Assembly (NCBI GenBank): GCA_031406795.1
Contig: JANOHV010000118.1
Location: 647-64,646 of the forward strand
Length of the DNA stretch: 64,000 bases
Direction of reading: 5' to 3'
DNA from: Candidatus Rokuibacteriota bacterium
GTDB lineage: Bacteria > JAUVQV01 > DATDCY01
Part shown: one piece after another, positions 1-64,000 of the stretch
How the letters are laid out: each line of letters begins with the position of its first letter
Position numbering within the stretch: the stretch's first letter is position 1
The notes under the pieces: generated by a model
Seen by the model: only the letters and a program-made list of their open reading frames with translations
What the model was told of the DNA's origin: nothing
Database searches by the model: none
Made by a program: the position numbers and the translations under genes

Positions 1-846
1 CACGGCGCCGTTGTTCACGTAGATCCAGGCCGCGGAAGTGTCGGTGATCGAGAGCAGGAACTTGCTGGTGGCCACCGAGACCTTGAGCGGGGCGCCCATC
101 ATCAGGTTGAGCACCGGCACATTGGCCCAGCCGGCGCCGAGCCCGAACATCCCGGCCATGAAGCCGATCAGGATGAAGGTCACCAGGCCCTGGGGGGTGC
201 GGTGGATCTTCCAGTCGATGTTCTGGCCCGTGGTGGCCTCGTGGTAGATGCCGTTGATCCGCAGCGCGGTCGACAGGGCGTCGGCTTTCGGCACGTTGGG
301 GAACTCGGACTTCTTCGCGATGAACATGATGAAGACGATCGCCAGGATCGTCGCGCCGAGCGCGGTCTGGATGACGTTCCCCGGCAGCGCGAGGCCGACC
401 ATCGCGCCGACGATGGCGCTGGAGGAGGCGATCAAAGCCACGGGGATCGAGAGGCGCAAATCCGCCATCCCCTTCTTCAGCAGACCGGGACCGGCGGCGA
501 GGGCGCCCGCGAGGGCGACGAGCAGCCCCGCGCCCCGGACGAAGTCCAGGTGAAAGGGGAAGAAGCCGCTGACGATCGGGACGTAGAGCACGCCGCCGCC
601 GACGCCGCCGAGGACCGCGACGACGCCGAGCGCGAAGCTCACGACGAAGAGCGAGAGCGGCCAGACCCACCAGGGCGTGGTGCTGGCCGCGGCCGCCGCC
701 GGGACCGCCGCCGCCGCGTCGGCGCCGTGCTCGGCGGCCAGGGCCGGCAGGGCCGCGGCGCAGAACAGCACCGCAAGAACCAGGGAAAGCGCCAGCCAGA
801 GGCGCCGGTCGAACAATGCCATGGAAACCGTCTTCGTGAGCATCAT
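1..846 (-). CDS. TauE/SafE (TSUP, DUF81) family anion permease, partial (3' end lies left of window)
   Basis: Not in the ORF track because there is no stop in the window. My minus-strand translation from ATG 846 (AGGGAG SD-like upstream) reads MMLTKTVSMALFDRRLWLALSLVLAVLF... It then shows glycine-rich TM repeats VLGGVGGGVLYVPIV and GMFGLGAGWANVPVLNLMMG, typical of TSUP permeases. The frame stays open to nt 1. Confidence 0.75.
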   Translation of the reverse strand, partial: MMLTKTVSMALFDRRLWLALSLVLAVLFCAAALPALAAEHGADAAAAVPAAAAASTTPWWVWPLSLFVVSFALGVVAVLGGVGGGVLYVPIVSGFFPFHLDFVRGAGLLVALAGALAAGPGLLKKGMADLRLSIPVALIASSSAIVGAMVGLALPGNVIQTALGATILAIVFIMFIAKKSEFPNVPKADALSTALRINGIYHEATTGQNIDWKIHRTPQGLVTFILIGFMAGMFGLGAGWANVPVLNLMMGAPLKVSVATSKFLLSITDTSAAWIYVNNGAV

Positions 847-856
847 CCGCTTCTCC

Positions 857-1315
857 CTACTCTTCCTTGTTGAAGATCTTTTTCGCATCGTCGATGTCGC
901 CGCCCTCGGCGAACGCGATGGCCGACATCACCCGTTCGACCTTTTCCTGAAAGGCCTCCTTGATCTTGCGCACCAGCAGGTCGATCTCGGCGGGCTTGCG
1001 CAGAAAGTCGAAGCCGCCGAGTTTGCGCGCCTCGGCCTCGTCCTGGTCGGTGCCGTGCCCGGTGAGGATGATCACCTGGATCTTCGGGCGGGTCTTCTTG
1101 ATCTCGCGCAGCACGTCGATCCCGTGCAGGCCCGGCATCTTGAGATCCAGCACGATGACGTCCGGCTCGGTCTTCTTGATGAACGCCAGCGCCTGCGTCC
1201 CGTCGAACACGGTATCGACGATGAGCTCCCGCAGGCGCAGCCGCTCGCCGAGCGTGGTGACGAACTCCACCTCGTCGTCCACGAGCAGCACTTTGATCTG
1301 TTTCTTTCCGAACAT
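857..1315 (-). CDS. Receiver-only response regulator with C-terminal AFAE-motif tail
   Basis: ORF 857..1390 trimmed to ATG 1315 (GGGAGG SD). Receiver signature KVLLVDDE / VIVLDLKMPG / VIILTGH / LRKP. No DNA-binding output; the tail is KVERVMSAIAFAEGGDIDDAKKIF. Confidence 0.85.
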   Translation of the reverse strand: MFGKKQIKVLLVDDEVEFVTTLGERLRLRELIVDTVFDGTQALAFIKKTEPDVIVLDLKMPGLHGIDVLREIKKTRPKIQVIILTGHGTDQDEAEARKLGGFDFLRKPAEIDLLVRKIKEAFQEKVERVMSAIAFAEGGDIDDAKKIFNKEE

Positions 1316-1410
1316 GGGCCCCTCCCTCGTCCAGCAGCCGGCAACGCTCGAAGCCGTCTCCGCCTGCCCTCCCTGAGGGCGTTTGCCCATCGAGAGTGGT
1401 TGATGGATCG

Positions 1411-2064
1411 TTAGTGAATCGCGGCCAGCCTGAGTGTCGGTCCGCCACCCCCTTGAAATAGCAATTCGGCCCCGAGTCGGCGGGCCAATTCGCGGTTGAT
1501 CAGCTCATCATCGTTTGCGGGCGCCGCGGCGCTTTCAAGGCGCTCGCCCGCCGGGTGCAGACTGAGGCGGATGCCGGCGCCGTCGCGCGCGGCCCTGAGA
1601 AGTACGCCGCCGCCGGCGCGCTGGCTTGCAGCGCACGCGACGAGCAGTCGGTGCGCGAGGCAGAGAAAGTAGGCCGGGTCGCCGCCGGCGCGCGGCAGAT
1701 TGCCGGCGACGTCGGCCACCAGACGCAGCGAATGCTGGCGCGCCCAGCGCTCGCTGAGCCCGAGGAGATCCCCGATCGCCGCGCCGGCATCGAAGCCTTC
1801 CCCGGCGGCCCCGAGCGCGCTGCCGAGCCTCGCGAGCGTCCCGACGATGTTCAGCGCCCGCCCGACCTGGTCGTCGAGGGAGCCGTGCGCCCGCGCGGTG
1901 CCCGCTGCGCCGCTCTTGCCGGCGCGCGCCAGGTCCTCCATCAGGCCGACCGTCTCGCGCATGACGGCCAGGCGGTTGTTGAGCTCGTGAACCGCGAGTC
2001 CGATGGTCGCGGCGGCGAACGCGCGCAGGGCGCGCTCGACCGAAGCGTCGTCAGCGGGCGGCAT
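1411..2064 (-). CDS. Degenerate histidine-kinase-like protein (DHp H-box kept, ATP-binding boxes eroded); possible Spo0B-like phosphotransferase
   Basis: 217-aa ORF with ATG 2064 and GGAGGA SD inside the upstream gene. H-box-like LAVHELNNRL is present. I could not find a recognisable N-box asparagine or G2 box in the C-terminal half. The start overlaps the upstream REC gene by 14 nt. Confidence 0.6.
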   Translation of the reverse strand: MPPADDASVERALRAFAAATIGLAVHELNNRLAVMRETVGLMEDLARAGKSGAAGTARAHGSLDDQVGRALNIVGTLARLGSALGAAGEGFDAGAAIGDLLGLSERWARQHSLRLVADVAGNLPRAGGDPAYFLCLAHRLLVACAASQRAGGGVLLRAARDGAGIRLSLHPAGERLESAAAPANDDELINRELARRLGAELLFQGGGGPTLRLAAIH

Positions 2065-2437
2065 GCGTCCTCCGTTTCGCCTGGGCGGCGTCGATCTTGG
2101 CGGTCAGCTCCGACATCACGACCGGTTTGAGCAGCAGGCCGAACGCGTCGAGCCGCACGCCCTCGATCTTCTCGGCCAGATCGAGGTGGCCGGAGAGCAG
2201 GATGATCTCGCCCTGCGGCAGCAGCTGCCGCAGCGTCATCAGCAGCTCGACGCCGCGGACACCGGGGAGGTTCAGATCGAGCAGGACGACATCGGGCGCC
2301 GACGCCGCCACGGCGGCGATCGCCTCCTCGGCGGTGAACGCGGCGCTCGCCTCGTAGCCGCGCAGGCCGAGCCGCTCGGTGAGCGTGGCGGCGAATTCCC
2401 GCTCGTCGTCGATCAGCAGCACCCTGGCTTTAGGCAC
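2051..2437 (-). CDS. Receiver-only (CheY/Spo0F-like) response regulator
   Basis: 128 aa, GTG start at 2437. Receiver signature RVLLIDDE / VVLLDLNLPG / IILLSGH / LLKP. It overlaps the kinase stop by 8 nt. Confidence 0.85.
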   Translation of the reverse strand: MPKARVLLIDDEREFAATLTERLGLRGYEASAAFTAEEAIAAVAASAPDVVLLDLNLPGVRGVELLMTLRQLLPQGEIILLSGHLDLAEKIEGVRLDAFGLLLKPVVMSELTAKIDAAQAKRRTHAAR

Positions 2438-3527
2438 TGGCGATCTCCTGCGTGACGTGCCGCACGGGCAGCTCCAGCGTAAAATTGGTCCCGACGCCCA
2501 CGGCGCTTTCGACGAGAATCCGCCCGCCGAGCTTCTTCATGATCCCGTGGGACACGAACAGGCCAAGACCGGTGCCCTTCCCCTTCTCCTTGGTCGTGAA
2601 GAACGGTTCGAAGAGGCGCTTGAGTTGGTCCGCGGGTATTCCCGGGCCGGTGTCGGCGATCACGACCTGGAGCCACCGCTGGTTCTTGGCGCGGGTCGTG
2701 AGGACGACCGTGCCGCCGGCGGGGAGGGCGTCGATCGCGTTCTTGACGATGTTGATCAGGACCTGTTCGAACTCGACGCGGTCGGTGTGCACGGTCGGCA
2801 GGCCCTCGGCGGGGCGGAGCTCGAAGGCCACACCCTTTGCGGCGCGGTCGGCCTCGAGGTACTCGCACACGCGGCGCACGACGTCATTGAGGTCGAGCGG
2901 CTCGACGGTGACTTCGACGCGCCGCGCGAACCCGAGCAGGCGGTGCGTGATCGTGCGGCAGCGCTTGACGCTGTCCGTAATCCCCTCGAGGAGCGCCCCG
3001 AAACGCTCACGGTGTTTGAAATCGCCGGAAACCTCGAGAAAGTCCTGAAGCAGACCGGCCTTTTCGTTGATGACCGCCAGCGGGTTGTTGATCTCGTGGG
3101 CGACTCCCGCGGCAACCCGTCCGAGAGAAGCGAGCTTCTCGACCTCGACGAGCTGCTCCTGTTTGTCGTGCAGGTTCTCGACGGCCAGCTCCAGCGAGAT
3201 CATGGTGTCCTTCAGGTTGTCGCGCATCTGGGTGAACGATGCGCTCAGCGAGGCGATTTCGGCATCGTGGGTGGGGCCGGGGGCGCTCGCGGAGAAATCG
3301 CCCTGCGCGACGCGGTGCATCGCCTCTTCGAGTTCGCGCAGGGGGGCGCTGATGCGGCGTGCGAGGTAGTGCGCGGCGGCGATCCCGGCCGCCAGCAGCA
3401 CGCCGAGGACGCCGGCGGCGGCGGAGGCCCCGGCCTGGCCGAGCCCCGCGGTGGCGATCACCCCGACGAGCGCGCCGCCGGCGAGCGCCAGCACGAAGCC
3501 GGCGAAGAAGCGCTGGTGGACACTCAC
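2430..3527 (-). CDS. Membrane HAMP sensor histidine kinase
   Basis: 365 aa, GTG start. N-terminal TM helices, HAMP-like PLRELEEAMHRVAQGDF, H-box AAGVAHEINNPL, N-box LINIVKNAIDA, G1 DTGPGI, G2 GKGTGLGL. Confidence 0.9.
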   Translation of the reverse strand: MSVHQRFFAGFVLALAGGALVGVIATAGLGQAGASAAAGVLGVLLAAGIAAAHYLARRISAPLRELEEAMHRVAQGDFSASAPGPTHDAEIASLSASFTQMRDNLKDTMISLELAVENLHDKQEQLVEVEKLASLGRVAAGVAHEINNPLAVINEKAGLLQDFLEVSGDFKHRERFGALLEGITDSVKRCRTITHRLLGFARRVEVTVEPLDLNDVVRRVCEYLEADRAAKGVAFELRPAEGLPTVHTDRVEFEQVLINIVKNAIDALPAGGTVVLTTRAKNQRWLQVVIADTGPGIPADQLKRLFEPFFTTKEKGKGTGLGLFVSHGIMKKLGGRILVESAVGVGTNFTLELPVRHVTQEIASA

Positions 3528-3531
3528 CGCG

Positions 3532-4011
3532 TTACCCCCCGAGGGCCGCGCGCGAACACTCTTGAAAGACCTCCTGCCACCGCACGACGCCGATGAGTTT
3601 CTTGCGGTCCTCGAGCACGGGGACCAGCTCCAGACCGTGCTCCACGATGATCCGGGCAGCGTCCGCGACGCTCGACCCGGGTTCGACGAATGCCGACGTG
3701 GGCCGCATGACCGTGGCGACCGGGGCTTCCGAGGCCGGTTTTTCCCCGGGTCGGTCCACCCGAGCAGCGGCGGTCGCCCCCCCGGCCCAGAGCGGCTCGA
3801 GCCCCTTCATGATTTCGCGCAGGTTGGCCATGCCGACGAGGTTGTACTTCTCGTCGAAGACCAGGACCACGAGCGGGTGCACGGGCTTCTCCTGGCCGAG
3901 CAGCGTGTTGCGGACGATCCCCGCGGCCTGGCGCAGCGTGAACCAGTAGGGGATGTGGGGGTATTCGAAAACGTCCACCATGATCTCACGGACCGTCGAT
4001 GGGGCTGTCAT
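3532..4011 (-). CDS. CBS-pair domain protein
   Basis: Long ORF 3532..4686 trimmed to ATG 4011 (GGAGGAG SD). 159 aa with two CBS-like units (VREIM...LVVLVFDEKYNLVGMANLREIM and VMRP...VEHGLELVPVLEDRKKLIGVV). Confidence 0.75.
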   Translation of the reverse strand: MTAPSTVREIMVDVFEYPHIPYWFTLRQAAGIVRNTLLGQEKPVHPLVVLVFDEKYNLVGMANLREIMKGLEPLWAGGATAAARVDRPGEKPASEAPVATVMRPTSAFVEPGSSVADAARIIVEHGLELVPVLEDRKKLIGVVRWQEVFQECSRAALGG

Positions 4012-4037
4012 TGGCTGGTCTCCTCCGCTGAGTCGGA

Positions 4038-4790
4038 TCACTTGCGCTCGAGCTCGATGACAAACCGGAATCGCTCCGGCCGCTTGAGGGATCGAGTGTA
4101 CATCACCTGCGCGTCGCCGGCGTAGAAGTACTGCTCCAGCAGCAGCGCCGGAGAGCCGGCGGCCAGGCCGAGGATCGCCGCCTCCTCCTCGCCGAGCGCG
4201 ACCACTTCGATGTAGTCGCGCACGCGGGTGACGCGGACCCCGCAGCGCTCTTCGAGCAGCTCGAGGATGGACTGTTTTTCGAGCTCCTCGGCGAGCAGCG
4301 CCGGGCAGACCGCATGCGGGAGATACGACTCCTGGAGCAGGACCGGCTCCTCGCCGACGAGCCGCACCCGCTTCAGGTAGATGATGTGCTTGTTCTCCGC
4401 AACGTCGAGCTTGAGCTCCAGTTCGTCGGTGAGCATCATGACTGTCTGGGCCAGCACGCGCGTCTCGAAGACGACGCCGGCTTCGAGCATGATCTCCTTG
4501 AAGCTCGTGAGCATCGAGAGGCCCTCGGGGATGACCCGCTTGCAGACGAACGTCCCCTTCCCCTGCTGGCGTCGCAGGTACCCCTCGCGCACGAGGTCGG
4601 CGACCGCGATCCTGACCGTGGCCTTGCTGACATCGAAGAGCCGGCAGAGCTCCTCCTCGGTCGGAATCTGGGAGTCGACGGCCCACTCCTGGCGTTCCAT
4701 CTTCCCTTTGAGGATGTTGTGGAGCTGGAGGTAGAGCTTCTGCGGGTTTTCCCGATCGATCTGGGTTCTCGTCGCCAGCGGCTCCGTCAT
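4038..4790 (-). CDS. GntR/HutC-family transcriptional regulator (wHTH + UTRA-like effector domain)
   Basis: 250 aa. The segment QIPTEEELCRLFDVSKATVRIAVADLVREGYLRRQQGKGTFV is a classic GntR wHTH. It is the first gene of a minus-strand operon and sits next to an AT-rich promoter region. Confidence 0.85.
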   Translation of the reverse strand: MTEPLATRTQIDRENPQKLYLQLHNILKGKMERQEWAVDSQIPTEEELCRLFDVSKATVRIAVADLVREGYLRRQQGKGTFVCKRVIPEGLSMLTSFKEIMLEAGVVFETRVLAQTVMMLTDELELKLDVAENKHIIYLKRVRLVGEEPVLLQESYLPHAVCPALLAEELEKQSILELLEERCGVRVTRVRDYIEVVALGEEEAAILGLAAGSPALLLEQYFYAGDAQVMYTRSLKRPERFRFVIELERK

Positions 4791-5004
4791 TTCACGGTCT
4801 CTCCTTTGCGCTCCTTATTGACTCGATAAGGATAGATCATCACCATTTCAGTTTGCAACACATTTTTCATTATAACCTTATGAACTCACAATCCAAGTCA
4901 TCATGTCAATAGAATGTATGTCTTTATTCATGATGATGATTAACACTACAGGGGGCCTATGTTAATAACACATTGAAAATATTGTGATAAACGCACAACG
5001 GTTC

Positions 5005-5030
5005 GTAGGGGCGGGGTTCATCCCCGCCCG
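5005..5030. repeat. REP-like GC hairpin GTAGGGGCGGGGTTCATCCCCGCCCG (copy 1)
   Basis: Perfect stem GGGGCGGGG / CCCCGCCCC with a 4-nt loop. An identical 26-mer recurs at 39284..39309, and variants occur at 7919..7943 and 8032..8059. Confidence 0.85.
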
Positions 5031-5179
5031 AGTTAAAGACAGTTCACCGTAAACGGCCGGCAGAAAATAAACCCTCTCCCCTACGAAAAACAACGGTCTG
5101 CGGTAACACAGGAAAGATTCGCTATAGTATTGACAGTCGGAGGAGATAAGGCTCGAGCCATTTCTCGAGAACAGGATGC

Positions 5180-5297
5180 GCGAAGGGGTGGCGCGGAGGG
5201 GAGGTCTCCGTCGGCGGAACGGAGTGAGTACCCGCTCGGGGGGCATAAACACGATGGAGGTCCGCAGCGTCAGGACCCCGCAGCCCGCACGGGACCG
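5180..5297 (+). repeat. 118-bp dispersed repeat R1, copy A
   Basis: Aligns base-for-base with 16695..16812 at a constant offset of 11515, with about 4 mismatches in the core. The 5' half also matches 43051..43104. Confidence 0.9.
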
Positions 5298-5340
5298 GTA
5301 AGTTCCCTTGAACAGGCCACAAGTTCTATAATCCCGGGAA

Positions 5341-7884
5341 ATGAAGAAGTTCACCGACCTCTTCCGGCGGAAGGAACCAGATAGTCCGCAAGACTCGGCG
5401 CAGGTCTACTTCCGGGCCAAGCTGGACGCGTTCCGGCGCCTGCTCGAGCAGAACAATGCCGTGCTCGCGGCGATGGCCGACCTCGAGGAGAAGCGCTCGG
5501 GGGAGTTTCTCTTCGATCGCGCCTACCTGACCACGTCGTTCGGGTCCCTCTCCGGCGGCGTGCGCCGGATGATCGAGAGCCTGCAGTCCCTCGCCGACGG
5601 GCGGTACCCCGGATTGGTCGACGCACACGCCGCAATCGACGCGAAGATCACGGCAGCGCTGCGCGGCCCGCGTATCGATGTCGAGGGTCCCTCCATTCTT
5701 CGTCTGGCGCAGATAACCGGGGAGACGGCGCACCTGGCCGGCGGCAAGATGGCGCACCTGTGCCGCCTCGCCGCCGATCTCGCGCTGCCGGTGCCCGAGG
5801 GGTTTGTCATCACCGCCGCCGCCTTCGCGCGCTTCATGTCCCACGCCGGCATCATGGAGCGGGTGCGCGAGCGTCTCGCCACGGTGCAGATCGACGCGCT
5901 GGCGGAGATCGAGCTGGCGAGCGCGGAGATTCGCGCGCTGATCGCGACGTCTCCGTTACCGTCCGATCTCTCGGCGGCGATCGGGGACGCGGTGGCGGAG
6001 CTTGCGGGCAGCGCGGGCGGCGCCGGGCTGGCGGTCCGCAGCAGCGCGGTCTGGGAGGATGGGGAGTTCAGCTTTGCCGGTCAGTACTCGAGCTGTCTCA
6101 ACGTTCCCGCCGCGGAGGTCGAGCGGCGCTACAAAGAGGTCGTGGGGAGTCTCTTCGCGCCGCGGGCGATCTTTTACTACCGGACCAAGGGGTTCGCGGA
6201 GGAGGAGATGGCGATGGCGGTCGGCGTAATGCGGATGGTCGAGGCCCGTGCCGGCGGGGTGCTCTACACGCGCGACCCGCTCGACCCGGTTCGCGAAGTC
6301 ATGGTGATCAGCGGCGTCTGGGGGCTTGGCACGAGTGTTGTCGACGGCGCGGCTCCCGCCGACGTCATCATCGTCGATCGCGCGTCGGGCGGGATTGTCG
6401 AACGCCGCATCGCGGAGAAGTTGTCCCGCGAGGTCCTGCTCGCGAGCGGCGGCGTGCACGGCGAGCCGGTGGGGGAGGGTGAACGCGGCGCGCCCTGTCT
6501 CACCGCGGCCCAGGCCGCCGAACTGGCGCATCACGGTGCGGTCCTCGAAGAGCACTTCGGCTGCCCGCAGGACGTCGAGTGGGCGTTGGGCAAGGAGGGC
6601 CGCCTCTGGATTCTGCAGTCGCGACCGCTGCAGCTGATGGCGGCTCCCGCACCCGCGGCCATGCCGCGGCGCGTGGCCGGACGGCGCATCCTGATCGACA
6701 AGGGAATCGTGGCCTGCAAGGGCGTTGCCGCCGGGCCGGTCGCGATCGTGCGCACCGACGTGGAGGCTGCGGCCTTCCCGGCCGGCGCGGTGCTCGTCGC
6801 GCGGACCACCGGGACCGGGCTGGCCGCGGCGCTCGCCCGTGCGGCGGCGCTCGTCACTGACGTCGGATCGGCCGCCGGCCACCTGGCGTCGCTGGCGCGG
6901 GAGTACCGCATCCCTGCGCTGCTCGACACCGGGACGGCGACCGCCGTGCTCGCCGCCGGCGCGGAAGTCACGGTGGATGCCTATCATGGCAACGTCTACG
7001 AGGGCCGCGTCGAGGAACTGCTGCGGCACGCGACGAAGCGCCGCGAGTTGCTCGAGGGGACGCCGCTGCTGCTGGCGCTCGGGCGGGGGCTCGAACACGT
7101 CACGCCGCTGCATCTGGTGGACCCGAAGGCGGAAGACTTCCGTCCCGAGAGCTGCCGCACCATCCACGACATCACGCGTTTCTGCCACGAAAAGGCGATG
7201 GCCGAGATGTTCGATCTGGCCGAGGGCCGCGGCGACGGCGGCGACGAGGCGATCGCGCTGCGCGCCGGCATCCCGGTGGCGATCCACCTGCTCGACATGG
7301 GCGGCGGACTGGGCAGCCACGAGAAGAAGGTCACCCCCGAGGCGGTCCTCTCGGTGCCGTTCATCGCCTTCCTCAGAGGGATGAAGGGGATGAGCTGGCC
7401 GGAGCCGCGCGCGATCGACGCCGGGGGCCTGCTCGGCATGATGGCGCACACGGCGACCATTCCCGAGGCCGAGCTGCGCGGCACCGCCGAAAAGAGCCTC
7501 GCGCTGATCGGCGCCAACTACATGAACTTCTCGATCCGCCTCGGCTACCACTTCTCGCAGGTCGAGGCCTGGGTCGGCGATCAGCTCAACGACAACTACA
7601 TCCGCTTCTTCTTCAAAGGCGGCGGCGCGGTGCACGACCGGCGGCTGCGCCGGGTGCGGCTGATCGGCGAGATCCTCGCGAAGATGGACTTTCGGGTGCA
7701 GGTCACCGACGACGTCGTGCGCGCGGTGGCCGCCAAGTACCGCCGGGAGGATCTGGAGCGCACGCTCGAGGCGATGGGGAAGCTCACGGCCTACACCAAG
7801 CAGCTGGACATGGCGATGTTCAACGATTCGGTCACGGACTGGTACCGCGAGGAGTTCGTGCGCGAGCACCTGGGAGGGGGCTGA
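5341..7884 (+). CDS. PEP/pyruvate-binding (pyruvate,water dikinase-like) protein without recognisable C-terminal PEP-utiliser TIM barrel
   Basis: 847 aa. ATP-grasp signature AVRSSAVWEDGEFSFAGQYSS, and a swivel phosphohistidine-like segment LVTDVGSAAGHLASLAREYRIPAL. I do not recognise the C-terminal ~330 aa. Confidence 0.8.
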   Translation: MKKFTDLFRRKEPDSPQDSAQVYFRAKLDAFRRLLEQNNAVLAAMADLEEKRSGEFLFDRAYLTTSFGSLSGGVRRMIESLQSLADGRYPGLVDAHAAIDAKITAALRGPRIDVEGPSILRLAQITGETAHLAGGKMAHLCRLAADLALPVPEGFVITAAAFARFMSHAGIMERVRERLATVQIDALAEIELASAEIRALIATSPLPSDLSAAIGDAVAELAGSAGGAGLAVRSSAVWEDGEFSFAGQYSSCLNVPAAEVERRYKEVVGSLFAPRAIFYYRTKGFAEEEMAMAVGVMRMVEARAGGVLYTRDPLDPVREVMVISGVWGLGTSVVDGAAPADVIIVDRASGGIVERRIAEKLSREVLLASGGVHGEPVGEGERGAPCLTAAQAAELAHHGAVLEEHFGCPQDVEWALGKEGRLWILQSRPLQLMAAPAPAAMPRRVAGRRILIDKGIVACKGVAAGPVAIVRTDVEAAAFPAGAVLVARTTGTGLAAALARAAALVTDVGSAAGHLASLAREYRIPALLDTGTATAVLAAGAEVTVDAYHGNVYEGRVEELLRHATKRRELLEGTPLLLALGRGLEHVTPLHLVDPKAEDFRPESCRTIHDITRFCHEKAMAEMFDLAEGRGDGGDEAIALRAGIPVAIHLLDMGGGLGSHEKKVTPEAVLSVPFIAFLRGMKGMSWPEPRAIDAGGLLGMMAHTATIPEAELRGTAEKSLALIGANYMNFSIRLGYHFSQVEAWVGDQLNDNYIRFFFKGGGAVHDRRLRRVRLIGEILAKMDFRVQVTDDVVRAVAAKYRREDLERTLEAMGKLTAYTKQLDMAMFNDSVTDWYREEFVREHLGGG

Positions 7885-7892
7885 CCCCCGCT

Positions 7893-8059
7893 CCGAAACG
7901 GAACCCGTTCAACATTTTGGGCGGGAATAAATCCCGCCCCTACAGCCCGCCCGTTTTCGGGAATAGTATCCGGATGCCGGTACAGCCGGGCCGTATCCGG
8001 GAACATTATCCGGATGCCGGGATCATGGGCTGTAGGGGAGGGCTTCACGCCCTCCCGCG
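7893..8059. repeat. Composite REP cluster (two GC hairpins, nested inverted repeat, three ATCCGG(A/G) boxes)
   Basis: CCGAAACGG (7893-7901) and CCGTTTTCGG (7951-7960) flank the hairpin GGGCGGGAATAAATCCCGCCCCTAC (7919-7943). TATCCGGATGCCGG occurs at 7967-7980 and 8007-8020. A second hairpin GTAGGGGAGGGCTTCACGCCCTCCCGCG lies at 8032-8059. Confidence 0.8.
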
Positions 8060-8093
8060 TGAAATTTCGACTATCTTCGGCTACTATTCGATC

Positions 8094-8828
8094 ATGACAA
8101 ATCGCAACGACACACCGCCACCCGCTTGCAGCAAGTGCAGCGCCGTATGGCAGAAGACCGGGACGACCAACTGCTGGAGCGGCGACCCGAAGAGCGCGCC
8201 GCCCCGGCCGCCGCGCTGCCCGGTGAACGCCAACGCCGCGATGATCGAAGGGGCGTTTTCGGCGTATCTCGGCGACGGCGACGACGCGCGCCTGGCGCAG
8301 GCCGCCGCGAAGGTCGAGGGGCTCTGCTACGAGAAGACCCCGGGGACCAGCACGGTGACCGCCCGCTGGACGCGCGTCGAGGACACCGTGGCGCTGGCGA
8401 AGATCATGGGCTGGCGCAAGATCGGCATCGCCACCTGCATCGGGCTGCTCGCCGAGACCGACGAGCTGGCGAAGATCCTCGTCGCGCAGGGGCTCGAGCC
8501 GCTTTCGGTCTGCTGCAAGACCGGCAGCATCGACAAGCTGCGGCTGGGGCTCGCCGAGCAGGAGAAGATCCGCCCCGGCACCTTCGAGCCGGCCTGCAAC
8601 CCGATCGCGCAGGCCGAGCTGTGCAACCGCGCCGGCACCGAGATGAACATCATCGTCGGCCTCTGCGTCGGCCACGACATGCTCTTCACCAAACACTCGC
8701 GGGCGCCGGTGACCACGCTGGTCTGCAAGGACCGCGTCACTGGCCACAACCCGGTTGCGGTGCTCTACGGGCAGAACTTCTACTACAAGCGGCTGCAGAA
8801 AGTGCCGCTGATCATCCCCGAGCCGTAG
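8094..8828 (+). CDS. DUF1847-family Cys-rich (metal-binding) protein
   Basis: ORF 7917..8828 trimmed to ATG 8094, because the 5' part is translated REP sequence. Motifs CIGLLAETDEL, CCKTGS, CNPIAQAELCN and GLCVGHDMLF...KDRVTGHNP match my memory of DUF1847. There is no clear SD. Confidence 0.65.
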   Translation: MTNRNDTPPPACSKCSAVWQKTGTTNCWSGDPKSAPPRPPRCPVNANAAMIEGAFSAYLGDGDDARLAQAAAKVEGLCYEKTPGTSTVTARWTRVEDTVALAKIMGWRKIGIATCIGLLAETDELAKILVAQGLEPLSVCCKTGSIDKLRLGLAEQEKIRPGTFEPACNPIAQAELCNRAGTEMNIIVGLCVGHDMLFTKHSRAPVTTLVCKDRVTGHNPVAVLYGQNFYYKRLQKVPLIIPEP

Positions 8829-8840
8829 CCGGGACCGCGG

Positions 8841-11150
<2,310 letters not shown>

Positions 11151-11292
11151 ATCTCCTCCGTGTCCCGATTGGTCAGCCCTGAGTTGCGCTCCGGCGGCGA
11201 GGAAGCGTGACGCCAGGTGCCCGGCCTCCCGCCAGTGCAATGCACGCGCCGATGGGATCAGTTTCCAACCGCCGGGTGCGGAAGTCAAGGAC

Positions 11293-11328
11293 CGTGCGCA
11301 CGCTCGTGCGCACGCTCGTGCGCACGGC
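11293..11328. repeat. 3 x 12-bp tandem repeat CGTGCGCACGCT, each containing palindrome GTGCGCAC
   Basis: Read directly: cgtgcgcacgct cgtgcgcacgct cgtgcgcacggc. It lies in the 207-bp gap between the USP stop (11358) and the hybrid-kinase start (11150). Confidence 0.9.
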
Positions 11329-11357
11329 AGATGGCTGAACTGCCGGCGGGGGACCGG

Positions 11358-12212
11358 CTACTCTTTGACGACCAGGACCGGACAGAGGGCGTAGCCGATC
11401 ACCTTCTCCGCGACGCTCCCCATGAGCAGGCGGCTCAGGCCGGTGCGGCCGTGAGAACCGGTGACGATCATCCCGACCTCCCGCTCGCGGGCGATCCGGG
11501 TTACCACCTCGTGGACGGGGCCTTCGAGCGTCACGACCGTGCAGGGGACGCCGGCGGCGTCGGCCTTCGCCTTGACGGCGGCGACGTAACCCTTCGCTTT
11601 CGCGAGGAGTTGATCGGCGACTTTCGGGGCATCGGCGTAAGCCTCGTCCGGCAGGTCGACTACCGACAGGGCGAACAACTCCCCGCCGTACGACGCCGCG
11701 ACGTTGATCGCATGGTCGGCACCCGCGTTGCTGGTGGACGACCCGTCGGTGGCGACCAGGATGCGCTTGAAGGAGAGCGCGGTGCCCTGGGGGACGACGA
11801 GGACATCGCGGTCGGTATGCCCGATGACGCGTGCCGTGACGCTGCCGATCAGCACCCGCTCGAGCCGGCGCAGGCCGCGGCGGCCCATCACGATCAGGTC
11901 GCAGCGCTCGTCGTCGGCCAGGTGCACGATCCGCTCCCAGGCCTCGCCCTCCTCGAGCACGGTCTTCAGCGGCAACCGCTCGGCTTCAGCGAGCGCCCGA
12001 GCCCCGGCCAGGATGATCTCGCCGGGTTTGCGCATTGCCTCCCGCACGTCGCCGATGCCCACCAGTTCGAGATCGCCGTCGATGCCCGGCACGACCGTGG
12101 CCGCGGTCAGCCAGCACTTCTCGTCGCGCGCCAGGGCGAAAGACTGGATCAGCGCGTTGCGCCCGGACTCCGAGCCGTCGAGCGAAACCAGGATCTTGCG
12201 ATACTTGCCCAT
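11358..12212 (-). CDS. Tandem universal stress protein (2 UspA domains)
   Basis: ORF trimmed to ATG 12212. Two units end in the USP signatures LIVMGRRGLRRLERVLIGSVTARVIGHTDRDVLVV and MIVTGSHGRTGLSRLLMGSVAEKVIGYALCPVLVV. Confidence 0.9.
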   Translation of the reverse strand: MGKYRKILVSLDGSESGRNALIQSFALARDEKCWLTAATVVPGIDGDLELVGIGDVREAMRKPGEIILAGARALAEAERLPLKTVLEEGEAWERIVHLADDERCDLIVMGRRGLRRLERVLIGSVTARVIGHTDRDVLVVPQGTALSFKRILVATDGSSTSNAGADHAINVAASYGGELFALSVVDLPDEAYADAPKVADQLLAKAKGYVAAVKAKADAAGVPCTVVTLEGPVHEVVTRIAREREVGMIVTGSHGRTGLSRLLMGSVAEKVIGYALCPVLVVKE

Positions 12213-12216
12213 GACG

Positions 12217-13308
12217 CTAGATTCTTTCCACTGCCAGCGCGCCGGCGCTCTCGCGCAGTCGCTCCTCGCGCTTGCCCTGCCACATCGCCTTGAGGACGAT
12301 GAAGGCACCGAGGCCGAGGGCGAACATCATGATCGCGAAACTCGTGTTCGAGAGCAGCTTGCTCGTCGCGGGGCTCATCTCGCCGATCAGGTGCAGCTGC
12401 GACATGTAGACCGGCAGCATCAGCGCGCGGCTGAAGAGCACCGTCACCATGATCACGCCCATCACGAGCTTGATCATGTAGGGGCGCACGTAGGTCGTGC
12501 CGATCGCGCCGAGCTGGATGCCGAAGAGCGAGCCGGCGAGGATGATCAGCGCCAGCCGGATGTCGACCATGCCGTGCAGCGCGTACTTGAACGAGCCGCC
12601 GACGCCCATCACGAAGGCGATCACCAGTTCGGTGGCCGAGGCCATCAGGCCGGGGGCGCCGAGCACATACATCATGGCGGGGACGCCGATGAAGCCGCCG
12701 ACCGCGATCGTCGCGGCGAGCATGCCGGTGGCGAATCCGAGGGGGATCGTGAAGAGCACCGAGATGCGCGCGTTGAGGGCCTTGAAGTAGACCATCGTGT
12801 ACGGGATGTTGACCGACTGCACCCAGCGGGCGATCTTCGTGAGCTTCTCCTCGTCGTTCGTGGTGCCCGCGCGGTAGCTCTTGATCGCGTCGCGCAGCAC
12901 GAAGCCGCCGACGATCGCCAGGATCACGACGAACGCGGTGCTGACGTAGAGGTTCGAGCCGGCGTCGCCGTAGGCCTTCTTGATGCCCTCCTGGATGCTG
13001 GCGCCGTAGAGCACGCCGGCCTCGGCGGAGATGCCGAGCACGACCCCGAGCTTGACGTCGACCTGGCCGTACTTGGCGCGTTTCGTCGCGCCGACGAGCG
13101 CCTTGGGGAACTTGTGGCACATGTTGCTCGCGACCGCCATCAGGCCCGGCACGCCGAGGCTCATCATCCCCGGGGTCAGCACGAAGGCGCCGCCAGAGCC
13201 GATGAAGCCGCTGACCAGCCCGCCGACGAAGCCCATCGCGAACAGGTAGAGCACGGTCCAGAGCGAGAGATCGATGAATTGGGAAACGACCGCGACGGCG
13301 TCGTGCAT
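12217..13308 (-). CDS. TauE/SafE (TSUP) family permease
   Basis: ORF 12217..13431 trimmed to ATG 13308. Multi-TM with duplicated glycine-rich motifs GFVGGLVSGFIGSGGAFVLTPGMM and AATIAVGGFIGVPAMMYVLG. Confidence 0.85.
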   Translation of the reverse strand: MHDAVAVVSQFIDLSLWTVLYLFAMGFVGGLVSGFIGSGGAFVLTPGMMSLGVPGLMAVASNMCHKFPKALVGATKRAKYGQVDVKLGVVLGISAEAGVLYGASIQEGIKKAYGDAGSNLYVSTAFVVILAIVGGFVLRDAIKSYRAGTTNDEEKLTKIARWVQSVNIPYTMVYFKALNARISVLFTIPLGFATGMLAATIAVGGFIGVPAMMYVLGAPGLMASATELVIAFVMGVGGSFKYALHGMVDIRLALIILAGSLFGIQLGAIGTTYVRPYMIKLVMGVIMVTVLFSRALMLPVYMSQLHLIGEMSPATSKLLSNTSFAIMMFALGLGAFIVLKAMWQGKREERLRESAGALAVERI

Positions 13309-13309
13309 G

Positions 13310-13555
13310 CTACTTGCCCCCCTTGCTTTTCGCGGCCTCGATGCCGAGGGCCGTCCAGAAGTTGCCGGTGAACGAGCCGTGCACGAACGAGAAGAGGAAC
13401 GCTGTCGCGATCGGCAGCAGCGCGTAGGCACCGCCCTTGCCGAAGTTCGAGTTCACCAGATCCTGCTTGAGAAAGAGCAGTGCGTACAGGCCGATCGAGA
13501 GCGCGCCCATGATGATCGCGCTGACGAGGGCTTTTTTCCTGGTTGTCGTGGCCAT
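13310..13555 (-). CDS. Small 2-TM membrane protein (TauE-associated)
   Basis: 81 aa, ATG preceded by AAGGAGA. Two hydrophobic helices. Its stop abuts the TauE start, which suggests translational coupling. Confidence 0.65.
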   Translation of the reverse strand: MATTTRKKALVSAIIMGALSIGLYALLFLKQDLVNSNFGKGGAYALLPIATAFLFSFVHGSFTGNFWTALGIEAAKSKGGK

Positions 13556-13577
13556 ACATTTCTCCTTGAGGTGCTGT

Positions 13578-14219
13578 CTAGCGGGAGGTTGAAATACGGT
13601 TAACGGGCAGGCTGCTCAAAATGGTCCAGGTGCAAGACGCGCAAACCTTGAGGAATGAGGCGCACTGGTGTGCGCCGCAGTGACGAAGGGTGAAGCGCGA
13701 CGCCGCAGATGGGCCATTTTCAGCGGCCTGCCGGTCGGAGACCACTACCAGCGGGCAGGTCAAACGCTTCCAGAGGTGCGAGAGCCGCCGCTCGTCGGCG
13801 GCGCCGCAGCCGCGGTCGAGTACCCCGGCGGATTCGACGACGACGAATGAGACCTCGGGGTGCGCCCGGGTGTAGCGGACGATCTGTTCCTTGATGCAGC
13901 CGGCGCTCGAGAAGGCCCGGAAGGGTATTCCCGCCTCGGCGAGGCTCGCGAGAAACGGGGCGAGGGCGCTGCGCAGTTCCTTCTCGGGGAGGGCGCGGTC
14001 CGCGACGCACAGGACGTCGAGGCCCGCGCCGATGCGCCGGCAGGTGTTCAGGGCGTAGGTCATCGTGCGGGCCTCTCCTTCGAGTCCCCGCAGGGCGAGC
14101 AGCACGCGGCGATGCTTCCGCATCAGGCTCTGCGCGCCGCTGCGGTCGCCCTGCTCGGCGAGCGCAGCGGCTTCGAGCGCCAGCTGCGCCCGCCCGATGA
14201 CCTGCATGACCTTGTTCAT
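13578..14219 (-). CDS. USP-like (adenine-nucleotide alpha-hydrolase fold) protein; the C-terminal ~50 aa are encoded by repeat R3
   Basis: 213 aa. The core runs VLLALRGLEG...VSFVVVESAGVLD...CPLVVVSDRQ (USP-like, no ATP glycine motif seen). The N-terminus carries LEAAALAEQGDRSGAQSL. The tail RHCGAHQCASFLKVCASCTWTIL is translated repeat sequence. Confidence 0.6.
   Translation of the reverse strand: MNKVMQVIGRAQLALEAAALAEQGDRSGAQSLMRKHRRVLLALRGLEGEARTMTYALNTCRRIGAGLDVLCVADRALPEKELRSALAPFLASLAEAGIPFRAFSSAGCIKEQIVRYTRAHPEVSFVVVESAGVLDRGCGAADERRLSHLWKRLTCPLVVVSDRQAAENGPSAASRFTLRHCGAHQCASFLKVCASCTWTILSSLPVNRISTSR
13601..13728 (-). repeat. Dispersed repeat R3, long form (copy a)
   Basis: The reverse complement starts GGCCGCTGAAAATGGCCCATCTGCGGCG and ends GCGTCTTGCACCTGGACCATTTTGAGCAGCCTGCCCGTTA. 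The same termini occur at 47858-47925 (short form), 54806-54958 and 59723-59776. Confidence 0.8.
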
Positions 14220-14254
14220 GGTGGATTCGTCCGGGGAAGCTCTTGCGGTTCCCG

Positions 14255-14422
14255 CTAATCGGCCCGCAGCGTCAGGCGCGGCTGCGGCCGCGGACTGGGG
14301 CGTTTGGCCGCACGCTCGCCCTCACGCTGCCCGGTGAGGAGTTCGCGTGCGGTACCGTGCTCGTTTTCTTCGGCGAACGCCGCGGCCATCATCACTCGTT
14401 CGAACTTCTCGGTGATCTTCAT
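14255..14422 (-). CDS. 55-aa AFAE-motif peptide (below the ORF-track size cut-off)
   Basis: My translation is MKITEKFERVMMAAAFAEENEHGTARELLTGQREGERAAKRPSPRPQPRLTLRAD. GAGGAGG SD lies 9 nt upstream of ATG 14422, and a sigma-54 promoter lies 40 nt upstream. The motif is shared with 857..1315 and 40281..40754. Confidence 0.6.
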   Translation of the reverse strand: MKITEKFERVMMAAAFAEENEHGTARELLTGQREGERAAKRPSPRPQPRLTLRAD

Positions 14423-14460
14423 GATTCATCGCCTCCTCGCGATTGGTTGCACCAGAGTTA

Positions 14461-14479
14461 TTTGCAGGGGGCGTGCCAG
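14461..14479 (-). promoter_or_regulatory. Sigma-54 (-24/-12) promoter
   Basis: The minus strand reads CTGGCACGCCCCCTGCAAA. GG and GC have the canonical 12-nt register (TGGCACG-N5-TGCA). It lies about 40 nt upstream of the small ORF start. Confidence 0.7.
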
Positions 14480-14626
14480 AGGCGCTGATGAAGAGTAAAG
14501 TCCATGCAATCAATGAGATACGATGACGCGCGGCGGTCCCTGGCGAGTCGGCACCGTTGCGCGACAGCGGGCGCGAGGAAGTTACCGGCGTGCAAGTCGT
14601 TGAATCAACAGTCATAACAGCGGGTG

Positions 14627-14655
14627 TTGCAAGAACGCTGTCGTCGTTGTATTTT
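14627..14655 (+). promoter_or_regulatory. Sigma-70-like promoter candidate for the Lon/HK/RR operon
   Basis: TTGCAA, 17 nt, TATTTT; it ends 30 nt upstream of GTG 14686. Confidence 0.35.
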
Positions 14656-14685
14656 GCAATAGTGGCTTTTCCGCGGAGGTGACAG

Positions 14686-16827
14686 GTGAAGTTCTTCAGG
14701 AAAGACGGGGCAGGCGACGAAGAGCAGGACCCGACTATTCCCGAACTGCGCCTGCGCCTGGCCGCTGCGCGGTTGCCGGTCGAGGTGGAGCAGCTCGCCG
14801 ATCGGGAGCTGGGGACGCTCTCCCGCATCAATCCGGCGGCGGCGGAATTCACGATCGGCTTGAGCTATCTCGAGTATCTCGCCTCGCTTCCCTGGCAGCG
14901 CAGCACGGAAGACAACCTCGATCTCGCGCGCGCCGAGCGCATTCTGGATGAGCACCACTTCGGCCTGCGGCACGTGAAAGAGCGGATTCTCGAGCACCTG
15001 GCAATCAAAGCGCTGCGCCATCGGCGCCAGCCGCGGGTGCTCGCGGTCGACGACGACGAGACGGCGCGCCGCAACCTCGTGCTCGCGCTGGCCCGCGAGG
15101 GCTGCGAGGTCGTCACCGCGGCGAGCGGTCGCGAAGCGCTCGAGCAGTTGGAGGCGCGCGAGTTCGACGTCGTGCTCACCGACCTGCATCTCGGGCAGAG
15201 CGACGGCATGGAGCTGCTCGAGCGCACCCGGGCCCGCTGGCCCGATACGCGCGTGGTCGTCATCACCGGCTACGCCTCGATCCCGTCGGCGGTCGAGGCG
15301 GTCAAGAAGGGCGCTTTCCAGTATCTGTCCAAGCCGTTCGCGATCGAGGAGCTGCGATCGACGGTGCGGCGCGCACTCGAGGGTCGCGCGCTGCTCAAGG
15401 GGACGAAGGGCTCGGTGCTCTGCTTCGCCGGCCCGCCCGGTACCGGCAAGACTTCGGTCGGGCGGGCGATCGCGCAGGCGCTCGGGCGCTCATTCTCCCG
15501 GATCAGCCTCGGGGGGATCCGCGACGAGGCGGAGATCCGCGGCCACCGGCGCACCTACGCCGGCGCCAAGCCGGGTCGGGTGATCGAGGAGATCCGCCGG
15601 GTCGGGTCCGCCAACCCGGTACTGATGCTCGACGAACTCGACAAGCTCGGCCGCGAGGTCAAAGGCGACCCGGCCGCTGCGCTGCTCGAGGTGCTCGACC
15701 CGGAGCAGAACCGCGGCTTCCTCGACCACTATCTCGACGTGCCTTTCGATCTCTCGGGGGTGCTCTTCATCGTCACGGTCAACCTGACGGACGCCGTGCC
15801 CGAGGCGCTGCTCGACCGGCTCGAGGTGATCGAGTTCCCCGGGTACACCGAGCAGGAGAAGGCGCAGATCGCCGCGCGTTTTCTCTGCCCGAAACAGCTG
15901 CGGGAGAAGGGCCTCGGGAGCGACCAGGTGAGCTTCACGCTGGAGGCGATCGGGGTGATCATCCGCGATTACACGCGGGAGGCGGGGATCCGCGGCCTCG
16001 AACGGCGCATCGCCACCATCTGCCGCAAGATCGCCCGCGAGAGTCTCGGCGACGGCGCCCGGACCGGAGTCACCGTGACTCCCGAACGGGTGCAGGGGTG
16101 GCTCGGGCGGCGGCCGGACCGGCGCGAAGTCATGGACGGGGAGGACCGCGTCGGGGTGGCCACGGGGCTGGTGCGCACCGAGAGCGGCGGGGAGATCATC
16201 TTTGTCGAGGCGGCGAGGATGCCCGGCACCAAGGAGCTGATCATCACCGGCTCGCTCGGCGAGGTGATGCGCGAATCCGTCCAGGCGGCGCTGAGCTACC
16301 TGCGCAGCAACGCGGCGGTCTTCGGCATCGCGTCGGATTTCTTCGAGCGCCACGACCTGCACATCCACATACCGCGCGGGGCGGTCCCGAAGGATGGGCC
16401 GTCGGCCGGGCTCACGGTGCTTGCCGCGCTCGCTTCGCTGCTCACGAGGCGCCCCGCGCGCCGCGACACGGCCGCGACCGGCGAGATCACCCTCACCGGG
16501 CGCCTTCTCGCGGTCGGCGGCGTGCGCGAGAAGGTGCTCGCCGCGCGCCGGGCCGGGCTGGCGGCGGTCGTGGTGCCGGCCGCAAACCTCGCGGAAATCG
16601 AGGAGCTCGACGAGGAGACGCGGCGCGGGATCGCCATCCATACGGCGGCTTCGGCGCCCGAGGCCCTGGAACTGATCCTCCGGGAACCTGCTGGGCGGAG
16701 GGGTGGCGCGGAGGGGAGGTCTCCATCGGCGGAACGAAGTGAGTGCCCGCTCGGGGGGCATAAACACGATGGAGGTCCGCAGCGTCAGGACCCCGCAGCC
16801 CGGACGGGACCGTCATGCCCAGCCTGA
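14686..16827 (+). CDS. Atypical LonA-like ATP-dependent protease: no LAN N-domain, REC receiver inserted before the AAA+ module; last ~45 aa encoded by repeat R1
   Basis: GTG 14686 with GGAGGT SD and an in-frame TGA at 14680-14682. Lon helical region AEFTIGLSYLEYLASLPW...HFGLRHVKERILEHLAI, then REC RVLAVDDDE / VVLTDLHL / VVITGY / LSKPF. Walker A then follows (GPPGTGKTS), with DELDKLG, the Lon_C motifs PKDGPSAGL and GGVREKVLAA. Confidence 0.85.
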   Translation: MKFFRKDGAGDEEQDPTIPELRLRLAAARLPVEVEQLADRELGTLSRINPAAAEFTIGLSYLEYLASLPWQRSTEDNLDLARAERILDEHHFGLRHVKERILEHLAIKALRHRRQPRVLAVDDDETARRNLVLALAREGCEVVTAASGREALEQLEAREFDVVLTDLHLGQSDGMELLERTRARWPDTRVVVITGYASIPSAVEAVKKGAFQYLSKPFAIEELRSTVRRALEGRALLKGTKGSVLCFAGPPGTGKTSVGRAIAQALGRSFSRISLGGIRDEAEIRGHRRTYAGAKPGRVIEEIRRVGSANPVLMLDELDKLGREVKGDPAAALLEVLDPEQNRGFLDHYLDVPFDLSGVLFIVTVNLTDAVPEALLDRLEVIEFPGYTEQEKAQIAARFLCPKQLREKGLGSDQVSFTLEAIGVIIRDYTREAGIRGLERRIATICRKIARESLGDGARTGVTVTPERVQGWLGRRPDRREVMDGEDRVGVATGLVRTESGGEIIFVEAARMPGTKELIITGSLGEVMRESVQAALSYLRSNAAVFGIASDFFERHDLHIHIPRGAVPKDGPSAGLTVLAALASLLTRRPARRDTAATGEITLTGRLLAVGGVREKVLAARRAGLAAVVVPAANLAEIEELDEETRRGIAIHTAASAPEALELILREPAGRRGGAEGRSPSAERSECPLGGHKHDGGPQRQDPAARTGPSCPA
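16695..16812 (+). repeat. 118-bp dispersed repeat R1, copy B (Lon/HK junction)
   Basis: Matches 5180..5297. It provides the Lon C-terminal residues RRGGAEGRSPSAERSECPLGGHKHDGGPQRQDPAARTGP and ends 2 nt before the HK ATG at 16815. Confidence 0.9.
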
Positions 16828-18269
16828 GACGCAAGGTCTCCTATGGCTACTACGCCGTCGTGGCGCTGCTGCTGGGCCTCTCCGTTTTCGTTGTCGTCGA
16901 GCTGCGGCTGCTCGAGCGTCGCATCGTCGCCGGCGAGGCGCTTGCGGAATTCTTCGACGCCACGCTCGAGATCAGGCGCTTCGAGAAGAACTACTTCCTC
17001 TACGCCCAGGGGGAGGACCTGAACGAGAGCATGCGCTACGCCGGCCGGGCGCGTGAGCTGCTGGATCGTCACGGCGCGGCGTTCGCCGCCTTCGTCCCCG
17101 GGCCGTTGCTGGCCACGCTGCGCGACCGACTCCCCCGCTACGAGTCGCTGATGCGCCGGTACGCGGCGGCGCCGGCGGCGGCGCCCGAGCGCAAGGACCT
17201 GGAGCAGGAGGTGCGCCGCGCCGGCAAGGAGATCGTCACGCACGCCGAGGAGATCTCCGGGAGCGAGCGGCGCAGCCTGCAGGGACTGCTCGCCCGTTAC
17301 CGGCGGGGGCTGGTCGGGGCGATCGTCCTGCTCTCGGCGCTGGCGATCGCCATCGGCCAGGTCCTGGTGCGCGAGGTCGGGCGACCGCTGCGCGCCCTGG
17401 AACAGGCGCTGAACAGCGTCGCCGAGGGGCGCTACGAGCCGGTGGCGATCGGCTCGCGCGACCGCGAGATCGTCTCGCTGACCAACGCGCTCAACCGGAT
17501 GCTGCGCGAGCGCGAGCTGCACGAGCGACACCTGATCCAGTCCGAGAAACTCGCCTCGCTCGGGACGCTGCTCTCGGGGGTGGCGCACGAGCTGAACAAC
17601 CCGCTCTCGAACATCTCGACGTCGGCGCAGATCCTCGCCGAGGAGATGGGCGCCGGCGGCGGGCTCGCCGGGGAGCTGGTCGGGCAGATCGGCGAGCAGA
17701 CCGACCGCGCCCGCAACATCGTGCGCTCCCTGCTGGAGTTCTCGCGCGACCGCGAGTTCCGCAAGGAGCCGCTGCCGCTGCGCCCGCTTGTCGAGGAGAC
17801 CGTGCGTTTTCTCAAGGGGCAGATCCCGCCCGGGGTGACGGTCGAGGTGGCGGTGCCGCCCGAGGTTACGCTTCCCGGCGATCGCCAGCGCCTGCAGCAG
17901 GTCTTCCTCAACCTCGTCAAGAACGCCGTCGAGGCGGTGCCGCCGGGCGCGGGTCGCGTCGTCGTCAGCGCCCGGCGGGTGCGGCCCGGCCCGGCGCCGG
18001 AAACCGACGCGGCGCTCGTCGTGCACGCGAACGGCGGGTTGCCGGGGGGCGATGTCATCGAGATCGAGGTGCGCGACAACGGCCCGGGCATCCCGCCGGA
18101 GATCCGCAAGAAGATCTTCGACCCTTTCTTCACCACCAAGGACGTCGGCAAGGGCTCGGGGCTCGGGCTGTTCGTCGTCTACGAGATCATCGACGAGCAC
18201 GACGGCGGCATCGCCGTGGGGGAGGCCCCGGGCGGCGGGACCCTCTTCACGATCCGGCTGCCCGCGTGA
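16815..18269 (+). CDS. Two-TM periplasmic-sensing HAMP histidine kinase
   Basis: 484 aa. TM, ~150-aa helical periplasmic domain with IRRFEKNYFLY, TM, HAMP, H-box [12 protein letters not shown]-box LNLVKNAVEA, G1 DNGPGI, G2 GKGSGLGL. Confidence 0.9.
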   Translation: MPSLRRKVSYGYYAVVALLLGLSVFVVVELRLLERRIVAGEALAEFFDATLEIRRFEKNYFLYAQGEDLNESMRYAGRARELLDRHGAAFAAFVPGPLLATLRDRLPRYESLMRRYAAAPAAAPERKDLEQEVRRAGKEIVTHAEEISGSERRSLQGLLARYRRGLVGAIVLLSALAIAIGQVLVREVGRPLRALEQALNSVAEGRYEPVAIGSRDREIVSLTNALNRMLRERELHERHLIQSEKLASLGTLLSGVAHELNNPLSNISTSAQILAEEMGAGGGLAGELVGQIGEQTDRARNIVRSLLEFSRDREFRKEPLPLRPLVEETVRFLKGQIPPGVTVEVAVPPEVTLPGDRQRLQQVFLNLVKNAVEAVPPGAGRVVVSARRVRPGPAPETDAALVVHANGGLPGGDVIEIEVRDNGPGIPPEIRKKIFDPFFTTKDVGKGSGLGLFVVYEIIDEHDGGIAVGEAPGGGTLFTIRLPA

Positions 18270-18283
18270 GGGAGAGTGAGAGG

Positions 18284-19645
<1,362 letters not shown>

Positions 19646-19746
19646 TCGAACGCAGTCTGCCCTTCGCGCTGAATCTGGCGCGACGCCGCAATCCGCCCCG
19701 CTGCCAAAGACCAGCGATCCCGCCGGCCACATGGCACCCGCCCGGG

Positions 19747-19780
19747 TGCAGAAGCTGCACTTTCGGATGCAGACGCTGCA
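19747..19780. promoter_or_regulatory. Tandem palindromic UAS candidates TGCAG-N3-CTGCA x2
   Basis: TGCAGAAGCTGCA (19747-19759) and TGCAGACGCTGCA (19768-19780), centres 21 bp apart, about 190-215 bp upstream of the sigma-54 promoter at 19960. Confidence 0.5.
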
Positions 19781-19959
19781 TCTTCTTCCCCGAAGCGTCG
19801 AGGGAGGCTGGTTGAAACGGCCTCGTTGACAGCAGAAATGTCGCGCTCGCCGGATTGCACTCAGCGAACGAAAATGCCGGTATTTCCGGGTGTTCTTCGC
19901 TCGGTGATCCCCGGCCCGCCGGCCGTTGCGGCAGTCCCGGGCCTCCTCGGGGCACTGGC

Positions 19960-19975
19960 CGGCACGGAAGATGCA
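19960..19975 (+). promoter_or_regulatory. Sigma-54 (-24/-12) promoter
   Basis: CGGCACGGAAGATGCA: GGCACG-N4-ATGCA with the canonical GG/GC register. It lies 38 nt upstream of ATG 20013 and immediately downstream of the bEBP gene. Confidence 0.65.
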
Positions 19976-20012
19976 AATGCGATGGGCACAACAACCCCAC
20001 AAGGAGGGGATC

Positions 20013-20324
20013 ATGAACTTCAGGGTAAAGGCTTTGATCTTGGCCGGGGCGGTCTTCGGCGCGGCTGCGCTGATTCCGGCAGTGTCTGAGGGTCGCGGCG
20101 GAAACGTCGGCGGCCGGGGACGCTGCGGACAGGCCCAGCAGCAGTGCCGCCAGCAGAACCAGAATTGCCCGCAGGAGCACAAGCGCCTGCGCGACGGCTC
20201 GTGCGGTAACGCTGCGTGCCCCGGACCGGATGGCGGGCAGCGCGGCCCGTGCCCCGGGCCGGACGGCGGCAACCAGGGTTCTGGTGCACCGGGCGGCGGC
20301 GTCGCGCCGCCGGACATTAAGTAG
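20013..20324 (+). CDS. Small secreted Cys/Gly/Gln-rich protein (ZraP-like context, function unknown)
   Basis: ORF trimmed to ATG 20013 (AAGGAGGGGA SD). Signal peptide MNFRVKALILAGAVFGAAALIPAVSEG. The mature part has 6 Cys and an internal duplication CPGPDGGQRGP / CPGPDGGNQGS. Confidence 0.65.
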   Translation: MNFRVKALILAGAVFGAAALIPAVSEGRGGNVGGRGRCGQAQQQCRQQNQNCPQEHKRLRDGSCGNAACPGPDGGQRGPCPGPDGGNQGSGAPGGGVAPPDIK

Positions 20325-20340
20325 GCCGAGGAGCAGAACG

Positions 20341-20865
20341 ATGGGCGCCAGGTGGACGGTCGGCATCGCTCACCTGGCGCTTTTCTTTGCGCTGACGCTC
20401 CGCCCTTCCAACGTCAGCGCCGCCGGCGCGCCGGAGGGATGTGATCAGGTTCTCCCCGGATGTGGCATCTGTTACCCCGGCGGTTACGACGACAACACCG
20501 TCGGCGAAGTCCAGGGGACCATTCTCGATGTGCAGGCGCCCGCCCAGGGGCCGGTGCGCCTGGTTGTCGCCGGCGAACGTGAACAGTGGGTCGTTCTCGC
20601 CGCTCCGTTGGGTCTTCTGGAGAGCATGGCGCTGCATCTTGCTCCGGGAGCCGCGGTCACCGTGCGTGGCTCGAAGAACCTCGGCGCCGACGGTCGCCTG
20701 TACCTCGTCGCCCGTGAGATCCGCGCCGCCGGCGGGAAACCGGGCGTCGTCCTTCGGGATTGTCGGGGAACGCCCCTCTGGAGCGGCGGCTACCGCGGCG
20801 GCCGGAACCCGCTCCCGGAAAGCGCCGATTGTCGCAGCCAGGGCCTGAATGGCTGGCGCCGTTGA
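20341..20865 (+). CDS. Periplasmic OB-fold-like protein, paralogue A (resembles MamS/MamX-domain family from memory)
   Basis: ORF trimmed to ATG 20341 (GGAGCAG SD). Signal-like N-terminus, then CGICYPGGYDDNTVGEVQG, VTVRGSKNLGADGRLYLVAREI and VVLRDCRGTPLWSG. All three blocks are shared with 20884..21363. Confidence 0.6.
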   Translation: MGARWTVGIAHLALFFALTLRPSNVSAAGAPEGCDQVLPGCGICYPGGYDDNTVGEVQGTILDVQAPAQGPVRLVVAGEREQWVVLAAPLGLLESMALHLAPGAAVTVRGSKNLGADGRLYLVAREIRAAGGKPGVVLRDCRGTPLWSGGYRGGRNPLPESADCRSQGLNGWRR

Positions 20866-20883
20866 GGTGCTTGCGGCGCGCTG

Positions 20884-21363
20884 CTAACGTCCGCGCCGGC
20901 CGCACCCCCCGGGGCCGCAACCCGACCAGGCCGGCTTCCCCAGCAGGTCGCGCAGAACAACCGGGCCGTCCGCGCCGGGGAGGCTGATCTCCCGTGCCAC
21001 GAGGTAGAGGTTTCCATCCGCGCCCATGCTCTTCGAGCCCTTCACGCGCACGCGGTCCCCGGGTGCGAGCCTGAGCTTCCGGTCTGCCCAGTACCAGGCC
21101 GGGGCGGCGAAGACGGTGTAGATGTCGCCGCCGACCTCGAGACGAAACGAAACCGGGCCCCACTCCGGCTGGTCGAACGACGCGACGCGACCCTCCACCA
21201 CCCCGACCGTGTTGGGATCGTAGCCCCCCGGATAGCGGATGTCGCAGGCCGGGAGGTTCATCTCCGGCTCCTGCTCCTGGGCGCGGACGGCAGCCGCCGG
21301 CGTCAACGCGATCGCGGCCGCCAGCAGGAGCGGCGCCGGCCGGATCCAGGTGAATCCGTTCAT
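20884..21363 (-). CDS. Periplasmic OB-fold-like protein, paralogue B
   Basis: ORF trimmed to ATG 21363, which overlaps the RR stop (ATGA). CDIRYPGGYDPNTVGVVEG, VRVKGSKSMGADGNLYLVAREI, VVLRDLLGKPAWSG. Confidence 0.6.
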   Translation of the reverse strand: MNGFTWIRPAPLLLAAAIALTPAAAVRAQEQEPEMNLPACDIRYPGGYDPNTVGVVEGRVASFDQPEWGPVSFRLEVGGDIYTVFAAPAWYWADRKLRLAPGDRVRVKGSKSMGADGNLYLVAREISLPGADGPVVLRDLLGKPAWSGCGPGGCGRRGR

Positions 21364-22685
21364 GACAACCCGTACTCCTTGAGGCGGTATTGCAGCGTGC
21401 GGAGCGAAATGCCGAGCGTTGCGGCCGCCTTGCGCCGATTCCCCGCGCTCTCGCGCAGGACGCGTTCGATCGCCTCGCGCTCGACATCCTTGAGCTCGCC
21501 GCCGCCGCGACACTCAGCGGGGGACTCCAGGTTCAGGTGGCCGGGATCGATCTGCTCCCGCGCGAGGATGACGGCCCTCTCCACGACGTTCTGGAGTTCC
21601 CGGATATTCCCGGGCCAGGCGTAGTGCCGCAGGTCCTGCCGCGCCGCGTCCGAGAAGCGATCGACCTGTTTGCCGAACCGCGCCGAGTACCTCGCGCGAA
21701 AGAAATCCGCCAGCGGGAGGACCGCGTCCGTGCGCTCCGCGAGCGGCGGCAGGCGCAACGGAAAGACGTTGAGACGATAGTAGAGGTCCTCACGGAATTT
21801 CCCCTCGGCGACGTGCGCCTTGAGATCGCGATTCGTCGCGGCGATGACTCTCACATCCACCGGGACCGGCCGGGCGCCTCCCACCCGCTCGACGACGCGC
21901 TCCTGAAGGACCCGCAACAGTTTGACCTGCACCGATGGCGCGATCTCCCCGACTTCGTCGAGGAAGAGCGTCCCGCCATCGGCGAGTTCGAAGCGCCCCT
22001 TGCGGGCGGCCACGGCCCCGGTGAACGCGCCGCGCTCGTGCCCGAAAAGCTCGCTCTCGAGGAGACTTTCGGCGAGGGCGGCGCAATTCACCGCCACGAA
22101 GGGTTGCTCGCGACGCGGGCTCCAGGCGTGGATCACGCGCGCGAGCACCTCCTTGCCGGTCCCGCTGGCACCCGTCAGCAGGACGCTGGCCGTCGTGGGC
22201 GCGACCTCGCGCACCATAACCTGCACCTGCTCCATCGCTGCGCCGAGAAAGATGAGCTCTACCGGTGGGAAGTCCTTGCCGAGTTCCTCGGACAGCAGAT
22301 TGATCCGCGCCTCGCTCTCCGCCTCCCGCAGCGCCCGCCTCACGACCAGCCGCAGTTCGTCGGGGCTGTCGAAGGGCTTGAGCAGGTAATCGGCCGCCCC
22401 GGCTTTCATGGCCTCGACGGCGCTCTCGACGCTGCCGTGCGCGGTGATGACGATCCACCGCGCCTCGGGCCGGAGCTTTCGGCCCTCCTTGAGCAGGGAG
22501 AGCCCGTCGAGCCCCGGCATCTTCAGATCGGTGATCACCAGATCCCAGGAATCGAGCCCGAGGCGGGCCAGACCGGCCGCGCCATCGGGCGCGCTCTCCA
22601 CCCGGTGGCCCTCCGCCGCGAGGACTTCCATCAGGAAAGACCGCATCAGGGCGTCATCCTCGACGACGAGAACCGCGCGGCCCAT
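21360..22685 (-). CDS. Sigma-54-dependent response regulator (NtrC family)
   Basis: 441 aa. REC VLVVEDD / LVITDLKMPG, AAA+ GASGTGKE, ERGAFTGA, HTH AAATLGISLRTLQYRLKEYG. Confidence 0.9.
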   Translation of the reverse strand: MGRAVLVVEDDALMRSFLMEVLAAEGHRVESAPDGAAGLARLGLDSWDLVITDLKMPGLDGLSLLKEGRKLRPEARWIVITAHGSVESAVEAMKAGAADYLLKPFDSPDELRLVVRRALREAESEARINLLSEELGKDFPPVELIFLGAAMEQVQVMVREVAPTTASVLLTGASGTGKEVLARVIHAWSPRREQPFVAVNCAALAESLLESELFGHERGAFTGAVAARKGRFELADGGTLFLDEVGEIAPSVQVKLLRVLQERVVERVGGARPVPVDVRVIAATNRDLKAHVAEGKFREDLYYRLNVFPLRLPPLAERTDAVLPLADFFRARYSARFGKQVDRFSDAARQDLRHYAWPGNIRELQNVVERAVILAREQIDPGHLNLESPAECRGGGELKDVEREAIERVLRESAGNRRKAAATLGISLRTLQYRLKEYGLS

Positions 22686-22686
22686 C

Positions 22687-23946
22687 TCAGACGCCGGCCC
22701 GGGGGAGCAGCAGGGTGAAGGCCGCCCCTGCCGCGCCTTCCCGGTTCTTCAGTTCGATGATCCCGCCCATGCCCTCAACCACCTTTTTCGCATACGCCAG
22801 CCCAAGCCCGGTGCCGGTCGTCCGCGTAGTGTAGAAGGGAGTGAACAACTTGGGAAGCGCCTCCGGGGCGATGCCGTCCCCCGAGTCCTCGAGCCGGATC
22901 GCAACCCGGTCGCCCTGCCGCCGAAGGCTCACGCGAAGCAGACCCGTTGCGCCCATCGCCTGAAGTGCGTTGCGGACGGCGTTGACGATGACCCGCTCGA
23001 GCTTCTCGGCGTCGGCGCGCACCCGCAGACCGGGCTCAAGATCGAATTCCACGCGGCCCTGCCAGGTATCCACCGAGGCGGCGATCGTCGACAGCAGCGG
23101 CGCGGGGTCGACATCCGCGATCGTGAAACGCTCCTCCCGGGAGAAGAGCAGTAGATCCTCCACGAGGTGCTCGATCCGCGCCACGCCGCGCAGGACCGTC
23201 GCGAGTTGCTGCGCCCGGGGGTCGGCGGCCTCCGTCCGCTCCGCGGCCAGCTGCGCGTAGCCCTTGACGCTGCCGATGGCGTTGCGGATCTCATGGGCCA
23301 GCGTCGAGGTCATCTGCCCGACCAGGGCCAGCGACTCGCCTCGCTCGGCCATGCGACGATGTCTCTCGGAGCGCGCCGCCAGAACGACGACGAGCAGCCC
23401 GCCGGCCCACAGCAGCGCCAGCACCGCGCCGACGCTCCACCAGAGCCGCCCGATGCGGGCGATCATCCGGTCGGTGTCGAAGGTGTGGAGCGCGAGGCGG
23501 AGCAGCGCCGGCGGGCCGTCCCGCTGCGGCAACAGGCGGTCGTAGAGCAGGACCGGCCGGCCGGTGCCGAGGAGTGCGCGGCGGCTCGCGGTCGGCCCGT
23601 CCGCCAGCCGGCCGAAAGCCGCGCTGTCGTCGAAGGGGCCGCCGCGCAGGTCGGGGTTAGTGTGGAAGAGAATGACCCCGTCCGTGGACGCGATCAGCGC
23701 GTAAGCCACGATCCGATCGGAAAAGAGCCGCTCGAACTGCACGACGCGGCCCTCCTCTGCCCTGAGTACCTGCTCGGCGGCGAGGGAGATGCCGCGCGCG
23801 GTGTTTTCCAGGGATTGCCCGGCCAAGGTGCGAACGGCCCGGTCGGCGAAATAGGTGGATGAGAGAATGCCGGCCGAGGCGGCCAGCAGCGCGACGATGA
23901 CCGGCAGCGTGCGGTAGGTGGCGCTGTGTGGAAGATTGGTGCGCAT
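22687..23946 (-). CDS. Membrane sensor histidine kinase
   Basis: ORF 22687..23967 begins with TTG, so I prefer ATG 23946. Two TM helices flank a periplasmic domain. H-box TSTLAHEIRNAI, N-box VIVNAVRNALQA, G1 DSGDGI, G2 GTGLGL. Confidence 0.88.
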   Translation of the reverse strand: MRTNLPHSATYRTLPVIVALLAASAGILSSTYFADRAVRTLAGQSLENTARGISLAAEQVLRAEEGRVVQFERLFSDRIVAYALIASTDGVILFHTNPDLRGGPFDDSAAFGRLADGPTASRRALLGTGRPVLLYDRLLPQRDGPPALLRLALHTFDTDRMIARIGRLWWSVGAVLALLWAGGLLVVVLAARSERHRRMAERGESLALVGQMTSTLAHEIRNAIGSVKGYAQLAAERTEAADPRAQQLATVLRGVARIEHLVEDLLLFSREERFTIADVDPAPLLSTIAASVDTWQGRVEFDLEPGLRVRADAEKLERVIVNAVRNALQAMGATGLLRVSLRRQGDRVAIRLEDSGDGIAPEALPKLFTPFYTTRTTGTGLGLAYAKKVVEGMGGIIELKNREGAAGAAFTLLLPRAGV

Positions 23947-23999
23947 CACTGCACGGGATTGTACCAACGAACCGCTCCCGCAGGCGTGCGGGTCTCAGT

Positions 24000-24380
24000 T
24001 CAGTGAGCGCATCCGCCGTCTTTGCCGTGTCCGGCGCACGTGCCGTGGGGTTCGATGACCGGCAGGCCGCCCGATCCGAGCAAGGCGAGGTTCTCCCTGA
24101 TCGTTGGGGCCAGCGACCGGTGGACCTTGATACCCAGACGGTTCAACCCGGAGAGCGCACCGGTGCCGATGCCCCCGACGACGACGGCGTCCACGCTGTG
24201 GCCGTCGAGCGCCCGCGTCGGGTTGCAGGCGCCATGGGCGTGCAGCCGGTCCCCGTTGGAAACCGAGACGACGGCGCTCGTCTCCAACTCTGCGATCACG
24301 AAAACCGGCGCCGAGCCGAAGTGGTTGTACACGACACTGTCGATTCCGACATCATCCTGAACGGGGAAAGCGATCCTCAT
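24000..24380 (-). CDS. NifB/NifX-family (dinitrogenase FeMo-cofactor-binding fold) small protein
   Basis: 126 aa, GGAGG SD. MRIAFPVQDD...HFGSAPVFVI...VDAVVVGGIGTGALSGLNRLGIKV is typical of the family. The C-terminal tail is Cys/His-rich. Confidence 0.75.
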   Translation of the reverse strand: MRIAFPVQDDVGIDSVVYNHFGSAPVFVIAELETSAVVSVSNGDRLHAHGACNPTRALDGHSVDAVVVGGIGTGALSGLNRLGIKVHRSLAPTIRENLALLGSGGLPVIEPHGTCAGHGKDGGCAH

Positions 24381-24584
24381 GGCAGCCTCCTGGTTACAAC
24401 GCTCCTGCAGCCCTGGGATCAGTTATCGCGGGCTTGCTCGACTTAGTAAATTCAACGGTGTGTGACGCGAAAAACCGCATTTCTCGTTCGATGATAATTG
24501 GACAGGATCGATGCATGGAGCGGAGCCTGGTCGACACGGCCGACTTGTCGACCGCCTTGGCTAGGGCAGTCGCTTTGTGCTATG

Positions 24585-24594
24585 TTGTATACAA
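24585..24594. promoter_or_regulatory. Perfect 10-bp palindrome TTGTATACAA (candidate antitoxin operator)
   Basis: It lies directly upstream of the AGGAGG SD of the RHH antitoxin gene, and the -10-like TATGTT overlaps it. Confidence 0.4.
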
Positions 24595-24609
24595 AGGAGG
24601 ACGCGGCCT

Positions 24610-24882
24610 ATGGGACAGACCACCACGATGACGGTGCGGTTGCCGGCGGAGGTTGCGATTCGCCTTGAAGAGATCGCCCGCGCGACTGACCGCACGAAAT
24701 CTTTTCTGGCCGGTCGGGCGATCGAGGAGTTCGTTTCCGCGCAGGAGTGGCAGGTGCACGCCATTGAAGAGGCGGTGGGGGAAGCCGACGCACCCGGGGC
24801 CAAGTTCCTTGACCATGAGGAAGTTGTGGCACGGATGCACAAGCGCTCGGCCGATCACGCCGTCAAGAGCCGCCCCCGGTGA
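24610..24882 (+). CDS. Ribbon-helix-helix (CopG/ParD-like) antitoxin
   Basis: Start at ATG 24610 after AGGAGG. MTVRLPAEVAIRLEEIARATDRTKSFLAGRAIEEFV is a canonical RHH. It overlaps the toxin start by 4 nt. Confidence 0.8.
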   Translation: MGQTTTMTVRLPAEVAIRLEEIARATDRTKSFLAGRAIEEFVSAQEWQVHAIEEAVGEADAPGAKFLDHEEVVARMHKRSADHAVKSRPR

Positions 24883-25157
24883 AGGTGCAGTGGCTCCAAG
24901 CTGCTGCCGATGACCTCGACCATCTCTACGCGTACATCGGCCGGGACAACCCTGCGGCCGCAGGGAGTGAAGCGTTGCGGGTTCTGGATGCCGCTGGGCA
25001 GCTCGGTGTTCATCCTGCGATGGGGCGGGCCGGGCGGGTGGCTGGCACGCGGGAGCTTGTAGTCGCTCCCTATGTCATCGCTTATCGGGTGAAGTCCGGT
25101 TCCGTTCAGGTTCTCCGGGTTCTCCACGCAGCGAGGAAGTGGCCGGACGCGCTCTGA
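24879..25157 (+). CDS. ParE/RelE-superfamily type II toxin
   Basis: 92 aa, GTG start. The pattern WLQAAADDLDHLYAYI...PAMGRAGRVAGTRELVVAPYVIAYRV...VQVLRVLHAARKW is typical of ParE-like toxins. Confidence 0.8.
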   Translation: MKVQWLQAAADDLDHLYAYIGRDNPAAAGSEALRVLDAAGQLGVHPAMGRAGRVAGTRELVVAPYVIAYRVKSGSVQVLRVLHAARKWPDAL

Positions 25158-26475
25158 TGCGCTCTGATGCGCTTCGCCTGATTGTCTGGGTGCTCCGAAG
25201 CGTGGAGCACGTACGAGCAGACCAAGTATCATATGCGACAATGACGCTGGGCTCGACCAGGCTGCACGAGGCCTGGTAGCCGCACCGGTTGGCGAGGGAG
25301 AGGCAACGAGATGGCGCGCGGAAAGATCAGGAGCGGCGCAGCAGGCAGCACGAGCGCCGCCACCGTTGGCTACGAGGCGCAACTCTGGTAGATGGCCGAT
25401 GCGCTGCGCAACAACATGGACGCGGCCGAATACAAGCACGTCGTCCTCGGGCTGATCTTCCTGAAGTACATCTCCGACGTCTTCGAAGCCCGACACGCCG
25501 AGCTGGCGGCTCAGAAGGCGCACGGTGCCGACCCCGAGGACCCCGACGAGTACCGCCGCGAGCATCTTCTGGGTGCCGAAAGAGGCACGCTGGTCGCTGC
25601 TGAAGGCCAAGGCCCCGCAGCCGACCATCGGCACGCTGGTGGACGACGCAATGGCCGCCATCGAGCGCGATAACCCATCGCTCAAGGGCGTGTTGCCGAA
25701 GGACTTCGGCCGCGCCGGACTCGACAAGCAGCGTCTCGGCCAGATCATCAATCTTGTCAGCGACATCGCGCTCGGCAGCAGCGCCGACCGGGCCAAGGAC
25801 ACGCTTGGCCGCGTCTACGAGCACTTCCTGTCGCGATTCGCCAGCGCCGAGGGGAAGAGCGGCGGGCAGTTCTACACCCCCTCGAGCGTCGTGCGCGTGC
25901 TGGTCGAGATGCTCGCCCCCTACAAAGGCCGCGTCTACGACCCCTGCTGCGGCTCGGGCGGGATGTTCGTCCAGAGCGAGAAGTTCGTCGAGGCCCACGC
26001 CGGCACCATCGGCGACATCTCGATCTACGGCCAGGAGTCCAACTACACTACCTGGCGGCTTGCGAAGATGAACCTCGCGATCCGCGGCATCGACGCCCAG
26101 ATCGGCCACGGTGACACCTTCCACCACGACGCCCACCCCGACCTCAAGGCCGACTACGTGCTCGCCAATCCGCCGTTCAACGACAGCGACTGGCGCGGCG
26201 AGCTGCTCAAGGGGGACAAACGCTGGGTCTACGGCGCGCCGCCCGCGGGCAACGCCAACTTCGCCTGGATGCAGCACTTCATCCACCAGCTGGCGCCCAA
26301 CGGGATCGCGGGCTTCGTGCTCGCCAACGGCTCGATGTCCTCGAACCAGGCGGGCGAGGGAGAGATCCGCAAGGCGATCGTCGAGGCCGATCTCGTCGAC
26401 TGCATGGTGGCGATGCCGGGCCAACTCTTCTACTCGACGCAGATCCCGGTCTGCCTCTGGTTTCTGACGCGCGAC

Positions 26476-26537
26476 AAAAGGGGACAAACCCGGAAAAAAG
26501 GGACTGACCCAAGCAAAGCGGGGTCTGTCCCCTTTTT
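26476..26537. repeat. Inverted-repeat mini-element inside hsdM coding frame
   Basis: AAAAGGGGACAAACCC (26476-26491) pairs with GGGTCTGTCCCCTTTT (26521-36), 1 mismatch. Translated in frame it gives [20 protein letters not shown], between the conserved LWFL and [12 protein letters not shown] blocks. Confidence 0.7.
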
Positions 26538-26683
26538 CCGCTCTTGTCGCGACCGTCGCGGCGAAACTCTGTTCATCGACGCCCGCAAAATGGGTTCTCT
26601 TGTTGATCGCACGCACCGCGAGCTGACCGACGATGATCTTGCGAAGATCGCCGGCACCTATCACGCTTGGTGTGGCGACAAAT

Positions 26684-26716
26684 CCGTTCGCCCTGAGCCA
26701 GTCGAAGGGCGAACGG
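26684..26716. repeat. 33-bp palindromic REP CCGTTCGCCCTGAGCCAGTCGAAGGGCGAACGG inside hsdM frame
   Basis: Perfect 11-bp arms. Exactly 11 codons ([11 protein letters not shown]) inserted in frame. Related to the CCGTTCGTGCTGAGC elements at 35276-35330. Confidence 0.8.
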
Positions 26717-26971
26717 CTTACGGGGACATCCCCGGCTTCTGCAAATCCGCGAGCCTCGACGACATCCGCAAGCACGGCCACGTCCTCACCCCCGGCCGCT
26801 ACGTCGGCGCCGAGGCAATCGTGGACGACGGCGAGCCGTTCGCGGAGAAGATGCAGCGGCTGACCGCGACTCTCGAGGGTCAATTCGAGGAATCGCGCCG
26901 GCTGGAGAAGGAGATCCGCAAGAATCTCAAGCACTTGGGGTTTGAGTAAAGCCGATGAGACTAAATCCGGT

Positions 26972-27005
26972 TTGTGTAAAGCAAAATGCAGGATTCTTTA
27001 CACAA
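26972..27005. repeat. 10-bp inverted repeat TTGTGTAAAG / CTTTACACAA (hairpin after hsdM stop)
   Basis: Read directly; 14-nt loop and no U-tract, so not a clear intrinsic terminator. Confidence 0.6.
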
Positions 27006-27058
27006 GCCCAGCTCAACGGCCGCAATTTCTTCGCCATCAAAGTTTCCTTAAACCCTTG

Positions 27059-27087
27059 TTGACAATGTCACACAGGCGTCATACATT
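27059..27087 (+). promoter_or_regulatory. Sigma-70 promoter candidate (TTGACA-17-TACATT)
   Basis: Perfect -35 and 17-nt spacer. The -10 ends 6 nt before GTG 27094, implying a leaderless or near-leaderless transcript. Confidence 0.45.
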
Positions 27088-27093
27088 GACTCT

Positions 27094-27594
27094 GTGATAG
27101 TTTTTGACGCTTCCACCCTCATCCTCACCGCACGCATCGACCTCTTGCACCTTATTGCCGGCGACTATCGGGGAAGGATGCTCCTCCCCGATGCCGTGGA
27201 GCGGGAAGCCTGCCGCAAAGGTTTCCCGGATGGCGCGGCGATCCGACAGTTCATCGAGGCCGGCCGGATTGAGGTCGTCGTGGTCAAGGTTTCACGCGAA
27301 CTGGAAAAGCTGGAAGAGGACTTGGCGATCGGCCGTGGGGAGGGAACGGCAATTCTGCTGGCACGCAACAAGCAGGCGGACCTTGTCGCGACCGACGATC
27401 GCAACGCCATCCGGGCCTGCCGGCTTCTCGGTCTTGGCTTCGTTTCGACACCGGCGCTCCTGGTGCGGGCGGTAGAGAAGGGAATCATCGCGAGGAAGGA
27501 AGGACTCTTGAAGCTCGGGAAGCTGCAGGCCATCGGGCGGTATCGGCAGGAGATCATTGCCCACGCGGCGGCAGCTATCGGGGAGGTGAAGTGA
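27094..27594 (+). CDS. PIN-like nuclease-fold protein (DUF3368-type toxin candidate)
   Basis: 166 aa, GTG start. MIVFDASTLILTARIDLLHLI...GRGEGTAILLA...LVATDDRNAIRACRLLG matches my memory of DUF3368/PIN partners of UPF0175. Confidence 0.65.
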   Translation: MIVFDASTLILTARIDLLHLIAGDYRGRMLLPDAVEREACRKGFPDGAAIRQFIEAGRIEVVVVKVSRELEKLEEDLAIGRGEGTAILLARNKQADLVATDDRNAIRACRLLGLGFVSTPALLVRAVEKGIIARKEGLLKLGKLQAIGRYRQEIIAHAAAAIGEVK

Positions 27595-27595
27595 C

Positions 27596-27895
27596 ATGGC
27601 GACGAAGACCCTGAGTGTACGCATGAAAGCCGAGGAGTATCGTTTTCTCTCCGACCTGGCCGAGGAGGAGCGCGAGGACCTCTCCACGACCCTGCGGGAG
27701 TTGATGGAAAAGGGCCGAGTGCTGCTTGCGATCGAGAAGTACCGTCGCGGCGAGGCCTCGCTTGAAAAGGCGGCGCGTCTCGCTGGTGCCTCGATGGCCC
27801 GGATGATGGAGGTCCTGCGCGAGTACGGCGTGACCCTGAACCTCGAGTCCGAGGACTACCAGGCCGGTCTGACGCGATTGCGCAAGGCTTGGTAG
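27596..27895 (+). CDS. UPF0175-family antitoxin candidate
   Basis: 99 aa, ATG 1 nt after the upstream stop. LAIEKYRRGEASLEKAARLAGASMARMMEVLREYGV is the UPF0175 HTH-like core. Confidence 0.65.
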   Translation: MATKTLSVRMKAEEYRFLSDLAEEEREDLSTTLRELMEKGRVLLAIEKYRRGEASLEKAARLAGASMARMMEVLREYGVTLNLESEDYQAGLTRLRKAW

Positions 27896-28161
27896 CTGAG
27901 GTGAGTGAATGGCACGAGGTAACTGTTGCGTACCCTGCGATTCGGCCAGAAGTTGTCGTCGCAACGCGAGTGCTACTGCCTGGCGACAAGGTGCTCGCTC
28001 GGTTCTCGATGCTTGCCGAACCGCTGCTTGCCAAAATAGCGCAAGGCGCGCGTGAATCCCGCACCCTCACCGCCCTCCGCGACACCCTTCTCCCCAAGTT
28101 CATTGCCGGGGAGATTCGTCTGAAAGCTGCCGAGAAATTCTTGGCGGGTGACAGAGCATGA
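27889..28161 (+). pseudogene. hsdS: C-terminal remnant of type I R-M specificity subunit HsdS
   Basis: Only about 85 aa. The ending ESRTLTALRDTLLPKFIAGEIRL is the conserved HsdS C-terminal coiled-coil motif. No target-recognition domains are present, and the ORF-track start is TTG. Confidence 0.65.
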
Positions 28162-28244
28162 CCAACATTCCTGAACAACGTATCACGGGTACTCCAGAAA
28201 CACGTATGGTGTAACCGCACGAGTGTATGGTATAAGCATTCATC

Positions 28245-28832
28245 ATGGAAGTTCTCGGTATCCTCCTTTCGTCACAAGTGCGTGCCGCACTCTTTCGGAT
28301 TCTCTTCGGCCTGGGCCAGGAGGAACTGCACCTGAGGGAGGTCATGCGTCGCAGCGGCTTCAGCATAGGAACAGTGCGGCAAGACATTACCAAGCTCACG
28401 GATCTCGGTCTGGTGGTGGCCCGAAGATCCGGGAATCGGCTGTACTACCGGGCGAACAAGGAGCACCCGCTCTTTGTGGAGATTCACCGAATCGTTCTGA
28501 AGACAGCCGGCCTGGTTGATATACTCCGTGAGCGGTTGGGATCGAAAGGCGTCATGGTGGCCTTTGTGTTCGGGTCGATCGCCGCGGGAACCGAAGGTGC
28601 CGGAAGTGACGTGGACCTCATGATAGTCGGGTCTGTATCGCTCAGAGAGACCAGCGAGCGGCTCTCGGGCGTCAGCGATGTCCTTGGGCGGGAAGTCAAC
28701 CCGTACATTGTGACTACGGCGGAATTCGTCCGAAGACGGCGCGAGAAGGAGCACTTTCTCGGCCAGGTGATGGAGTCCCAAAAAATCTTCGTGAAGGGGA
28801 CCGAAGATGACCTTGCAGCAATGGTCCGATAA
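28245..28832 (+). CDS. wHTH + minimal nucleotidyltransferase (MNT) protein, MntA-like antitoxin
   Basis: 195 aa. N-terminal ArsR-like wHTH, then VFGSIAAGTEGAGSDVDLMIVG (GS-X10-DxD NTase motif). Confidence 0.75.
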   Translation: MEVLGILLSSQVRAALFRILFGLGQEELHLREVMRRSGFSIGTVRQDITKLTDLGLVVARRSGNRLYYRANKEHPLFVEIHRIVLKTAGLVDILRERLGSKGVMVAFVFGSIAAGTEGAGSDVDLMIVGSVSLRETSERLSGVSDVLGREVNPYIVTTAEFVRRRREKEHFLGQVMESQKIFVKGTEDDLAAMVR

Positions 28833-29000
28833 CCACTGGCTGCGCGAGCACCGGACGAGCCGCGAGGAAATGTTGAGTACTCTACGGTGGGTGGGGCGAC
28901 CCGTCAGGATGCGGATGAACTGATCGGATTCGTCGTTGGCTTTCGCGACGAGGTGCTTGCGTGGCTGCGAAAGCACCACTCCGCTTTTTGGAGTAACTGA
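28807..29000 (+). pseudogene. HEPN toxin remnant with internal deletion/frameshift
   Basis: The N-fragment MTLQQWSDNHWLREHRTSREEMLSTLR... stops at 28921-23. The other frame, from ~28908, reads [30 protein letters not shown], resembling a HEPN C-terminus. The central Rx4-6H region is missing. Confidence 0.55.
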
Positions 29001-29022
29001 CGATGTCAAAAAAGTTAACCGG

Positions 29023-29178
29023 CTAACATTGAACCAGATGACCGATCTCTTCGGGCGAGACAAGTCAGTGATTTCAAGGCACTTACGCAATGTGTTCTCC
29101 TCGGGCGAACTGGAGCGGGGGGCAACTGTTGCGAAAAATGCAACAGTTCAACGGGAAGGGGATCGGGAAATTGTCCGT
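29023..29178 (+). pseudogene. RhuM-family protein fragment
   Basis: [52 protein letters not shown] resembles the central RhuM motif. There are no N- or C-terminal parts. Confidence 0.45.
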
Positions 29179-29280
<102 letters not shown>

Positions 29281-29331
29281 AGATCCGCTGAAGCAGAGGA
29301 CCATTCCCGGCAACGGGGAACTTCCTGCCAG

Positions 29332-29357
29332 GGAACCTTTTGCGTTGCGGGATCGTT
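29332..29357 (+). promoter_or_regulatory. ECF-type promoter candidate GGAAC-N17-CGTT
   Basis: GGAACC (29332-37), 17-nt spacer, CGTTC (29354-58), 9 nt before ATG 29367. The pattern fits autoregulated group-IV sigma promoters. Confidence 0.4.
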
Positions 29358-29366
29358 CAAAAGGCA

Positions 29367-29963
29367 ATGGTGGCATCCGCGGACGACCTCGAGCTTCTCC
29401 GGCGCTTCGCGTCGGGAGACGCCGCCGCGTTCGATGACATCGTCAGGACCTACCAGGGGCGGATCGTCACGCTGTGCCGATACCTGCTCGGCAACGCGGC
29501 CGACGCCGATGACGCGGCGCAGGACGTCTTCGTCAAGGCCTTCAAAAACCTGAAGAATTTTCGTCCCGAGGCGGCCCTGTACACCTGGCTTTATCGCATT
29601 GCGGTCAATACCTGCATCGACCGCAGAAGAAGGCCCTTTTTTCTCTCGTTCTTCCGCGCTGACGAGGGAGGAGAAGGATCCGATGAGCCATTCCCAGGGC
29701 TGCAATCCGAGGCCCCTTCGCCCGAACAGCTGGTCGAATCGCAGCAGATTTCAGAGGAGATCCAGCGCGCGCTGAAAAAGCTGTCACCGAAGCTGCGCGC
29801 GGCGATCGTTCTCAAGGAGATCGAGGGGTTGAGGTACGAGGAGATTGGCGAGGTGCTGGAGATCTCCCTGGGTACCGTCAAGTCGCGCATCTCGCGGGCG
29901 CGGGAGGAGCTGAAGCGGACTTTGACCGACGGCAGGGAACAAAACGGGCCACGCGCCGTTTAA
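29367..29963 (+). CDS. ECF (group IV) RNA polymerase sigma factor
   Basis: The ORF-track start is TTG 29340, so I prefer ATG 29367. Region 2 DAAQDVFVKAF...YTWLYRIAVNTCIDRRR; region 4 LKEIEGLRYEEIGEVLEISLGTVKSRISRAREEL. Confidence 0.88.
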   Translation: MVASADDLELLRRFASGDAAAFDDIVRTYQGRIVTLCRYLLGNAADADDAAQDVFVKAFKNLKNFRPEAALYTWLYRIAVNTCIDRRRRPFFLSFFRADEGGEGSDEPFPGLQSEAPSPEQLVESQQISEEIQRALKKLSPKLRAAIVLKEIEGLRYEEIGEVLEISLGTVKSRISRAREELKRTLTDGREQNGPRAV

Positions 29964-29979
29964 CAGGCAGGAGAAACAT

Positions 29980-30432
29980 ATGAAATGCGCACAGGCGAAG
30001 AAAGAGATGTCGGCGTACCTGGACGGGGAGCTCGGCGGCGGCGCCCGGGAGCGGTTGGCGTCGCACCTGCAGGGTTGCGAGATGTGCCGGACCTCGTACG
30101 AGGGGCTGGAACGCGTGCACTCCCTGCTCGCGAAGGCCGAACACTACGATGCGCCGCCCACGCTCCCCTGGCGTGTCGCGGCCGCGATCCGCTCGGGCGA
30201 GGCGCCGCGGCGGCCATTCTTCCCCGTCGCGATGAAGCTGGCCGCGCAGGCCGTCGCGCTGACGGCGGTCGTTGTCATCGGGGTGGCTTCGGGCCGCGTT
30301 CTGACCGCGGGATCCGCACCCGAGCGGGCTGCCAACCCGACAGAGCTGCTGTCGCTCGACATTTTCGCCGCCGCTCCCCCGGATTCCCCGGGGGGCGTCT
30401 ACCTGGCGTTGATGGAGGCCGATCATGAGTAG
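29980..30432 (+). CDS. Anti-sigma factor (zf-HC2 zinc-finger, single TM)
   Basis: 150 aa, AGGAGA SD. LDGELGGGARERLASHLQGCEMCRTSYEGL carries the H-x3-C-x2-C motif. There is a central hydrophobic helix. Confidence 0.8.
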   Translation: MKCAQAKKEMSAYLDGELGGGARERLASHLQGCEMCRTSYEGLERVHSLLAKAEHYDAPPTLPWRVAAAIRSGEAPRRPFFPVAMKLAAQAVALTAVVVIGVASGRVLTAGSAPERAANPTELLSLDIFAAAPPDSPGGVYLALMEADHE

Positions 30433-30889
30433 GGGCAGCCTGAAGTTTTTCCTCGCGCTCTCGGTCCTGCTCAATGTTTCGGTGCTGGCGACGGCGGGTT
30501 TCAAGTATGTCTCGAGTCGCCATTCCTGGACTTCGCCCTATGGCACGAAGATGGCTCGAGACAAGTTCCTGTTCGAGGAGCTCGCTCTGACTCGCGAGCA
30601 GATGAAGGCGATGCGGCAGAAGGCGCTCCCGTTCCGGGCCGAAGTCGACCGGCAGCGCGATGCGATCGTCGCCCTGCGCAAGGAACTGATCGGGTTGATG
30701 CGGACGGACGCCCCCGACGCCGGCGCCGTCGACACGGCAATTGCGCACATCAGCAGCCTGCAGGAGACGCTGCAGAAGCAGATCACCCGCCAGATGCTCG
30801 AGCAGAAGGCCTTGCTGAGCAACGAGCAGCAGAAGTCGTTTCTCGACCTGATCGAGCGGGCCATGACGCAGGGGGGACAGTCGGAGTGA
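30425..30889 (+). CDS. Periplasmic CpxP/Spy/ZraP-family (LTXXQ) stress protein
   Basis: 154 aa, signal/TM at the N-terminus. LTREQMKAM and LSNEQQKSF are LTXXQ-type repeats. Confidence 0.65.
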   Translation: MSRGSLKFFLALSVLLNVSVLATAGFKYVSSRHSWTSPYGTKMARDKFLFEELALTREQMKAMRQKALPFRAEVDRQRDAIVALRKELIGLMRTDAPDAGAVDTAIAHISSLQETLQKQITRQMLEQKALLSNEQQKSFLDLIERAMTQGGQSE

Positions 30890-32208
30890 CCACCTGGCGC
30901 ATGCGAAGGGCTGTTCCGACGATCACGCTCCTGCTGGCGACCCTCGCCCTCCCCGTCCAGGAGGCCGATGCCCAAGCCGGCGACATTGCCGGTCGGACCC
31001 TGACGCTTCAGGAGTGCCTCACGCTCGGACTGAAGCAGAACCCGGCCACCGAGATCGCTCACCAGAATGTCCTGGCCGCCCGGGAGAAAATCGGTGAGGC
31101 GCGGGGCGGCTCCTACCCGTCGCTCAGGTTCGCCGCCGGGTACACCTACACCACCACCCCCGCGACTGCTGCTGCGGCTTCAAACGATAGCTTCGACAAC
31201 CGGTTCTTCCTGAAACAGAACCTTTACGATGCGGGTCAGACTTCGAGCCTCGTGGCCGGCGCGGTGCACGGAACCCGGGTGCTGGAGTCAGAGTCGAGGA
31301 AGACCGGGCTGGATGTCGTCGTGAATATTCACGCGTCCTTCTACGAAGTGCTGCGCCGGCGCGATTTCATCGAGATTGCCCGGCAGGCCCTCGAGAGCGC
31401 GCAGAAGCACGTCGGGCAGGCGCAGGAGCTCTACAAGCAAGGGCTGGCACCGCGTGCCGACGTCATCAAGGCCGAGGTCCAGGTCTCAACGGGCCAGCTG
31501 GAGATCATCCGGGTGGAGAACGCTTACCTGCTCGCAAAAGCCAATCTCTCGGCGGCGATGGGCTTGCCCGTGACGACGGAGTTCGCCGTAGTCGAGCCGG
31601 AGGCGGGGGACGAGACGAAGGTGCCGTCGCTTCAGGCGGCACTGGTCGCCGCACCGGAGAGACGTCCCGAGCTGACCGCCGTCCGGGCGAGGCAGGCGGT
31701 TGCGGAAGCTGCCGTCAGGCAGGCGCAAGGGGGTCTGTACCCGACGGTCAGCCTCGACGCGTCGTATGGGTGGCAGGAGAGCGACTTCGTCCCGCTGGAC
31801 AGCAAATGGAGCGTCGGGCTCACGGTTGCCATCCCGGTGTTCGAACGGCGGGTCGCGCGGGCGAAGATCAATCAGGCCATTGCCAGCCGCAACGGTCTCC
31901 GGGCAGCCGAAACGCAGACCGTGCGGGCGGTGGAGCTCGAGGTCGAGCAGGCCTGGCTGTTCCTGAAGGAGGCGCAGGAGCGCCGGGTGGTCACGAAGAA
32001 GCTTTTTGAACAGGCGGAGGCGGACATCAGGGTCTCGGAGGGAAGGTACCAGGAGGGGCTGGGCACGATGCTGGACGTGATCGATGCCCGGACCACGGTG
32101 ACCCAGGCCGGCGTGAACGTGGTGATCGCCCGCTATGACATCGCTCAGGCGCGCGCCCGGCTCGAGCGGGCGCTGGGGAACGGCTTGCCGGAGGAGGTGG
32201 CGCAGTGA
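30886..32208 (+). CDS. TolC-family outer-membrane efflux protein
   Basis: 440 aa, signal peptide. LTLQECLTLGLKQNP start, and two repeated coiled-coil/beta-barrel halves typical of OEP. Confidence 0.88.
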   Translation: MTTWRMRRAVPTITLLLATLALPVQEADAQAGDIAGRTLTLQECLTLGLKQNPATEIAHQNVLAAREKIGEARGGSYPSLRFAAGYTYTTTPATAAAASNDSFDNRFFLKQNLYDAGQTSSLVAGAVHGTRVLESESRKTGLDVVVNIHASFYEVLRRRDFIEIARQALESAQKHVGQAQELYKQGLAPRADVIKAEVQVSTGQLEIIRVENAYLLAKANLSAAMGLPVTTEFAVVEPEAGDETKVPSLQAALVAAPERRPELTAVRARQAVAEAAVRQAQGGLYPTVSLDASYGWQESDFVPLDSKWSVGLTVAIPVFERRVARAKINQAIASRNGLRAAETQTVRAVELEVEQAWLFLKEAQERRVVTKKLFEQAEADIRVSEGRYQEGLGTMLDVIDARTTVTQAGVNVVIARYDIAQARARLERALGNGLPEEVAQ

Positions 32209-33299
32209 GGAAGAAGTGGGTGGTTGCCGCAGTCGTGCTCGCCGTAATCGGCGTGGGTGCGCTTCCCGCATATCGGAAATACGCCGTCGCTACGGCGGCG
32301 GTGCCGCAGTACCGGACGGAGGCAGTGAGACGCCGCGACATCGGCTCGATGGTCCAGGCGACCGGGGTCGTCAAGGCGAAAGTCGGCGCCGAGGTCAAGG
32401 TCGGCGCGCGCATTTCCGGGCGGGTCGAGAAACTCTACGCCAACATCGGTGACGTGGTCGGCAAAGGTCAGATGATCGCCAGGCTGGAGCAGGTGGACCT
32501 GGAGGCGAAGGTCAACGAGGCCCGGATGAATCTCCGGGTCGTCGAGGCCAACCTCGAGCTGGCCAGGAAGAATCTTCTGCGGATGGAGAATCTCTTCGCC
32601 AAAGACTACGTGTCGCGCGACAAGGTCGACGTCGCCGAGCGGGACGTCAAGGCCGCCGAGGCGCAGGCCGACCAGATCCGGGAGACGGTGCGCTATCACC
32701 AGACGCAGATGTCCTACGCGGACATCCATGCGCCGATCGCGGGGGTGATTGCGTCCGTCGCGACGCAGCAGGGAGAGACCGTCTCCGCCTCGTCCCTGAG
32801 CGTGCCGACTTTCGTGACCATCGTGGATTTGTCGCGGCTCGAGCTCTACGTGTACGTCGACGAGACCGACATCGGCAAGATCCGGCCCGGGCTGGAGGTC
32901 CAGTTCGCGGTCGACTCCTTCCCGGACAAGGCCTTCAAGGGCACGGTGTCCGCGGTCTACCCGAAGGCGACGATCCAGGACAACGTGGTCTATTACGTCA
33001 CGGTGGTGTCGATCGAGAACCCGGCGGCAGCGCCGGGAGTCCAGCCGCTGCTCAAGCCGGACATGACGGTCAACGCGACGATCGCGTTGAGCCGCCGGGA
33101 CCAGGTTCTGACCGTAGCGAGCCGGTCCATCAAGCGGGAGGGCGCGAGGAAGTTCGTCCAGGTCCTCGAGGACGGCAAACCCGTGGCGCGCGCAATCCGG
33201 ACCGGCACGAAAGACGGCGCGTACACCGAAGTGCTTGAAGGGCTCGGGGAAGGGGACGCGGTCGTGATCGCCGAGGCGGCGAGTGCGGATAAGCAATAG
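32205..33299 (+). CDS. Periplasmic adaptor (HlyD/MacA-type membrane fusion protein)
   Basis: 364 aa, N-terminal TM. Lipoyl/hairpin pattern GRVEKLYANIGDVVGKGQMIARLE...HAPIAGVIASV. Confidence 0.88.
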   Translation: MRKKWVVAAVVLAVIGVGALPAYRKYAVATAAVPQYRTEAVRRRDIGSMVQATGVVKAKVGAEVKVGARISGRVEKLYANIGDVVGKGQMIARLEQVDLEAKVNEARMNLRVVEANLELARKNLLRMENLFAKDYVSRDKVDVAERDVKAAEAQADQIRETVRYHQTQMSYADIHAPIAGVIASVATQQGETVSASSLSVPTFVTIVDLSRLELYVYVDETDIGKIRPGLEVQFAVDSFPDKAFKGTVSAVYPKATIQDNVVYYVTVVSIENPAAAPGVQPLLKPDMTVNATIALSRRDQVLTVASRSIKREGARKFVQVLEDGKPVARAIRTGTKDGAYTEVLEGLGEGDAVVIAEAASADKQ

Positions 33300-33362
33300 C
33301 AGGGGCCAGGACAACTCGATGCGGGCAGGCCGGCCGGCGCTGACAACAACGGAGGAACGGGC

Positions 33363-34043
33363 GTGATTGCGTTAGACAAGATCAGCAAGAAATACACCAA
33401 GAACGGCGGGCTCGAAGTGCGGGTGCTCGACGGGGTCGACTTGAAGATCGGCAAAGGGGAGTTTGTCGCGATCATGGCCCCCTCGGGGATGGGGAAGTCG
33501 ACGCTGATGAACATCATCGGCTGCCTCGACCGCCCGACGGGCGGGCGCTATCTGCTCGACGGCGTCGCGGTCGATACCATGAACGACGACGATCTTTCGC
33601 GTACCAGGAACAAGAAGATCGGCTTCGTCTTCCAGTCCTTCAACCTGCTGCCCCGGACGACGGCGCTCGACAACGTCTCGCTGCCGCTGCTCTACGCGTC
33701 GGCGGCGATCGACATCAAGGTGCGGGCGGCGGCGGCGCTGGCCGCGGTCGGCCTCGCGGACCGGATGAACCACACCCCGTCGGAGCTCTCGGGGGGACAG
33801 CAGCAGCGGGTCGCGATTGCGCGCGCGCTGGCCAATGATCCGGCCCTGATCCTGGCGGACGAGCCCACCGGGAACCTCGACAGCGCGTCGAGCGACGAGG
33901 TGATGCAGATCTTCAAGCGGTTGAACGCCGAAGGGCGCTCGATCGTCCTGGTGACCCACGAGCAGAGCGTGGCCGACCAGGCCGATCGGGTGATCCGGAT
34001 GAAGGACGGACGGATCGTCAGCGACGTAAGGAGGGCCGCCTGA
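33363..34043 (+). CDS. MacB/LolD-type ABC transporter ATP-binding protein
   Basis: 226 aa, GTG start. Walker [11 protein letters not shown], signature [15 protein letters not shown], Walker [13 protein letters not shown]. Confidence 0.92.
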
Positions 34044-35254
34044 TGTCGATGAAGAATGCGGCGCGGGTCTCCCTGCAGGGACTGAGCAAGTACAAGACGC
34101 GGACTTTTCTGATGATGCTCGGGATCATCGTCGGCATCGCGACGCTGACGGTGGTTGTTTCGATCAGCAAGGGCATGCAGAGGAAGGTGATGCAGAGTAT
34201 CCAGAGCTTCGGCCCCAATGCGGTGATGGTCTCCGCGGGCGGCGGCAAGATGTTCGGGCCACCCGAGGACCGGGTGGTCACGCTGACCCTGGATGACGCG
34301 GCGGCGCTCCGAGAAGGGGTGCCGGGGGTCAGGAGCGTGGCGCCGTTTACCGTGAACATCGAGCAGAACATCATCGCCGGCAGTGTGAGCACCACGTCCC
34401 CGGTGGTCGGGGTGACGCCGGAGTTCGCGGACGCCTGGCAGTGGTACCCGGCGAAGGGGGAGTTCATCAGCGACGAGGACACGGCTTCGCTCAGCCGCAA
34501 CGCCGTCATCGGCCAGACCGTGGCCCGGGAACTGTTCGGCGACCAGGAAGCGGTCGGCGAGACGGTGCGGGTCAACAACACCACGTTCACCGTCGTCGGC
34601 GTCCTCGCGCGGCGCGGCACAAGTCCGATGGGCATGGACATGGACCGCCGGGTGATGATCCCGCTCACCACCGCGATGAAGAAGATGTACAACGTCAACC
34701 ACGTCGGGATGATCCGTCTGTATCTCGATGACCCGTCGCGGCTCAAGGAGGCGACCGCCGCCGTCACGTCGGTCCTCAGGGAGCGGCACCGCATCACGCC
34801 ACCGGACGAGAACGATTTCCGGACCATCAACACAATGTCCATGGCCATGATGGCCTCCGGTGTCGCGAAGACGCTCGGCACGTTCCTGGGGCTGCTGTCG
34901 CTGGTCTCGCTGGTCGTCGGCGGGATCGTGATCGCCAACATCATGTTCGTCTCGGTCGGCGAGCGCCGGAAGGAGATCGGCATCCGGCGCGCCTTCGGGG
35001 CCACCGCGCGGGACATCCGCCGGCAGTTCCTCGGTGAGGCGCTGCTCGTGACGATCAGCGGCGGCGTGGTCGGGACCCTGCTCGGCATCGTGCTCTCGAT
35101 CGGCTTCGCCAGGATGAAGAACATGCCGACCGTCATCTCCTGGGAGCCCTTCGTGCTGGCGCTGGTCTTCTCGGGATTGGTCGGCGTGCTCGCCGGACTG
35201 CAACCGGCGCGGCGGGCGGCAGCGCTCGACCCGGTCGAAGCGATCCGGGGTTAG
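34043..35254 (+). CDS. ABC transporter permease (MacB_PCD + FtsX domains), copy 1
   Basis: 403 aa. N-terminal NKxRT-like [17 protein letters not shown], a periplasmic core, and C-terminal FtsX helices with [12 protein letters not shown]. Confidence 0.9.
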
Positions 35255-35275
35255 GAACGGCATTGTTCATGCAGC

Positions 35276-35330
35276 CCGTTCGTGCTGAGTTCGAACAAAC
35301 CGTTCGTGCTGAGCTTGCCGAAGCATGAAG
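35276..35330. repeat. Two tandem CCGTTCGTGCTGAG REP units; the right arm contains the ATG of the next gene
   Basis: CCGTTCGTGCTGAG occurs at 35276-89 and 35300-13. The arm AGCATGAAG (35322-30) can pair with GCUGCUUGCC-type left-arm CUUCGUGCU residues, with one G-U. Confidence 0.7.
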
Positions 35331-36542
35331 CTGCTCAGAGGGATCCGGATGGCGCTGACGGCGCTCTTCAGCCACAAGCTGCGGACGGCGCTGGCGACTC
35401 TGGGGGTGGTGATCGGGGTCTGCTCGGTGATCGTGATGGTGGCGATTGGCGAAGGCGCGCAGCGCGAGGTGCTCTCGAAGATCCAGGCGATGGGCACGGA
35501 CCTGGTGATCGTGAGCAGCGGTCAGGTCAAAGTGATCGCCGGGCGCAGGCGACAGACGGGAAATGTCACGACACTGACGATGCGGGATCTCAAGGCCGTC
35601 GGGGAGGAGGCGCGGCAGGTCCGGGCCGTCGCCCCCTCCCAGGGCCGCAAGATGCTCGTCCGGCACGAGGCGGTGAGCACGACGACGACCATCGACGGCA
35701 CGACCCGGGAGATCCTGCCGATTCGGAACCTGCGCCTGCGCAGCGGCAGGTTTTTCACCGAGGAGGAGAATCGGACCCTCCAGCGGGTCGCGGTCCTCGG
35801 GAAAACGGCCGCGGGGAACCTCTTTGACGGGCGCGATCCCGTCGGCGAGATGGTGCGGATCGGCAAGGTCACCTTCGAAGTGATCGGCGTGCTGGAGGAA
35901 AAGGGCACCGACCTGGTGGGCAACGATCAGGACGACGTGATCTTCGTGCCGGTCGACACCGCGCTGCGCCGACTCTTCAACATCACCTACATCAATACCC
36001 TGTTCATCCAGGCCGGGAGCTCCGACCGGATCGACGAGGCGGCGGCCGAAGTGGCCGCCTTGCTGCGGGAGCGACACCGGCTCGACGGGAAACCCGACGA
36101 CTTCACGGTCCAGAGCCAGACCGAGATTCTGGAGGCCGAGCGGGAGACCTCGCGGACCTTCACGAATCTGTTGAGCGCAGTCGCGGCGATCTCGCTGCTG
36201 GTCGGCGGGGTCGGCATTCTCGCGGTCATGCTGATGACGATCAAGGAGCGCACGCGGGAGATCGGCGTGCGTCGGGCGGTGGGCGCGCTGCGCCGGGACG
36301 TGCTGGTGCAGTTCGTCGTGGAGTCGCTCGTCCTGGGCGTCAGCGGGGGCGTCGTCGGGATTCTGCTGGGGATCGCACTCGCGCTCGGCGCCGCCCATTT
36401 CACGAGCTGGCCGATGAGTCTTTCCCTTCCGGCGGTGGCGGTCGCGTTCTTCTTCTCCGCGGCGGTCGGCCTGCTCTTCGGCGTCTATCCGGCCGCGAAG
36501 GCCGCGCGGCTGGACCCCATCGAAGCGTTGCGGGCCGAGTAG
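35325..36542 (+). CDS. ABC transporter permease (MacB_PCD + FtsX), copy 2
   Basis: 405 aa. MKLLRGIRMALTALFSHKLRTALATLGVVIGV, and C-terminal TREIGVRRAVGA. Confidence 0.9.
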   Translation: MKLLRGIRMALTALFSHKLRTALATLGVVIGVCSVIVMVAIGEGAQREVLSKIQAMGTDLVIVSSGQVKVIAGRRRQTGNVTTLTMRDLKAVGEEARQVRAVAPSQGRKMLVRHEAVSTTTTIDGTTREILPIRNLRLRSGRFFTEEENRTLQRVAVLGKTAAGNLFDGRDPVGEMVRIGKVTFEVIGVLEEKGTDLVGNDQDDVIFVPVDTALRRLFNITYINTLFIQAGSSDRIDEAAAEVAALLRERHRLDGKPDDFTVQSQTEILEAERETSRTFTNLLSAVAAISLLVGGVGILAVMLMTIKERTREIGVRRAVGALRRDVLVQFVVESLVLGVSGGVVGILLGIALALGAAHFTSWPMSLSLPAVAVAFFFSAAVGLLFGVYPAAKAARLDPIEALRAE

Positions 36543-36616
36543 GTTCCCTGCTAGATTTGCGCCGTGATTCTTCAGGAGATGATCACCGGGACTGACGGGG
36601 ACGACTGCGCCGGGGA

Positions 36617-37126
36617 ATGGGAATGAAAAGCAAAGAAATCGGCGTGGTCCTGGCGACCGTCTTCATGTTTTCTTACGGGGCAAACTTCATCTGGGAGTCG
36701 CTGCATGCCGCCTTCCTCTTCGAGGGACATGATGTTAACGCCAAGAGATATGTCGCGATGGTCATGTATGTAGCGGCCATGGACAGTGCACTTATCACCG
36801 GGCTCTACTTGTTCATCGCGGCCTCATGGAAAGATCTTCTCTGGCTTCGAACCATGAACAGGAAGCAACAGTCTGCGGCATTTCTCGCCGGGCTGATAAT
36901 CGCCGCTGTAATTGAGTATGCGAAAGTATACGTGTTGAAGGCATGGAGTTACACTTCACTCATGCCGGTACTGTTCGGGATCGGTCTTTCGCCGTTATTC
37001 CAGTTGAGCGTTACAAGCCTGCTGATGTTCCGCCTGACGCGGAGGCTGTTATACGAACGGGGAGCATTTTCCGCAGCACATGAGCGCGCGGGACTCGCTG
37101 CAAACCGTCCAGGCCCCTTGCCATGA
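36617..37126 (+). CDS. Hypothetical multi-TM membrane protein (visibly more AT-rich than neighbours)
   Basis: 169 aa with about 4-5 hydrophobic helices. I recognise no motif. Confidence 0.5.
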   Translation: MGMKSKEIGVVLATVFMFSYGANFIWESLHAAFLFEGHDVNAKRYVAMVMYVAAMDSALITGLYLFIAASWKDLLWLRTMNRKQQSAAFLAGLIIAAVIEYAKVYVLKAWSYTSLMPVLFGIGLSPLFQLSVTSLLMFRLTRRLLYERGAFSAAHERAGLAANRPGPLP

Positions 37127-37199
37127 CACAGCGGGCCGCAAATGCGCCTCCAAGGGGAGACGAGGCACCCGACTGAGGAGTCCCCGGGCCGTCGGGCGC

Positions 37200-37613
37200 T
37201 TAGAGAACCAGAACCGGGCACTGCGCCGAGCGCGCCACCCGCTCCGCGATGCTCGGGCCGAGCAGCCGCCGAAACCAGGGGAGCCGCTCGCGGCCGATCA
37301 CGATGAGGTCGCAGCGCTCCTCGGCCGCGACCGCGACGATTCGCTCCGAAATGCTGCCTTCCTCGACGCGCGACCTGACGAGGACGCGTGCATCCTCCGC
37401 GGATTGCCGCACCTCGGCGCGCACCTGCCGCTCCGCGCCGGTGAGGACCGTTTCGATATCCTTGATGCCCGTCAGCTCCAGATCGCCCTCGTTTGCGGGT
37501 AGAACCTTGAGGACGGTGGTCCAGCACCCTTCATCGCCGGCCAGTTGCAGCCCCCGCGCGAGGGCATTTCTCGATCCGTCGAGCGCGACGAGAATCCTGC
37601 GAAAGCCCCTCAT
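37200..37613 (-). CDS. Universal stress protein (single UspA domain)
   Basis: 137 aa. ILVALDGS...LIVIGRERLPWFRRLLGPSIAERVARSAQCPVLVL. Its start overlaps the upstream stop (ATGA). Confidence 0.85.
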   Translation of the reverse strand: MRGFRRILVALDGSRNALARGLQLAGDEGCWTTVLKVLPANEGDLELTGIKDIETVLTGAERQVRAEVRQSAEDARVLVRSRVEEGSISERIVAVAAEERCDLIVIGRERLPWFRRLLGPSIAERVARSAQCPVLVL

Positions 37614-38473
37614 GACTTTTTCACCACGAGCACCGGGCAGGGGGCGTCCCGGATCACCCGTTCGGCAGTGCTGCCGAGCAGCGCCTTGTCGACGCCGCGC
37701 CAGCCGCTGGTGCCCATCACCACGAGGTCATGAGCGTCTTTGCCGACCGATCTGGCGATCTCGTCGCCGCCGTGGCCCTCGCCGATCTGCGCCAGCGTGT
37801 CGATGCCGAGGGACCGTGCCAGCGCCCGTCCCTCACCGAGAATCCGCCCGGCCTCGCCGCGCAGGCTCTTCTCGACTTGGGGGGTGCGCATGAAGTCGAG
37901 CATCTCCTCGTAGCGGGGGATGACATACATGATGGTCACGGTTGCTGAATCCTGATGCGCCAGCGCGCAGGCCCGCTCCAGCGAGCGTCGGCTCTGCGCC
38001 GAGGCCTCGAAGGGCACCAGGATCGAGGTGTAGGCGCCACGGCAGGGCGCGCACGGTTTTTTCACGACGAGAACATCGACGCCGGAGTTCAGAATGACAT
38101 GGGAAGTCACGCTCCCCATCAGCAGCCGCGAGAGGCCCCGCCGGCCGTGCGTTCCCATCACGATGAGCTCCGCGCCCGTGCCGGCGGCCGCAGCCAGCAC
38201 CTCGTCGGGCGGGTCGCCTTCTCGATACAAGACCTGGGCCTCGATCCCCACATCGGTTTGGAGGCGAGCCTTCGCGGCGGAGCAGAACTCCTGCCCCTTG
38301 CGCAATCGCTGCTCGCGCATTTCGGGGGCGATGCCGAACTCTTCGGCATCGAAAAAGACCGCGTGCAGAATGGTCAGCGTCCCCTGGTGACGGCGCGTCC
38401 AGTGGGCGGCTTCGAGGAGCGCCGCCCGGCTGAATTCGGAATCGTCATAGGGTACGAGCAGATTCCGGTACAT
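37610..38473 (-). CDS. Tandem universal stress protein
   Basis: Long ORF trimmed to ATG 38473 (287 aa). LLVPYDDSE...LIVMGTHGRRGLSRLLMGSVTSHVILNSGVDVLVV and LVVMGTSGWRGVDKALLGSTAERVIRDAPCPVLVV. Confidence 0.88.
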   Translation of the reverse strand: MYRNLLVPYDDSEFSRAALLEAAHWTRRHQGTLTILHAVFFDAEEFGIAPEMREQRLRKGQEFCSAAKARLQTDVGIEAQVLYREGDPPDEVLAAAAGTGAELIVMGTHGRRGLSRLLMGSVTSHVILNSGVDVLVVKKPCAPCRGAYTSILVPFEASAQSRRSLERACALAHQDSATVTIMYVIPRYEEMLDFMRTPQVEKSLRGEAGRILGEGRALARSLGIDTLAQIGEGHGGDEIARSVGKDAHDLVVMGTSGWRGVDKALLGSTAERVIRDAPCPVLVVKKS

Positions 38474-38475
38474 TA

Positions 38476-39261
38476 TCAGTGCGCCCCCCCGCCCTTGCGG
38501 AAGATCAGGCCCACGCCGAACCCGGCGCCGAGGGCCATTGCGATGGAGAGCAGCCCGTAGAGGGCGCCGTTGTTCTTCGCCATCTTCGAGAGCGTCCGGA
38601 CGACGCCGACCTGTCTGACGTCGACCGGCTTGACGATCTTCTCGATCACCTTGCCGTCGCGCACCGCATACGCCGTGACGGTGTAGTCCCCCGGAGGCGC
38701 CTGGAAGGGCCAGTCGGTCTTGATGTAGTACCCCTGCTTGCCGTCCTTCGGCTCGGTCGTGATGGCGCCGACGGAACTGCCGTAGAGCTTCGAGTTCTCC
38801 TTGAATCGGATGAACTCGCCGACCCACTTCTCCCGGTCCTCCGCCGAGGCGACCGGCTCGAGCGCCAGGTGCTTGCCCAGCGCGCGGTACCCGAGGACCT
38901 CGCGATCGGCCTCCTCGGGCGTGAGAATCTGCTCGATCGGGCGGGTGCTGTAGACTTCGTAGAGATTTGGCGTCTTGTCGAAGTGCAGCGTCCCGACGTT
39001 CATCCAGAGCACGGCGGCGGTTTTCCCCTTCTCTTTCAGGGTCTCCTTGCCGTCCGGGCCGGCGATTTTGATAATCACGTCGGTGCCCGGTTCGGTCACG
39101 CCGCGGGCGCTGACGGTGCTGCCGTGGTAGAAGAAGTCGATCGTGATGTGGTCGTGGTTTGCGATCAGGGAGATTTCGGCGGCGGCGCGGCCCGCGCCGC
39201 AGAGCAGCAGCGCCGCGGCCAACGCTCCTGCGAACCACGATGAACAAACCGCAGGAGACAT
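38476..39261 (-). CDS. Secreted protein with C-terminal TM anchor (TIGR02186 / Alph_Pro_TM-like, TauE-associated)
   Basis: ORF 38476..39342 trimmed to ATG 39261, because the 5' part is REP-derived. It has a signal peptide, a beta-rich ~200-aa domain and a terminal helix LYGLLSIAMALGAGFGVGLIF. The family call is from memory. Confidence 0.55.
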   Translation of the reverse strand: MSPAVCSSWFAGALAAALLLCGAGRAAAEISLIANHDHITIDFFYHGSTVSARGVTEPGTDVIIKIAGPDGKETLKEKGKTAAVLWMNVGTLHFDKTPNLYEVYSTRPIEQILTPEEADREVLGYRALGKHLALEPVASAEDREKWVGEFIRFKENSKLYGSSVGAITTEPKDGKQGYYIKTDWPFQAPPGDYTVTAYAVRDGKVIEKIVKPVDVRQVGVVRTLSKMAKNNGALYGLLSIAMALGAGFGVGLIFRKGGGAH

Positions 39262-39283
39262 CCGGATACCTGAAATGCCGTGC

Positions 39284-39309
39284 GTAGGGGCGGGGTTCAT
39301 CCCCGCCCG
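39284..39309. repeat. REP-like GC hairpin GTAGGGGCGGGGTTCATCCCCGCCCG (copy 2)
   Basis: Identical to 5005..5030. It lies in the 77-bp gap between TauE and the downstream gene, preceded by an ATCCGGAT box. Confidence 0.85.
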
Positions 39310-39338
39310 AACGGGGAATAATCTCGTCCGATTCATGA

Positions 39339-40256
39339 TCAATGTCCTCCTGCCTGTGCCAGAAGCAATGACGGGGTGAGGGTGAGGTCGAAGACGATCT
39401 TGATGGTCACCGCCAGCACGATGCTCGCGAGAATGACCTTGAGCTGCTCCCCCTTGAGTTTCCTGCCGAAGACCGCGCCGACCTGGGCGCCAACCGTGGA
39501 GCCGAGCAGCAGCAGCACCGCGAGGATGAAGTCCACGCTGTGGTTGGTGTAGGCCTGCAGGAACGTGACCTCGATGCAGTTGAAGAGGATCTGGAAAAGA
39601 CTCGTGCCGACCACGACGTGCATCGGCATCCGCAGGATGTAGACCATCACCGGGACCATCAGGAAGCCGCCGCCGACGCCCATCACCGCGGCGAGGATGC
39701 CGACGAAGCCGCCGAAGAGGATCGGCACCAGCATCGAGTGCGTGACGTCGGACTTCGTGTACTCGGTCTGCAGCGGCAGGGACTTGAGGAAGCGGGTGAA
39801 GGCGGAATCCGGCTTGTCCTCGGTCTTTTCGGCGGTCTTCTTGCGCATGCTCTGGATGCTCTCGATGAACATGTAGGTGCCAACGCCCCCGAGCATCAGC
39901 ACGTAGGTCATCTTGATCACGAAATCCGCGTTGCCCATCGCGTGCAGGTACTTGATCCCCTGGACGCCGAGCAGCCCGCCGACGAAGCCGCCGATCAGCA
40001 GGTGCCAGCCCATCTTGAAGTCGACGTTGCCGACTCTCCAGTGGGCGTAGGTGCCCGAAGTCGACGCGGCGACGATCTGGTTCGAGTCCGTCGCGGCCGC
40101 CACCGTCGCGGGGATGCCGAACATGATCAGCAGCGGGGTCATCAGGAAGCCGCCGCCGACGCCGAAGAGCCCCGAGAGCAGGCCGACGGCGAGGCCGAGG
40201 CCCACGGGGATCAGGACGTTGATGCTTGTCAGTGCCACCGGAAGATACAAATACAT
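39339..40256 (-). CDS. TauE/SafE (TSUP) family permease
   Basis: 305 aa. GLLSGLFGVGGGFLMTPLLIMFG and ILAAVMGVGGGFLMVPVMVYIL form the duplicated TSUP signature. Confidence 0.9.
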   Translation of the reverse strand: MYLYLPVALTSINVLIPVGLGLAVGLLSGLFGVGGGFLMTPLLIMFGIPATVAAATDSNQIVAASTSGTYAHWRVGNVDFKMGWHLLIGGFVGGLLGVQGIKYLHAMGNADFVIKMTYVLMLGGVGTYMFIESIQSMRKKTAEKTEDKPDSAFTRFLKSLPLQTEYTKSDVTHSMLVPILFGGFVGILAAVMGVGGGFLMVPVMVYILRMPMHVVVGTSLFQILFNCIEVTFLQAYTNHSVDFILAVLLLLGSTVGAQVGAVFGRKLKGEQLKVILASIVLAVTIKIVFDLTLTPSLLLAQAGGH

Positions 40257-40280
40257 GTTCTCGTCCCCTCCTCTGCCGCT

Positions 40281-40754
40281 TTAGGCGATCTGCAGCTGGT
40301 TGCGCGCGATGGTCACGACCGGACGGGAGGCGGTGCGCACGAGGCGCTGCAGTTCCTTGGCGGAAACATTGCCGTCGCGCGTAATGCTGGGACTCAGAAT
40401 CACCATGTCAACGGCCCGGCTGTTGCGCAGCGCGTTGCTGATGGCGGGGACCAGATCGCCGTGCGCGGTCGTCATGCCGGCCTCCATGCCCATGCTCCGG
40501 CACTGCTCGACCATCCCCGGGTGGACCTCCAGACCCTCGGAACTGCGCGCTAATTCCGTCGCCGTTTCGTGCTCGTTCTCCTCGGCGAATGCAACGGCCG
40601 ACATCAAGTCCTCGAACCGTTGTCCAAGCCTCTTGGCCTTGACCACGAGGATGGTCAGCCCTTCCTGAAGCGTTTTCGCCAAGTCGACGGCGTAGGCCAG
40701 CCCATCGTCGCTGCTTTCGTTCTGACAGGTGACAAACAGCAGGTGTTTTTTCAC
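40281..40754 (-). CDS. USP-like protein carrying internal AFAE motif
   Basis: 157 aa, GTG start. HLLFVTCQNESSDDGLAYAVDLA...VDMVILSPS...RPVVTIAR (USP-like fold pattern), with the insert RFEDLMSAVAFAEENEHETATEL. Confidence 0.65.
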   Translation of the reverse strand: MKKHLLFVTCQNESSDDGLAYAVDLAKTLQEGLTILVVKAKRLGQRFEDLMSAVAFAEENEHETATELARSSEGLEVHPGMVEQCRSMGMEAGMTTAHGDLVPAISNALRNSRAVDMVILSPSITRDGNVSAKELQRLVRTASRPVVTIARNQLQIA

Positions 40755-40791
40755 TTTTCAGTCCCCCATAGATTGTATTGCCTAGAGGGAT

Positions 40792-40808
40792 AGCATTTTC
40801 GGTGCCAA
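40792..40808 (-). promoter_or_regulatory. Sigma-54 (-24/-12) promoter
   Basis: The minus strand reads TTGGCACCGAAAATGCT (TGGCAC-N5-ATGCT) in the canonical register, about 39 nt upstream of GTG 40754. An AT-rich tract lies further upstream. Confidence 0.75.
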
Positions 40809-40858
40809 TTGCTAACTAATTGAAATGTAACAAAAATATATCAACGGTGCCGGCATGC

Positions 40859-40873
40859 GTTCATAATATGAAC
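40859..40873. promoter_or_regulatory. Perfect 7+7 palindrome GTTCATA-A-TATGAAC (candidate bEBP/regulator site)
   Basis: About 55-65 bp upstream of the -24 element, separated from it by an A/T-rich, IHF-like tract. Confidence 0.4.
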
Positions 40874-41044
40874 ACCTGTCGGCTCATCTGCGGGCGGCTC
40901 GGCCGAGGGGCGAAGCGCTAATGCATTGAAAGGAAAGGATTATTTAACGAAGGCGGAGAAAGAAGTCCGACGGAGGTTGTTTTGTTTAGAATATGGACAG
41001 TGCGAACACAGGGAGAAGCCAGCGCGCAGAAGCGGACCCCTGCG

Positions 41045-42982
<1,938 letters not shown>

Positions 42983-43050
42983 GTATCGACCTCCGAAATG
43001 AGTATAGCAGGCAAATGGAAGGGAACTCGTAACCCTTGAGCGCTTCCTGG

Positions 43051-43104
43051 GCGAAGGGGTGGCGCGAAGGGGTGGTCTCCGTCGGCGGACCGCAGGGAGC
43101 TACT
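43051..43104 (+). repeat. Repeat R1, truncated copy C (5' half)
   Basis: GCGAAGGGGTGGCGCGAAGGGGTGGTCTCCGTCGGCGGACCGCAGGGAGCTAC aligns with the first ~55 nt of 5180..5297. It lies between the RR stop (43100) and the ftsH start. Confidence 0.75.
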
Positions 43105-44431
43105 CCTCCTTGAGAATCTTCCACAGGCTGGTCCGCGAGATGCCGAGGGCCGCGGAGGCCTTCGAGCGGTTGCCGCCGAGGAGTCTCACAACTCTCTCAG
43201 CATACTCCTTGACGACGGCATCGATCGGCAGGATCTTCTCCGGGTCGATGGTGTCGATCTGCAGCATTCGAATCGTGCGCGGCAGGCTTTCCGGTGCGAT
43301 GCGCCCGCCCTTCTCCAGGATGATCGCCCGCTCGATGATGTTCTCCAGCTCCCGGACGTTCCCGGGGAAACTGTAGTGATGGAAGAATTCCATGACCTCC
43401 TCCGTGAAGCCGGCGATCTTCTTGCGCGAACGGGGCAGATGCTTGTCGAGGAGGAACTGTGCGAGCGGCGCGAGATCCTCGGCGCGCTCGCGCAGAGGCG
43501 GGATGGCGATTTCCATGACGTTGAGCCGATAGTAGAGATCTTCCCGGAAACGCCCCTCCGCGATCATCTTGCGCACGTTCTGGTTGGTCGCCGCGATGAA
43601 CCGCACGTCGACGACCACCGGGCGGGTGGCGCCGACACGGTAGAATTCTCCCTCCTCGACGACCTTGAGCAGTTTCGCCTGAAGGTTGGTCGGCAGCTCT
43701 GCGATCTCGTCAAGGAAAAGGGTGCCGGTGTCGGCAATCTCCACCAGCCCGGGCTTGGCCGCGACGGCGCCGGTGAAGGCGCCTTTCTCATAGCCGAAGA
43801 GCTCGCTTGCGAGAAGGTCTTCGGTGAAGGTCGCGCAGTTCATCGACAGGAACGGCATCTGCCGCCGCCGGCCGCTGAAGTGGATGGCCTTTGCGATCAG
43901 GCTCTTGCCAACGCCCGTCTCGCCCGTGAGCAGGATGTTGACGTCGGAGTCCTTGAGTTCCCCCACCATGTCGAGGATGTGAACCATGCCCGGGCTCCGC
44001 GCGATGATCGAAATCTTCTTGTCCAGCCCCGCGAACGTGCGCAGGGCGGCGTGCTCCCGCTTCAGGGTCTTCTGTTGCGCGATCTTGCCGACCTTGAGCA
44101 GCAGTTCGTCGAGGTCGAAGGGCTTGGTGACGTAGTCGCTGGCGCCCCGGCGCATTGCGTCGACAGCGGCGCTGATGCTGCCGTAGCCGGTGATCAGAAT
44201 CACCTCGGTCTGCGGGTGCTGTTCGCGGATTGTCTCGAGCAGTTCGAGCCCGGTGCGGCCGGGCATCTTGATGTCGCTGATCACCAGGTCGAAGGTGCCT
44301 TGTTCGAAGCGCCGCAGCGCTTCGGCGCCGTCGGCGGCGCCGACGACCCGATACCCTTCCTCGGCGAGGGTTTCCAAAATGTTGTTGAGCGTGATCTGCT
44401 CGTCCTCGGCGACAAGAATCCGCAAGGCCAT
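43100..44431 (-). CDS. Sigma-54-dependent response regulator (NtrC family)
   Basis: ORF trimmed to ATG 44431. REC ILVAEDE / [13 protein letters not shown]+ [37 protein letters not shown]. Confidence 0.9.
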
Positions 44432-44447
44432 GCCAGTGCCCCCTCTG

Positions 44448-46028
44448 TCAGACGGCGCGACAGGAGCCGGCGGCCCCACCCGCCGGCCCGCCCGTCGGCA
44501 GGGCGATGACGAAGGTCGTCCCAACCCCGTCGGCGATCTCGGCCCGGATCGAGCCGCCGTGCTTCTGGATGATGTTGAACACAATAGCCAGGCCGAGGCC
44601 GGTCCCCTTGTCCTTGGTCGTGAAGAATGGCTCGAACATCTTTTCGAGAGTCTCGCGGGACATTCCGTCGCCGGTGTCCGATACCCGGATCACCACGCGG
44701 CCATCCTCCTCGTCGGCGTGGATGGTCAGTTCGCCGGCCCCCGCCATGGCATCGACCGCGTTGGCGAAGAGGTTCAGGAAGACCTGCTCGAGCTGTTCGG
44801 GATCGACGCAGACGATGATCTCCGCCGGGATCAGGGTGAGCTGCAGCCGGACCCGGCCGACGTCGCGGGCGCGCTCGAGCCGGGCCCAGGCGCCGCCGAC
44901 CAGGCCCCGCAGTTCGACGAAGCGCATGCTCGGCTCGCGACCGCGCGCGAATCCGAGAAGGTCGCTGACGATGGTCTTGACGCGCATCGTCTCGCCGAAG
45001 ATGTCGTTCAGCCCCCGTTTGAGGAATTCCGGGCCGGAGTCGCCGGATTTTTTCAATAGCCGCTGCGCGGTGGTGTAGATGTTGCTCAGCGGGTTGTTCA
45101 ATTCATGGGCGACGCCGGCGGCCAGGGTCCCGATCGCGGCCAGCTTCTTGCTCTGGAGCAGCTCCTTCTCCCGGGCCAGGAGTTGCTCCTCCATGATGTT
45201 GAACGTGCGGATCAGCGTCTCGACCTCGTCGGCGCGACCGGCGCCTGCGGCGACGGGCAGCGGTGCGAAGTGCCCGGCCCCGGTCCTCTCGACGACCGCG
45301 GTCAACAGCCGCAGACGCTGGACGACGCTTCCGGTGATATAGAGCAGGGTGCCGAAGCCGACCACGATGAAAAGGGGGAAGACGACGAGGATGGCGGTGC
45401 GCGAAACGGCGATGGATCTCTCGACGCGCGCACGGGCGTCCTTGTCGATCGCCTCGGTCGCCCCAAGGATGATCTCGCCGCTTCTGCGCAGCGCGGCGAT
45501 GCTCGCCTCAAGTTCGCGCAGCACGGCGATGAACCGCCGGTCCCGGCCCATCCCGAGGGACTGCTGCAGGTAGTTCTGACTCACGAGGGGTTTGTCCAAG
45601 AGGTTGGCTTCGATCAGATCGCTGACGCGGGCGTACGCCGGGTCGGGCTTGAGGGCCGCGGACTCGTCGAGCGCCTCGTCCAAGAGCGCAGCGATGCCGC
45701 CGAAGTGCTCGCGATACACGGCGAGTTGGGCGCGAAGGTCCGGCACTTGAGTCGAGCGGTCGGCAGGGATGCCGACGAGAATCTGCTCCAGGTCGGCGAT
45801 GGTTTCGTGGATCGCGCGGGCCTCGCCCTGCTGGTTGGAGACGTAGAGCAGGAAGTTCTTCTCGAGACGGCGCAGCTGCAGCGATCTGCTGCGGATGGTG
45901 TCGGCCAACTCGAGGAAGACCGTCTCCTTCTTGATCTCGACGAAGTTCAAGTAGAGGAACGCGGACAAAAGCGCGATAATGAAGGCGCTGAGGAGGAAGC
46001 TCAGCACGATCTTCTTCTTGAGAGACAT
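44448..46028 (-). CDS. Two-TM HAMP histidine kinase, paralogue of 16815..18269
   Basis: 526 aa. The periplasmic helical domain has [11 protein letters not shown] (compare IRRFEKNYFLY). H-box [14 protein letters not shown] is identical in both kinases. N-box [11 protein letters not shown]1 DTGDGM, G2 GTGLGL. Confidence 0.9.
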
Positions 46029-46064
46029 GGGACCATACTAGCACCAGAAAGCACGAAGACGGGT

Positions 46065-47855
46065 ATGCGGCGGGGGCACGAAAGACAGAGCGCCGGCGGG
46101 CAACCCGGTTCCGACTGGGGGCGCCTGCTGCCATTTCTGCGCTGGCGGACGCTGATCACCGCCCGCAGCACGCGCGCCGACCTTCTGGCCGGTCTCACCG
46201 GAGCAGTCATCGTGCTGCCGCAGGGGGTGGCGTTCGCGATGATCGCCGGTCTGCCCCCGGAATACGGGCTGTACAGCGCGATCGTGCCGGCCATGGTCGC
46301 GGCGCTCTTCGGCTCCTCACACCACCTGATCTCGGGGCCGACGACCGCGATCTCCATCGTCGTTTTCACCACGGTCGGCCCGTTCGCCGAGCCCGGGAGC
46401 GCCGAGTACATCCGGATGGTACTGACGCTGACGCTGATTGCCGGCGCCTTCCAGCTCGCGCTGGGGCTGGCCCGGCTCGGCGCCATGGTGAACTTCATCT
46501 CCCACTCGGTGGTGGTCGGGTTCACCGCCGGCGCGGCGCTGCTCATCGCAACGAGCCAGGTGAGCACGTTCCTCGGCATCCCGGCGACGAAGCAGCACGC
46601 GTTCGTCCACATCTGGGAGCACATCTTCCGGCATTTGCCGGAGGCCAACCCCACGGTGCTCGCAGTCTCCGCGGTGACGCTGGCCACGGCGGTGCTCTTC
46701 AAGATCTTCCTGCCGCGGCTCCCGGGCCTGCTGCTGGCGATGATCGCGGGCAGCCTCGCTGCTGCGGCGCTCCACGGCGGCGAGCACGGTGTGCGGCTCG
46801 TCGGGTCGCTGCCGGGCCGCCTGCCGCCGCTGTCGTGGCCCGACCTTTCGACGGCCGCGGTGCGCAACCTGGCGCCGGGCGCGTTGGCCATCGCCATGCT
46901 CGGGCTCGTCGAGGCGGTGTCGATCGCGCGCTCCGTCGCGACGCGGTCGCACCAGCGCATCGACAGCAACCAGGAGTTCGTCGGACAGGGACTATCGAAC
47001 GTGGTCGGCAGTTTCTTCTCCAGCTACGCTTCCTCGGGATCCTTCACCCGCTCGGGGCTCAATTTCGCCGTCGGGGCACAGACCCCGATGGCGGCGGTGT
47101 ACGCGGCCCTCGCTCTGGGCGCCGTCCTGGTGCTGATCGCGCCGCTGACGGCCTACCTGCCGCTGGCCTCCATGGCCGCGGTGCTGCTCGTCGTGGCTGC
47201 GGGGCTCGTGGACCGGCACCACATCCGCGCGATCGCGAAAACCAGCCGCCCGGAGGCCGTGGTCCTCGCGGTCACCTTCGTGACAACGCTCGTCGCGGAG
47301 CTGGAGTTCGCGATCTACGTCGGCGTCATCCTGTCGCTGGTGCTTTACCTCAACCGGACCTCGCACCCGCGCTTCATCACCCTGGTCCCCGACCCCGAGC
47401 GCAACCGCAAGGCGTTCGTGAATATCCGGAAGAAGCCCTCCCCGGAGTGCCCGCAACTCAAGATCGTGAGGATCGACGGTTCGGTGTTCTTCGGCGCCGT
47501 CAACCACGTCGTCGAAAGCCTCGACGTCATCACCCGCGAGAACCCGGAGCAGGCGCACATCCTGATCGTCGGCGGCGGCATCAACTTCATCGACGTCGCC
47601 GGCTGCGAAATGTTCGCCGAGGAGGCGCGGCGCCTGCGCCTGGAGGGCAGGGTGCTCTACCTCTGTTCGCTCAAGGGGGAGGTGCTCGACGTCCTGAAGC
47701 GCGGGGGCTGCGTCGGGCACGTGGGCGGGGAGAACCTCTTCCGGTCCAAGTCGGAGGCGGTGCGCAAACTGGTGCTGACCCGCCTGGATCCGGAGCGCTG
47801 CCGCGTCTGCCGCGTGCGGATCTTCAACGAGTGCTCCCGGATGCCGGGCGCGTAG
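46065..47855 (+). CDS. SulP-family anion transporter with C-terminal STAS domain
   Basis: Long ORF 45105..47855 trimmed to ATG 46065. ADLLAGLTGAVIVLPQGVAFAMIAGLPPEYGLYSAIVPAMV is the SulP signature. The C-terminal LKIVRIDGSVFFGAV...LYLCSLKGEV is STAS. Confidence 0.9.
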   Translation: MRRGHERQSAGGQPGSDWGRLLPFLRWRTLITARSTRADLLAGLTGAVIVLPQGVAFAMIAGLPPEYGLYSAIVPAMVAALFGSSHHLISGPTTAISIVVFTTVGPFAEPGSAEYIRMVLTLTLIAGAFQLALGLARLGAMVNFISHSVVVGFTAGAALLIATSQVSTFLGIPATKQHAFVHIWEHIFRHLPEANPTVLAVSAVTLATAVLFKIFLPRLPGLLLAMIAGSLAAAALHGGEHGVRLVGSLPGRLPPLSWPDLSTAAVRNLAPGALAIAMLGLVEAVSIARSVATRSHQRIDSNQEFVGQGLSNVVGSFFSSYASSGSFTRSGLNFAVGAQTPMAAVYAALALGAVLVLIAPLTAYLPLASMAAVLLVVAAGLVDRHHIRAIAKTSRPEAVVLAVTFVTTLVAELEFAIYVGVILSLVLYLNRTSHPRFITLVPDPERNRKAFVNIRKKPSPECPQLKIVRIDGSVFFGAVNHVVESLDVITRENPEQAHILIVGGGINFIDVAGCEMFAEEARRLRLEGRVLYLCSLKGEVLDVLKRGGCVGHVGGENLFRSKSEAVRKLVLTRLDPERCRVCRVRIFNECSRMPGA

Positions 47856-47857
47856 CG

Positions 47858-47925
47858 GGCCGCTGAAAAAGGGCCCATCTGCGGCGCGCCTTGCGCCTGG
47901 ACCTCGTTGATCAGCCTGCCCGTTG
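47858..47925 (+). repeat. Dispersed repeat R3, short form (copy b)
   Basis: GGCCGCTGAAAAAGGGCCCATCTGCGGCG joined directly to CGCCTTGCGCCTGGACCTCGTTGATCAGCCTGCCCGTT. Both termini match the long copies, and the internal ~70 nt are missing. Confidence 0.8.
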
Positions 47926-47930
47926 AAGGA

Positions 47931-48704
47931 CTAGCGCGCCTTCCAGATGGCCGGCCGTTTCTCGGCGAAAGCCCGCGGGCCTTCGGCTGCGTCTTCACTT
48001 GCCGCGATCCGCGCCCAGGCCGCGTCGTTGCGCGCCTGCAGCTGCTCCTCGGGCAGGGAGAACAATCCGCGGGCGAGCGCCAGAGTCTCGCGAACGGCGA
48101 GCGGCGCGTTGGCGCAGATGCGCCGGGCCAGGTCGCGCGCGGCTTCGAGAAGAGTTCCGGGGGGCACGACCTGGTTGATCAGCCCCAGCTCGTGGGCGAC
48201 GCGGGCGTCGATGACATCGCCGGTGAGCAGCAATTCAAGGGCCCGGGCGCGGGGGATCATCCGCGGCAGGCGCAGCGCGCCGCCCGAGGCGGAGAAGAGA
48301 CCGCGCTTGACCTCGGGCAGGCCGAAGACCGCGCCTTCGACGGCCACGACAAGATCGCAGGAGAGCACGATTTCGCACCCGCCCCCGAGCGCCGCTCCGT
48401 TGACGGCGGCGATCACCGGCTTGGTGCGCGCAACGTGGGTGAAGCCGGCGAAGCCGCCGGGTCCCTCGAGGATCGACGGGCCTTCCCCCGCGGCGAAGGC
48501 CTTCAGGTCCATGCCGGCGCAGAACGCCCGGTCGCCGCTGCCGGTGAGAATTGCGACGAGAGCCGCGGGGTCGGCTTCGAACCGGGCCGTCGCCGCGCTG
48601 AGCGCGCGGGTCATCGCCGCGTCGATCGCATTGCGCTGCGCGGGGCGATCGAGGCTGATGGTGGCGATGCGGTCGGCGATTTCGTAACGTACGGTGTGCG
48701 ACAT
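47931..48704 (-). CDS. Enoyl-CoA hydratase/isomerase (crotonase) family protein
   Basis: 257 aa. ITLDRPAQRNAI...FCAGMDLK...PVIAAVNGAALGGGCEI is the crotonase oxyanion-hole pattern. Confidence 0.9.
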   Translation of the reverse strand: MSHTVRYEIADRIATISLDRPAQRNAIDAAMTRALSAATARFEADPAALVAILTGSGDRAFCAGMDLKAFAAGEGPSILEGPGGFAGFTHVARTKPVIAAVNGAALGGGCEIVLSCDLVVAVEGAVFGLPEVKRGLFSASGGALRLPRMIPRARALELLLTGDVIDARVAHELGLINQVVPPGTLLEAARDLARRICANAPLAVRETLALARGLFSLPEEQLQARNDAAWARIAASEDAAEGPRAFAEKRPAIWKAR

Positions 48705-48728
48705 CGGTCTGGCTCTCCCCGCGCGCTG

Positions 48729-49154
48729 TCAGGCTGTTGCCGGCGGCGGCGCGAGCTTCTCTCGGAGTTCCCGATTCTCGCGCTGCAGCGCCGACCAGGC
48801 CAGGGCGCGTTCGATGCCGAGGACGATCTGTTCCTTCCTGAAGGGCTTCAGGATGAAGTCGAAAACGCCCTTCTCGCGCGTCTCGGCCGCCGCTTCCTCG
48901 GTGCCGTAGGCGGTGATGATGATCACGGGGATCTCGGAGAAGGCCCGGATCGCCTCGAGCAGCTCGCTGCCGTCGAGACCAGGCATCTTCAGGTCGGCGA
49001 TCACCAGATCGATGCCGCCGCGGCGCACGATCTGGACGGCTTCGACCGGGTTGTTCGTGGTCTCGATCGTGTGCGGCGTCTTGTCGCGGATGATCATCGC
49101 GAGCAGTTTGAGCATCCCGGGTTCGTCGTCCACGGCCAATATGCGTGCCGGCAT
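48729..49154 (-). CDS. Receiver-only response regulator
   Basis: 141 aa. ILAVDDE / LVIADLKMPG / IIITAY / ILKPF. Confidence 0.88.
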   Translation of the reverse strand: MPARILAVDDEPGMLKLLAMIIRDKTPHTIETTNNPVEAVQIVRRGGIDLVIADLKMPGLDGSELLEAIRAFSEIPVIIITAYGTEEAAAETREKGVFDFILKPFRKEQIVLGIERALAWSALQRENRELREKLAPPPATA

Positions 49155-49173
49155 CCTGTCGCCTCCCTTTCCC

Positions 49174-51411
49174 CTAGCCTGGTGCCCCGCGGCGCACCGC
49201 CGGGAGCGTGATGATGAACGTGGTTCCGGGCCGCTTCGATTCCTCGGCGGTGGCCGTCTCCACCGCGATGGTGCCGGCGTGGCGCGCGACGATGCCGTAG
49301 GAGACCGAGAGGCCGAGCCCGGTGCCCTCGCCGACTTTCTTCGTTGTGAACAGCGGGTCGAAGATCCGCGAGCGGATCTCGGGCGGAATCCCGGGGCCGG
49401 TGTCGGAGATCAGTACCTCGATGCAGGTGCCCCCCTCGCCGAGACGGGTCTGGACGCCGAGTTCGCCGCCCCCCTCGAGCTTCATCGCGTAGACCGCGTT
49501 GTTGATGATGTTGAGAAAGACCTGCTGCAGCTCGTCGGCGTCGCCGCGCACCGGCGGCAGGTCCGCGAGCAGGTCGTGCTGGCTGACCGAGATGCGGTTC
49601 ACGAGCAGGTAGTTGCCCAGGACGGCGAGCACCGCCTCGAGGCAGGCGTTGACGTCCACCTCGTCTTCGCTGTGCTCCTTGCGCCGCGCGAAGGTCAGCA
49701 GGTTTTCGACGACCTTCTTGGCCTTGTTGCCGTAGCTCTCGATCGTGCGCAGCACCTCCTCGGTCTCGGAACCCTTCTCGGCTTTCTCGAGGAGCAGGTC
49801 GGTGAACCCGAGGATGACGGTGAGCGGGTTGTTGATCTCGTGCGCCACGCCGGCCGAGAGCGTCCCGAGCGATGCCAGCTTCTCGGTGTGGTAGTTCTGC
49901 TCCTCGATCTGCCGGCGGTCGGTGATGTCGCGGGCGATGCCGATGACGGCGTAGATCTGGCCGGCCTCGTCGAGCAGCCTGCGGAAGTTGGTGTTCAGCC
50001 AGAGCTCGCGATCGCCGATCTTCACCAGGTGGGTGATCTGACGGCCCTTCTTGGTCTCGAACACCTCGTCGATGGCCAGCAGCGGCTCCTCGGCGGTCGG
50101 GCAGGCGAAGATGTCGGAGAGGTTGCGCCCGACGATCTCCTCCACCGGCATCCGGAAGACCTTCGCGCCGTAGGCGTTGATCGACAGGATGGTCCCGGCA
50201 CGGTCCGCCGTGAAGATCGCGTCACCGGCGTTTTCAACGAGCGAACGGTAGCGCTGCTCGGATTTCTGGAATTCCGCCGTCTGGTGGGCGACTTCGCGCT
50301 CGAGGTCCGCTGACCAGCGGGCCATCAGCGAGATGATAATCACGGTGCCGAGCACGAACACCGCGATGATCACCGCCTGCAGCAGCAGGCCGCGCACCTG
50401 GATGGCGTGGATCGACCCTTCCACCTCGCTGATCGGGGCGACCACCGCCACCGACCAGAGCGGGCCGCCCGCCTCGCCGGTGACGCGGATCGGCGCATAG
50501 GCGATGAGCTTGCGGACCTTCCCCTCGACGCCGAGGTGCCACCCGGAGATGTACCAGCTCGTGCCCTCCTTGCCGGCGAGCATCAGCGTTTTCTGGATCT
50601 CGTTGATGCGGGCGAACGAGATCGTCGGCATCTTCGCGGTGCGCGCTTCGAAGGCGTTCTTGCCGGTGAAAATCGCCTCCTGGTGGTGCAAAAACGTGCC
50701 GTTGCCGTCGATGACCCAGGCGTAACCGGTCTTGCCGGAGCGGATGTCGCGGGTCACGCTCCCGGTGAGTTCGGCGACATCGACGACCAGCGTGAGTACC
50801 CCGGTGAAGCCGCGCGTCGGGGCCGGGTGTTCCTCGTCGGCGGCGTCCTGCCAGACGGGGCGCACGAAACGCATCAGCAGCGTGGCCGGCTCGTCCGCGC
50901 CGGCGGCGGCGACCGGGGTGACGAGCAGGCGCTCCCGGTTGGCCGGGTCGGTCGCCCAGAGCAGGTAGAGGGTGTCCTCGGCGGACGGCTCCAGACGGCG
51001 GTAGCCCGCGCGCCCGTAAACGTGCGCGAGTGTTCCCGGGGAGGGCAGGAAGCGGATCTGGACCGCCCCGTTGTCCTTCACGCTCATGAAAGCGCTTTCC
51101 AGACGGCCGACGAGTGCGATCCGCTCCTGGTATTGCAGAGCCGGCGCCTGACTCAGCAGGCGCAACTCCTTCTGGAGCATCGCCAGCGAGTGGGTGATCT
51201 GCCGGGCGGCATACTTGGCGATGACCAGTTGCTGCTTGTTGAAATCCTCGGTTACGACTTCCTTCACCGAACGGTAGGAGAGCCAGCCGAGCACGAGAAT
51301 GACGCCGCAGAGCAGGACGCTGACCCCGACGACGATCCGCTTGGACCGCCGCACGAAGCGCGCTGCCCAGGCGACGAGCGAGACGGCGGAGGCGTGCAGG
51401 AGCTCTCTCAT
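49174..51411 (-). CDS. Cache-like extracytoplasmic sensor + PAS histidine kinase
   Basis: 745 aa. TM, ~300-aa periplasmic domain, TM, PAS, H-box AGVAHEINNPL, N-box LNIINNAVYA, G1 DTGPGI, G2 GTGLGL. Confidence 0.9.
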   Translation of the reverse strand: MRELLHASAVSLVAWAARFVRRSKRIVVGVSVLLCGVILVLGWLSYRSVKEVVTEDFNKQQLVIAKYAARQITHSLAMLQKELRLLSQAPALQYQERIALVGRLESAFMSVKDNGAVQIRFLPSPGTLAHVYGRAGYRRLEPSAEDTLYLLWATDPANRERLLVTPVAAAGADEPATLLMRFVRPVWQDAADEEHPAPTRGFTGVLTLVVDVAELTGSVTRDIRSGKTGYAWVIDGNGTFLHHQEAIFTGKNAFEARTAKMPTISFARINEIQKTLMLAGKEGTSWYISGWHLGVEGKVRKLIAYAPIRVTGEAGGPLWSVAVVAPISEVEGSIHAIQVRGLLLQAVIIAVFVLGTVIIISLMARWSADLEREVAHQTAEFQKSEQRYRSLVENAGDAIFTADRAGTILSINAYGAKVFRMPVEEIVGRNLSDIFACPTAEEPLLAIDEVFETKKGRQITHLVKIGDRELWLNTNFRRLLDEAGQIYAVIGIARDITDRRQIEEQNYHTEKLASLGTLSAGVAHEINNPLTVILGFTDLLLEKAEKGSETEEVLRTIESYGNKAKKVVENLLTFARRKEHSEDEVDVNACLEAVLAVLGNYLLVNRISVSQHDLLADLPPVRGDADELQQVFLNIINNAVYAMKLEGGGELGVQTRLGEGGTCIEVLISDTGPGIPPEIRSRIFDPLFTTKKVGEGTGLGLSVSYGIVARHAGTIAVETATAEESKRPGTTFIITLPAVRRGAPG

Positions 51412-51460
51412 GATCCGGCGCGATTATAGCAGGGCGCGCCGCCTCCCCGCTCTGCGGTCC

Positions 51461-52162
51461 TCAGGTCAGAGGCGGAGCGGTTCCGGCATTGTTGTGGAGG
51501 GCGCATTTCGGATCGCCGATGCGCAGCAGATCGCCGGTCGTTCCGACGCCCCAGCGTTCGAGCCGCCGCAGGAGCCGCTGGAAGACCTGCGCGGTGACCA
51601 GCGCGTCGCCGAGGGCGTTGTGCTCGGCGCGGCAGGGCACGCCGAGGGCCTGTGCCAGCGCCGGCAGGCGCGGGTCCTGCAGGCGGGGGAGACCCGGTCC
51701 GCCGTCGTTCGGGGCGCGGCTGGAGAGCCAGTCGTACAGCGGCCAGGTGTCCAGCACCGGGTTGGCGAGCGGGGCCAGCCCGGCCTTCGCGAAGGCGGCT
51801 CCCAGGAACTCGAGATCGATCTCGATGAAGTGGCCGATCAGGATGTCCGCGGCGCAGAAGGCCCGGAACTTCTCGAGGACGGCGCCGATGCCGGGTCGGC
51901 CGCGCACGTCTTCGGGGGTGATGCCATGCAGCACGATGCTCGTCGCGGTCAGCGCGCTCGACGGCTGCACCTCCTCGTAGAAGCGGTCGGCCAGCACGAT
52001 GCGTCCCTCGCGCAGGCGCAGTCCGGCGAGCGAGACGATCGAGTCCCGCCGCGCGTCGAGCCCGGTGAGTTCGCTGTCGATGACCGCGTAGCGCGATGCG
52101 GCGGGAGCCAGCCGGGCGAGGCGCACGAGCGGGGTCTGCGGGCGGCCGCGGAAGGGCCACAC
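51461..52162 (-). CDS. DEDDh 3'-5' exonuclease (DnaQ/PolIII epsilon-like)
   Basis: 233 aa, GTG start. Exo I VIDSELTGLD, Exo II LIGHFIEIDLEFL, Exo III HNALGDALVTAQVF. Confidence 0.85.
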   Translation of the reverse strand: MWPFRGRPQTPLVRLARLAPAASRYAVIDSELTGLDARRDSIVSLAGLRLREGRIVLADRFYEEVQPSSALTATSIVLHGITPEDVRGRPGIGAVLEKFRAFCAADILIGHFIEIDLEFLGAAFAKAGLAPLANPVLDTWPLYDWLSSRAPNDGGPGLPRLQDPRLPALAQALGVPCRAEHNALGDALVTAQVFQRLLRRLERWGVGTTGDLLRIGDPKCALHNNAGTAPPLT

Positions 52163-54195
52163 TAGAGGATGGCGGCCTTGTAGCGCTCGAGGACCTGGTC
52201 CTGCACGCGCGACACGAGGTGGAACGCATCCTTGATGGTGCGCTTCTCGAGGTTCGTCAGGCGGCTCGGCGTGATGAAGTTGTTGATCTCGCCGCCGTCG
52301 CTCATCTGGCGGTACTGGCTGTGCACGCGCAGCAGCAGCAGAAAATCGAGCGCCTGCTTGAGTTCATCGGCGAACTCGCGGACCACCGTGTGCGTCTCGC
52401 GCAGGGCTTCGATGCGCTCGATGGTGGAGGAGGCGCGGCAGCCCTTCTCGAGGGCGAAGAAACGCACCAGGTCGATCAACGGGTTGATCCCCCGCGCCTT
52501 GAGGTTGAGCTGATCCTTGTGTTCGCCGCTTTTTTCGACGACGAAGGAGCCGAAAAAGCCGATGGGCGGGCGGTTGGTGACGATCTGGTTGACGATGTAG
52601 TTCAGAAAGAGGGGTTGGTCCTCGATCTGCGCCACGATGTGGTCGCGCAGCCGATCCCCGAGGAGCGGGTCGCCGTGGACGACGCGGAAGTCGAAGAAGA
52701 CCGAGGTCTGAATCGGGCTGTCGCCGCCCGGGTTCTGGATCCAGTCCGAGAAATACCTGCGCCAGACACGCAGCGGCTGACGCCAGAGCGGGTTGGCGGC
52801 CATGATTCCGGCCGGGCAGGGCGGGAAGCCGCAGGCGATGAGCGTCTCTTTCGCGAAAGCGCCCACTTCGGTCGCCCAGCGCTGGCCCTCCGCCGCGAGT
52901 TCGGGGTCGGTGCAATCGTCGAGCAGCAGCCCGTTGTCCTGGTCGGTGCGGAAGACCTGCTCGCGCCGTCCTTCCGAGCCGAGGGCGAGCCAGGCGTAGC
53001 GCAGCGGGGCGGGGCCGAATTTGCGTTCGGCCATCTCGAGGACGCGGCCAACGATGCGGTCGTTGATCTCGGTGACCACGGGAGTGATGTTCGTGGCGCG
53101 CGCCCCTTCCTTGAGCAGCAGGCCGATGATCTGAGTTACCTTGCGCGAGGCCAGCGCCAGGCCGGGGATGTCCTGCTGCTGCTCGATCTCCTGCACGACC
53201 GAGAGCGGGGAGGTCCCCTGCAGGATCATCAGGTCATGGTTGGTGATGATCCCCTTCACCGCCCCGGATTCGACCACGAGCAGGTGGTGGATGTTGTTGC
53301 GGATCATCGTCAGCAGCGCCTCGAAGCAGTAATCGCGGGCGTCCATCGTGACCAGCGGCGAACTCATGATCGCCGCGGCCGGATCGGCGACGTCGCGGCC
53401 GGCGGCAACGACCTTGTCGCGGATGTCGCGGTCGGTGATGATCCCCTCGGGCGTGCCGGCCGCATCCAGCACGATGAGCGAGCTGATGCGGTTGCGCGAC
53501 ATGATCACCGCTGCGGCCTGTATCGACAGTCCGGGTGGGGCGGTGACCACGTTGCCGGTCGCGAGTTCACCCACCGGTGTCGTGAACAGCAGTCGCTCGC
53601 CGCCGCCGACGAGAATGCTGCGCGTGCGCATCTCGTGGAGCGTCTTGTCCAGGTACTTGCTCAGAAAAGTCCGGTGCAGGTATTCGCGGATCTGGGGGTT
53701 GGCGTCGAGGAGGCGCCGGAAATCCGGCTTTTCGATCAGATAGCAGATGGTGTCGGAGGTGGCGACCACGTTCGTGCGGGAGCGGTCACCCGTGTAGAGC
53801 GACAGAAACCCGATGATGTCGCCCTCGGCCCGGTAGTCGACGAGCGTCTCCTCGTTTTCGTCGGAGCGGATGAAGATCTTCGCCCCGCCCTTCTTGATGA
53901 CCAGCAGGTTCTCGCTCGGGGGGCCGCCCTGCTCGAGGATCAGCGCCCCGGTCGGGTAGTACTCCAGCGACACGGCGCGGGCCACCTCGCGCAGCGTTTG
54001 ATCCTCGAGAAACTGGAAGGGCGGAACTTTCCTGAGGAAGGCGACGACTTCCTGGACGGCGGCGCCACGGACCCGCGCACGCTCCTTCACGGCGAGAATT
54101 CGCGTGTGTGCACTAGGAAATTTCTCCACGAAATTCGAGTGGCCCGCGGGAAGGTGCGGCCTCTTCGGTGGAACGGACGTTGTGCCTGTCTGCAT
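52162..54195 (-). CDS. cNMP-binding + CBS pair + DUF294 nucleotidyltransferase + DUF294_C protein
   Basis: 677 aa. N-terminal cyclic-nucleotide-binding-like domain, two CBS units, then AWLALGSEGRREQVFRTDQDNGLL (NTase GS...DxD). The C-terminal part is a helical substrate-binding domain. Confidence 0.8.
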   Translation of the reverse strand: MQTGTTSVPPKRPHLPAGHSNFVEKFPSAHTRILAVKERARVRGAAVQEVVAFLRKVPPFQFLEDQTLREVARAVSLEYYPTGALILEQGGPPSENLLVIKKGGAKIFIRSDENEETLVDYRAEGDIIGFLSLYTGDRSRTNVVATSDTICYLIEKPDFRRLLDANPQIREYLHRTFLSKYLDKTLHEMRTRSILVGGGERLLFTTPVGELATGNVVTAPPGLSIQAAAVIMSRNRISSLIVLDAAGTPEGIITDRDIRDKVVAAGRDVADPAAAIMSSPLVTMDARDYCFEALLTMIRNNIHHLLVVESGAVKGIITNHDLMILQGTSPLSVVQEIEQQQDIPGLALASRKVTQIIGLLLKEGARATNITPVVTEINDRIVGRVLEMAERKFGPAPLRYAWLALGSEGRREQVFRTDQDNGLLLDDCTDPELAAEGQRWATEVGAFAKETLIACGFPPCPAGIMAANPLWRQPLRVWRRYFSDWIQNPGGDSPIQTSVFFDFRVVHGDPLLGDRLRDHIVAQIEDQPLFLNYIVNQIVTNRPPIGFFGSFVVEKSGEHKDQLNLKARGINPLIDLVRFFALEKGCRASSTIERIEALRETHTVVREFADELKQALDFLLLLRVHSQYRQMSDGGEINNFITPSRLTNLEKRTIKDAFHLVSRVQDQVLERYKAAIL

Positions 54196-54289
54196 GGCAA
54201 GACTTCGGTGTCCTCATGCAGAAGCCTCCCTAGTCTTGCGGGCGACGCGCCCGCGTTGCGGCAACGATACCGGATGCGGCGGCAGGTGG

Positions 54290-54751
54290 TCAAGGAGGCC
54301 CGGTCGCGCACCAGCGCTTCCAGGCGATCCGGCTCGAGAACAGCAGGCCGGTGCCGATCGCGAGGTACAGCGGGCCGACCACGGCGTGCGAGAGCGGGCC
54401 GCTGCGCAGGAGCCGGCCCGCGCCCGACATCAGCGCCACGAGCAGCCAGCTGCGCCACGAGAGGAAGCCTCCCGCGCAGCGGCCGTCGCCGCGCGCCGCG
54501 ATGCGATCCGCGATGCCCCCGGCCGCTTTGTCGAGGACGAAGCGTCCCTTGAGCAGGCCGGCGGCAACCCCGAGGACGACAGCCAGCACGCCGGTGCGGA
54601 GGCCGAACGCCTCGAGTGTCCAGCGCGCGCCGAAACCGAGCAACACCAATCCCACGATGGTCCAGAGCGCGGCGGCGAGCAGCAGTTGGGTGCGTCCGGC
54701 GGCACGGGGCTTCCAGCGCTCGAGCGGCGAGCGGCGAAGTGCGGGTTCCAT
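54290..54751 (-). CDS. Hypothetical 4-TM membrane protein
   Basis: 153 aa with four hydrophobic segments. I recognise no motif. Confidence 0.5.
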   Translation of the reverse strand: MEPALRRSPLERWKPRAAGRTQLLLAAALWTIVGLVLLGFGARWTLEAFGLRTGVLAVVLGVAAGLLKGRFVLDKAAGGIADRIAARGDGRCAGGFLSWRSWLLVALMSGAGRLLRSGPLSHAVVGPLYLAIGTGLLFSSRIAWKRWCATGPP

Positions 54752-54805
54752 GCGTTGGACGCTAGCACCCGGCCTCGTGGGGAGTCAAATCCCGGCCCCC
54801 GTCAC

Positions 54806-54958
54806 GGAAACGGAGAGGAGGTTCAAAAGGGTCCAGGTGCAAGGCGCGTTCCGATCCGGCGACTGAGGCGTACGAGTGGTACGCCGCAGGGCCTCCTCCC
54901 ACTCGTTTCGCTCGCAGGAGGCAATGACCGCACCGCAGCAGATGGGCCCTTTTCAACC
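54806..54958 (-). repeat. Dispersed repeat R3, long form (copy c)
   Basis: The reverse complement starts GGTTGAAAAGGGCCCATCTGCTGCGG, has the internal hairpin GGCGTACCACTCGTACGCC, and ends GCGCCTTGCACCTGGACCCTTTTGAACC. Its TGA (54953-55) is the ComFB stop codon. Confidence 0.75.
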
Positions 54959-55507
54959 CCCGTGGTGAGGATGACTGCTGACGACGCGGGCGGCCTGGTT
55001 GATCAGCATCCCCAATTCATAACGCATGAAGTCCAGATACGTCGGATGCAGGCTGCGGCGGCCGCCGCGCAGAACCCCGTACTTGGCGGGGTAGCGATTG
55101 AGCGCATAGGCCAGGGTGTCGGCGCGGCACTCCTCGCAGCTGCAGCCCGTGGGCGAGAGCCCCAGCGCGCGGCCGACCATCGAGGAGCCGACCTCGAATG
55201 TATAGTTGATGAGCCCGATCTCGTCCCGCATCGTCGGCAGAAGGCCGGGGCGATGCTTGGGCCAGAGGCCGACGCGTTTGAGAGCGGACTGGACCGCGTC
55301 GGTGATCGTTCCGGCCCTGATCAGCCCGGCGGCGCTGCCGGAACTCGAGGTGCGACAATAGAGTGGCGGCAGCAGCGTGAGCGCAAGAGCGACGATGTCG
55401 GTTTCGCACAGCTGACACCAGCACCCCGTGTAGCCCGGGCCGCCCTCTTGCCTGGCGCGGGTCACCTCGTCCCGGACCAACTGTTCCATCTCGTTCTTGA
55501 TGCCCAC
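54953..55507 (-). CDS. Tandem ComFB-domain protein
   Basis: 184 aa, GTG start. Two units carry the Cys pattern CWCQLCETDIVALALTLLPPLY and CSCEECRADTLAYALNRYPAKY. Confidence 0.7.
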   Translation of the reverse strand: MGIKNEMEQLVRDEVTRARQEGGPGYTGCWCQLCETDIVALALTLLPPLYCRTSSSGSAAGLIRAGTITDAVQSALKRVGLWPKHRPGLLPTMRDEIGLINYTFEVGSSMVGRALGLSPTGCSCEECRADTLAYALNRYPAKYGVLRGGRRSLHPTYLDFMRYELGMLINQAARVVSSHPHHGG

Positions 55508-55633
55508 AACTCATCCCCCCGTCCCACCTAGATTATAGTGCCTTTCGACGGGGAACTGTGACGTACATCACCGGTCTTGTCGCCTTCGACCGCGGGAGGG
55601 ATCGGGCTGATGAGGAAGCGACGGGTTCGGCCC

Positions 55634-56596
55634 TCAGCTGGCCCGGCCGGCTCCCTTGCCGACGCCCCTGACGGCATAAATTATTCCGCCCCAGAGACTG
55701 AAAAGCACGGAATTTGCCCGCAGCAGCAGGCCGACGAGCAGTCCGGGGGAGCCGCCCGCTCCGCTGGCGCCGAAGGTGAAGAAGAACGCCCACTCGACGA
55801 GCCCGAGGCCGCCGATCGTGATGGGGAGCGAGGCGATGAACATGATCACGGGAACGATGACGAGCAGGGTCTGAGCGGAAAGGACGACGCCGAAGGCCCG
55901 CGACGATACGTAGATGTACCCCATCGCGGTGAGGTGGAAGAGAAGCGAGAGCGCCAGGGCAGCGATGACGGCGCGCGTCCGGCCGGCGTAGTCGTGAATC
56001 GCGGCCTGGATACGGATGAGTTTGCCGATCAGCCGCCCCGGGAGCCCGCCGGGAAAGCGTCGCTGGCCCCACGCCAGAGGGCCGGTCAGGAGGACGGCGA
56101 TCGCGACGGCAATGTACACGGCCAGGCCGGCGCCCAGCGCCAGCGCGAAGCGGGGGTCCCGGAAGCTGGAGAGATTGCTGACGAAAGCGACGAGCGCGAT
56201 GGCCATCAGCGCCGTCATGCCGGTGAAGCGCTCCATGAAGACCGACGCCATGGCGAGCGCCCGGTCGCCGACGTCCCGGCCGACCTCATAACCGCGGAAG
56301 AGGTCGCCCCCGATGGTCGAGGGAAAGAAGTTGTTGATGAAGAGCCCCACGAAATAGAGATTGAGAAGTCGGACGAAGGGAACGCTCTTTCCCTTGGCCC
56401 GCAGCAGGATTCGCCACTTCCAGGAACTGATGGCGTTGAGCATGGCGCCGATTAGGGCCGAGAGGAGCACCCAGCGCGCGTCCGTCTGACGCAGCATGGC
56501 GCCCAGTTCGCTCCCGTCCACCCGGCGCACGAGCAGGAACAGGAGCGCGGCGCTGACCGCCGCCTTCACGATGGTTGCGCGCGACTGAGAACTCAT
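55634..56596 (-). CDS. UPF0104 / lysyl-phosphatidylglycerol-synthase-TM-like (flippase-like) membrane protein
   Basis: The ORF-track start is TTG 56611, so I prefer ATG 56596. WKWRILL...LYFVGLFINNFFPSTIGGDLFRGY is the family signature. Confidence 0.75.
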   Translation of the reverse strand: MSSQSRATIVKAAVSAALLFLLVRRVDGSELGAMLRQTDARWVLLSALIGAMLNAISSWKWRILLRAKGKSVPFVRLLNLYFVGLFINNFFPSTIGGDLFRGYEVGRDVGDRALAMASVFMERFTGMTALMAIALVAFVSNLSSFRDPRFALALGAGLAVYIAVAIAVLLTGPLAWGQRRFPGGLPGRLIGKLIRIQAAIHDYAGRTRAVIAALALSLLFHLTAMGYIYVSSRAFGVVLSAQTLLVIVPVIMFIASLPITIGGLGLVEWAFFFTFGASGAGGSPGLLVGLLLRANSVLFSLWGGIIYAVRGVGKGAGRAS

Positions 56597-56689
56597 GATC
56601 TCGGTTGTCAAACCCCGCTATGGTACAGTGGCACTCCAGCATCGTAGAGGCGTTAGTATGCACCAGAAACGAAAGAAGATGTGCAACGG

Positions 56690-59600
56690 ATGCTCACGTC
56701 CCGTCTGAACCCGACCGATCTCCGCGAAGGCGCCTCCGGTGCCGCTGGCGCGGTCGGGTGGCGAGAACTGGTGCTGGTCGCGGTCGCCCTGCTGTTGCTG
56801 GCAATTGCCTTTACCTGGCCGCTGGCACGCCACATGAACACCGATGTGCTCTATACCCACCGGGCGCACCCGGGCTACGAGCGCGTGCCGTTCGCCCAGG
56901 GGGATCACCTGCAGCTGCTCTATGTGTTCTGGCTCTTCGGCGACAGCGTCCGCGACGGGCGTACTCCCCTGACCGACCACTACGAATTCCGCGACGGCAG
57001 CCCGCCGGCGTTCTTCTTCCAACCCTCGCTGATGCCGCTGCTGACGTTTCTGCTGTCACCGCTCGGACTGATCGCCAGTTTCAACCTGCTGACCCTGTTC
57101 TCGTTCGTCGGCGCGGGCCTGGCGACCCATCTGCTATTGCGGCTCGAAATCGAGGATCGATGGGCGGCGTTCGCCGGGGCGCTCGTGGTCGCGCTCTTTC
57201 CGTACCGCGTGGCGCAGCTCGCCGGCCACGCCATCGGCTTTCTCTCGTTTCTCATCCCGCTCTATCTCTATTTCTTCGAGCGCTCCTTGCGCGCGACGCG
57301 CCTGGCCGGGTGGGTCTGCGCGGCCGGGGTGACCTTCTTCTTCGCGGGCGCCATGGAATTCCACGTCGTCTACTATCTGACACTGATGCTCGGCGTCTAT
57401 CTGCCGTTCCGTTTCCTCTCGCCGCTCTCGGCGTGGCTGCAGGTGCGCGACCCGGAGCCCACGGCTGCGCCGGACACCGTATCGGCCGGGCTCGCGCTGC
57501 TCGGCGGCGCCGGGGCCGGCTGCGCCGTCTTTCTGGCGGCCGACAGCATGCACGCTTTCGGCCACGCTGCCGGGTGGGTCGTCTCCGCGGCGGCGGGCGC
57601 GGTCATCGGGCTGTTGCTCTGGCGCGGTCTGACGCGCACGGCGGCGCGGTACCTGCCGGCGCCCGCGGAGGGGTTCGCGCGGCTGTGCGCGCTGCCGCTG
57701 GCCCCGCTGGCGCTGCTCGTGCTCGCCCCGCTCGGGGCCCGGCTCGGCGTGCCCTACCTTGGGCGCGCCGTGGCGGCGGTGTCTCTCATCGGCGTCGCGG
57801 CGGCCTGCCTGCCGCTGTTGCGCCTGCTGCCGCGGGCACGGCTGCAGCCGCAGGCGGCCGGACTCTTCAGCGACCGCGCGCGCCGCTTTCTGCCGCACCT
57901 GGGGTTCATTTGCTGCACCCTCGGGTACCTGCTGGTCGTGCGCAAGCTCATCTTCACGTCTTCCGTCGCCGGGAGCGGACGGCGCTTCTCGGACGTCACC
58001 GCATTTTCGCCCCACCCGATCGATCTGTTCGCGATCGTCAGCACCAACGCGGAGCGGGTGGCCTACCTCGGCGTGGTCGCGGCGCTGTTGGCGCTCGTCG
58101 GTCTCGTCTCGGTGCGGCGGATCGCCGACCCGGGGCGCCGGGCGCGGCTCGCCTTCTTCGCCGGCACCGGCATCACCGGCGCGCTGCTGGCGGTCGGACC
58201 GAATCTCGACCTGTTTCCGCTCTACCACCTGCTCTTCCGGATCGTGCCGATGTTCAACTTCCCGCGCGTCTCCGGCCGCATACTCGCGGTGGCGTGCGTC
58301 GGGCTGGCGGTGCTCGCCGCGCTCGGGCTGGCCGCGCTTCGTCAGCGTGCGGGCCGGCGCGCCGGCCTGCTGACCGCGCTCGTTCTCGTGCTGCTGGTGG
58401 CCGACTATGCCCCCAAACACGCGCCGGGACTCACGACGCTGCCGTTGGCGCATCCGGTCTACGAGCGTCTCTCCCGCGAGCGGCAGCCAGGCGAGACGAT
58501 CCTGGAACTGCCGATCTGGCCAGGGGAGTCCTCCTGGTCGTCGGATTACCTCTGGTATGTGACACGCTACCGCAACCTGCTGGTCAACGGGTACTCCCCC
58601 GCCACGCCCCGCGCCTACGTCGAGCGGGTTTTCAAACCGCTCTACCCGCTGGATTTCGGCGAGATGCGCCGACCGCAGTACGACCTGCTCAAGAGCCTCG
58701 GGATCCGTTTCATCGTCTTCCACGAGGAAGTCTATCCGCAGAAGATCAGCGAATTTCCCTTCCGGGTCACGGTGGAGAACCTTCGCGCCTCGAAGTATCT
58801 GGAAACCGTGGCCGGCTCCGCGCCGCTCTGGCTCTTCCGGCTCAAGCCCGAGCCGCCGGCGGGGGATGAGTTCACCGCCGGCGCCATCTCCCCCGTCGGC
58901 AGCCTGCGCGAGGTCGAGCGGTGGAATGCCGGGAGCGGCGCCCGCGTCGAGGACGCGCTCGCCTCCGGCGGGGCGGCGATCTCCTATAACGCCGGCGCCG
59001 GCGGGGTGCTCGGACGCCCGACTCCTCCACGGGTCTACCCCGCGGGGAGCTACCGCGTTCAGGCGCGTTTTCTCACGGATCCCCCCGCCCCGGCTCCGGG
59101 GCTGACGCTGGAGGTCAGACAGGCGGATACGGGGCAACTCATCACGACGGCTGCGCTGCCGGCGGACCCCGGTCGCGGTGGCGTCCTGGATCTCGAAGCC
59201 GCTTTCACGCTGGAGACGCTGGACAAGATCTTCGTGCAGGTCGTCACCGACGGGTCGGCGCCGGTTCGCTGGGACTACGTGCTGGTGCGTTTCGCCGAGG
59301 CTCCCGAGCCGCAGCTTTCGATCGAGATCGAGGACCTCTGGCACATGGGCATTCCCCGTCCGGGTTCAGAGTCGTCAGGGGGGGAGGCAGTCGAGCTGAT
59401 TCCCGGGTATAACCCGCGCGACTACGCCTTCTCCGGTCCCGACCGGGTACTCGATGCGGGCGACTGGGTGGCCAGACTGCGGTTCGAGGCACCGGTGGCC
59501 GCCGGATCCGCGGGCGGAGAGCGCTTCGAAGTGACGATTTCGAACGTGGAGCGGCCGCTGGCGGCGGTGTTGCTGCCGGCATCCGGCGGCGTCGGCTATC

Positions 59601-59713
59601 GGGAGGTCGAGCTGCCGTTCAGACTCTCCCGCCCGACGCCGCTACGCTTCCGGGTCCATTTCCCCGGCCAACGGCGCCTGGTGCTCGACCGCATCACGAT
59701 CGCCCCCGGCTAA
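56690..59713 (+). CDS. Large (~1000 aa) polytopic membrane protein with C-terminal soluble domain (glycosyltransferase-39/YfhO-like topology, function unknown)
   Basis: ORF 56681 (GTG) or ATG 56690. About 14 hydrophobic helices in the first ~560 aa, then a beta-rich ~440-aa region. It is divergent from the flippase-like gene. Confidence 0.6.
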   Translation: MLTSRLNPTDLREGASGAAGAVGWRELVLVAVALLLLAIAFTWPLARHMNTDVLYTHRAHPGYERVPFAQGDHLQLLYVFWLFGDSVRDGRTPLTDHYEFRDGSPPAFFFQPSLMPLLTFLLSPLGLIASFNLLTLFSFVGAGLATHLLLRLEIEDRWAAFAGALVVALFPYRVAQLAGHAIGFLSFLIPLYLYFFERSLRATRLAGWVCAAGVTFFFAGAMEFHVVYYLTLMLGVYLPFRFLSPLSAWLQVRDPEPTAAPDTVSAGLALLGGAGAGCAVFLAADSMHAFGHAAGWVVSAAAGAVIGLLLWRGLTRTAARYLPAPAEGFARLCALPLAPLALLVLAPLGARLGVPYLGRAVAAVSLIGVAAACLPLLRLLPRARLQPQAAGLFSDRARRFLPHLGFICCTLGYLLVVRKLIFTSSVAGSGRRFSDVTAFSPHPIDLFAIVSTNAERVAYLGVVAALLALVGLVSVRRIADPGRRARLAFFAGTGITGALLAVGPNLDLFPLYHLLFRIVPMFNFPRVSGRILAVACVGLAVLAALGLAALRQRAGRRAGLLTALVLVLLVADYAPKHAPGLTTLPLAHPVYERLSRERQPGETILELPIWPGESSWSSDYLWYVTRYRNLLVNGYSPATPRAYVERVFKPLYPLDFGEMRRPQYDLLKSLGIRFIVFHEEVYPQKISEFPFRVTVENLRASKYLETVAGSAPLWLFRLKPEPPAGDEFTAGAISPVGSLREVERWNAGSGARVEDALASGGAAISYNAGAGGVLGRPTPPRVYPAGSYRVQARFLTDPPAPAPGLTLEVRQADTGQLITTAALPADPGRGGVLDLEAAFTLETLDKIFVQVVTDGSAPVRWDYVLVRFAEAPEPQLSIEIEDLWHMGIPRPGSESSGGEAVELIPGYNPRDYAFSGPDRVLDAGDWVARLRFEAPVAAGSAGGERFEVTISNVERPLAAVLLPASGGVGYREVELPFRLSRPTPLRFRVHFPGQRRLVLDRITIAPG

Positions 59714-59722
59714 CATGGTTAC

Positions 59723-59776
59723 GGCCGCTGAAAAGGGCCTGTCTGCGGCAATAATCCCATTGCTCTGCGCCTGACA
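59723..59776 (+). repeat. Dispersed repeat R3, diverged short copy d
   Basis: GGCCGCTGAAAAGGGCCTGTCTGCGGC...TTGCTCTGCGCCTGACA, directly after the stop at 59713. Confidence 0.6.
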
Positions 59777-59961
59777 CAAGCCCATAACCCTCGACGGTAA
59801 TTCGAGTTTTGTGCTCTCGGCCTCGTCGGGGTCCACGGACATTTTCAGCCAACAAAACGAAGTGTCGTTAACGTACTTGACCCCCGGCATCGTCGTGTTG
59901 TCTACAAGAACTTGCGGGAAAAGATTCACTCGGTATACTTCCCTCGGGGAGGCAAAAGACC

Positions 59962-60177
59962 ATGACGAGAGAATTCGACGTTGTCATCGAGCGAGACAGG
60001 GAAGGTTATTACGTGGCCACCATCCCCACGCTTCCCGGCTGCCATACCCAGGCCAAGACGCTCGACAAGCTCATGGAGCGTATCCGTGAGGCAGCCGAGC
60101 TCTGTCTGGAGGTACAAGGCGACACCACCGAATCGTTGGAGTTCGTAGGCCTACAGAAGATCTCCGTTCCCGCATGA
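59962..60177 (+). CDS. hicB: HicB-family (UPF0150) antitoxin
   Basis: 71 aa, GGGGAGG SD. FDVVIERDREGYYVATIPTLPGCHTQAKTLDKLMERIREA is the HicB N-domain pattern. Confidence 0.8.
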   Translation: MTREFDVVIERDREGYYVATIPTLPGCHTQAKTLDKLMERIREAAELCLEVQGDTTESLEFVGLQKISVPA

Positions 60178-60389
60178 CCACCCGGCCTGGCTTTACCGGC
60201 AAGAGGCTTATCGCGACTCTCGGCGGCAAAGGCTTTGCCGTGGTGCGGGTCAAAGGTAGCCACCACTTTCTTCAGCATCCTGACGGCCGATGCACGGTCG
60301 TGCCCGTACATGCCGGCGAGACGATAGGCCCAGGTTTGCTTGCAAAGATCCTGCGCGACTGCGAGCTGACTTTTGGAGACTTGTCTTAA
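60174..60389 (+). CDS. hicA: HicA-family mRNA interferase toxin
   Basis: 71 aa, 4-nt overlap with hicB. KGSHHFLQHPDGRCTVVPVHAGETIGPGLLAKILRD. Confidence 0.8.
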   Translation: MTTRPGFTGKRLIATLGGKGFAVVRVKGSHHFLQHPDGRCTVVPVHAGETIGPGLLAKILRDCELTFGDLS

Positions 60390-60405
60390 GGCAGCAGGAT
60401 TTGGC

Positions 60406-60591
60406 ATGAACCCTTTCCCGAATAACGCGCAGGCTATCAGGCTCGTTATTGACGAGAATAGTTTCTCCGTCTACCTCGCCGACGGCAGGATTCTCAGCGT
60501 GCCCCTGGCTTTCTTCCCGCGCCTCTTGCACGCCGACCAGGGCCAGCGCGAGCACTACGAACTCAGCGGCGGCGGCACCGGCATCCATTAG
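60406..60591 (+). pseudogene. DUF2442-family protein truncated by TGG-to-TAG
   Basis: ...LSVPLAFFPRLLHADQGQREHYELSGGGTGIH, then TAG, then in frame DDLDAVIGAILDRG. The family consensus, as I recall it, is GIHW-x-LDEDLSV. Confidence 0.55.
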
Positions 60592-60607
60592 GACGACCTG
60601 GACGCTG

Positions 60608-61429
60608 TCATTGGCGCGATTTTGGATCGAGGGAATCGCGCAACGCGTCGCCGACGAGATTGAACGCGAGCACCGTGAGCATGATGAACAGCCCCGGGAA
60701 GAACGCGATGTGCGGCGCATAGAGCAGGTACGCGGCTCCCTGCGCGAGCAGGCCGCCCCAGGTCGGCACGTTCTGCGGCCCGAGTCCGAGAAAGGAGAGG
60801 GACGACTCCGCGATGATCACCCCTGCGGCGCTGAAAGTCGCCTGCACGATGACCGGGGAGAGGGCGTTCGGCAGAATGTGCCGCCCGACGATGCGCCACG
60901 GCCCGGCCCCGACGGCCCGCGCCGCCGTCACGTACTCCCGCTCGCGCAGGCTCAGCAGCTGGGCGCGCATCAGCCGGGCGTACCCGACCCAGCCCATCAT
61001 CGAGAGCGCGATCACCAGGTTTCCCAGGTTTGGCCCGAGCACGCCGGCGAGCGCGATCGCCAGCAGAATGCCGGGGAAGGCGAGGAAGATGTCCACGACC
61101 CGCATGACGACGACGTCGACCGCGCCGCCGAGGTACCCCGCGGCCGCGCCGGCCGCGACGCCGGCGATCACCGTGAGCGTCACGACCGAGATCGCGATCA
61201 GCAGCGAGGCCCGCGTCCCGTAGGCCACCTGCGCGAAGATGTCGCGCCCGAGCCGGTCCTGGCCGAAGGGATGCCCGGCCGTCGGGCCGCGCAGCGCGCC
61301 TTCGAGATCGGTCTGCAGCGGCTTCCCGGTGGTGATCACGGGAGCGAGCAGCGCCAGCGCGAGCATGAGCGCGAGGATCGCCGCGCCGATGACCGCAGTG
61401 ACCGGAAATCTCCCCGTCGGCCGCGTCAC
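60608..61429 (-). CDS. Dpp/Opp-type ABC transporter permease (DppC-like)
   Basis: ORF 60608..61495. I prefer GTG 61429, which forms a GTGA overlap with the upstream stop. It shows the BPD_transp_1 EAA-like segment SLREREYVTAARAVGAGPWRIV. Confidence 0.88.
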   Translation of the reverse strand: MTRPTGRFPVTAVIGAAILALMLALALLAPVITTGKPLQTDLEGALRGPTAGHPFGQDRLGRDIFAQVAYGTRASLLIAISVVTLTVIAGVAAGAAAGYLGGAVDVVVMRVVDIFLAFPGILLAIALAGVLGPNLGNLVIALSMMGWVGYARLMRAQLLSLREREYVTAARAVGAGPWRIVGRHILPNALSPVIVQATFSAAGVIIAESSLSFLGLGPQNVPTWGGLLAQGAAYLLYAPHIAFFPGLFIMLTVLAFNLVGDALRDSLDPKSRQ

Positions 61430-62340
61430 GTTCTGACCCTCGGGTCGATCAGGGCGTACAGCGAGTCGGTCAGAAAATTCACGACCACATAGCACAGCGC
61501 GATCACGAGGACGCAGCCCTGCACGAGCGGGTAATCCCGCGCGGTGATGGCCTGTATCAGCAGCGTGCCGACGCCCGGCCAGGCGAAGACGTTTTCGGTG
61601 ATCACCGCGCCGGAGAGCAGCGCGCCGAACTGCAAGCCGATGATCGTCACCACCGGCAGCAGCGCATTGCGCAGCGCGTGGCGGGCGATCACCGTGACCG
61701 GTCGCACGCCCTTGGCGCGCGCGGTGCGCAGGTAGTCCTCGCCGAGAACATCGAGCATCGAAGCCCGGGTCATGCGCACCAGGATGGCCGAGAGCGCCGT
61801 CCCGAGCGTCAACGCCGGCAAGACCAGGCTTGCGGCGCCCTCGCGTCCGCTGACCGGCAGCCAGCCGAGGCGGAACGAGAAGAGGATGATCAGCATCGGT
61901 CCGAGCCAGAAGTTCGGCATCGAGACGCCGACCAGCGAGCCGAACAGCGCCAGCCGGTCCGGGAGGCGATCGCGGCGAATGGCGGCGAGGATGCCGAGCG
62001 GCAGCGCGACCAGCACGGCGACCGCCATCGCTGCGGCGGCGAGCAGCGCGGTCGCCGGCAGCGCGCCGCCGATCACCGCCAGGACCGGCTTGCGGTAGTA
62101 GAACGAGCGGCCGAGGTCGCCGCGGACGAGCCCGCCCAGGAATCGCGCGTACTGTTCGCTCAGCGGACGGTCGAGGCCGAGGTCGGCGCGCAGCTGCCCG
62201 AGATCGGCGCGCGATGCCGTTTCGCCGAGCATCAACTCCACCGGGTCCCCGGGGATCAGGTGCACGAGGAAGAAGACGAGCGTCAGCACCCCGAGAACGG
62301 TCGGGATGAGCAAGAGCAGGCGGCGGCCCAGACCGGTCAT
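61426..62340 (-). CDS. Dpp/Opp-type ABC transporter permease (DppB-like)
   Basis: 304 aa. Typical N-terminus LLLLIPTVLGVLTLVFFLVHLIPGDPV and EDYLRTARAKGV. Confidence 0.9.
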   Translation of the reverse strand: MTGLGRRLLLLIPTVLGVLTLVFFLVHLIPGDPVELMLGETASRADLGQLRADLGLDRPLSEQYARFLGGLVRGDLGRSFYYRKPVLAVIGGALPATALLAAAAMAVAVLVALPLGILAAIRRDRLPDRLALFGSLVGVSMPNFWLGPMLIILFSFRLGWLPVSGREGAASLVLPALTLGTALSAILVRMTRASMLDVLGEDYLRTARAKGVRPVTVIARHALRNALLPVVTIIGLQFGALLSGAVITENVFAWPGVGTLLIQAITARDYPLVQGCVLVIALCYVVVNFLTDSLYALIDPRVRT

Positions 62341-63863
62341 CGCGCGGCCCGGACCTGCTTCAGGGAGGTGTACTGCCCGCCCGGGTAGGGTTCGAACCCT
62401 TCGAAGCGCCTAGCGAGCGCGAAGATATCGTCGGGGTACCAGAGGCTGACATAGACGCAATCCGCGGCGATCAGCCGCTGGGCGGCGATCAATTGGGCGC
62501 GTCGCGCGACCGGGTCACTCTCGCTGCGGCTGGCGTCGAGCAGCCGGTCGACCTCGGCGTTGGCGTAACGGCCGCGGTTGGCGCCGGCGGGCGGGACCGA
62601 GGCGCTGTGGAAGATGTAGTGCAGCGTGTCCGGGTCGGTGATGCCCACCCAACGCAGCGAATAGAGCTGGAAATTGCCGGCCTTGATGTCGCCGTAGAAC
62701 GTCCCCCACTCGAACGAGCGACGCTCAACGCGGATGCCGACGGCGGCGAGGTCCTCGCTGACGAGATCCGCCATCTCGATCCCCTGACGGTCGGTGGAGG
62801 TTTTGTAGGAGAGCGCGAAGCGGCTGCCGTCGGGGCGCACCGGGTATCCGGCCTGGTCGAGCAGGCGCCGGGCCAGGGCGGGGTCGTGCGGGTACGAGGC
62901 GACCTCCCCGGCGTGCGCCCAGTTCTCCGGCGCCAGCAGCGTGGCGGCCGGCCGCGCGAGGCCGAGGAACAGCGCCTTGATGATGCGGTCGCGATCGACG
63001 GCGTGGGCGATCGCCCGCCGCACGAGCGGCTCTTTCAGGGTCGCGTCCTGCAGGTTAAAGCCCAGGTACTGATAGGTGATGCCCGGGCGCGTCGTGACGG
63101 CGAGCTGGGGCGCCTCGCGCAGGAACGGTGCGGCGTAGGGCGGGATGTTGTTCCAGAGCAGATCGATGCGGCCGCGCCGGGTCTCCAGCAGGCGCGTGGT
63201 CTCGTTCGCGACGATGCGGAAGACGACGCGGTCGAGGTGCGGCCGGCCTTCCCAGGCGTCGTCGAAGGCGAGCAGGACCAGCCGCTCGCCGGGCCGCCAC
63301 TCTCCCCAGCGAAAGGGGCCGCTGCCGACGGGCGCGTCGACGAAGTCCTGGGCCTCCCCCCGATGCGCCGGGACGATCCCGAGCGTCAGATTCTGCAGAA
63401 ACGACGCGAACGGCTCCTTGAGCACGAAGCGCACGGTCTGGGCGTCGGGGGTCTCGATGGCCGCGACGACCGCGAGCGCCCCCTGGTTGGGCGAGTGGTT
63501 CCCCGGCTCGCGCATCCAGTCGTAGCTGTAGCGCACGTCGGCGGAGGTGAGCTCGCGGCCGTCATGAAAACGCACGCCCCGCCGCAGATGAAAGACGTAG
63601 GTGGTCGGCGACGGGGTCTCCCAGGAGAGGGCCAACTCGGGGGTCGGCTCGCCGGCGGGGTCGAGGCGCAGCAGCGAGTTGAAGAGCAGCGGGAGAATGC
63701 GCACCGCCGCGGCGCCGGTCGCGAGACGGGGGTCGAGGTTCGTGGGGTTCGCTTCGAGCCCGACCACGAGCGTTCCGGGGTCGGCGGGCTTGTCGCCTGA
63801 GCAGGCGGCTCCCAACAGCGTGCAGACCGCAACGCTCAGCAAGAGAAGTCGTGGCAGCCGCAT
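62337..63863 (-). CDS. ABC transporter substrate-binding protein, family 5 (peptide/nickel type)
   Basis: 508 aa, lipoprotein-like signal LLGAACSG. LVVGLEANPTNLDP...FHDGRELTSADV is the SBP_bac_5 pattern. Confidence 0.9.
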   Translation of the reverse strand: MRLPRLLLLSVAVCTLLGAACSGDKPADPGTLVVGLEANPTNLDPRLATGAAAVRILPLLFNSLLRLDPAGEPTPELALSWETPSPTTYVFHLRRGVRFHDGRELTSADVRYSYDWMREPGNHSPNQGALAVVAAIETPDAQTVRFVLKEPFASFLQNLTLGIVPAHRGEAQDFVDAPVGSGPFRWGEWRPGERLVLLAFDDAWEGRPHLDRVVFRIVANETTRLLETRRGRIDLLWNNIPPYAAPFLREAPQLAVTTRPGITYQYLGFNLQDATLKEPLVRRAIAHAVDRDRIIKALFLGLARPAATLLAPENWAHAGEVASYPHDPALARRLLDQAGYPVRPDGSRFALSYKTSTDRQGIEMADLVSEDLAAVGIRVERRSFEWGTFYGDIKAGNFQLYSLRWVGITDPDTLHYIFHSASVPPAGANRGRYANAEVDRLLDASRSESDPVARRAQLIAAQRLIAADCVYVSLWYPDDIFALARRFEGFEPYPGGQYTSLKQVRAAR

Positions 63864-63896
63864 GGCGAGGGATTCTACCAGAGCTGCGGGAACGTC

Positions 63897-64000
63897 AGTC
63901 GATTTCCCCCGGCCGCGAGCGCTGGCGCTTCGTGGCGCTTCGCCCGCGCTTCTCGTCGAGACGCCGCTCCTTTGCGCCCCGCGTCGGCTTCGTCGGGCGG
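63897..64000 (-). CDS. 3' end of an unidentified gene (basic C-terminal tail), partial
   Basis: The minus-strand frame ...RPTKPTRGAKERRLDEKRGRSATKRQRSRPGEID ends at TGA (63897-99). Too short to identify. Confidence 0.3.

Follow-up and report, generated by a model that had tools for sequence, protein, structure and literature searches.

Two gene clusters in the 64,000-nucleotide stretch of DNA analysed here (the window) raise the question of whether they are one kind of module. Each carries an AAA+ protease gene between or beside a two-component system and an operon for a TauE permease and USPs, and the sequence-only reading took them for two versions of one system, with Lon swapped for FtsH. 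The genes, domains, -24/-12 elements, kinase motifs and copies of repeat R1 that it described were all found at the places it gave. The swap itself was not supported. The window probably contains two old paralogous circuits, in each of which an HK and a sigma-54 activator control an operon encoding a TauE-type anion transporter and USPs. On sequence comparison, Locus 3 is a separate old paralogue, a protease-free sister of Locus 2. We observe conserved gene content and order, footprints of promoters and upstream sites (UAS), and co-divergence of regulators with their operons.

Locus 2 starts on the forward strand with REC-Lon (14686-16827; Pfam Response_reg, AAA, Lon_lid and Lon_C, with TIGR00763 matched in two stretches). 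This protein is of the LonA type but is missing the N-terminal substrate domain, and a receiver domain is inserted directly before its AAA+ module. Its Asp, Walker A and B motifs and Ser-Lys dyad are all present in the translation, and at the domain level the receiver matches the CpdR and RssB models. The reading frame runs through R1, giving about 45 extra C-terminal residues relative to homologues of ~665–675 residues. Downstream on the same strand, Pfam identifies an HK with two TM segments, a periplasmic domain, HAMP, HisKA and HATPase (16815-18269), and a REC-sigma54-HTH_8 response regulator, the bEBP, with an intact GAFTGA motif (18266-19645).

The divergent target operon has five genes, all on the reverse strand. 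The first, a conserved small ORF, encodes a 55-residue AFAE peptide (KFERVMMAAAFAEENEHGTAREL...LRAD; 14255-14422) and is kept at the matching position in L025, L061, L083-L087, L090 and L091. The second (13578-14219) encodes a 213-residue protein that gave no match in a Pfam search and is assigned as USP-like by comparison with its homologues. These are ~165 residues long, show a clear N-terminal AFAE motif that is degenerate in the Locus 2 protein, and stop at CPLVVV..., so that the Locus 2 ORF has a C-terminal extension of ~45 residues. The third gene (13310-13555), recognized from its translation and 241 homologues, encodes a conserved 81-residue protein with two TM segments; 83-residue homologues occupy the equivalent position in L083, L085 and L087. 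It is followed by the L2-type TauE/TSUP permease (363 residues; 12217-13308; Pfam TauE, E = 2e-34), which is 77–82% identical to its counterparts in Nitrospirota loci, and by a tandem USP (11358-12212; Pfam Usp in two stretches, E = 2.5e-61) in whose sequence both domains keep the G-x2-G-x9-G-S ATP motif.

This architecture was already known from Desulfovibrio vulgaris Hildenborough (DvH), in a system examined earlier by DAP-chip and RB-TnSeq. There, DVU3303 (REC-Lon), DVU3304 (HK) and DVU3305 (sigma-54 response regulator) are divergent from DVU3302-3298, a five-gene target operon for hypothetical, membrane and UspA proteins (PMC3333781, PMC4641369, PMC10102598). DVU3305 binds between DVU3302 and DVU3303, and expression of the operons rises at high pH, on heating and in stationary phase (PMC3333781). 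The cofitness of DVU3303-3305 exceeds 0.9, and under chlorate the transporter DVU3299 is important (PMC10102598). By its architecture and a similar binding motif, Locus 2 can be regarded as the same kind of "three-component" stress system. A truncated, receiver-bearing Lon is followed by the kinase and then the sigma-54 activator in the same order and orientation; the divergent operon likewise encodes three small hypothetical proteins, a membrane transporter and a UspA protein; and candidate activator sites have similar GTTGC/GCAAC half-sites. As in DvH, where the sigma-54 promoter lies only at the target operon (PMC4641369), no sigma-54 element towards Lon was found in Locus 2. However, the host of Locus 2, an uncultured Rokubacteria-like MAG with 67% GC, belongs to another phylum, its activator sites are spaced by 15 bp as against 14 bp in DvH, and the Lon and 213-residue ORFs are lengthened by repeat insertions. 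Neither the AFAE motif nor a second paralogous module is mentioned in the three DvH papers.

Locus 3 lies entirely on the reverse strand. Its HK (44448-46028) and its bEBP (43100-44431), a sigma-54 enhancer-binding response regulator with intact GAFTGA, were assigned by Pfam, as was an FtsH (41045-42982) that scores 751.7 bits against TIGR01241 (cutoff 600) and is complete and apparently functional. The first operon gene (40281-40754) encodes a 157-residue AFAE protein with a degenerate USP fold and 165 homologues. Its Pfam Usp score of 18.6 bits is under the cutoff of 24, and the best Foldseek matches of its AF2 model (pLDDT 70.8) are all USPs; the AFAE motif lies on helix α2 and the ATP motif is lost. 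Next come the L3-type TauE/TSUP permease (305 residues; 39339-40256; Pfam, E = 3.9e-52) and an Alph_Pro_TM family protein (PF09608, E = 1.1e-52), the usual partner of this TauE type. The latter, previously described as a secreted or anchored protein, has a signal peptide and a C-terminal TM segment; its ORF spans 38476-39342, and the start probably lies at 39261, after a REP-like hairpin, giving a start-corrected gene at 38476-39261. Pfam assigns the last two genes to a tandem USP with intact ATP motifs (37610-38473) and a single-domain USP (37200-37613).

The two kinases are 29% identical over their full length and share LEIRRFEKNYFLY or its 13-residue counterpart as well as a further 13-residue motif, in agreement with the paralogy proposed from the sequence; for the bEBPs the figure is 44%. 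The translations retain the catalytic and phospho-acceptor residues. In a tree of the bEBPs, the two window regulators fall into separate clades that match operon type. Orthologues of the Locus 2 bEBP (68–72% identical) form a clade of their own and are in every case divergent from L2-type operons, while those of the Locus 3 bEBP (62–75%) make up a clade that goes with the L3-type operon. Orthologues of the Locus 2 HK (43–53% identical) adjoin L2-type operons, and those of the Locus 3 HK (46–60%) lie upstream of L3-type operons.

The gene order of both types was examined in other genomes. Of 62 evaluable loci, mostly from Nitrospirota MAGs and Rokubacteria relatives, 54 retain the L3-type order (AFAE gene, TauE, Alph_Pro_TM, tandem USP, USP) and 7 have the single-domain USP moved to the operon front; HK and bEBP lie upstream in 38/49 loci. 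The L3-type TauE is 78–88% identical (mostly 82–88%) in Nitrospirota, compared with 44–75% for its neighbours, and Thermodesulfovibrionia and Rokubacteria commonly carry the module. When REC-Lon homologues (64% identical, Nitrospirota) served as seeds, the loci matched Locus 2 in gene content and order in 3/3 cases: a peptide of 54–60 residues, proteins of ~165 and 83 residues, TauE and a tandem USP, with REC-Lon, HK and bEBP on the divergent side. Seeding on the 81-residue protein returned the arrangement in one of three loci. The two module types often directly adjoin each other in other genomes. A chance neighbourhood of unrelated stress genes and two-component systems in a signalling-rich genome could be entertained, since the window holds many further kinases and regulators, but order, orientation, promoter and UAS are conserved in dozens of loci from two phyla. 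The comparative data reject this explanation, which we consider extremely improbable; as the earlier reading had held, the grouping is not due to chance, and each module is kept as a unit in many genomes.

The promoters proposed for both target operons are backed by phylogenetic footprinting. The predicted -24/-12 elements of Locus 2 (TGGCACGCCCCCTGCA, 14463-14478) and Locus 3 (TGGCACCGAAAATGCT, 40792-40807), both on the reverse strand and assigned by match and conservation, are among just five matches with at most one mismatch in the 64 kb. Both are intergenic and correctly oriented, ~40 nt before the first gene. TGGCAC-N5-xTG aligns in six orthologous intergenic regions of the Locus 2 type, although the L2-type promoters of Nitrospirota have TTGA rather than TTGC as the -12 element, which counts against the assignment. 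An equivalent element lies 26–46 nt before the first gene in 66/71 loci of the Locus 3 type; as a control, scores of at least 8 occur in 8.5% of random windows. The 64-kb window has no rpoN.

Candidate bEBP sites were located by conservation, again on the reverse strand. Those of Locus 2, ATTGCAAAATACAAC and the half-site CTTGCAAC, adjoin the Lon start (14626-14660). RTTGCAWWWTACAAC and xTGCAAC are kept in L025, L083, L085 and L087, the L061 equivalent is GTTGCAC-N-TGCAAC, and the half-sites resemble the published DVU3305 motif GTTGCGAATGCAAC. The regulatory region of the Locus 3 type is conserved as two UAS, an IHF-like site and the -24/-12 element. Its distal (TGTCCATATTCTAAACA, 40983-40999) and proximal (TGTTCATATTATGAACG, 40858-40874) sites correspond to TGTTCATATTnTRAACR, which is present at two fixed positions in 45/72 loci, compared with 1.9% of control windows; the other 27 of the 72 have no UAS at the threshold used. 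The IHF-like site (TTTCAATTAGTTA, 40813-40825) lies between UAS and promoter, and a WATCAA-N4-TTR-like element is found at the equivalent place in many L3-type loci.

The two protease genes differ in how they relate to these modules. REC-Lon recurs in the Locus 2 type without being obligatory: 8 of 14 divergent L2-type modules have it and 6 (~40%) do not. An FtsH gene separating the regulators from their target operon is limited to the window's closest relatives (L001, L002), or 1/49 evaluable loci, and a 92%-identical Rokubacteria relative (L025) lacks FtsH at this place. FtsH has no receiver domain, unlike REC-Lon, and the L3 regulatory region with both UAS sits entirely downstream of it, as in genomes without FtsH. 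That an AAA+ protease is obligatory, with Lon and FtsH doing equivalent jobs, might be argued from its placement in both window loci, from the retention of the FtsH arrangement in L001, and from the fact that FtsH follows the bEBP gene in the same orientation after a gap of 117 nt and could be co-transcribed; given the distribution above, this is improbable. FtsH may be a late arrival that this lineage has recruited: expressed together with the HK and activator of Locus 3, it would then serve quality control or turnover of TauE and Alph_Pro_TM, the membrane proteins that are induced. FtsH is a protease of membrane proteins, no terminator-like site separates it from the bEBP gene across the short gap, and the arrangement is retained between the window and L001 in spite of only 82–92% identity of these proteins. 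However, the R1 core in the window and the D14 hairpin in L001, both REP-like repeats, fill the bEBP/FtsH junction, suggesting a rearrangement scar, and recruitment, argued from position, seems unlikely. Neighbourhood comparison indicates that FtsH is a recent, lineage-specific local insertion and not a part of the system.

Repeat R1 had been noted at the protease/two-component junction of both loci, and repeat comparison confirms the copies, on the forward strand, at the Lon/HK junction (16681-16812) and, as a core, at the bEBP/FtsH junction (43048-43099). The former is 92% identical to a third copy at 5166-5297, upstream of an unrelated PPDK_N gene, and the core is 88% identical; shuffles gave matches in 0/100 cases. 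Because of this third copy, and because DNA-level comparison detected no R1 in the related loci, it is judged to be a lineage-limited interspersed repeat rather than a module component.

In the proposed mechanism of the paired circuits, a membrane HK with a related periplasmic sensor domain would phosphorylate the NtrC-type activator of its module, which would bind module-specific upstream sites and open the sigma-54 promoter, assisted in Locus 3 by an IHF-like bend. The promoter would drive the TauE/TSUP anion permease, a small membrane partner (the 81-residue protein in Locus 2, Alph_Pro_TM in Locus 3), ATP-type USPs and one or two AFAE-hairpin proteins. In the D. vulgaris system the same kinase probably also phosphorylates REC-Lon, and such phosphotransfer to both receivers would open a branch of regulated proteolysis; the identity of the Lon substrates is something we infer. 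The Locus 3 regulatory region would have remained intact when the FtsH gene was recently inserted upstream of it. TauE may export a stress-related oxyanion, sulfite- or chlorate-like, and the USP and AFAE proteins may act on the transporter.

Parts of these modules resemble other known systems. Receiver-controlled proteolysis by adaptor response regulators occurs with RssB and ClpXP in E. coli and with CpdR and ClpXP in Caulobacter. REC-Lon likewise couples a receiver domain to AAA+ protease activity, but its receiver is fused into the protease in place of the substrate-binding N-domain, and no adaptor is involved. Among the top Foldseek matches of the 157-residue protein is PDB 3hgm, the structure of TeaD, a USP from the teaABCD operon that modulates the TeaABC TRAP transporter of Halomonas elongata. 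As in the window loci, this USP is encoded in a transporter operon; however, the transporter family is different, and the 157-residue protein lacks the ATP motif used by TeaD. A functional link between USP and transporter in the window loci is what we infer. The TauE and Alph_Pro_TM pair of Locus 3 corresponds in identical order to a known pair (PF09608 / TIGR02186) annotated as [quoted passage not shown], whose abundance is higher when Dissulfuribacter thermophilus disproportionates thiosulfate (PMC13490349). Locus 3 differs in that the pair has a dedicated kinase and activator and lies within a sigma-54 operon that also encodes an AFAE/USP-like protein and three USP domains. Its Alph_Pro_TM protein scores 84 bits against TIGR02186, under the cutoff of 255, and so belongs to a distant branch of the family.

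The AFAE motif is newly described here as a conserved helical hairpin, almost always encoded in a TauE operon. It is found in three contexts: as a free peptide, within a degenerate USP fold, and fused to a receiver domain. The last occurs at the left edge of the window in Locus 1, where a receiver domain with a C-terminal AFAE motif, a member of a conserved REC-AFAE family, is encoded on the reverse strand (857-1315). A third TauE gene follows immediately downstream (1-888) and is truncated by the edge of the window. Locus 1 is a third, sigma-54-independent relative of the two modules.

Judged by its architecture, the three-component system of Desulfovibrio vulgaris Hildenborough (DvH) belongs in these comparisons to a family of TauE modules with at least three paralogous members, clustered in Nitrospirota and Rokubacteria, each with its own kinase, activator and DNA site. 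Locus 3, the clustering of modules and the AFAE hairpin are new here, as variants or details. Comparison across the loci shows the parts list, the operon structures, the predicted sigma-54 architecture and the pairing of regulator with operon.

Locus 2, within a window of ~67% GC, consists of two divergent transcription units. Three overlapping genes on the plus strand encode a receiver-fused Lon protease (REC-Lon, 14686–16827; Pfam Response_reg 118–227, AAA, Lon_lid and Lon_C), a HAMP histidine kinase (16815–18269; ORF listing, translation and Pfam/NCBIfam) and an NtrC-type activator (18266–19645; Sigma54_activat and HTH_8, with GAFTGA intact). The divergent operon on the minus strand has five genes, for a 55-aa peptide with the AFAE motif (14422–14255), a 213-aa protein with no Pfam match (14219–13578), an 81-aa protein with two transmembrane segments (13555–13310), a full-length TauE permease (13308–12217; PF01925, 119.7 bits against a cutoff of 32.6) and a tandem universal stress protein (USP) that keeps the ATP motif (12212–11358). 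The sigma-54 promoter of this operon is represented by a −24/−12 element at 14463–14478 (minus strand), and the intergenic region contains no such element directed towards Lon. REC-Lon has no Pfam match to the LON N-domain, and TIGR00763 matches it in two stretches flanking the receiver; it is a member of a large family of ~665-aa proteins with the same domain set.

Locus 3 lies entirely on the minus strand. Its kinase (46028–44448) and activator (44431–43100; Sigma54_activat and HTH_8, GAFTGA intact) are followed by FtsH (42982–41045; TIGR01241, 751.7 bits against a cutoff of 600, with HEAGH and GAPGTGKT present) and by an operon encoding a 157-aa AFAE protein (40754–40281), a full-length TauE (40256–39339; PF01925, 177.7 bits against 32.6), an Alph_Pro_TM protein (39342/39261–38476), a tandem USP with the ATP motif kept (38473–37610) and a single USP (37613–37200). 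The control region contains two candidate upstream activator sites (UAS, 40983–40999 and 40858–40874), an IHF-like element (40813–40825) and a −24/−12 element (40792–40807). A search by name for papers on TIGR02186, Alph_Pro_TM or PF09608 found none. Every gene named in the sequence-only reading of this DNA was recovered at its position by ORF listing, translation and Pfam/NCBIfam, and both of the sigma-54 promoters it had proposed have their −24/−12 elements, at a position conserved across loci.

Homologues of the 157-aa protein number 165, and almost all come from uncultured Nitrospirota/Thermodesulfovibrionales. Among 79 loci obtained by scanning species-representative genomes, the closest belongs to a Candidatus Rokubacteria MAG (L025, 92%). 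L001 (GCA_041643095.1) is a second near relative. The window proteins were compared with all loci by tblastn. The order AFAE protein, TauE, Alph_Pro_TM, tandem USP, USP is kept in 54 of 62 evaluable loci, with the single USP moved to the front in 7 more, and an L3-type kinase and activator lie upstream on the same strand in 38/49. In 66 of 71 distinct loci the first gene is preceded, at 26–46 nt, by a GGCA(C/T)-N5-xTGC element; random windows score as high in 8.5% of cases. Upstream of this promoter, 45/72 loci have a 17-bp imperfect palindrome, TGTTCATATTnTRAACR, compared with 1.9% of control windows. It usually occurs twice, at approximately −120 and −203 to −250 from the start codon, and a WATCAA-N4-TTR (IHF-like) element lies between palindrome and promoter. 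The two −24/−12 elements of the window are among only five matches with at most one mismatch in 64 kb, and both are intergenic and correctly oriented. The exact −24 GG/−12 GC spacing at a conserved position, activators with GAFTGA and HTH, and conserved UAS, for which a distance of about 70–200 nt from the promoter was taken as typical of dependence on an enhancer-binding activator, are all present.

The L3-type TauE of the window is 78–88% (mostly 82–88%) identical in amino acid sequence to those of Nitrospirota MAGs (L003–L082), compared with 44–75% for the surrounding genes; the GC content of these MAGs, going by their names, is ~42–52% versus 67% in the window. Such values point to unusually strong constraint, or possibly recent transfer, for a membrane permease. 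Further variants of the module are seen in the Nitrospirota loci L028, L035, L050, L057 and L079: in one, a third type of TauE (~30% identical) is combined with an AFAE peptide gene that closes the operon, and in another TauE precedes the AFAE protein.

Locus 2 and Locus 3 were proposed to be paralogous and under sigma-54 control, a view upheld by conserved gene order, promoter footprints and the activator tree. The periplasmic and H-box motifs quoted as common to the two kinases are indeed found in both, which are 29% identical; the activators are 44% and the TauE permeases 28% identical, and the free AFAE peptide matches residues 42–68 of the 157-aa protein at 59%. In a neighbor-joining tree of 87 activators from all loci, the two window activators fall in separate clades, each following its own operon type, and a further clade goes with a co-linear variant driving an L2-type TauE. 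This separation by operon type indicates an early duplication, older than the divergence of Rokubacteria and Nitrospirota (or any transfer between them), with each regulator diverging together with its own target.

Look-ups seeded on three 64%-identical REC-Lon homologues from Nitrospirota MAGs returned the Locus 2 layout in all three cases: genes for a peptide of 54–60 aa, proteins of ~165 and 83 aa, a 360-aa TauE and a tandem USP point away from those for REC-Lon, kinase and activator. The order Lon, kinase, sigma-54 regulator recurs in L083–L087 and L090. Next to the Lon start, the shared intergenic regions keep a RTTGCAWWWTACAAC site together with a TGCAAC half-site; a TGGCAC-N5-xTG(C/A) element is kept before the peptide gene.

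This arrangement resembles that of DVU3303 (a response regulator "containing a lon protease"), the kinase DVU3304 and the sigma-54 regulator DVU3305, described as a three-component system (Rajeev et al. 2011, PMC3333781). DVU3303 is annotated "ATP-dependent protease La, truncation" with a response regulator domain; DVU3305 binds its own intergenic region, with the published motif GTTGCGAATGCAAC, and controls DVU3302–3298, which encode hypothetical, membrane and UspA proteins, and both operons are up at high pH, on heat shock and in stationary phase (PMC3333781). The regulon has been labeled "general stress response, transmembrane transport", and DVU3303–3305 are marked as lacking a sigma-54 promoter (Kazakov et al. 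2015, PMC4641369). The three genes show cofitness >0.9, and the target DVU3299, a "putative anion transporter", is important under chlorate stress (Trotter et al. 2023, PMC10102598). Both systems have a Lon without the N-domain that carries a receiver, a kinase and a sigma-54 regulator following it in one operon, a divergent five-gene operon for three small hypothetical proteins, a membrane transporter and a UspA protein, and a sigma-54 promoter confined to the target operon. The DvH site is GTTGC-N4-GCAAC, whereas here it is RTTGCA-N3-TACAAC (15 bp) accompanied by TGCAAC half-sites; the half-sites resemble each other and the spacing differs by 1. The activator site of one related locus (L061) reads GTTGCAC-N-TGCAAC. 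No Desulfovibrio entry is present among the best 120 matches to the 81-aa protein, all of which are metagenomic or from Nitrospirota/Rokubacteria. Sharing the architecture, with half-sites similar to those of the DVU3305 motif, Locus 2 appears to be a new member of the described DvH-type system, the likeness being one of gene descriptions, gene order and site half-sites.

Permeases of the TSUP/TauE family, though among the commonest transporters of bacteria, are also among the least understood, and what universal stress proteins do is still vague. Going by family knowledge and the DvH work, the kinase would sense an envelope or periplasmic signal and phosphorylate the activator, together with the Lon receiver in the case of Locus 2, and the operon would supply a stress-induced anion exporter, with the USPs and AFAE proteins as modulators. 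TauE/Alph_Pro_TM proteins are more abundant during thiosulfate disproportionation in Dissulfuribacter (PMC13490349); this abundance, the family name and the DvH chlorate phenotype suggest that the TauE substrate may be sulfite-like or chlorate-like oxyanions. Testable promoter and operator sequences are supplied here, and receiver-fused Lon offers a compact model for phosphorylation-gated proteolysis.

The sequence-only reading had placed an AAA+ protease at the center of a supra-operonic unit, with Lon in one version swapped for FtsH in the other. The supra-operonic pattern holds, as a cluster of modules: an L2-type TauE operon lies within 10 kb of an L3-type operon in 18/82 loci, and L025 has the Locus 2, Locus 3 and Locus 1 types side by side. 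This clustering argues for a grouping of TauE modules rather than a protease-centered unit. The protease swap is not borne out. L001 and L002 are the only loci compared in which FtsH adjoins an L3-type module (1 of 49 evaluable), so the gene has no conserved position next to it; in L025 a gap of 284 nt, with no FtsH, separates the activator from the AFAE gene. Since all control elements of Locus 3 lie downstream of the FtsH stop codon, FtsH is an insertion upstream of an intact control region. Three loci seeded on the 81-aa protein comprise one with Lon, one with an unrelated 148-aa protein instead and one co-linear variant; with the first locus set included, Lon accompanies 8 divergent modules of the Locus-2 type and is missing from 6. 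The idea that the free AFAE peptide is restricted to Lon-bearing loci was ruled out by L006, L008 and L059, which have the peptide without Lon.

The AFAE motif is covered by no Pfam or NCBIfam model. In alignments the conserved stretch reads (F/L)Exx(M)xA(V/A)x(F)AE(E/A)(G/N)Exx(T)AR, and in the L2-type it occurs twice, in the free peptide and at the N-terminus of the ~165-aa USP-like protein. Modelled with AlphaFold (pLDDT 70.8), the 157-aa protein shows a USP-like α/β fold, with the motif forming a helix (residues 43–58), a short turn and a second helix (62–70); the top 19 Foldseek matches in the PDB are all USPs (TM 0.44–0.64). The protein scores below the PF00582 cutoff (18.6 versus 24 bits) and has no NCBIfam match. 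Its family lacks the ATP motif G-x2-G-x9-G-(S/T), in place of which LSPSITxxGNxSxxELxRLVRTASRP is found. A small HMM of the motif run over 88 sequences detected 138 ORFs, on the operon strand. Of 130 evaluable ORFs, 121 are followed by TauE within 1.5 kb (median 60 nt). The majority of the other nine are preceded by TauE in the same operon, and for four no TauE was found on that strand.

An unsought match of this HMM fell in Locus 1 (1–3527, minus strand), the third TauE module of the window, which lacks a sigma-54 activator. It encodes a HAMP kinase (2430–3527), a receiver (2051–2437), a 217-aa protein with an H-box-like HELNNRL (1411–2064), a receiver with a C-terminal AFAE motif (857–1315) and, directly after it, TauE (1–888, truncated at the window edge; its length in L088 is 337 aa). 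The C-terminus of this response regulator is EKVERVMSAIAFAEGGDIDDAKKIF, and its recorded start corresponds to a 152-aa rather than a 177-aa version. A search of 1.8 billion representatives shows the receiver-AFAE fusion to be a conserved family.

Given the strict link to TauE operons and the fusion to a receiver, a regulatory role of AFAE on the transporter or the circuit is the most economical guess. A more specific and rather doubtful possibility is that the motif, roughly (K/R)(F/M)Exx(M/L)xA(A/V)x(F/Y)AE(E/A)GExxTAR(E/Q)(I/L), is a helix-turn-helix hairpin serving as a portable regulatory element dedicated to TauE/TSUP, acting directly on the permease or feeding back on the kinase/activator. 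Its three forms would be the ~55-aa free peptide, helix α2 of a degenerate, non-ATP-binding USP fold and the C-terminal tail of a receiver. If so, the receiver-fused form would give direct phospho-control of transporter activity, and the REC-Lon branch could set the lifetime of the hairpin protein. As a transporter-linked regulatory peptide the hairpin is a concrete candidate; like receiver-fused Lon, it could be tested in D. vulgaris, where genetics exist.

Repeat R1, which had been noted at both loci, is present there (16681–16812 and core 43048–43099), but a role in the system is contradicted by a third copy at 5166–5297 and by the absence of R1 at the DNA level from every related locus compared. 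It adds ~45 aa to the Lon ORF, and R1-derived tails occur in some close Lon homologues. Rfam (gathering threshold) and tRNA scans of the whole window found nothing; R1 is therefore not a known RNA. A cis-regulatory RNA was also considered and dropped, as the fold is no stabler than shuffles (z −0.89) and the orientation to flanking genes varies among copies. A GC-rich REP-like hairpin repeat, GGGCGGGG-ATGAA-CCCCGCCC, lies at gene junctions at 5001–5031, 39280–39310 and, more weakly, 8028–8058, and in L001 at 7697–7722 and 11445–11471; within the Locus 3 operon a copy separates TauE from Alph_Pro_TM, and in L001 the repeat is also found where activator and FtsH meet. The two arms of a 41-nt inverted repeat, 85% complementary, are located at 13602–13642 and 47884–47924. 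The 3′ extension of the 213-aa ORF contains the first arm, a sign that another small insertion may have lengthened this ORF. The repeats of the window are REP- or MITE-like elements of this lineage that mark gene junctions and stand outside the system, possibly as scars of rearrangement. Scans for sigma-70 promoters and terminators gave counts at chance level, of no help with operon ends.

R1 also precedes a block encoding a PPDK_N/PEP-utilizer protein (5341–7884) and a DUF1847 protein (7917–8828). In L001 (16025–20362), as in ~20 loci from Nitrospirota, the L3-type operon is followed after a few kb by genes for a kinase, a receiver and a PPDK_N homologue (~36% identical); the block of the window has another location. 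A third sigma-54 activator (21360–22685, minus strand) is accompanied by its kinase (22687–23967) and a Nitro_FeMo-Co (dinitrogenase cofactor-binding-like) protein (24000–24380). The stretch at ~25500–30000 is lower in GC (58–64%) and contains a type I restriction-modification methylase, HsdM (25525–26949), and a UPF0175 antitoxin-like gene (27596–27895). It is probably an island inserted between Locus 2 and Locus 3, the two modules being adjacent in L025. An envelope-stress/efflux cluster (29980–36542, plus strand) encodes a zf-HC2 anti-sigma-like protein, a Metal_resist (CpxP/Spy-like) protein, an outer-membrane efflux protein, a HlyD-family adaptor, an ABC ATPase and two MacB/FtsX permeases.

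Follow-up and report, generated by a model that had tools for sequence, protein, structure and literature searches.

Degrons, adaptors or allosteric ligands are the usual explanation of how proteolysis by Lon is regulated. Response regulators are found at AAA+ proteases as stand-alone adaptors, the examples being RssB (ClpXP/sigmaS) and CpdR (ClpXP, Caulobacter). The closest described relative of the system presented here is found in Desulfovibrio (Nitratidesulfovibrio) vulgaris Hildenborough, for which (Rajeev et al., 2011; PMC3333781) proposed the products of DVU3303-3305 as a 'three-component system' and put forward the hypothesis that phosphorylation activates the Lon protease. Later, an RB-TnSeq study found that DVU3303-3305 act as one unit, with pairwise cofitness values above 0.9 (Trotter et al., 2023; PMC10102598). 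As DVU3303 heads the operon, polarity of the insertions in it could account for its cofitness with DVU3304/5. Orthologues of the system have been reported in Thermodesulfovibrio. Our literature search for biochemical work on fusions of a receiver (REC) to Lon retrieved only the genomics of D. vulgaris, and no phosphotransfer, ATPase or protease assay on any member of the family was found in the literature searched.

We have analyzed a stretch of 64,000 nucleotides (the window) that carries a similar locus. The gene of interest (14686..16827, forward strand) codes for a Lon protein of 713 amino acids with an internal receiver, here called Lon-RR. As in the DVU3303 system, the response regulator-Lon fusion is followed by a histidine kinase and a sigma54 response regulator, and it is accompanied by a divergent operon whose five genes code for hypothetical proteins, a membrane transporter and a UspA protein (according to the annotations of DVU3298-3302). 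Again in this case, a GTTGCA-N3/4-TGCAAC activator site lies in the shared intergenic region. The likeness rests on architecture, neighbourhood and regulatory DNA, the nearest aligned members from Desulfovibrionaceae being about 50% identical to the protein of the window; cultured Desulfovibrionaceae were among the best 120 homologue matches listed but D. vulgaris itself was not. The clade of the window differs from the DVU3303 type in a C-terminal tail of 45 amino acids and in drifted alpha1 residues. Judged by its sequence, Lon-RR is an ordinary member of a known and widespread DVU3303-type family. The original prediction knew of no characterised Lon with this insertion topology. This stands in that the literature searched holds no biochemically or structurally characterised member, but the architecture, the operon and the hypothesis were all published in 2011 and the family is widespread. 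New here are the exact insertion point of the receiver and, besides, the paralogy of this receiver with that of the partner activator together with their matching kinase-specificity residues.

The coding sequence begins with a GTG codon preceded by the Shine-Dalgarno sequence GGAGG (14675-14679), and an in-frame TGA (14680-14682) lies two codons 5' of the GTG. We consider this short start genuine because the N-terminus MKFFxK is kept across homologues in the alignment. The protein consists of an N-terminal helical bundle, the receiver, the AAA+ module, the lid, the S16 protease domain and a low-complexity tail. Residues 1-115 (14686..15030, forward strand) form the LonA-type N-terminal helical region, that is, the three-helix bundle of the NTD plus the HxGL..VKERILEHLA helix, and AlphaFold2 (AF2) models place five helices in it. 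Alignment to the solved T. thermophilus LonA equates this region with LonA residues 234-348, and residues 238-668 with LonA residues 350-778. The two aligned LonA stretches abut at a short linker and, therefore, the receiver is a clean insertion at that point. The inserted domain (residues 117-234; 15034..15387, forward strand) was recognized by its fold in the AF2 model, by its conserved residues (D122/D123, the phospho-acceptor D166, T194, Y213 and K216) and by Pfam Response_reg (PF00072), which matched residues 118-227 over profile positions 1-110 of 111 (E 4.9e-29). Only about 3 residues separate it from the last N-terminal helix and about 9 from the first AAA+ strand.

Downstream of the receiver the Lon core is complete. 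The AAA+ module and the Lon lid (residues 244-455; 15415..16050, forward strand) contain the Walker A motif at 249-257, the Walker B at about D316/E317 and the pore loop residue Y291, with Pfam AAA (PF00004) spanning residues 245-383 (E 1.1e-22) and Lon_lid (PF22667) residues 407-455 (E 5.7e-19). The S16 proteolytic domain (residues 464-665; 16075..16680, forward strand) was matched by Lon_C (PF05362) over exactly these residues (E 3.6e-71) and carries the Ser573-Lys616 dyad. The low-complexity tail (residues 669-713; 16690..16824, forward strand) overlaps the start of the kinase gene, appears in the alignment only among close relatives of the window and is modelled with a pLDDT below 50. The anatomy is the one that had been predicted, with the receiver placed after the N-helical region of LonA and before Walker A. 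The motifs named in the original prediction were also found where expected: RVLAVDDDE at residues 117-125 (nt 15034-15060), DVVLTDLHL with Asp166, VVVITGY at 190-196, LSKPF at 214-218, GPPGTGKTS at 249-257, PKDGPSAGL with Ser573 (codon 16402-16404) and GGVREKVLAA with Lys616, so that the dyad is intact. The position given for the TGA ahead of the GTG was likewise correct. The substrate-binding LAN domain had been described as absent, and indeed the Pfam scan gave no LON_substr_bdg (PF02190) match in Lon-RR, whose first residue corresponds to LonA residue ~234, past the LAN domain; in the alignment to T. thermophilus Lon, LonA residues 1-233 have no counterpart. PF00158 and PF02954 are also absent from Lon-RR, whereas the neighbouring activator gene has both. 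Against family-level models, TIGR00763 scored 659.7 (cut-off 608) with the match split over two stretches, the stricter NF008053 scored 529 (cut-off 891), and the NCBIfam models of CpdR and RssB matched weakly, at the level of the receiver.

A truncated Lon with a foreign domain could be thought of as a chimeric assembly, a frameshifted fusion or the decaying pseudogene of a canonical lon. The contig is probably metagenomic, and the homologue of D. vulgaris was annotated early on as 'ATP-dependent protease La, truncation'. Yet the same topology was found in more than 200 protein clusters at 90% identity, which include complete genomes of cultured Desulfovibrionaceae as well as 31 species-representative genomes. 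The homologues also share their length (about 665-700 amino acids) and the junction sequences. The closest genome relatives of the window belong to Nitrospirota/Thermodesulfovibrionales. In a set of 95 homologues (47-89% identity), D122, D123, D166, T194 and Y213 of the receiver were invariant and K216 was conserved in at least 90%. The GPPGTGKT Walker A motif, D316/E317 of Walker B and the dyad residues S573 and K616 were invariant as well. With the N-terminus and every catalytic residue conserved, and with a TIGR00763 score above the cut-off, we regard an artefact as having a practically negligible probability. The recurrence of the topology in so many clusters and in complete isolate genomes rules out the chimera and pseudogene readings, and the many independent homologues settle the concern about a misassembly raised in the original prediction.

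The AF2 monomer model built on the diverse alignment of 95 sequences had a pLDDT of 81.7 and a pTM of 0.72. The receiver was modelled as a canonical (beta-alpha)5 fold, with five strands and five helices and a pLDDT of 81-91 (means of 10-residue blocks). A first run with 89 close homologues gave a pTM of 0.35 and was dropped for inter-domain inference. When the Lon core of the model was superimposed on NTD-less LonA protomers, TM values were 0.89-0.90 (normalised to the target). Canonical LonA proteases (endopeptidase La, MEROPS S16) include the Lon proteins of E. coli, B. subtilis, T. thermophilus and M. taiwanensis and human LONP1. Lon-RR shares with canonical LonA the three-helix region of the NTD, the AAA+ module, the lid and the Ser-Lys protease domain. 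Structure-based sequence identity is 34-40%, and TM values to the NTD-less protomers are about 0.9. Unlike canonical LonA, it has neither the LAN/PUA-like domain nor the long helix (some 230 N-terminal residues in all), and it has a 120-residue receiver in the linker ahead of Walker A. Actually, Lon-RR resembles the engineered 'AAAP' truncations used in crystallography (4YPL, 3M6A) with a receiver added.

The order of domains brings to mind the enhancer-binding proteins (EBPs) of the NtrC1/DctD/NtrC type, in which, as in Lon-RR, a receiver lies directly N-terminal to a ring-forming AAA+ ATPase. NtrC1 (1ZY2, 1NY5) provided the best solved-structure matches of the Lon-RR receiver. EBP rings assemble under the control of the receiver, which offers a mechanistic precedent for Lon-RR. 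However, the AAA+ module of Lon-RR is of the Lon clade, without the GAFTGA loop and without an HTH, its receiver is an internal insertion instead of an N-terminal domain, and receiver and Walker A are closer to each other by about 35 residues than they are in the partner EBP, with no coiled-coil linker. The likeness to EBPs is limited to the receiver and to its place before the AAA+ module. In RssB and CpdR, as in Lon-RR, a receiver couples two-component phosphorylation to regulated proteolysis. The former are separate proteins that act in trans on ClpXP, whereas in Lon-RR the receiver is covalently inserted and there is no adaptor output domain.

The genes downstream of Lon-RR indicate where a phosphoryl group might come from. 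A membrane sensor histidine kinase (16815..18269, forward strand) with TM, sensor, TM, HAMP, HisKA and HATPase_c segments by Pfam is a conserved neighbour; its start and the Lon-RR stop overlap by 13 nt, the two adjacent genes being translationally coupled. The kinase gene in turn overlaps by 4 nt that of a sigma54-dependent response regulator (18266..19645, forward strand) with REC, Sigma54_activat and HTH_8 domains by Pfam. The ORFs and the Pfam matches bear out the operon with a membrane kinase and a sigma54 activator that had been predicted. We have compared about 30 loci from Nitrospirota and deltaproteobacterial (Thermodesulfobacteriota) lineages, and in most of them the genes for the kinase, the sigma54 response regulator and sm81-TauE(-Usp) lie beside Lon-RR. 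In many deltaproteobacterial loci the kinase and the activator are not co-directional with Lon-RR, being found downstream in convergent orientation. We presume the kinase to be the phosphodonor of Lon-RR.

The Lon-RR receiver is about 51% identical to that of the partner activator, compared with 37% to unrelated activators from the same loci, and the two are sister paralogues. Specifically, at the five alpha1 specificity positions Lon-RR and its partner share on average about 3.4 residues, against 0.8 for non-partners, and both typically have IANH[VI]. In the clade of the window the alpha1 of Lon-RR has drifted, with TANLA facing VANHV in the partner (2 of 5 identical). Paralogy and matching specificity residues fit a single kinase feeding both Lon-RR and the activator. 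The predicted gating of proteolysis by the neighbouring kinase is plausible, and the matching specificity residues lend it indirect support. We also looked for co-variation of the two receivers within a locus. Their identity was 53% within loci versus 51% between loci, a marginal difference that gives no strong signal of co-evolution beyond shared ancestry.

One kinase and two receivers with specificity residues in common make a branched system, and this could also mean that the Lon-RR receiver is mainly a sink or competitor for phosphate by which phosphorylation of the sigma54 activator is tuned, with the protease constitutively active like a housekeeping Lon. Sink response regulators do occur in other branched systems. 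The usual sinks are single-domain receivers, however, and this role leaves unexplained the strict conservation of the insertion site and of the short linkers, as well as the loss of LAN and the upkeep of the fusion across phyla. We find it improbable, even more so than a second alternative in which the receiver has replaced LAN as a recognition module. In that case it would form an alpha4-beta5-alpha5 heterodimer with the activator receiver, or dock the kinase, and Lon-RR would degrade a component of its own pathway as feedback. NtrC1-type receivers dimerise through the alpha4-beta5-alpha5 face. That segment, in an alignment read by eye, is the most similar between the two receivers, and the missing substrate-binding domain, the sister paralogy at about 51% identity and NtrC1 as best structural match all point the same way. 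Against it, the invariant phospho-acceptor pocket would be needless for pure docking, and Lon-RR mutants of D. vulgaris phenocopy, instead of opposing, the kinase and activator mutants (PMC10102598), although polarity could mask the difference. We therefore judge a recognition module unlikely too.

The intergenic region provides further points of comparison. A predicted activator-binding palindrome of the DVU3305 type, GTTGTATTTTGCAAT (14646..14660, forward strand), was assigned from the published motif, its position in the closest loci and its enrichment. Its distance is 40 nt to the Lon-RR start and about 170 nt to the divergent sigma54 promoter, and it is upstream of both. With 2 mismatches to the DVU3305 motif it is not significant when taken alone; its position, at -35 to -40, agrees with that of the palindrome in the closest loci, and ahead of Lon-RR genes the motif shows a 49-fold enrichment. 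The predicted sigma54 promoter of the divergent operon, TGGCACGCCCCCTGCA (14463..14478, reverse strand), is conserved at about -220 in related loci. For the Lon-RR operon itself, no sigma54 promoter was found on the forward strand at up to 2 mismatches. A sigma70-like TTGCAA-N17-TATTTT that overlaps the activator site was seen by eye and is conserved in three related upstream sequences; the promoter scan did not call it, and its role as a promoter ahead of Lon-RR is speculative.

The divergent operon, all on the reverse strand, starts with a conserved 55-aa protein (sm55, 14255..14422), followed by a conserved hypothetical protein (13578..14219) of 213 aa here and 166 aa in the nearest relative, and by a conserved 81-aa protein (sm81, 13310..13555) that reads as hydrophobic and membrane-like. 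None of these three had Pfam matches. Next come a TauE/SafE-family anion transporter by Pfam (12217..13308; likely start at 13308, 363 aa), the counterpart of DVU3299 of D. vulgaris (PMC10102598), and a tandem universal stress protein by Pfam (11358..12212; likely 284 aa), the counterpart of DVU3298.

Our preferred reading is that Lon-RR is probably a kinase-gated accessory LonA-derived AAA+ protease of the DVU3303 type that doubles as a response regulator. Our inferences concern its phosphorylation by the neighbouring kinase, which way control runs, and the proteins that it degrades. The membrane kinase at 16815..18269 would phosphorylate two receivers in parallel. One would be that of the sigma54 activator, which in its phosphorylated form would bind the GTTGCA-N3-TGCAAC site and fire the divergent sm55-hyp-sm81-TauE-Usp operon. 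The other would be the one inserted in the Lon protomer. As this receiver is tethered by such short linkers, phosphorylation of Asp166 is expected to alter packing, which may shift for the N-helical bundle and/or the neighbouring protomers on the AAA+ ring. The altered packing could act as a switch for the assembly of the hexamer, for ATPase activity or for the access of substrates. The protease would most likely be turned on, and signal-dependent proteolysis would then accompany signal-dependent transcription. More tentatively, Lon-RR may be the first case of an AAA+ protease that two-component phosphorylation controls in cis, with phospho-Asp166 switching assembly of the hexamer or access to its pore as NtrC-type receivers switch EBP rings, and one kinase launching both transcription and dedicated proteolysis. 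This proteolysis might be directed, among others, at the small conserved products of the divergent operon or at the signalling proteins of the system.

If Lon does act as a response regulator, the signal of an environmental sensor kinase would reach protein degradation by a direct, covalent route. Sulfate reducers and Nitrospirota carry the family widely, some carriers are cultured, and RB-TnSeq fitness data exist for the D. vulgaris member. The experimental handles coming from our analysis are the insertion site, the kinase that the two receivers are likely to share, D166 and S573 as targets for mutagenesis, the regulatory DNA and the candidate co-regulated small proteins. As a last point, an apparent second type of insertion in LonA of Thermomicrobiales (matches to query residue 170) proved to be full-length LonA of the canonical kind, in which the linker is slightly longer.

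The ORF at 14686-16827 (+) starts with GTG, six bases 3' of a Shine-Dalgarno sequence (GGAGG), and codes for a protein of 713 aa, here called Lon-RR. Pfam detected in it Response_reg (residues 118-227, E 4.9e-29), AAA (245-383), Lon_lid (407-455) and Lon_C (464-665, E 3.6e-71), and no LAN substrate-binding domain (LON_substr_bdg) in the 713 aa. A search of solved structures aligned residues 1-115 with 234-348 of T. thermophilus LonA and 238-668 with 350-778, and since these collinear blocks flank the receiver (REC), it displaces nothing. The insertion falls in a linker of only a few residues that joins the helix HxGL..VKERILEYLAV to AAA+ strand 1. The N-terminal ~233 residues of the same LonA (LAN domain plus long helix) are absent. 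An in-frame TGA is found two codons before the GTG, and the MKFFxK N-terminus is conserved in the homologues, indicating that the short start is genuine. The structural interpretation in the original prediction, a Lon protease lacking the LAN domain and with a complete receiver between the N-helical region and the AAA+ module, is thus correct, as were all its motifs and coordinates, including Asp166, Ser573 (codon 16402-16404) and Lys616. Lon-RR scored above the cut-off of the NCBIfam model TIGR00763 (lon), as two stretches, and below that of the stricter NF008053.

AlphaFold2 with a diverse alignment gave a model with mean pLDDT 81.7 and pTM 0.72, in which the receiver, residues 117-234, has a canonical (beta-alpha)5 fold. 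It is joined on by very short linkers, about three residues from helix 95-113 to receiver strand 1 (117-121) and about nine from receiver helix 5 (220-234) to AAA+ strand 1 (244-248). The remainder of the model superposed on the NTD-less LonA protomers 6ON2, 7YUH, 4YPL and 7KSM with TM values of 0.89-0.90 (normalised to the target). Lon-RR is thus nature's counterpart of the 'AAAP' truncations of LonA, with a receiver added on short tethers. The last 45 aa (16690-16824, +) are a low complexity tail, GRRGGAEGRSPS...QRQDPAARTGPSCPA, restricted to the closest relatives, disordered in the model and with a 13-nt overlap with the kinase start codon. Pore-loop 1 (residues 291-297, 15556-15576) reads Y-A-G-A-K-P-G here and in the nearest relatives, most of them labelled Nitrospirota, versus Y-[IV]-G-A-M-P-G in the Desulfovibrionaceae Lon-RR clade and the aligned solved LonA sequences; the Met-to-Lys change adjoins the translocating tyrosine.

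PF00072 accompanied the Lon domains in each of the best 120 database relatives, which had lengths of about 665-700 aa and 62-89% identity. A Pseudodesulfovibrio-seeded search provided at least 120 more among the matches listed, annotated as 'S16 family serine protease', 'response regulator' or 'endopeptidase La' and many of them from complete cultured genomes (Pseudodesulfovibrio, Maridesulfovibrio, Paucidesulfovibrio, Salidesulfovibrio, Desulfacinum). So many relatives with the same topology, complete cultured genomes included, rule out an artefact. A junction-spanning query located the insertion in 31 species-representative genomes, belonging to Nitrospirota/Thermodesulfovibrionales, Syntrophobacteraceae, Desulfobacca, Desulfobacteraceae, Desulfonema, Pseudodesulfovibrio and Dissulfurispiraceae. 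The Thermomicrobiales matches to this query were rejected, those inspected being ordinary LonA like the remaining loci returned. At 50% clustering, about 25-30 representatives had an unbroken stretch running from the N-helix through REC to Walker A. Across 95 homologues (47-89% identity) D122, D123, D166, T194 and Y213 of the receiver were invariant, as were Walker A, Walker B D316/E317, S573 and K616, and K216 of the receiver was at least 90% conserved. The catalytic residues are therefore complete in both the Lon core and the receiver.

One member of the family appears to be DVU3303 of Desulfovibrio vulgaris, a response regulator-Lon fusion whose gene precedes those of an HK (DVU3304) and a sigma54 response regulator (DVU3305); the three were proposed to form a three-component system in which phosphorylation activates the protease, and orthologues were noted in Thermodesulfovibrio, Thioalkalivibrio and Dechloromonas (Rajeev et al. 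2011, PMC3333781). The TIGR annotation of DVU3303 was 'ATP-dependent protease La, truncation'. The orthology is based on architecture, synteny, regulatory motif and the fact that Desulfovibrionaceae have members of the family. Trotter et al. 2023 (PMC10102598) connect the phenotype of DVU3303-3305, whose pairwise cofitness is >0.9, with DVU3299, the target transporter. The supposed lack of a characterised precedent for this topology thus holds only in part: the architecture is known, widespread and genetically flagged, and the family is biochemically uncharacterised.

The proposed operon was also found. Translational coupling links the Lon-RR gene to that of a membrane kinase (HK, HAMP-HisKA-HATPase, 16815-18269, +), and the kinase gene to that of the partner activator (REC-Sigma54_activat-HTH_8, 18266-19645, +). 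The receiver of Lon-RR was 51% identical to that of the activator and 44-46% to the other NtrC-type receivers of the window. In a comparison of 28 receivers from Lon-RRs with 22 from partner activators, identity was 59% and 62%, respectively, within each group, 51% between them and 37% between Lon-RR and unrelated activators of the same loci. The Lon-RR receiver probably originated by duplication of the receiver of the partner activator. Five alpha1 positions dominate kinase-regulator specificity, and we take them to be those of Spo0F 14, 15, 18, 21 and 22 (mapping after Skerker and Capra et al.). About 3.4 of the five were common to Lon-RR and its partner, typically IANH[VI] in both, against 0.8 with non-partners, as expected if a single kinase phosphorylates Lon-RR and the activator. 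The clade of the window is more diverged, TANLA in Lon-RR (residues 126-134, 15061-15087) versus VANHV in the partner, and judging from these residues this lineage may have undergone drift in how Lon-RR couples to the kinase.

Kinase-gated proteolysis, as originally suggested, is a reasonable although unproven mechanism. HK would phosphorylate Asp166, the N-helical bundle or adjacent protomers would then pack differently against the AAA+ ring, and the altered packing would switch assembly, ATPase activity or substrate access. In NtrC-family enhancer-binding proteins (EBPs) the receiver governs AAA+ ring assembly, which provides a precedent. Lon-RR falls outside that family, since the Pfam scan found neither a GAFTGA domain nor an HTH, and it lacks the roughly 35-residue coiled-coil linker region of EBPs. 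Alternatively, the receiver could be a docking module in place of LAN, for example by a REC-REC heterodimer with the activator, or a phosphate sink. If phosphorylation does gate Lon-RR, activation is weakly favoured by the D. vulgaris phenocopy, possibly a polarity effect. The main value of Lon-RR is as a well-defined entry point for asking whether a two-component system can control an AAA+ protease directly.

DVU3305 binds at the operon that encodes it and at the divergent genes DVU3302-3298, coding for hypothetical, membrane and UspA proteins; its motif is GTTGCA-N3/4-TGCAAC (for example ATTGCAAAATGCAACG, at -28 of THEYE_A0745) (Rajeev et al., PMC3333781). A candidate site of this type, GTTGTATTTTGCAAT (14646-14660), is located 40 nt 5' of the Lon-RR start codon, and the divergent sigma54 promoter has it about 170 nt upstream; as a single match it is not significant. 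Its position at -35 to -40 is the same in the closest loci, and family-wide the 300 nt preceding Lon-RR genes showed a 49-fold enrichment of the motif (3.8 vs 0.078 per kb). A sigma70-like element with extended -10, TTGCAA-N17(...TG)-TATTTT (14630-14658, +), overlaps this palindrome before the Lon-RR operon, although the promoter scan made no call there. The same arrangement is repeated at three related loci (L001, L004, L025), and this overlap, read from sequence, suggests negative autoregulation.

The sigma54 promoter TGGCACGCCCCCTGCA (14478-14463, -), a good match, precedes five divergent genes (-): a conserved 55-aa ORF (14422-14255), a hypothetical protein of 213 aa, one of 81 aa whose sequence reads as hydrophobic, a TauE/SafE transporter and a tandem Usp protein. 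HK plus activator and the 81-aa-TauE(-Usp) genes adjoin Lon-RR in most of roughly 30 related loci; in many deltaproteobacterial ones HK and activator are convergent, downstream of Lon-RR. Gene calls in the nearest relative (Lon-RR 87% identical) give the identical five genes and likely starts at 13308 for TauE (363 aa) and 12212 for Usp (284 aa), leaving the operon tightly packed without overlaps, whereas the longest-ORF starts (13431 and 12308; 11358-13431, -) would overlap neighbours. The 55-aa ORF, just 3' of the promoter, is also called as a gene there, and at least 15 Nitrospirota loci have it conserved (L001-L011, L025, L030, L031, L081). Its product carries the motif KKFExxMxAAAFAEEGEFETARxIM...RKELRAD, matches no Pfam family and may be degraded by Lon-RR or regulate it. 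The 213-aa protein begins with a similar AAALAEQGD motif, and in L016 both proteins appear fused.

Elsewhere, 19926-23967 contains a second two-component pair (-; sigma54 response regulator 21360-22685, HK 22687-23967), adjoined by convergent paralogues (20230-20865, +; 20884-21513, -) with a common C-x-I-x-YPGGYD-x-NTVG motif, one with weak OB-fold/DUF5666 matches, and a Gly/Cys/Gln-rich 132-aa ORF (19926-20324). The type I restriction-modification methylase HsdM (25525-26949) is followed by about 3 kb without high-GC3 ORFs of at least 100 aa (25525-29980 overall), which may be a segment of different composition, possibly mobile. The region 2430-11288 is dense in signalling genes, with a HAMP-HK (2430-3527), a GntR/UTRA regulator (4038-4790) and a PAS-PAS-PAS hybrid HK with receiver (8841-11288), besides a PPDK-like protein (5341-7884) and then a DUF1847 protein (7917-8828).
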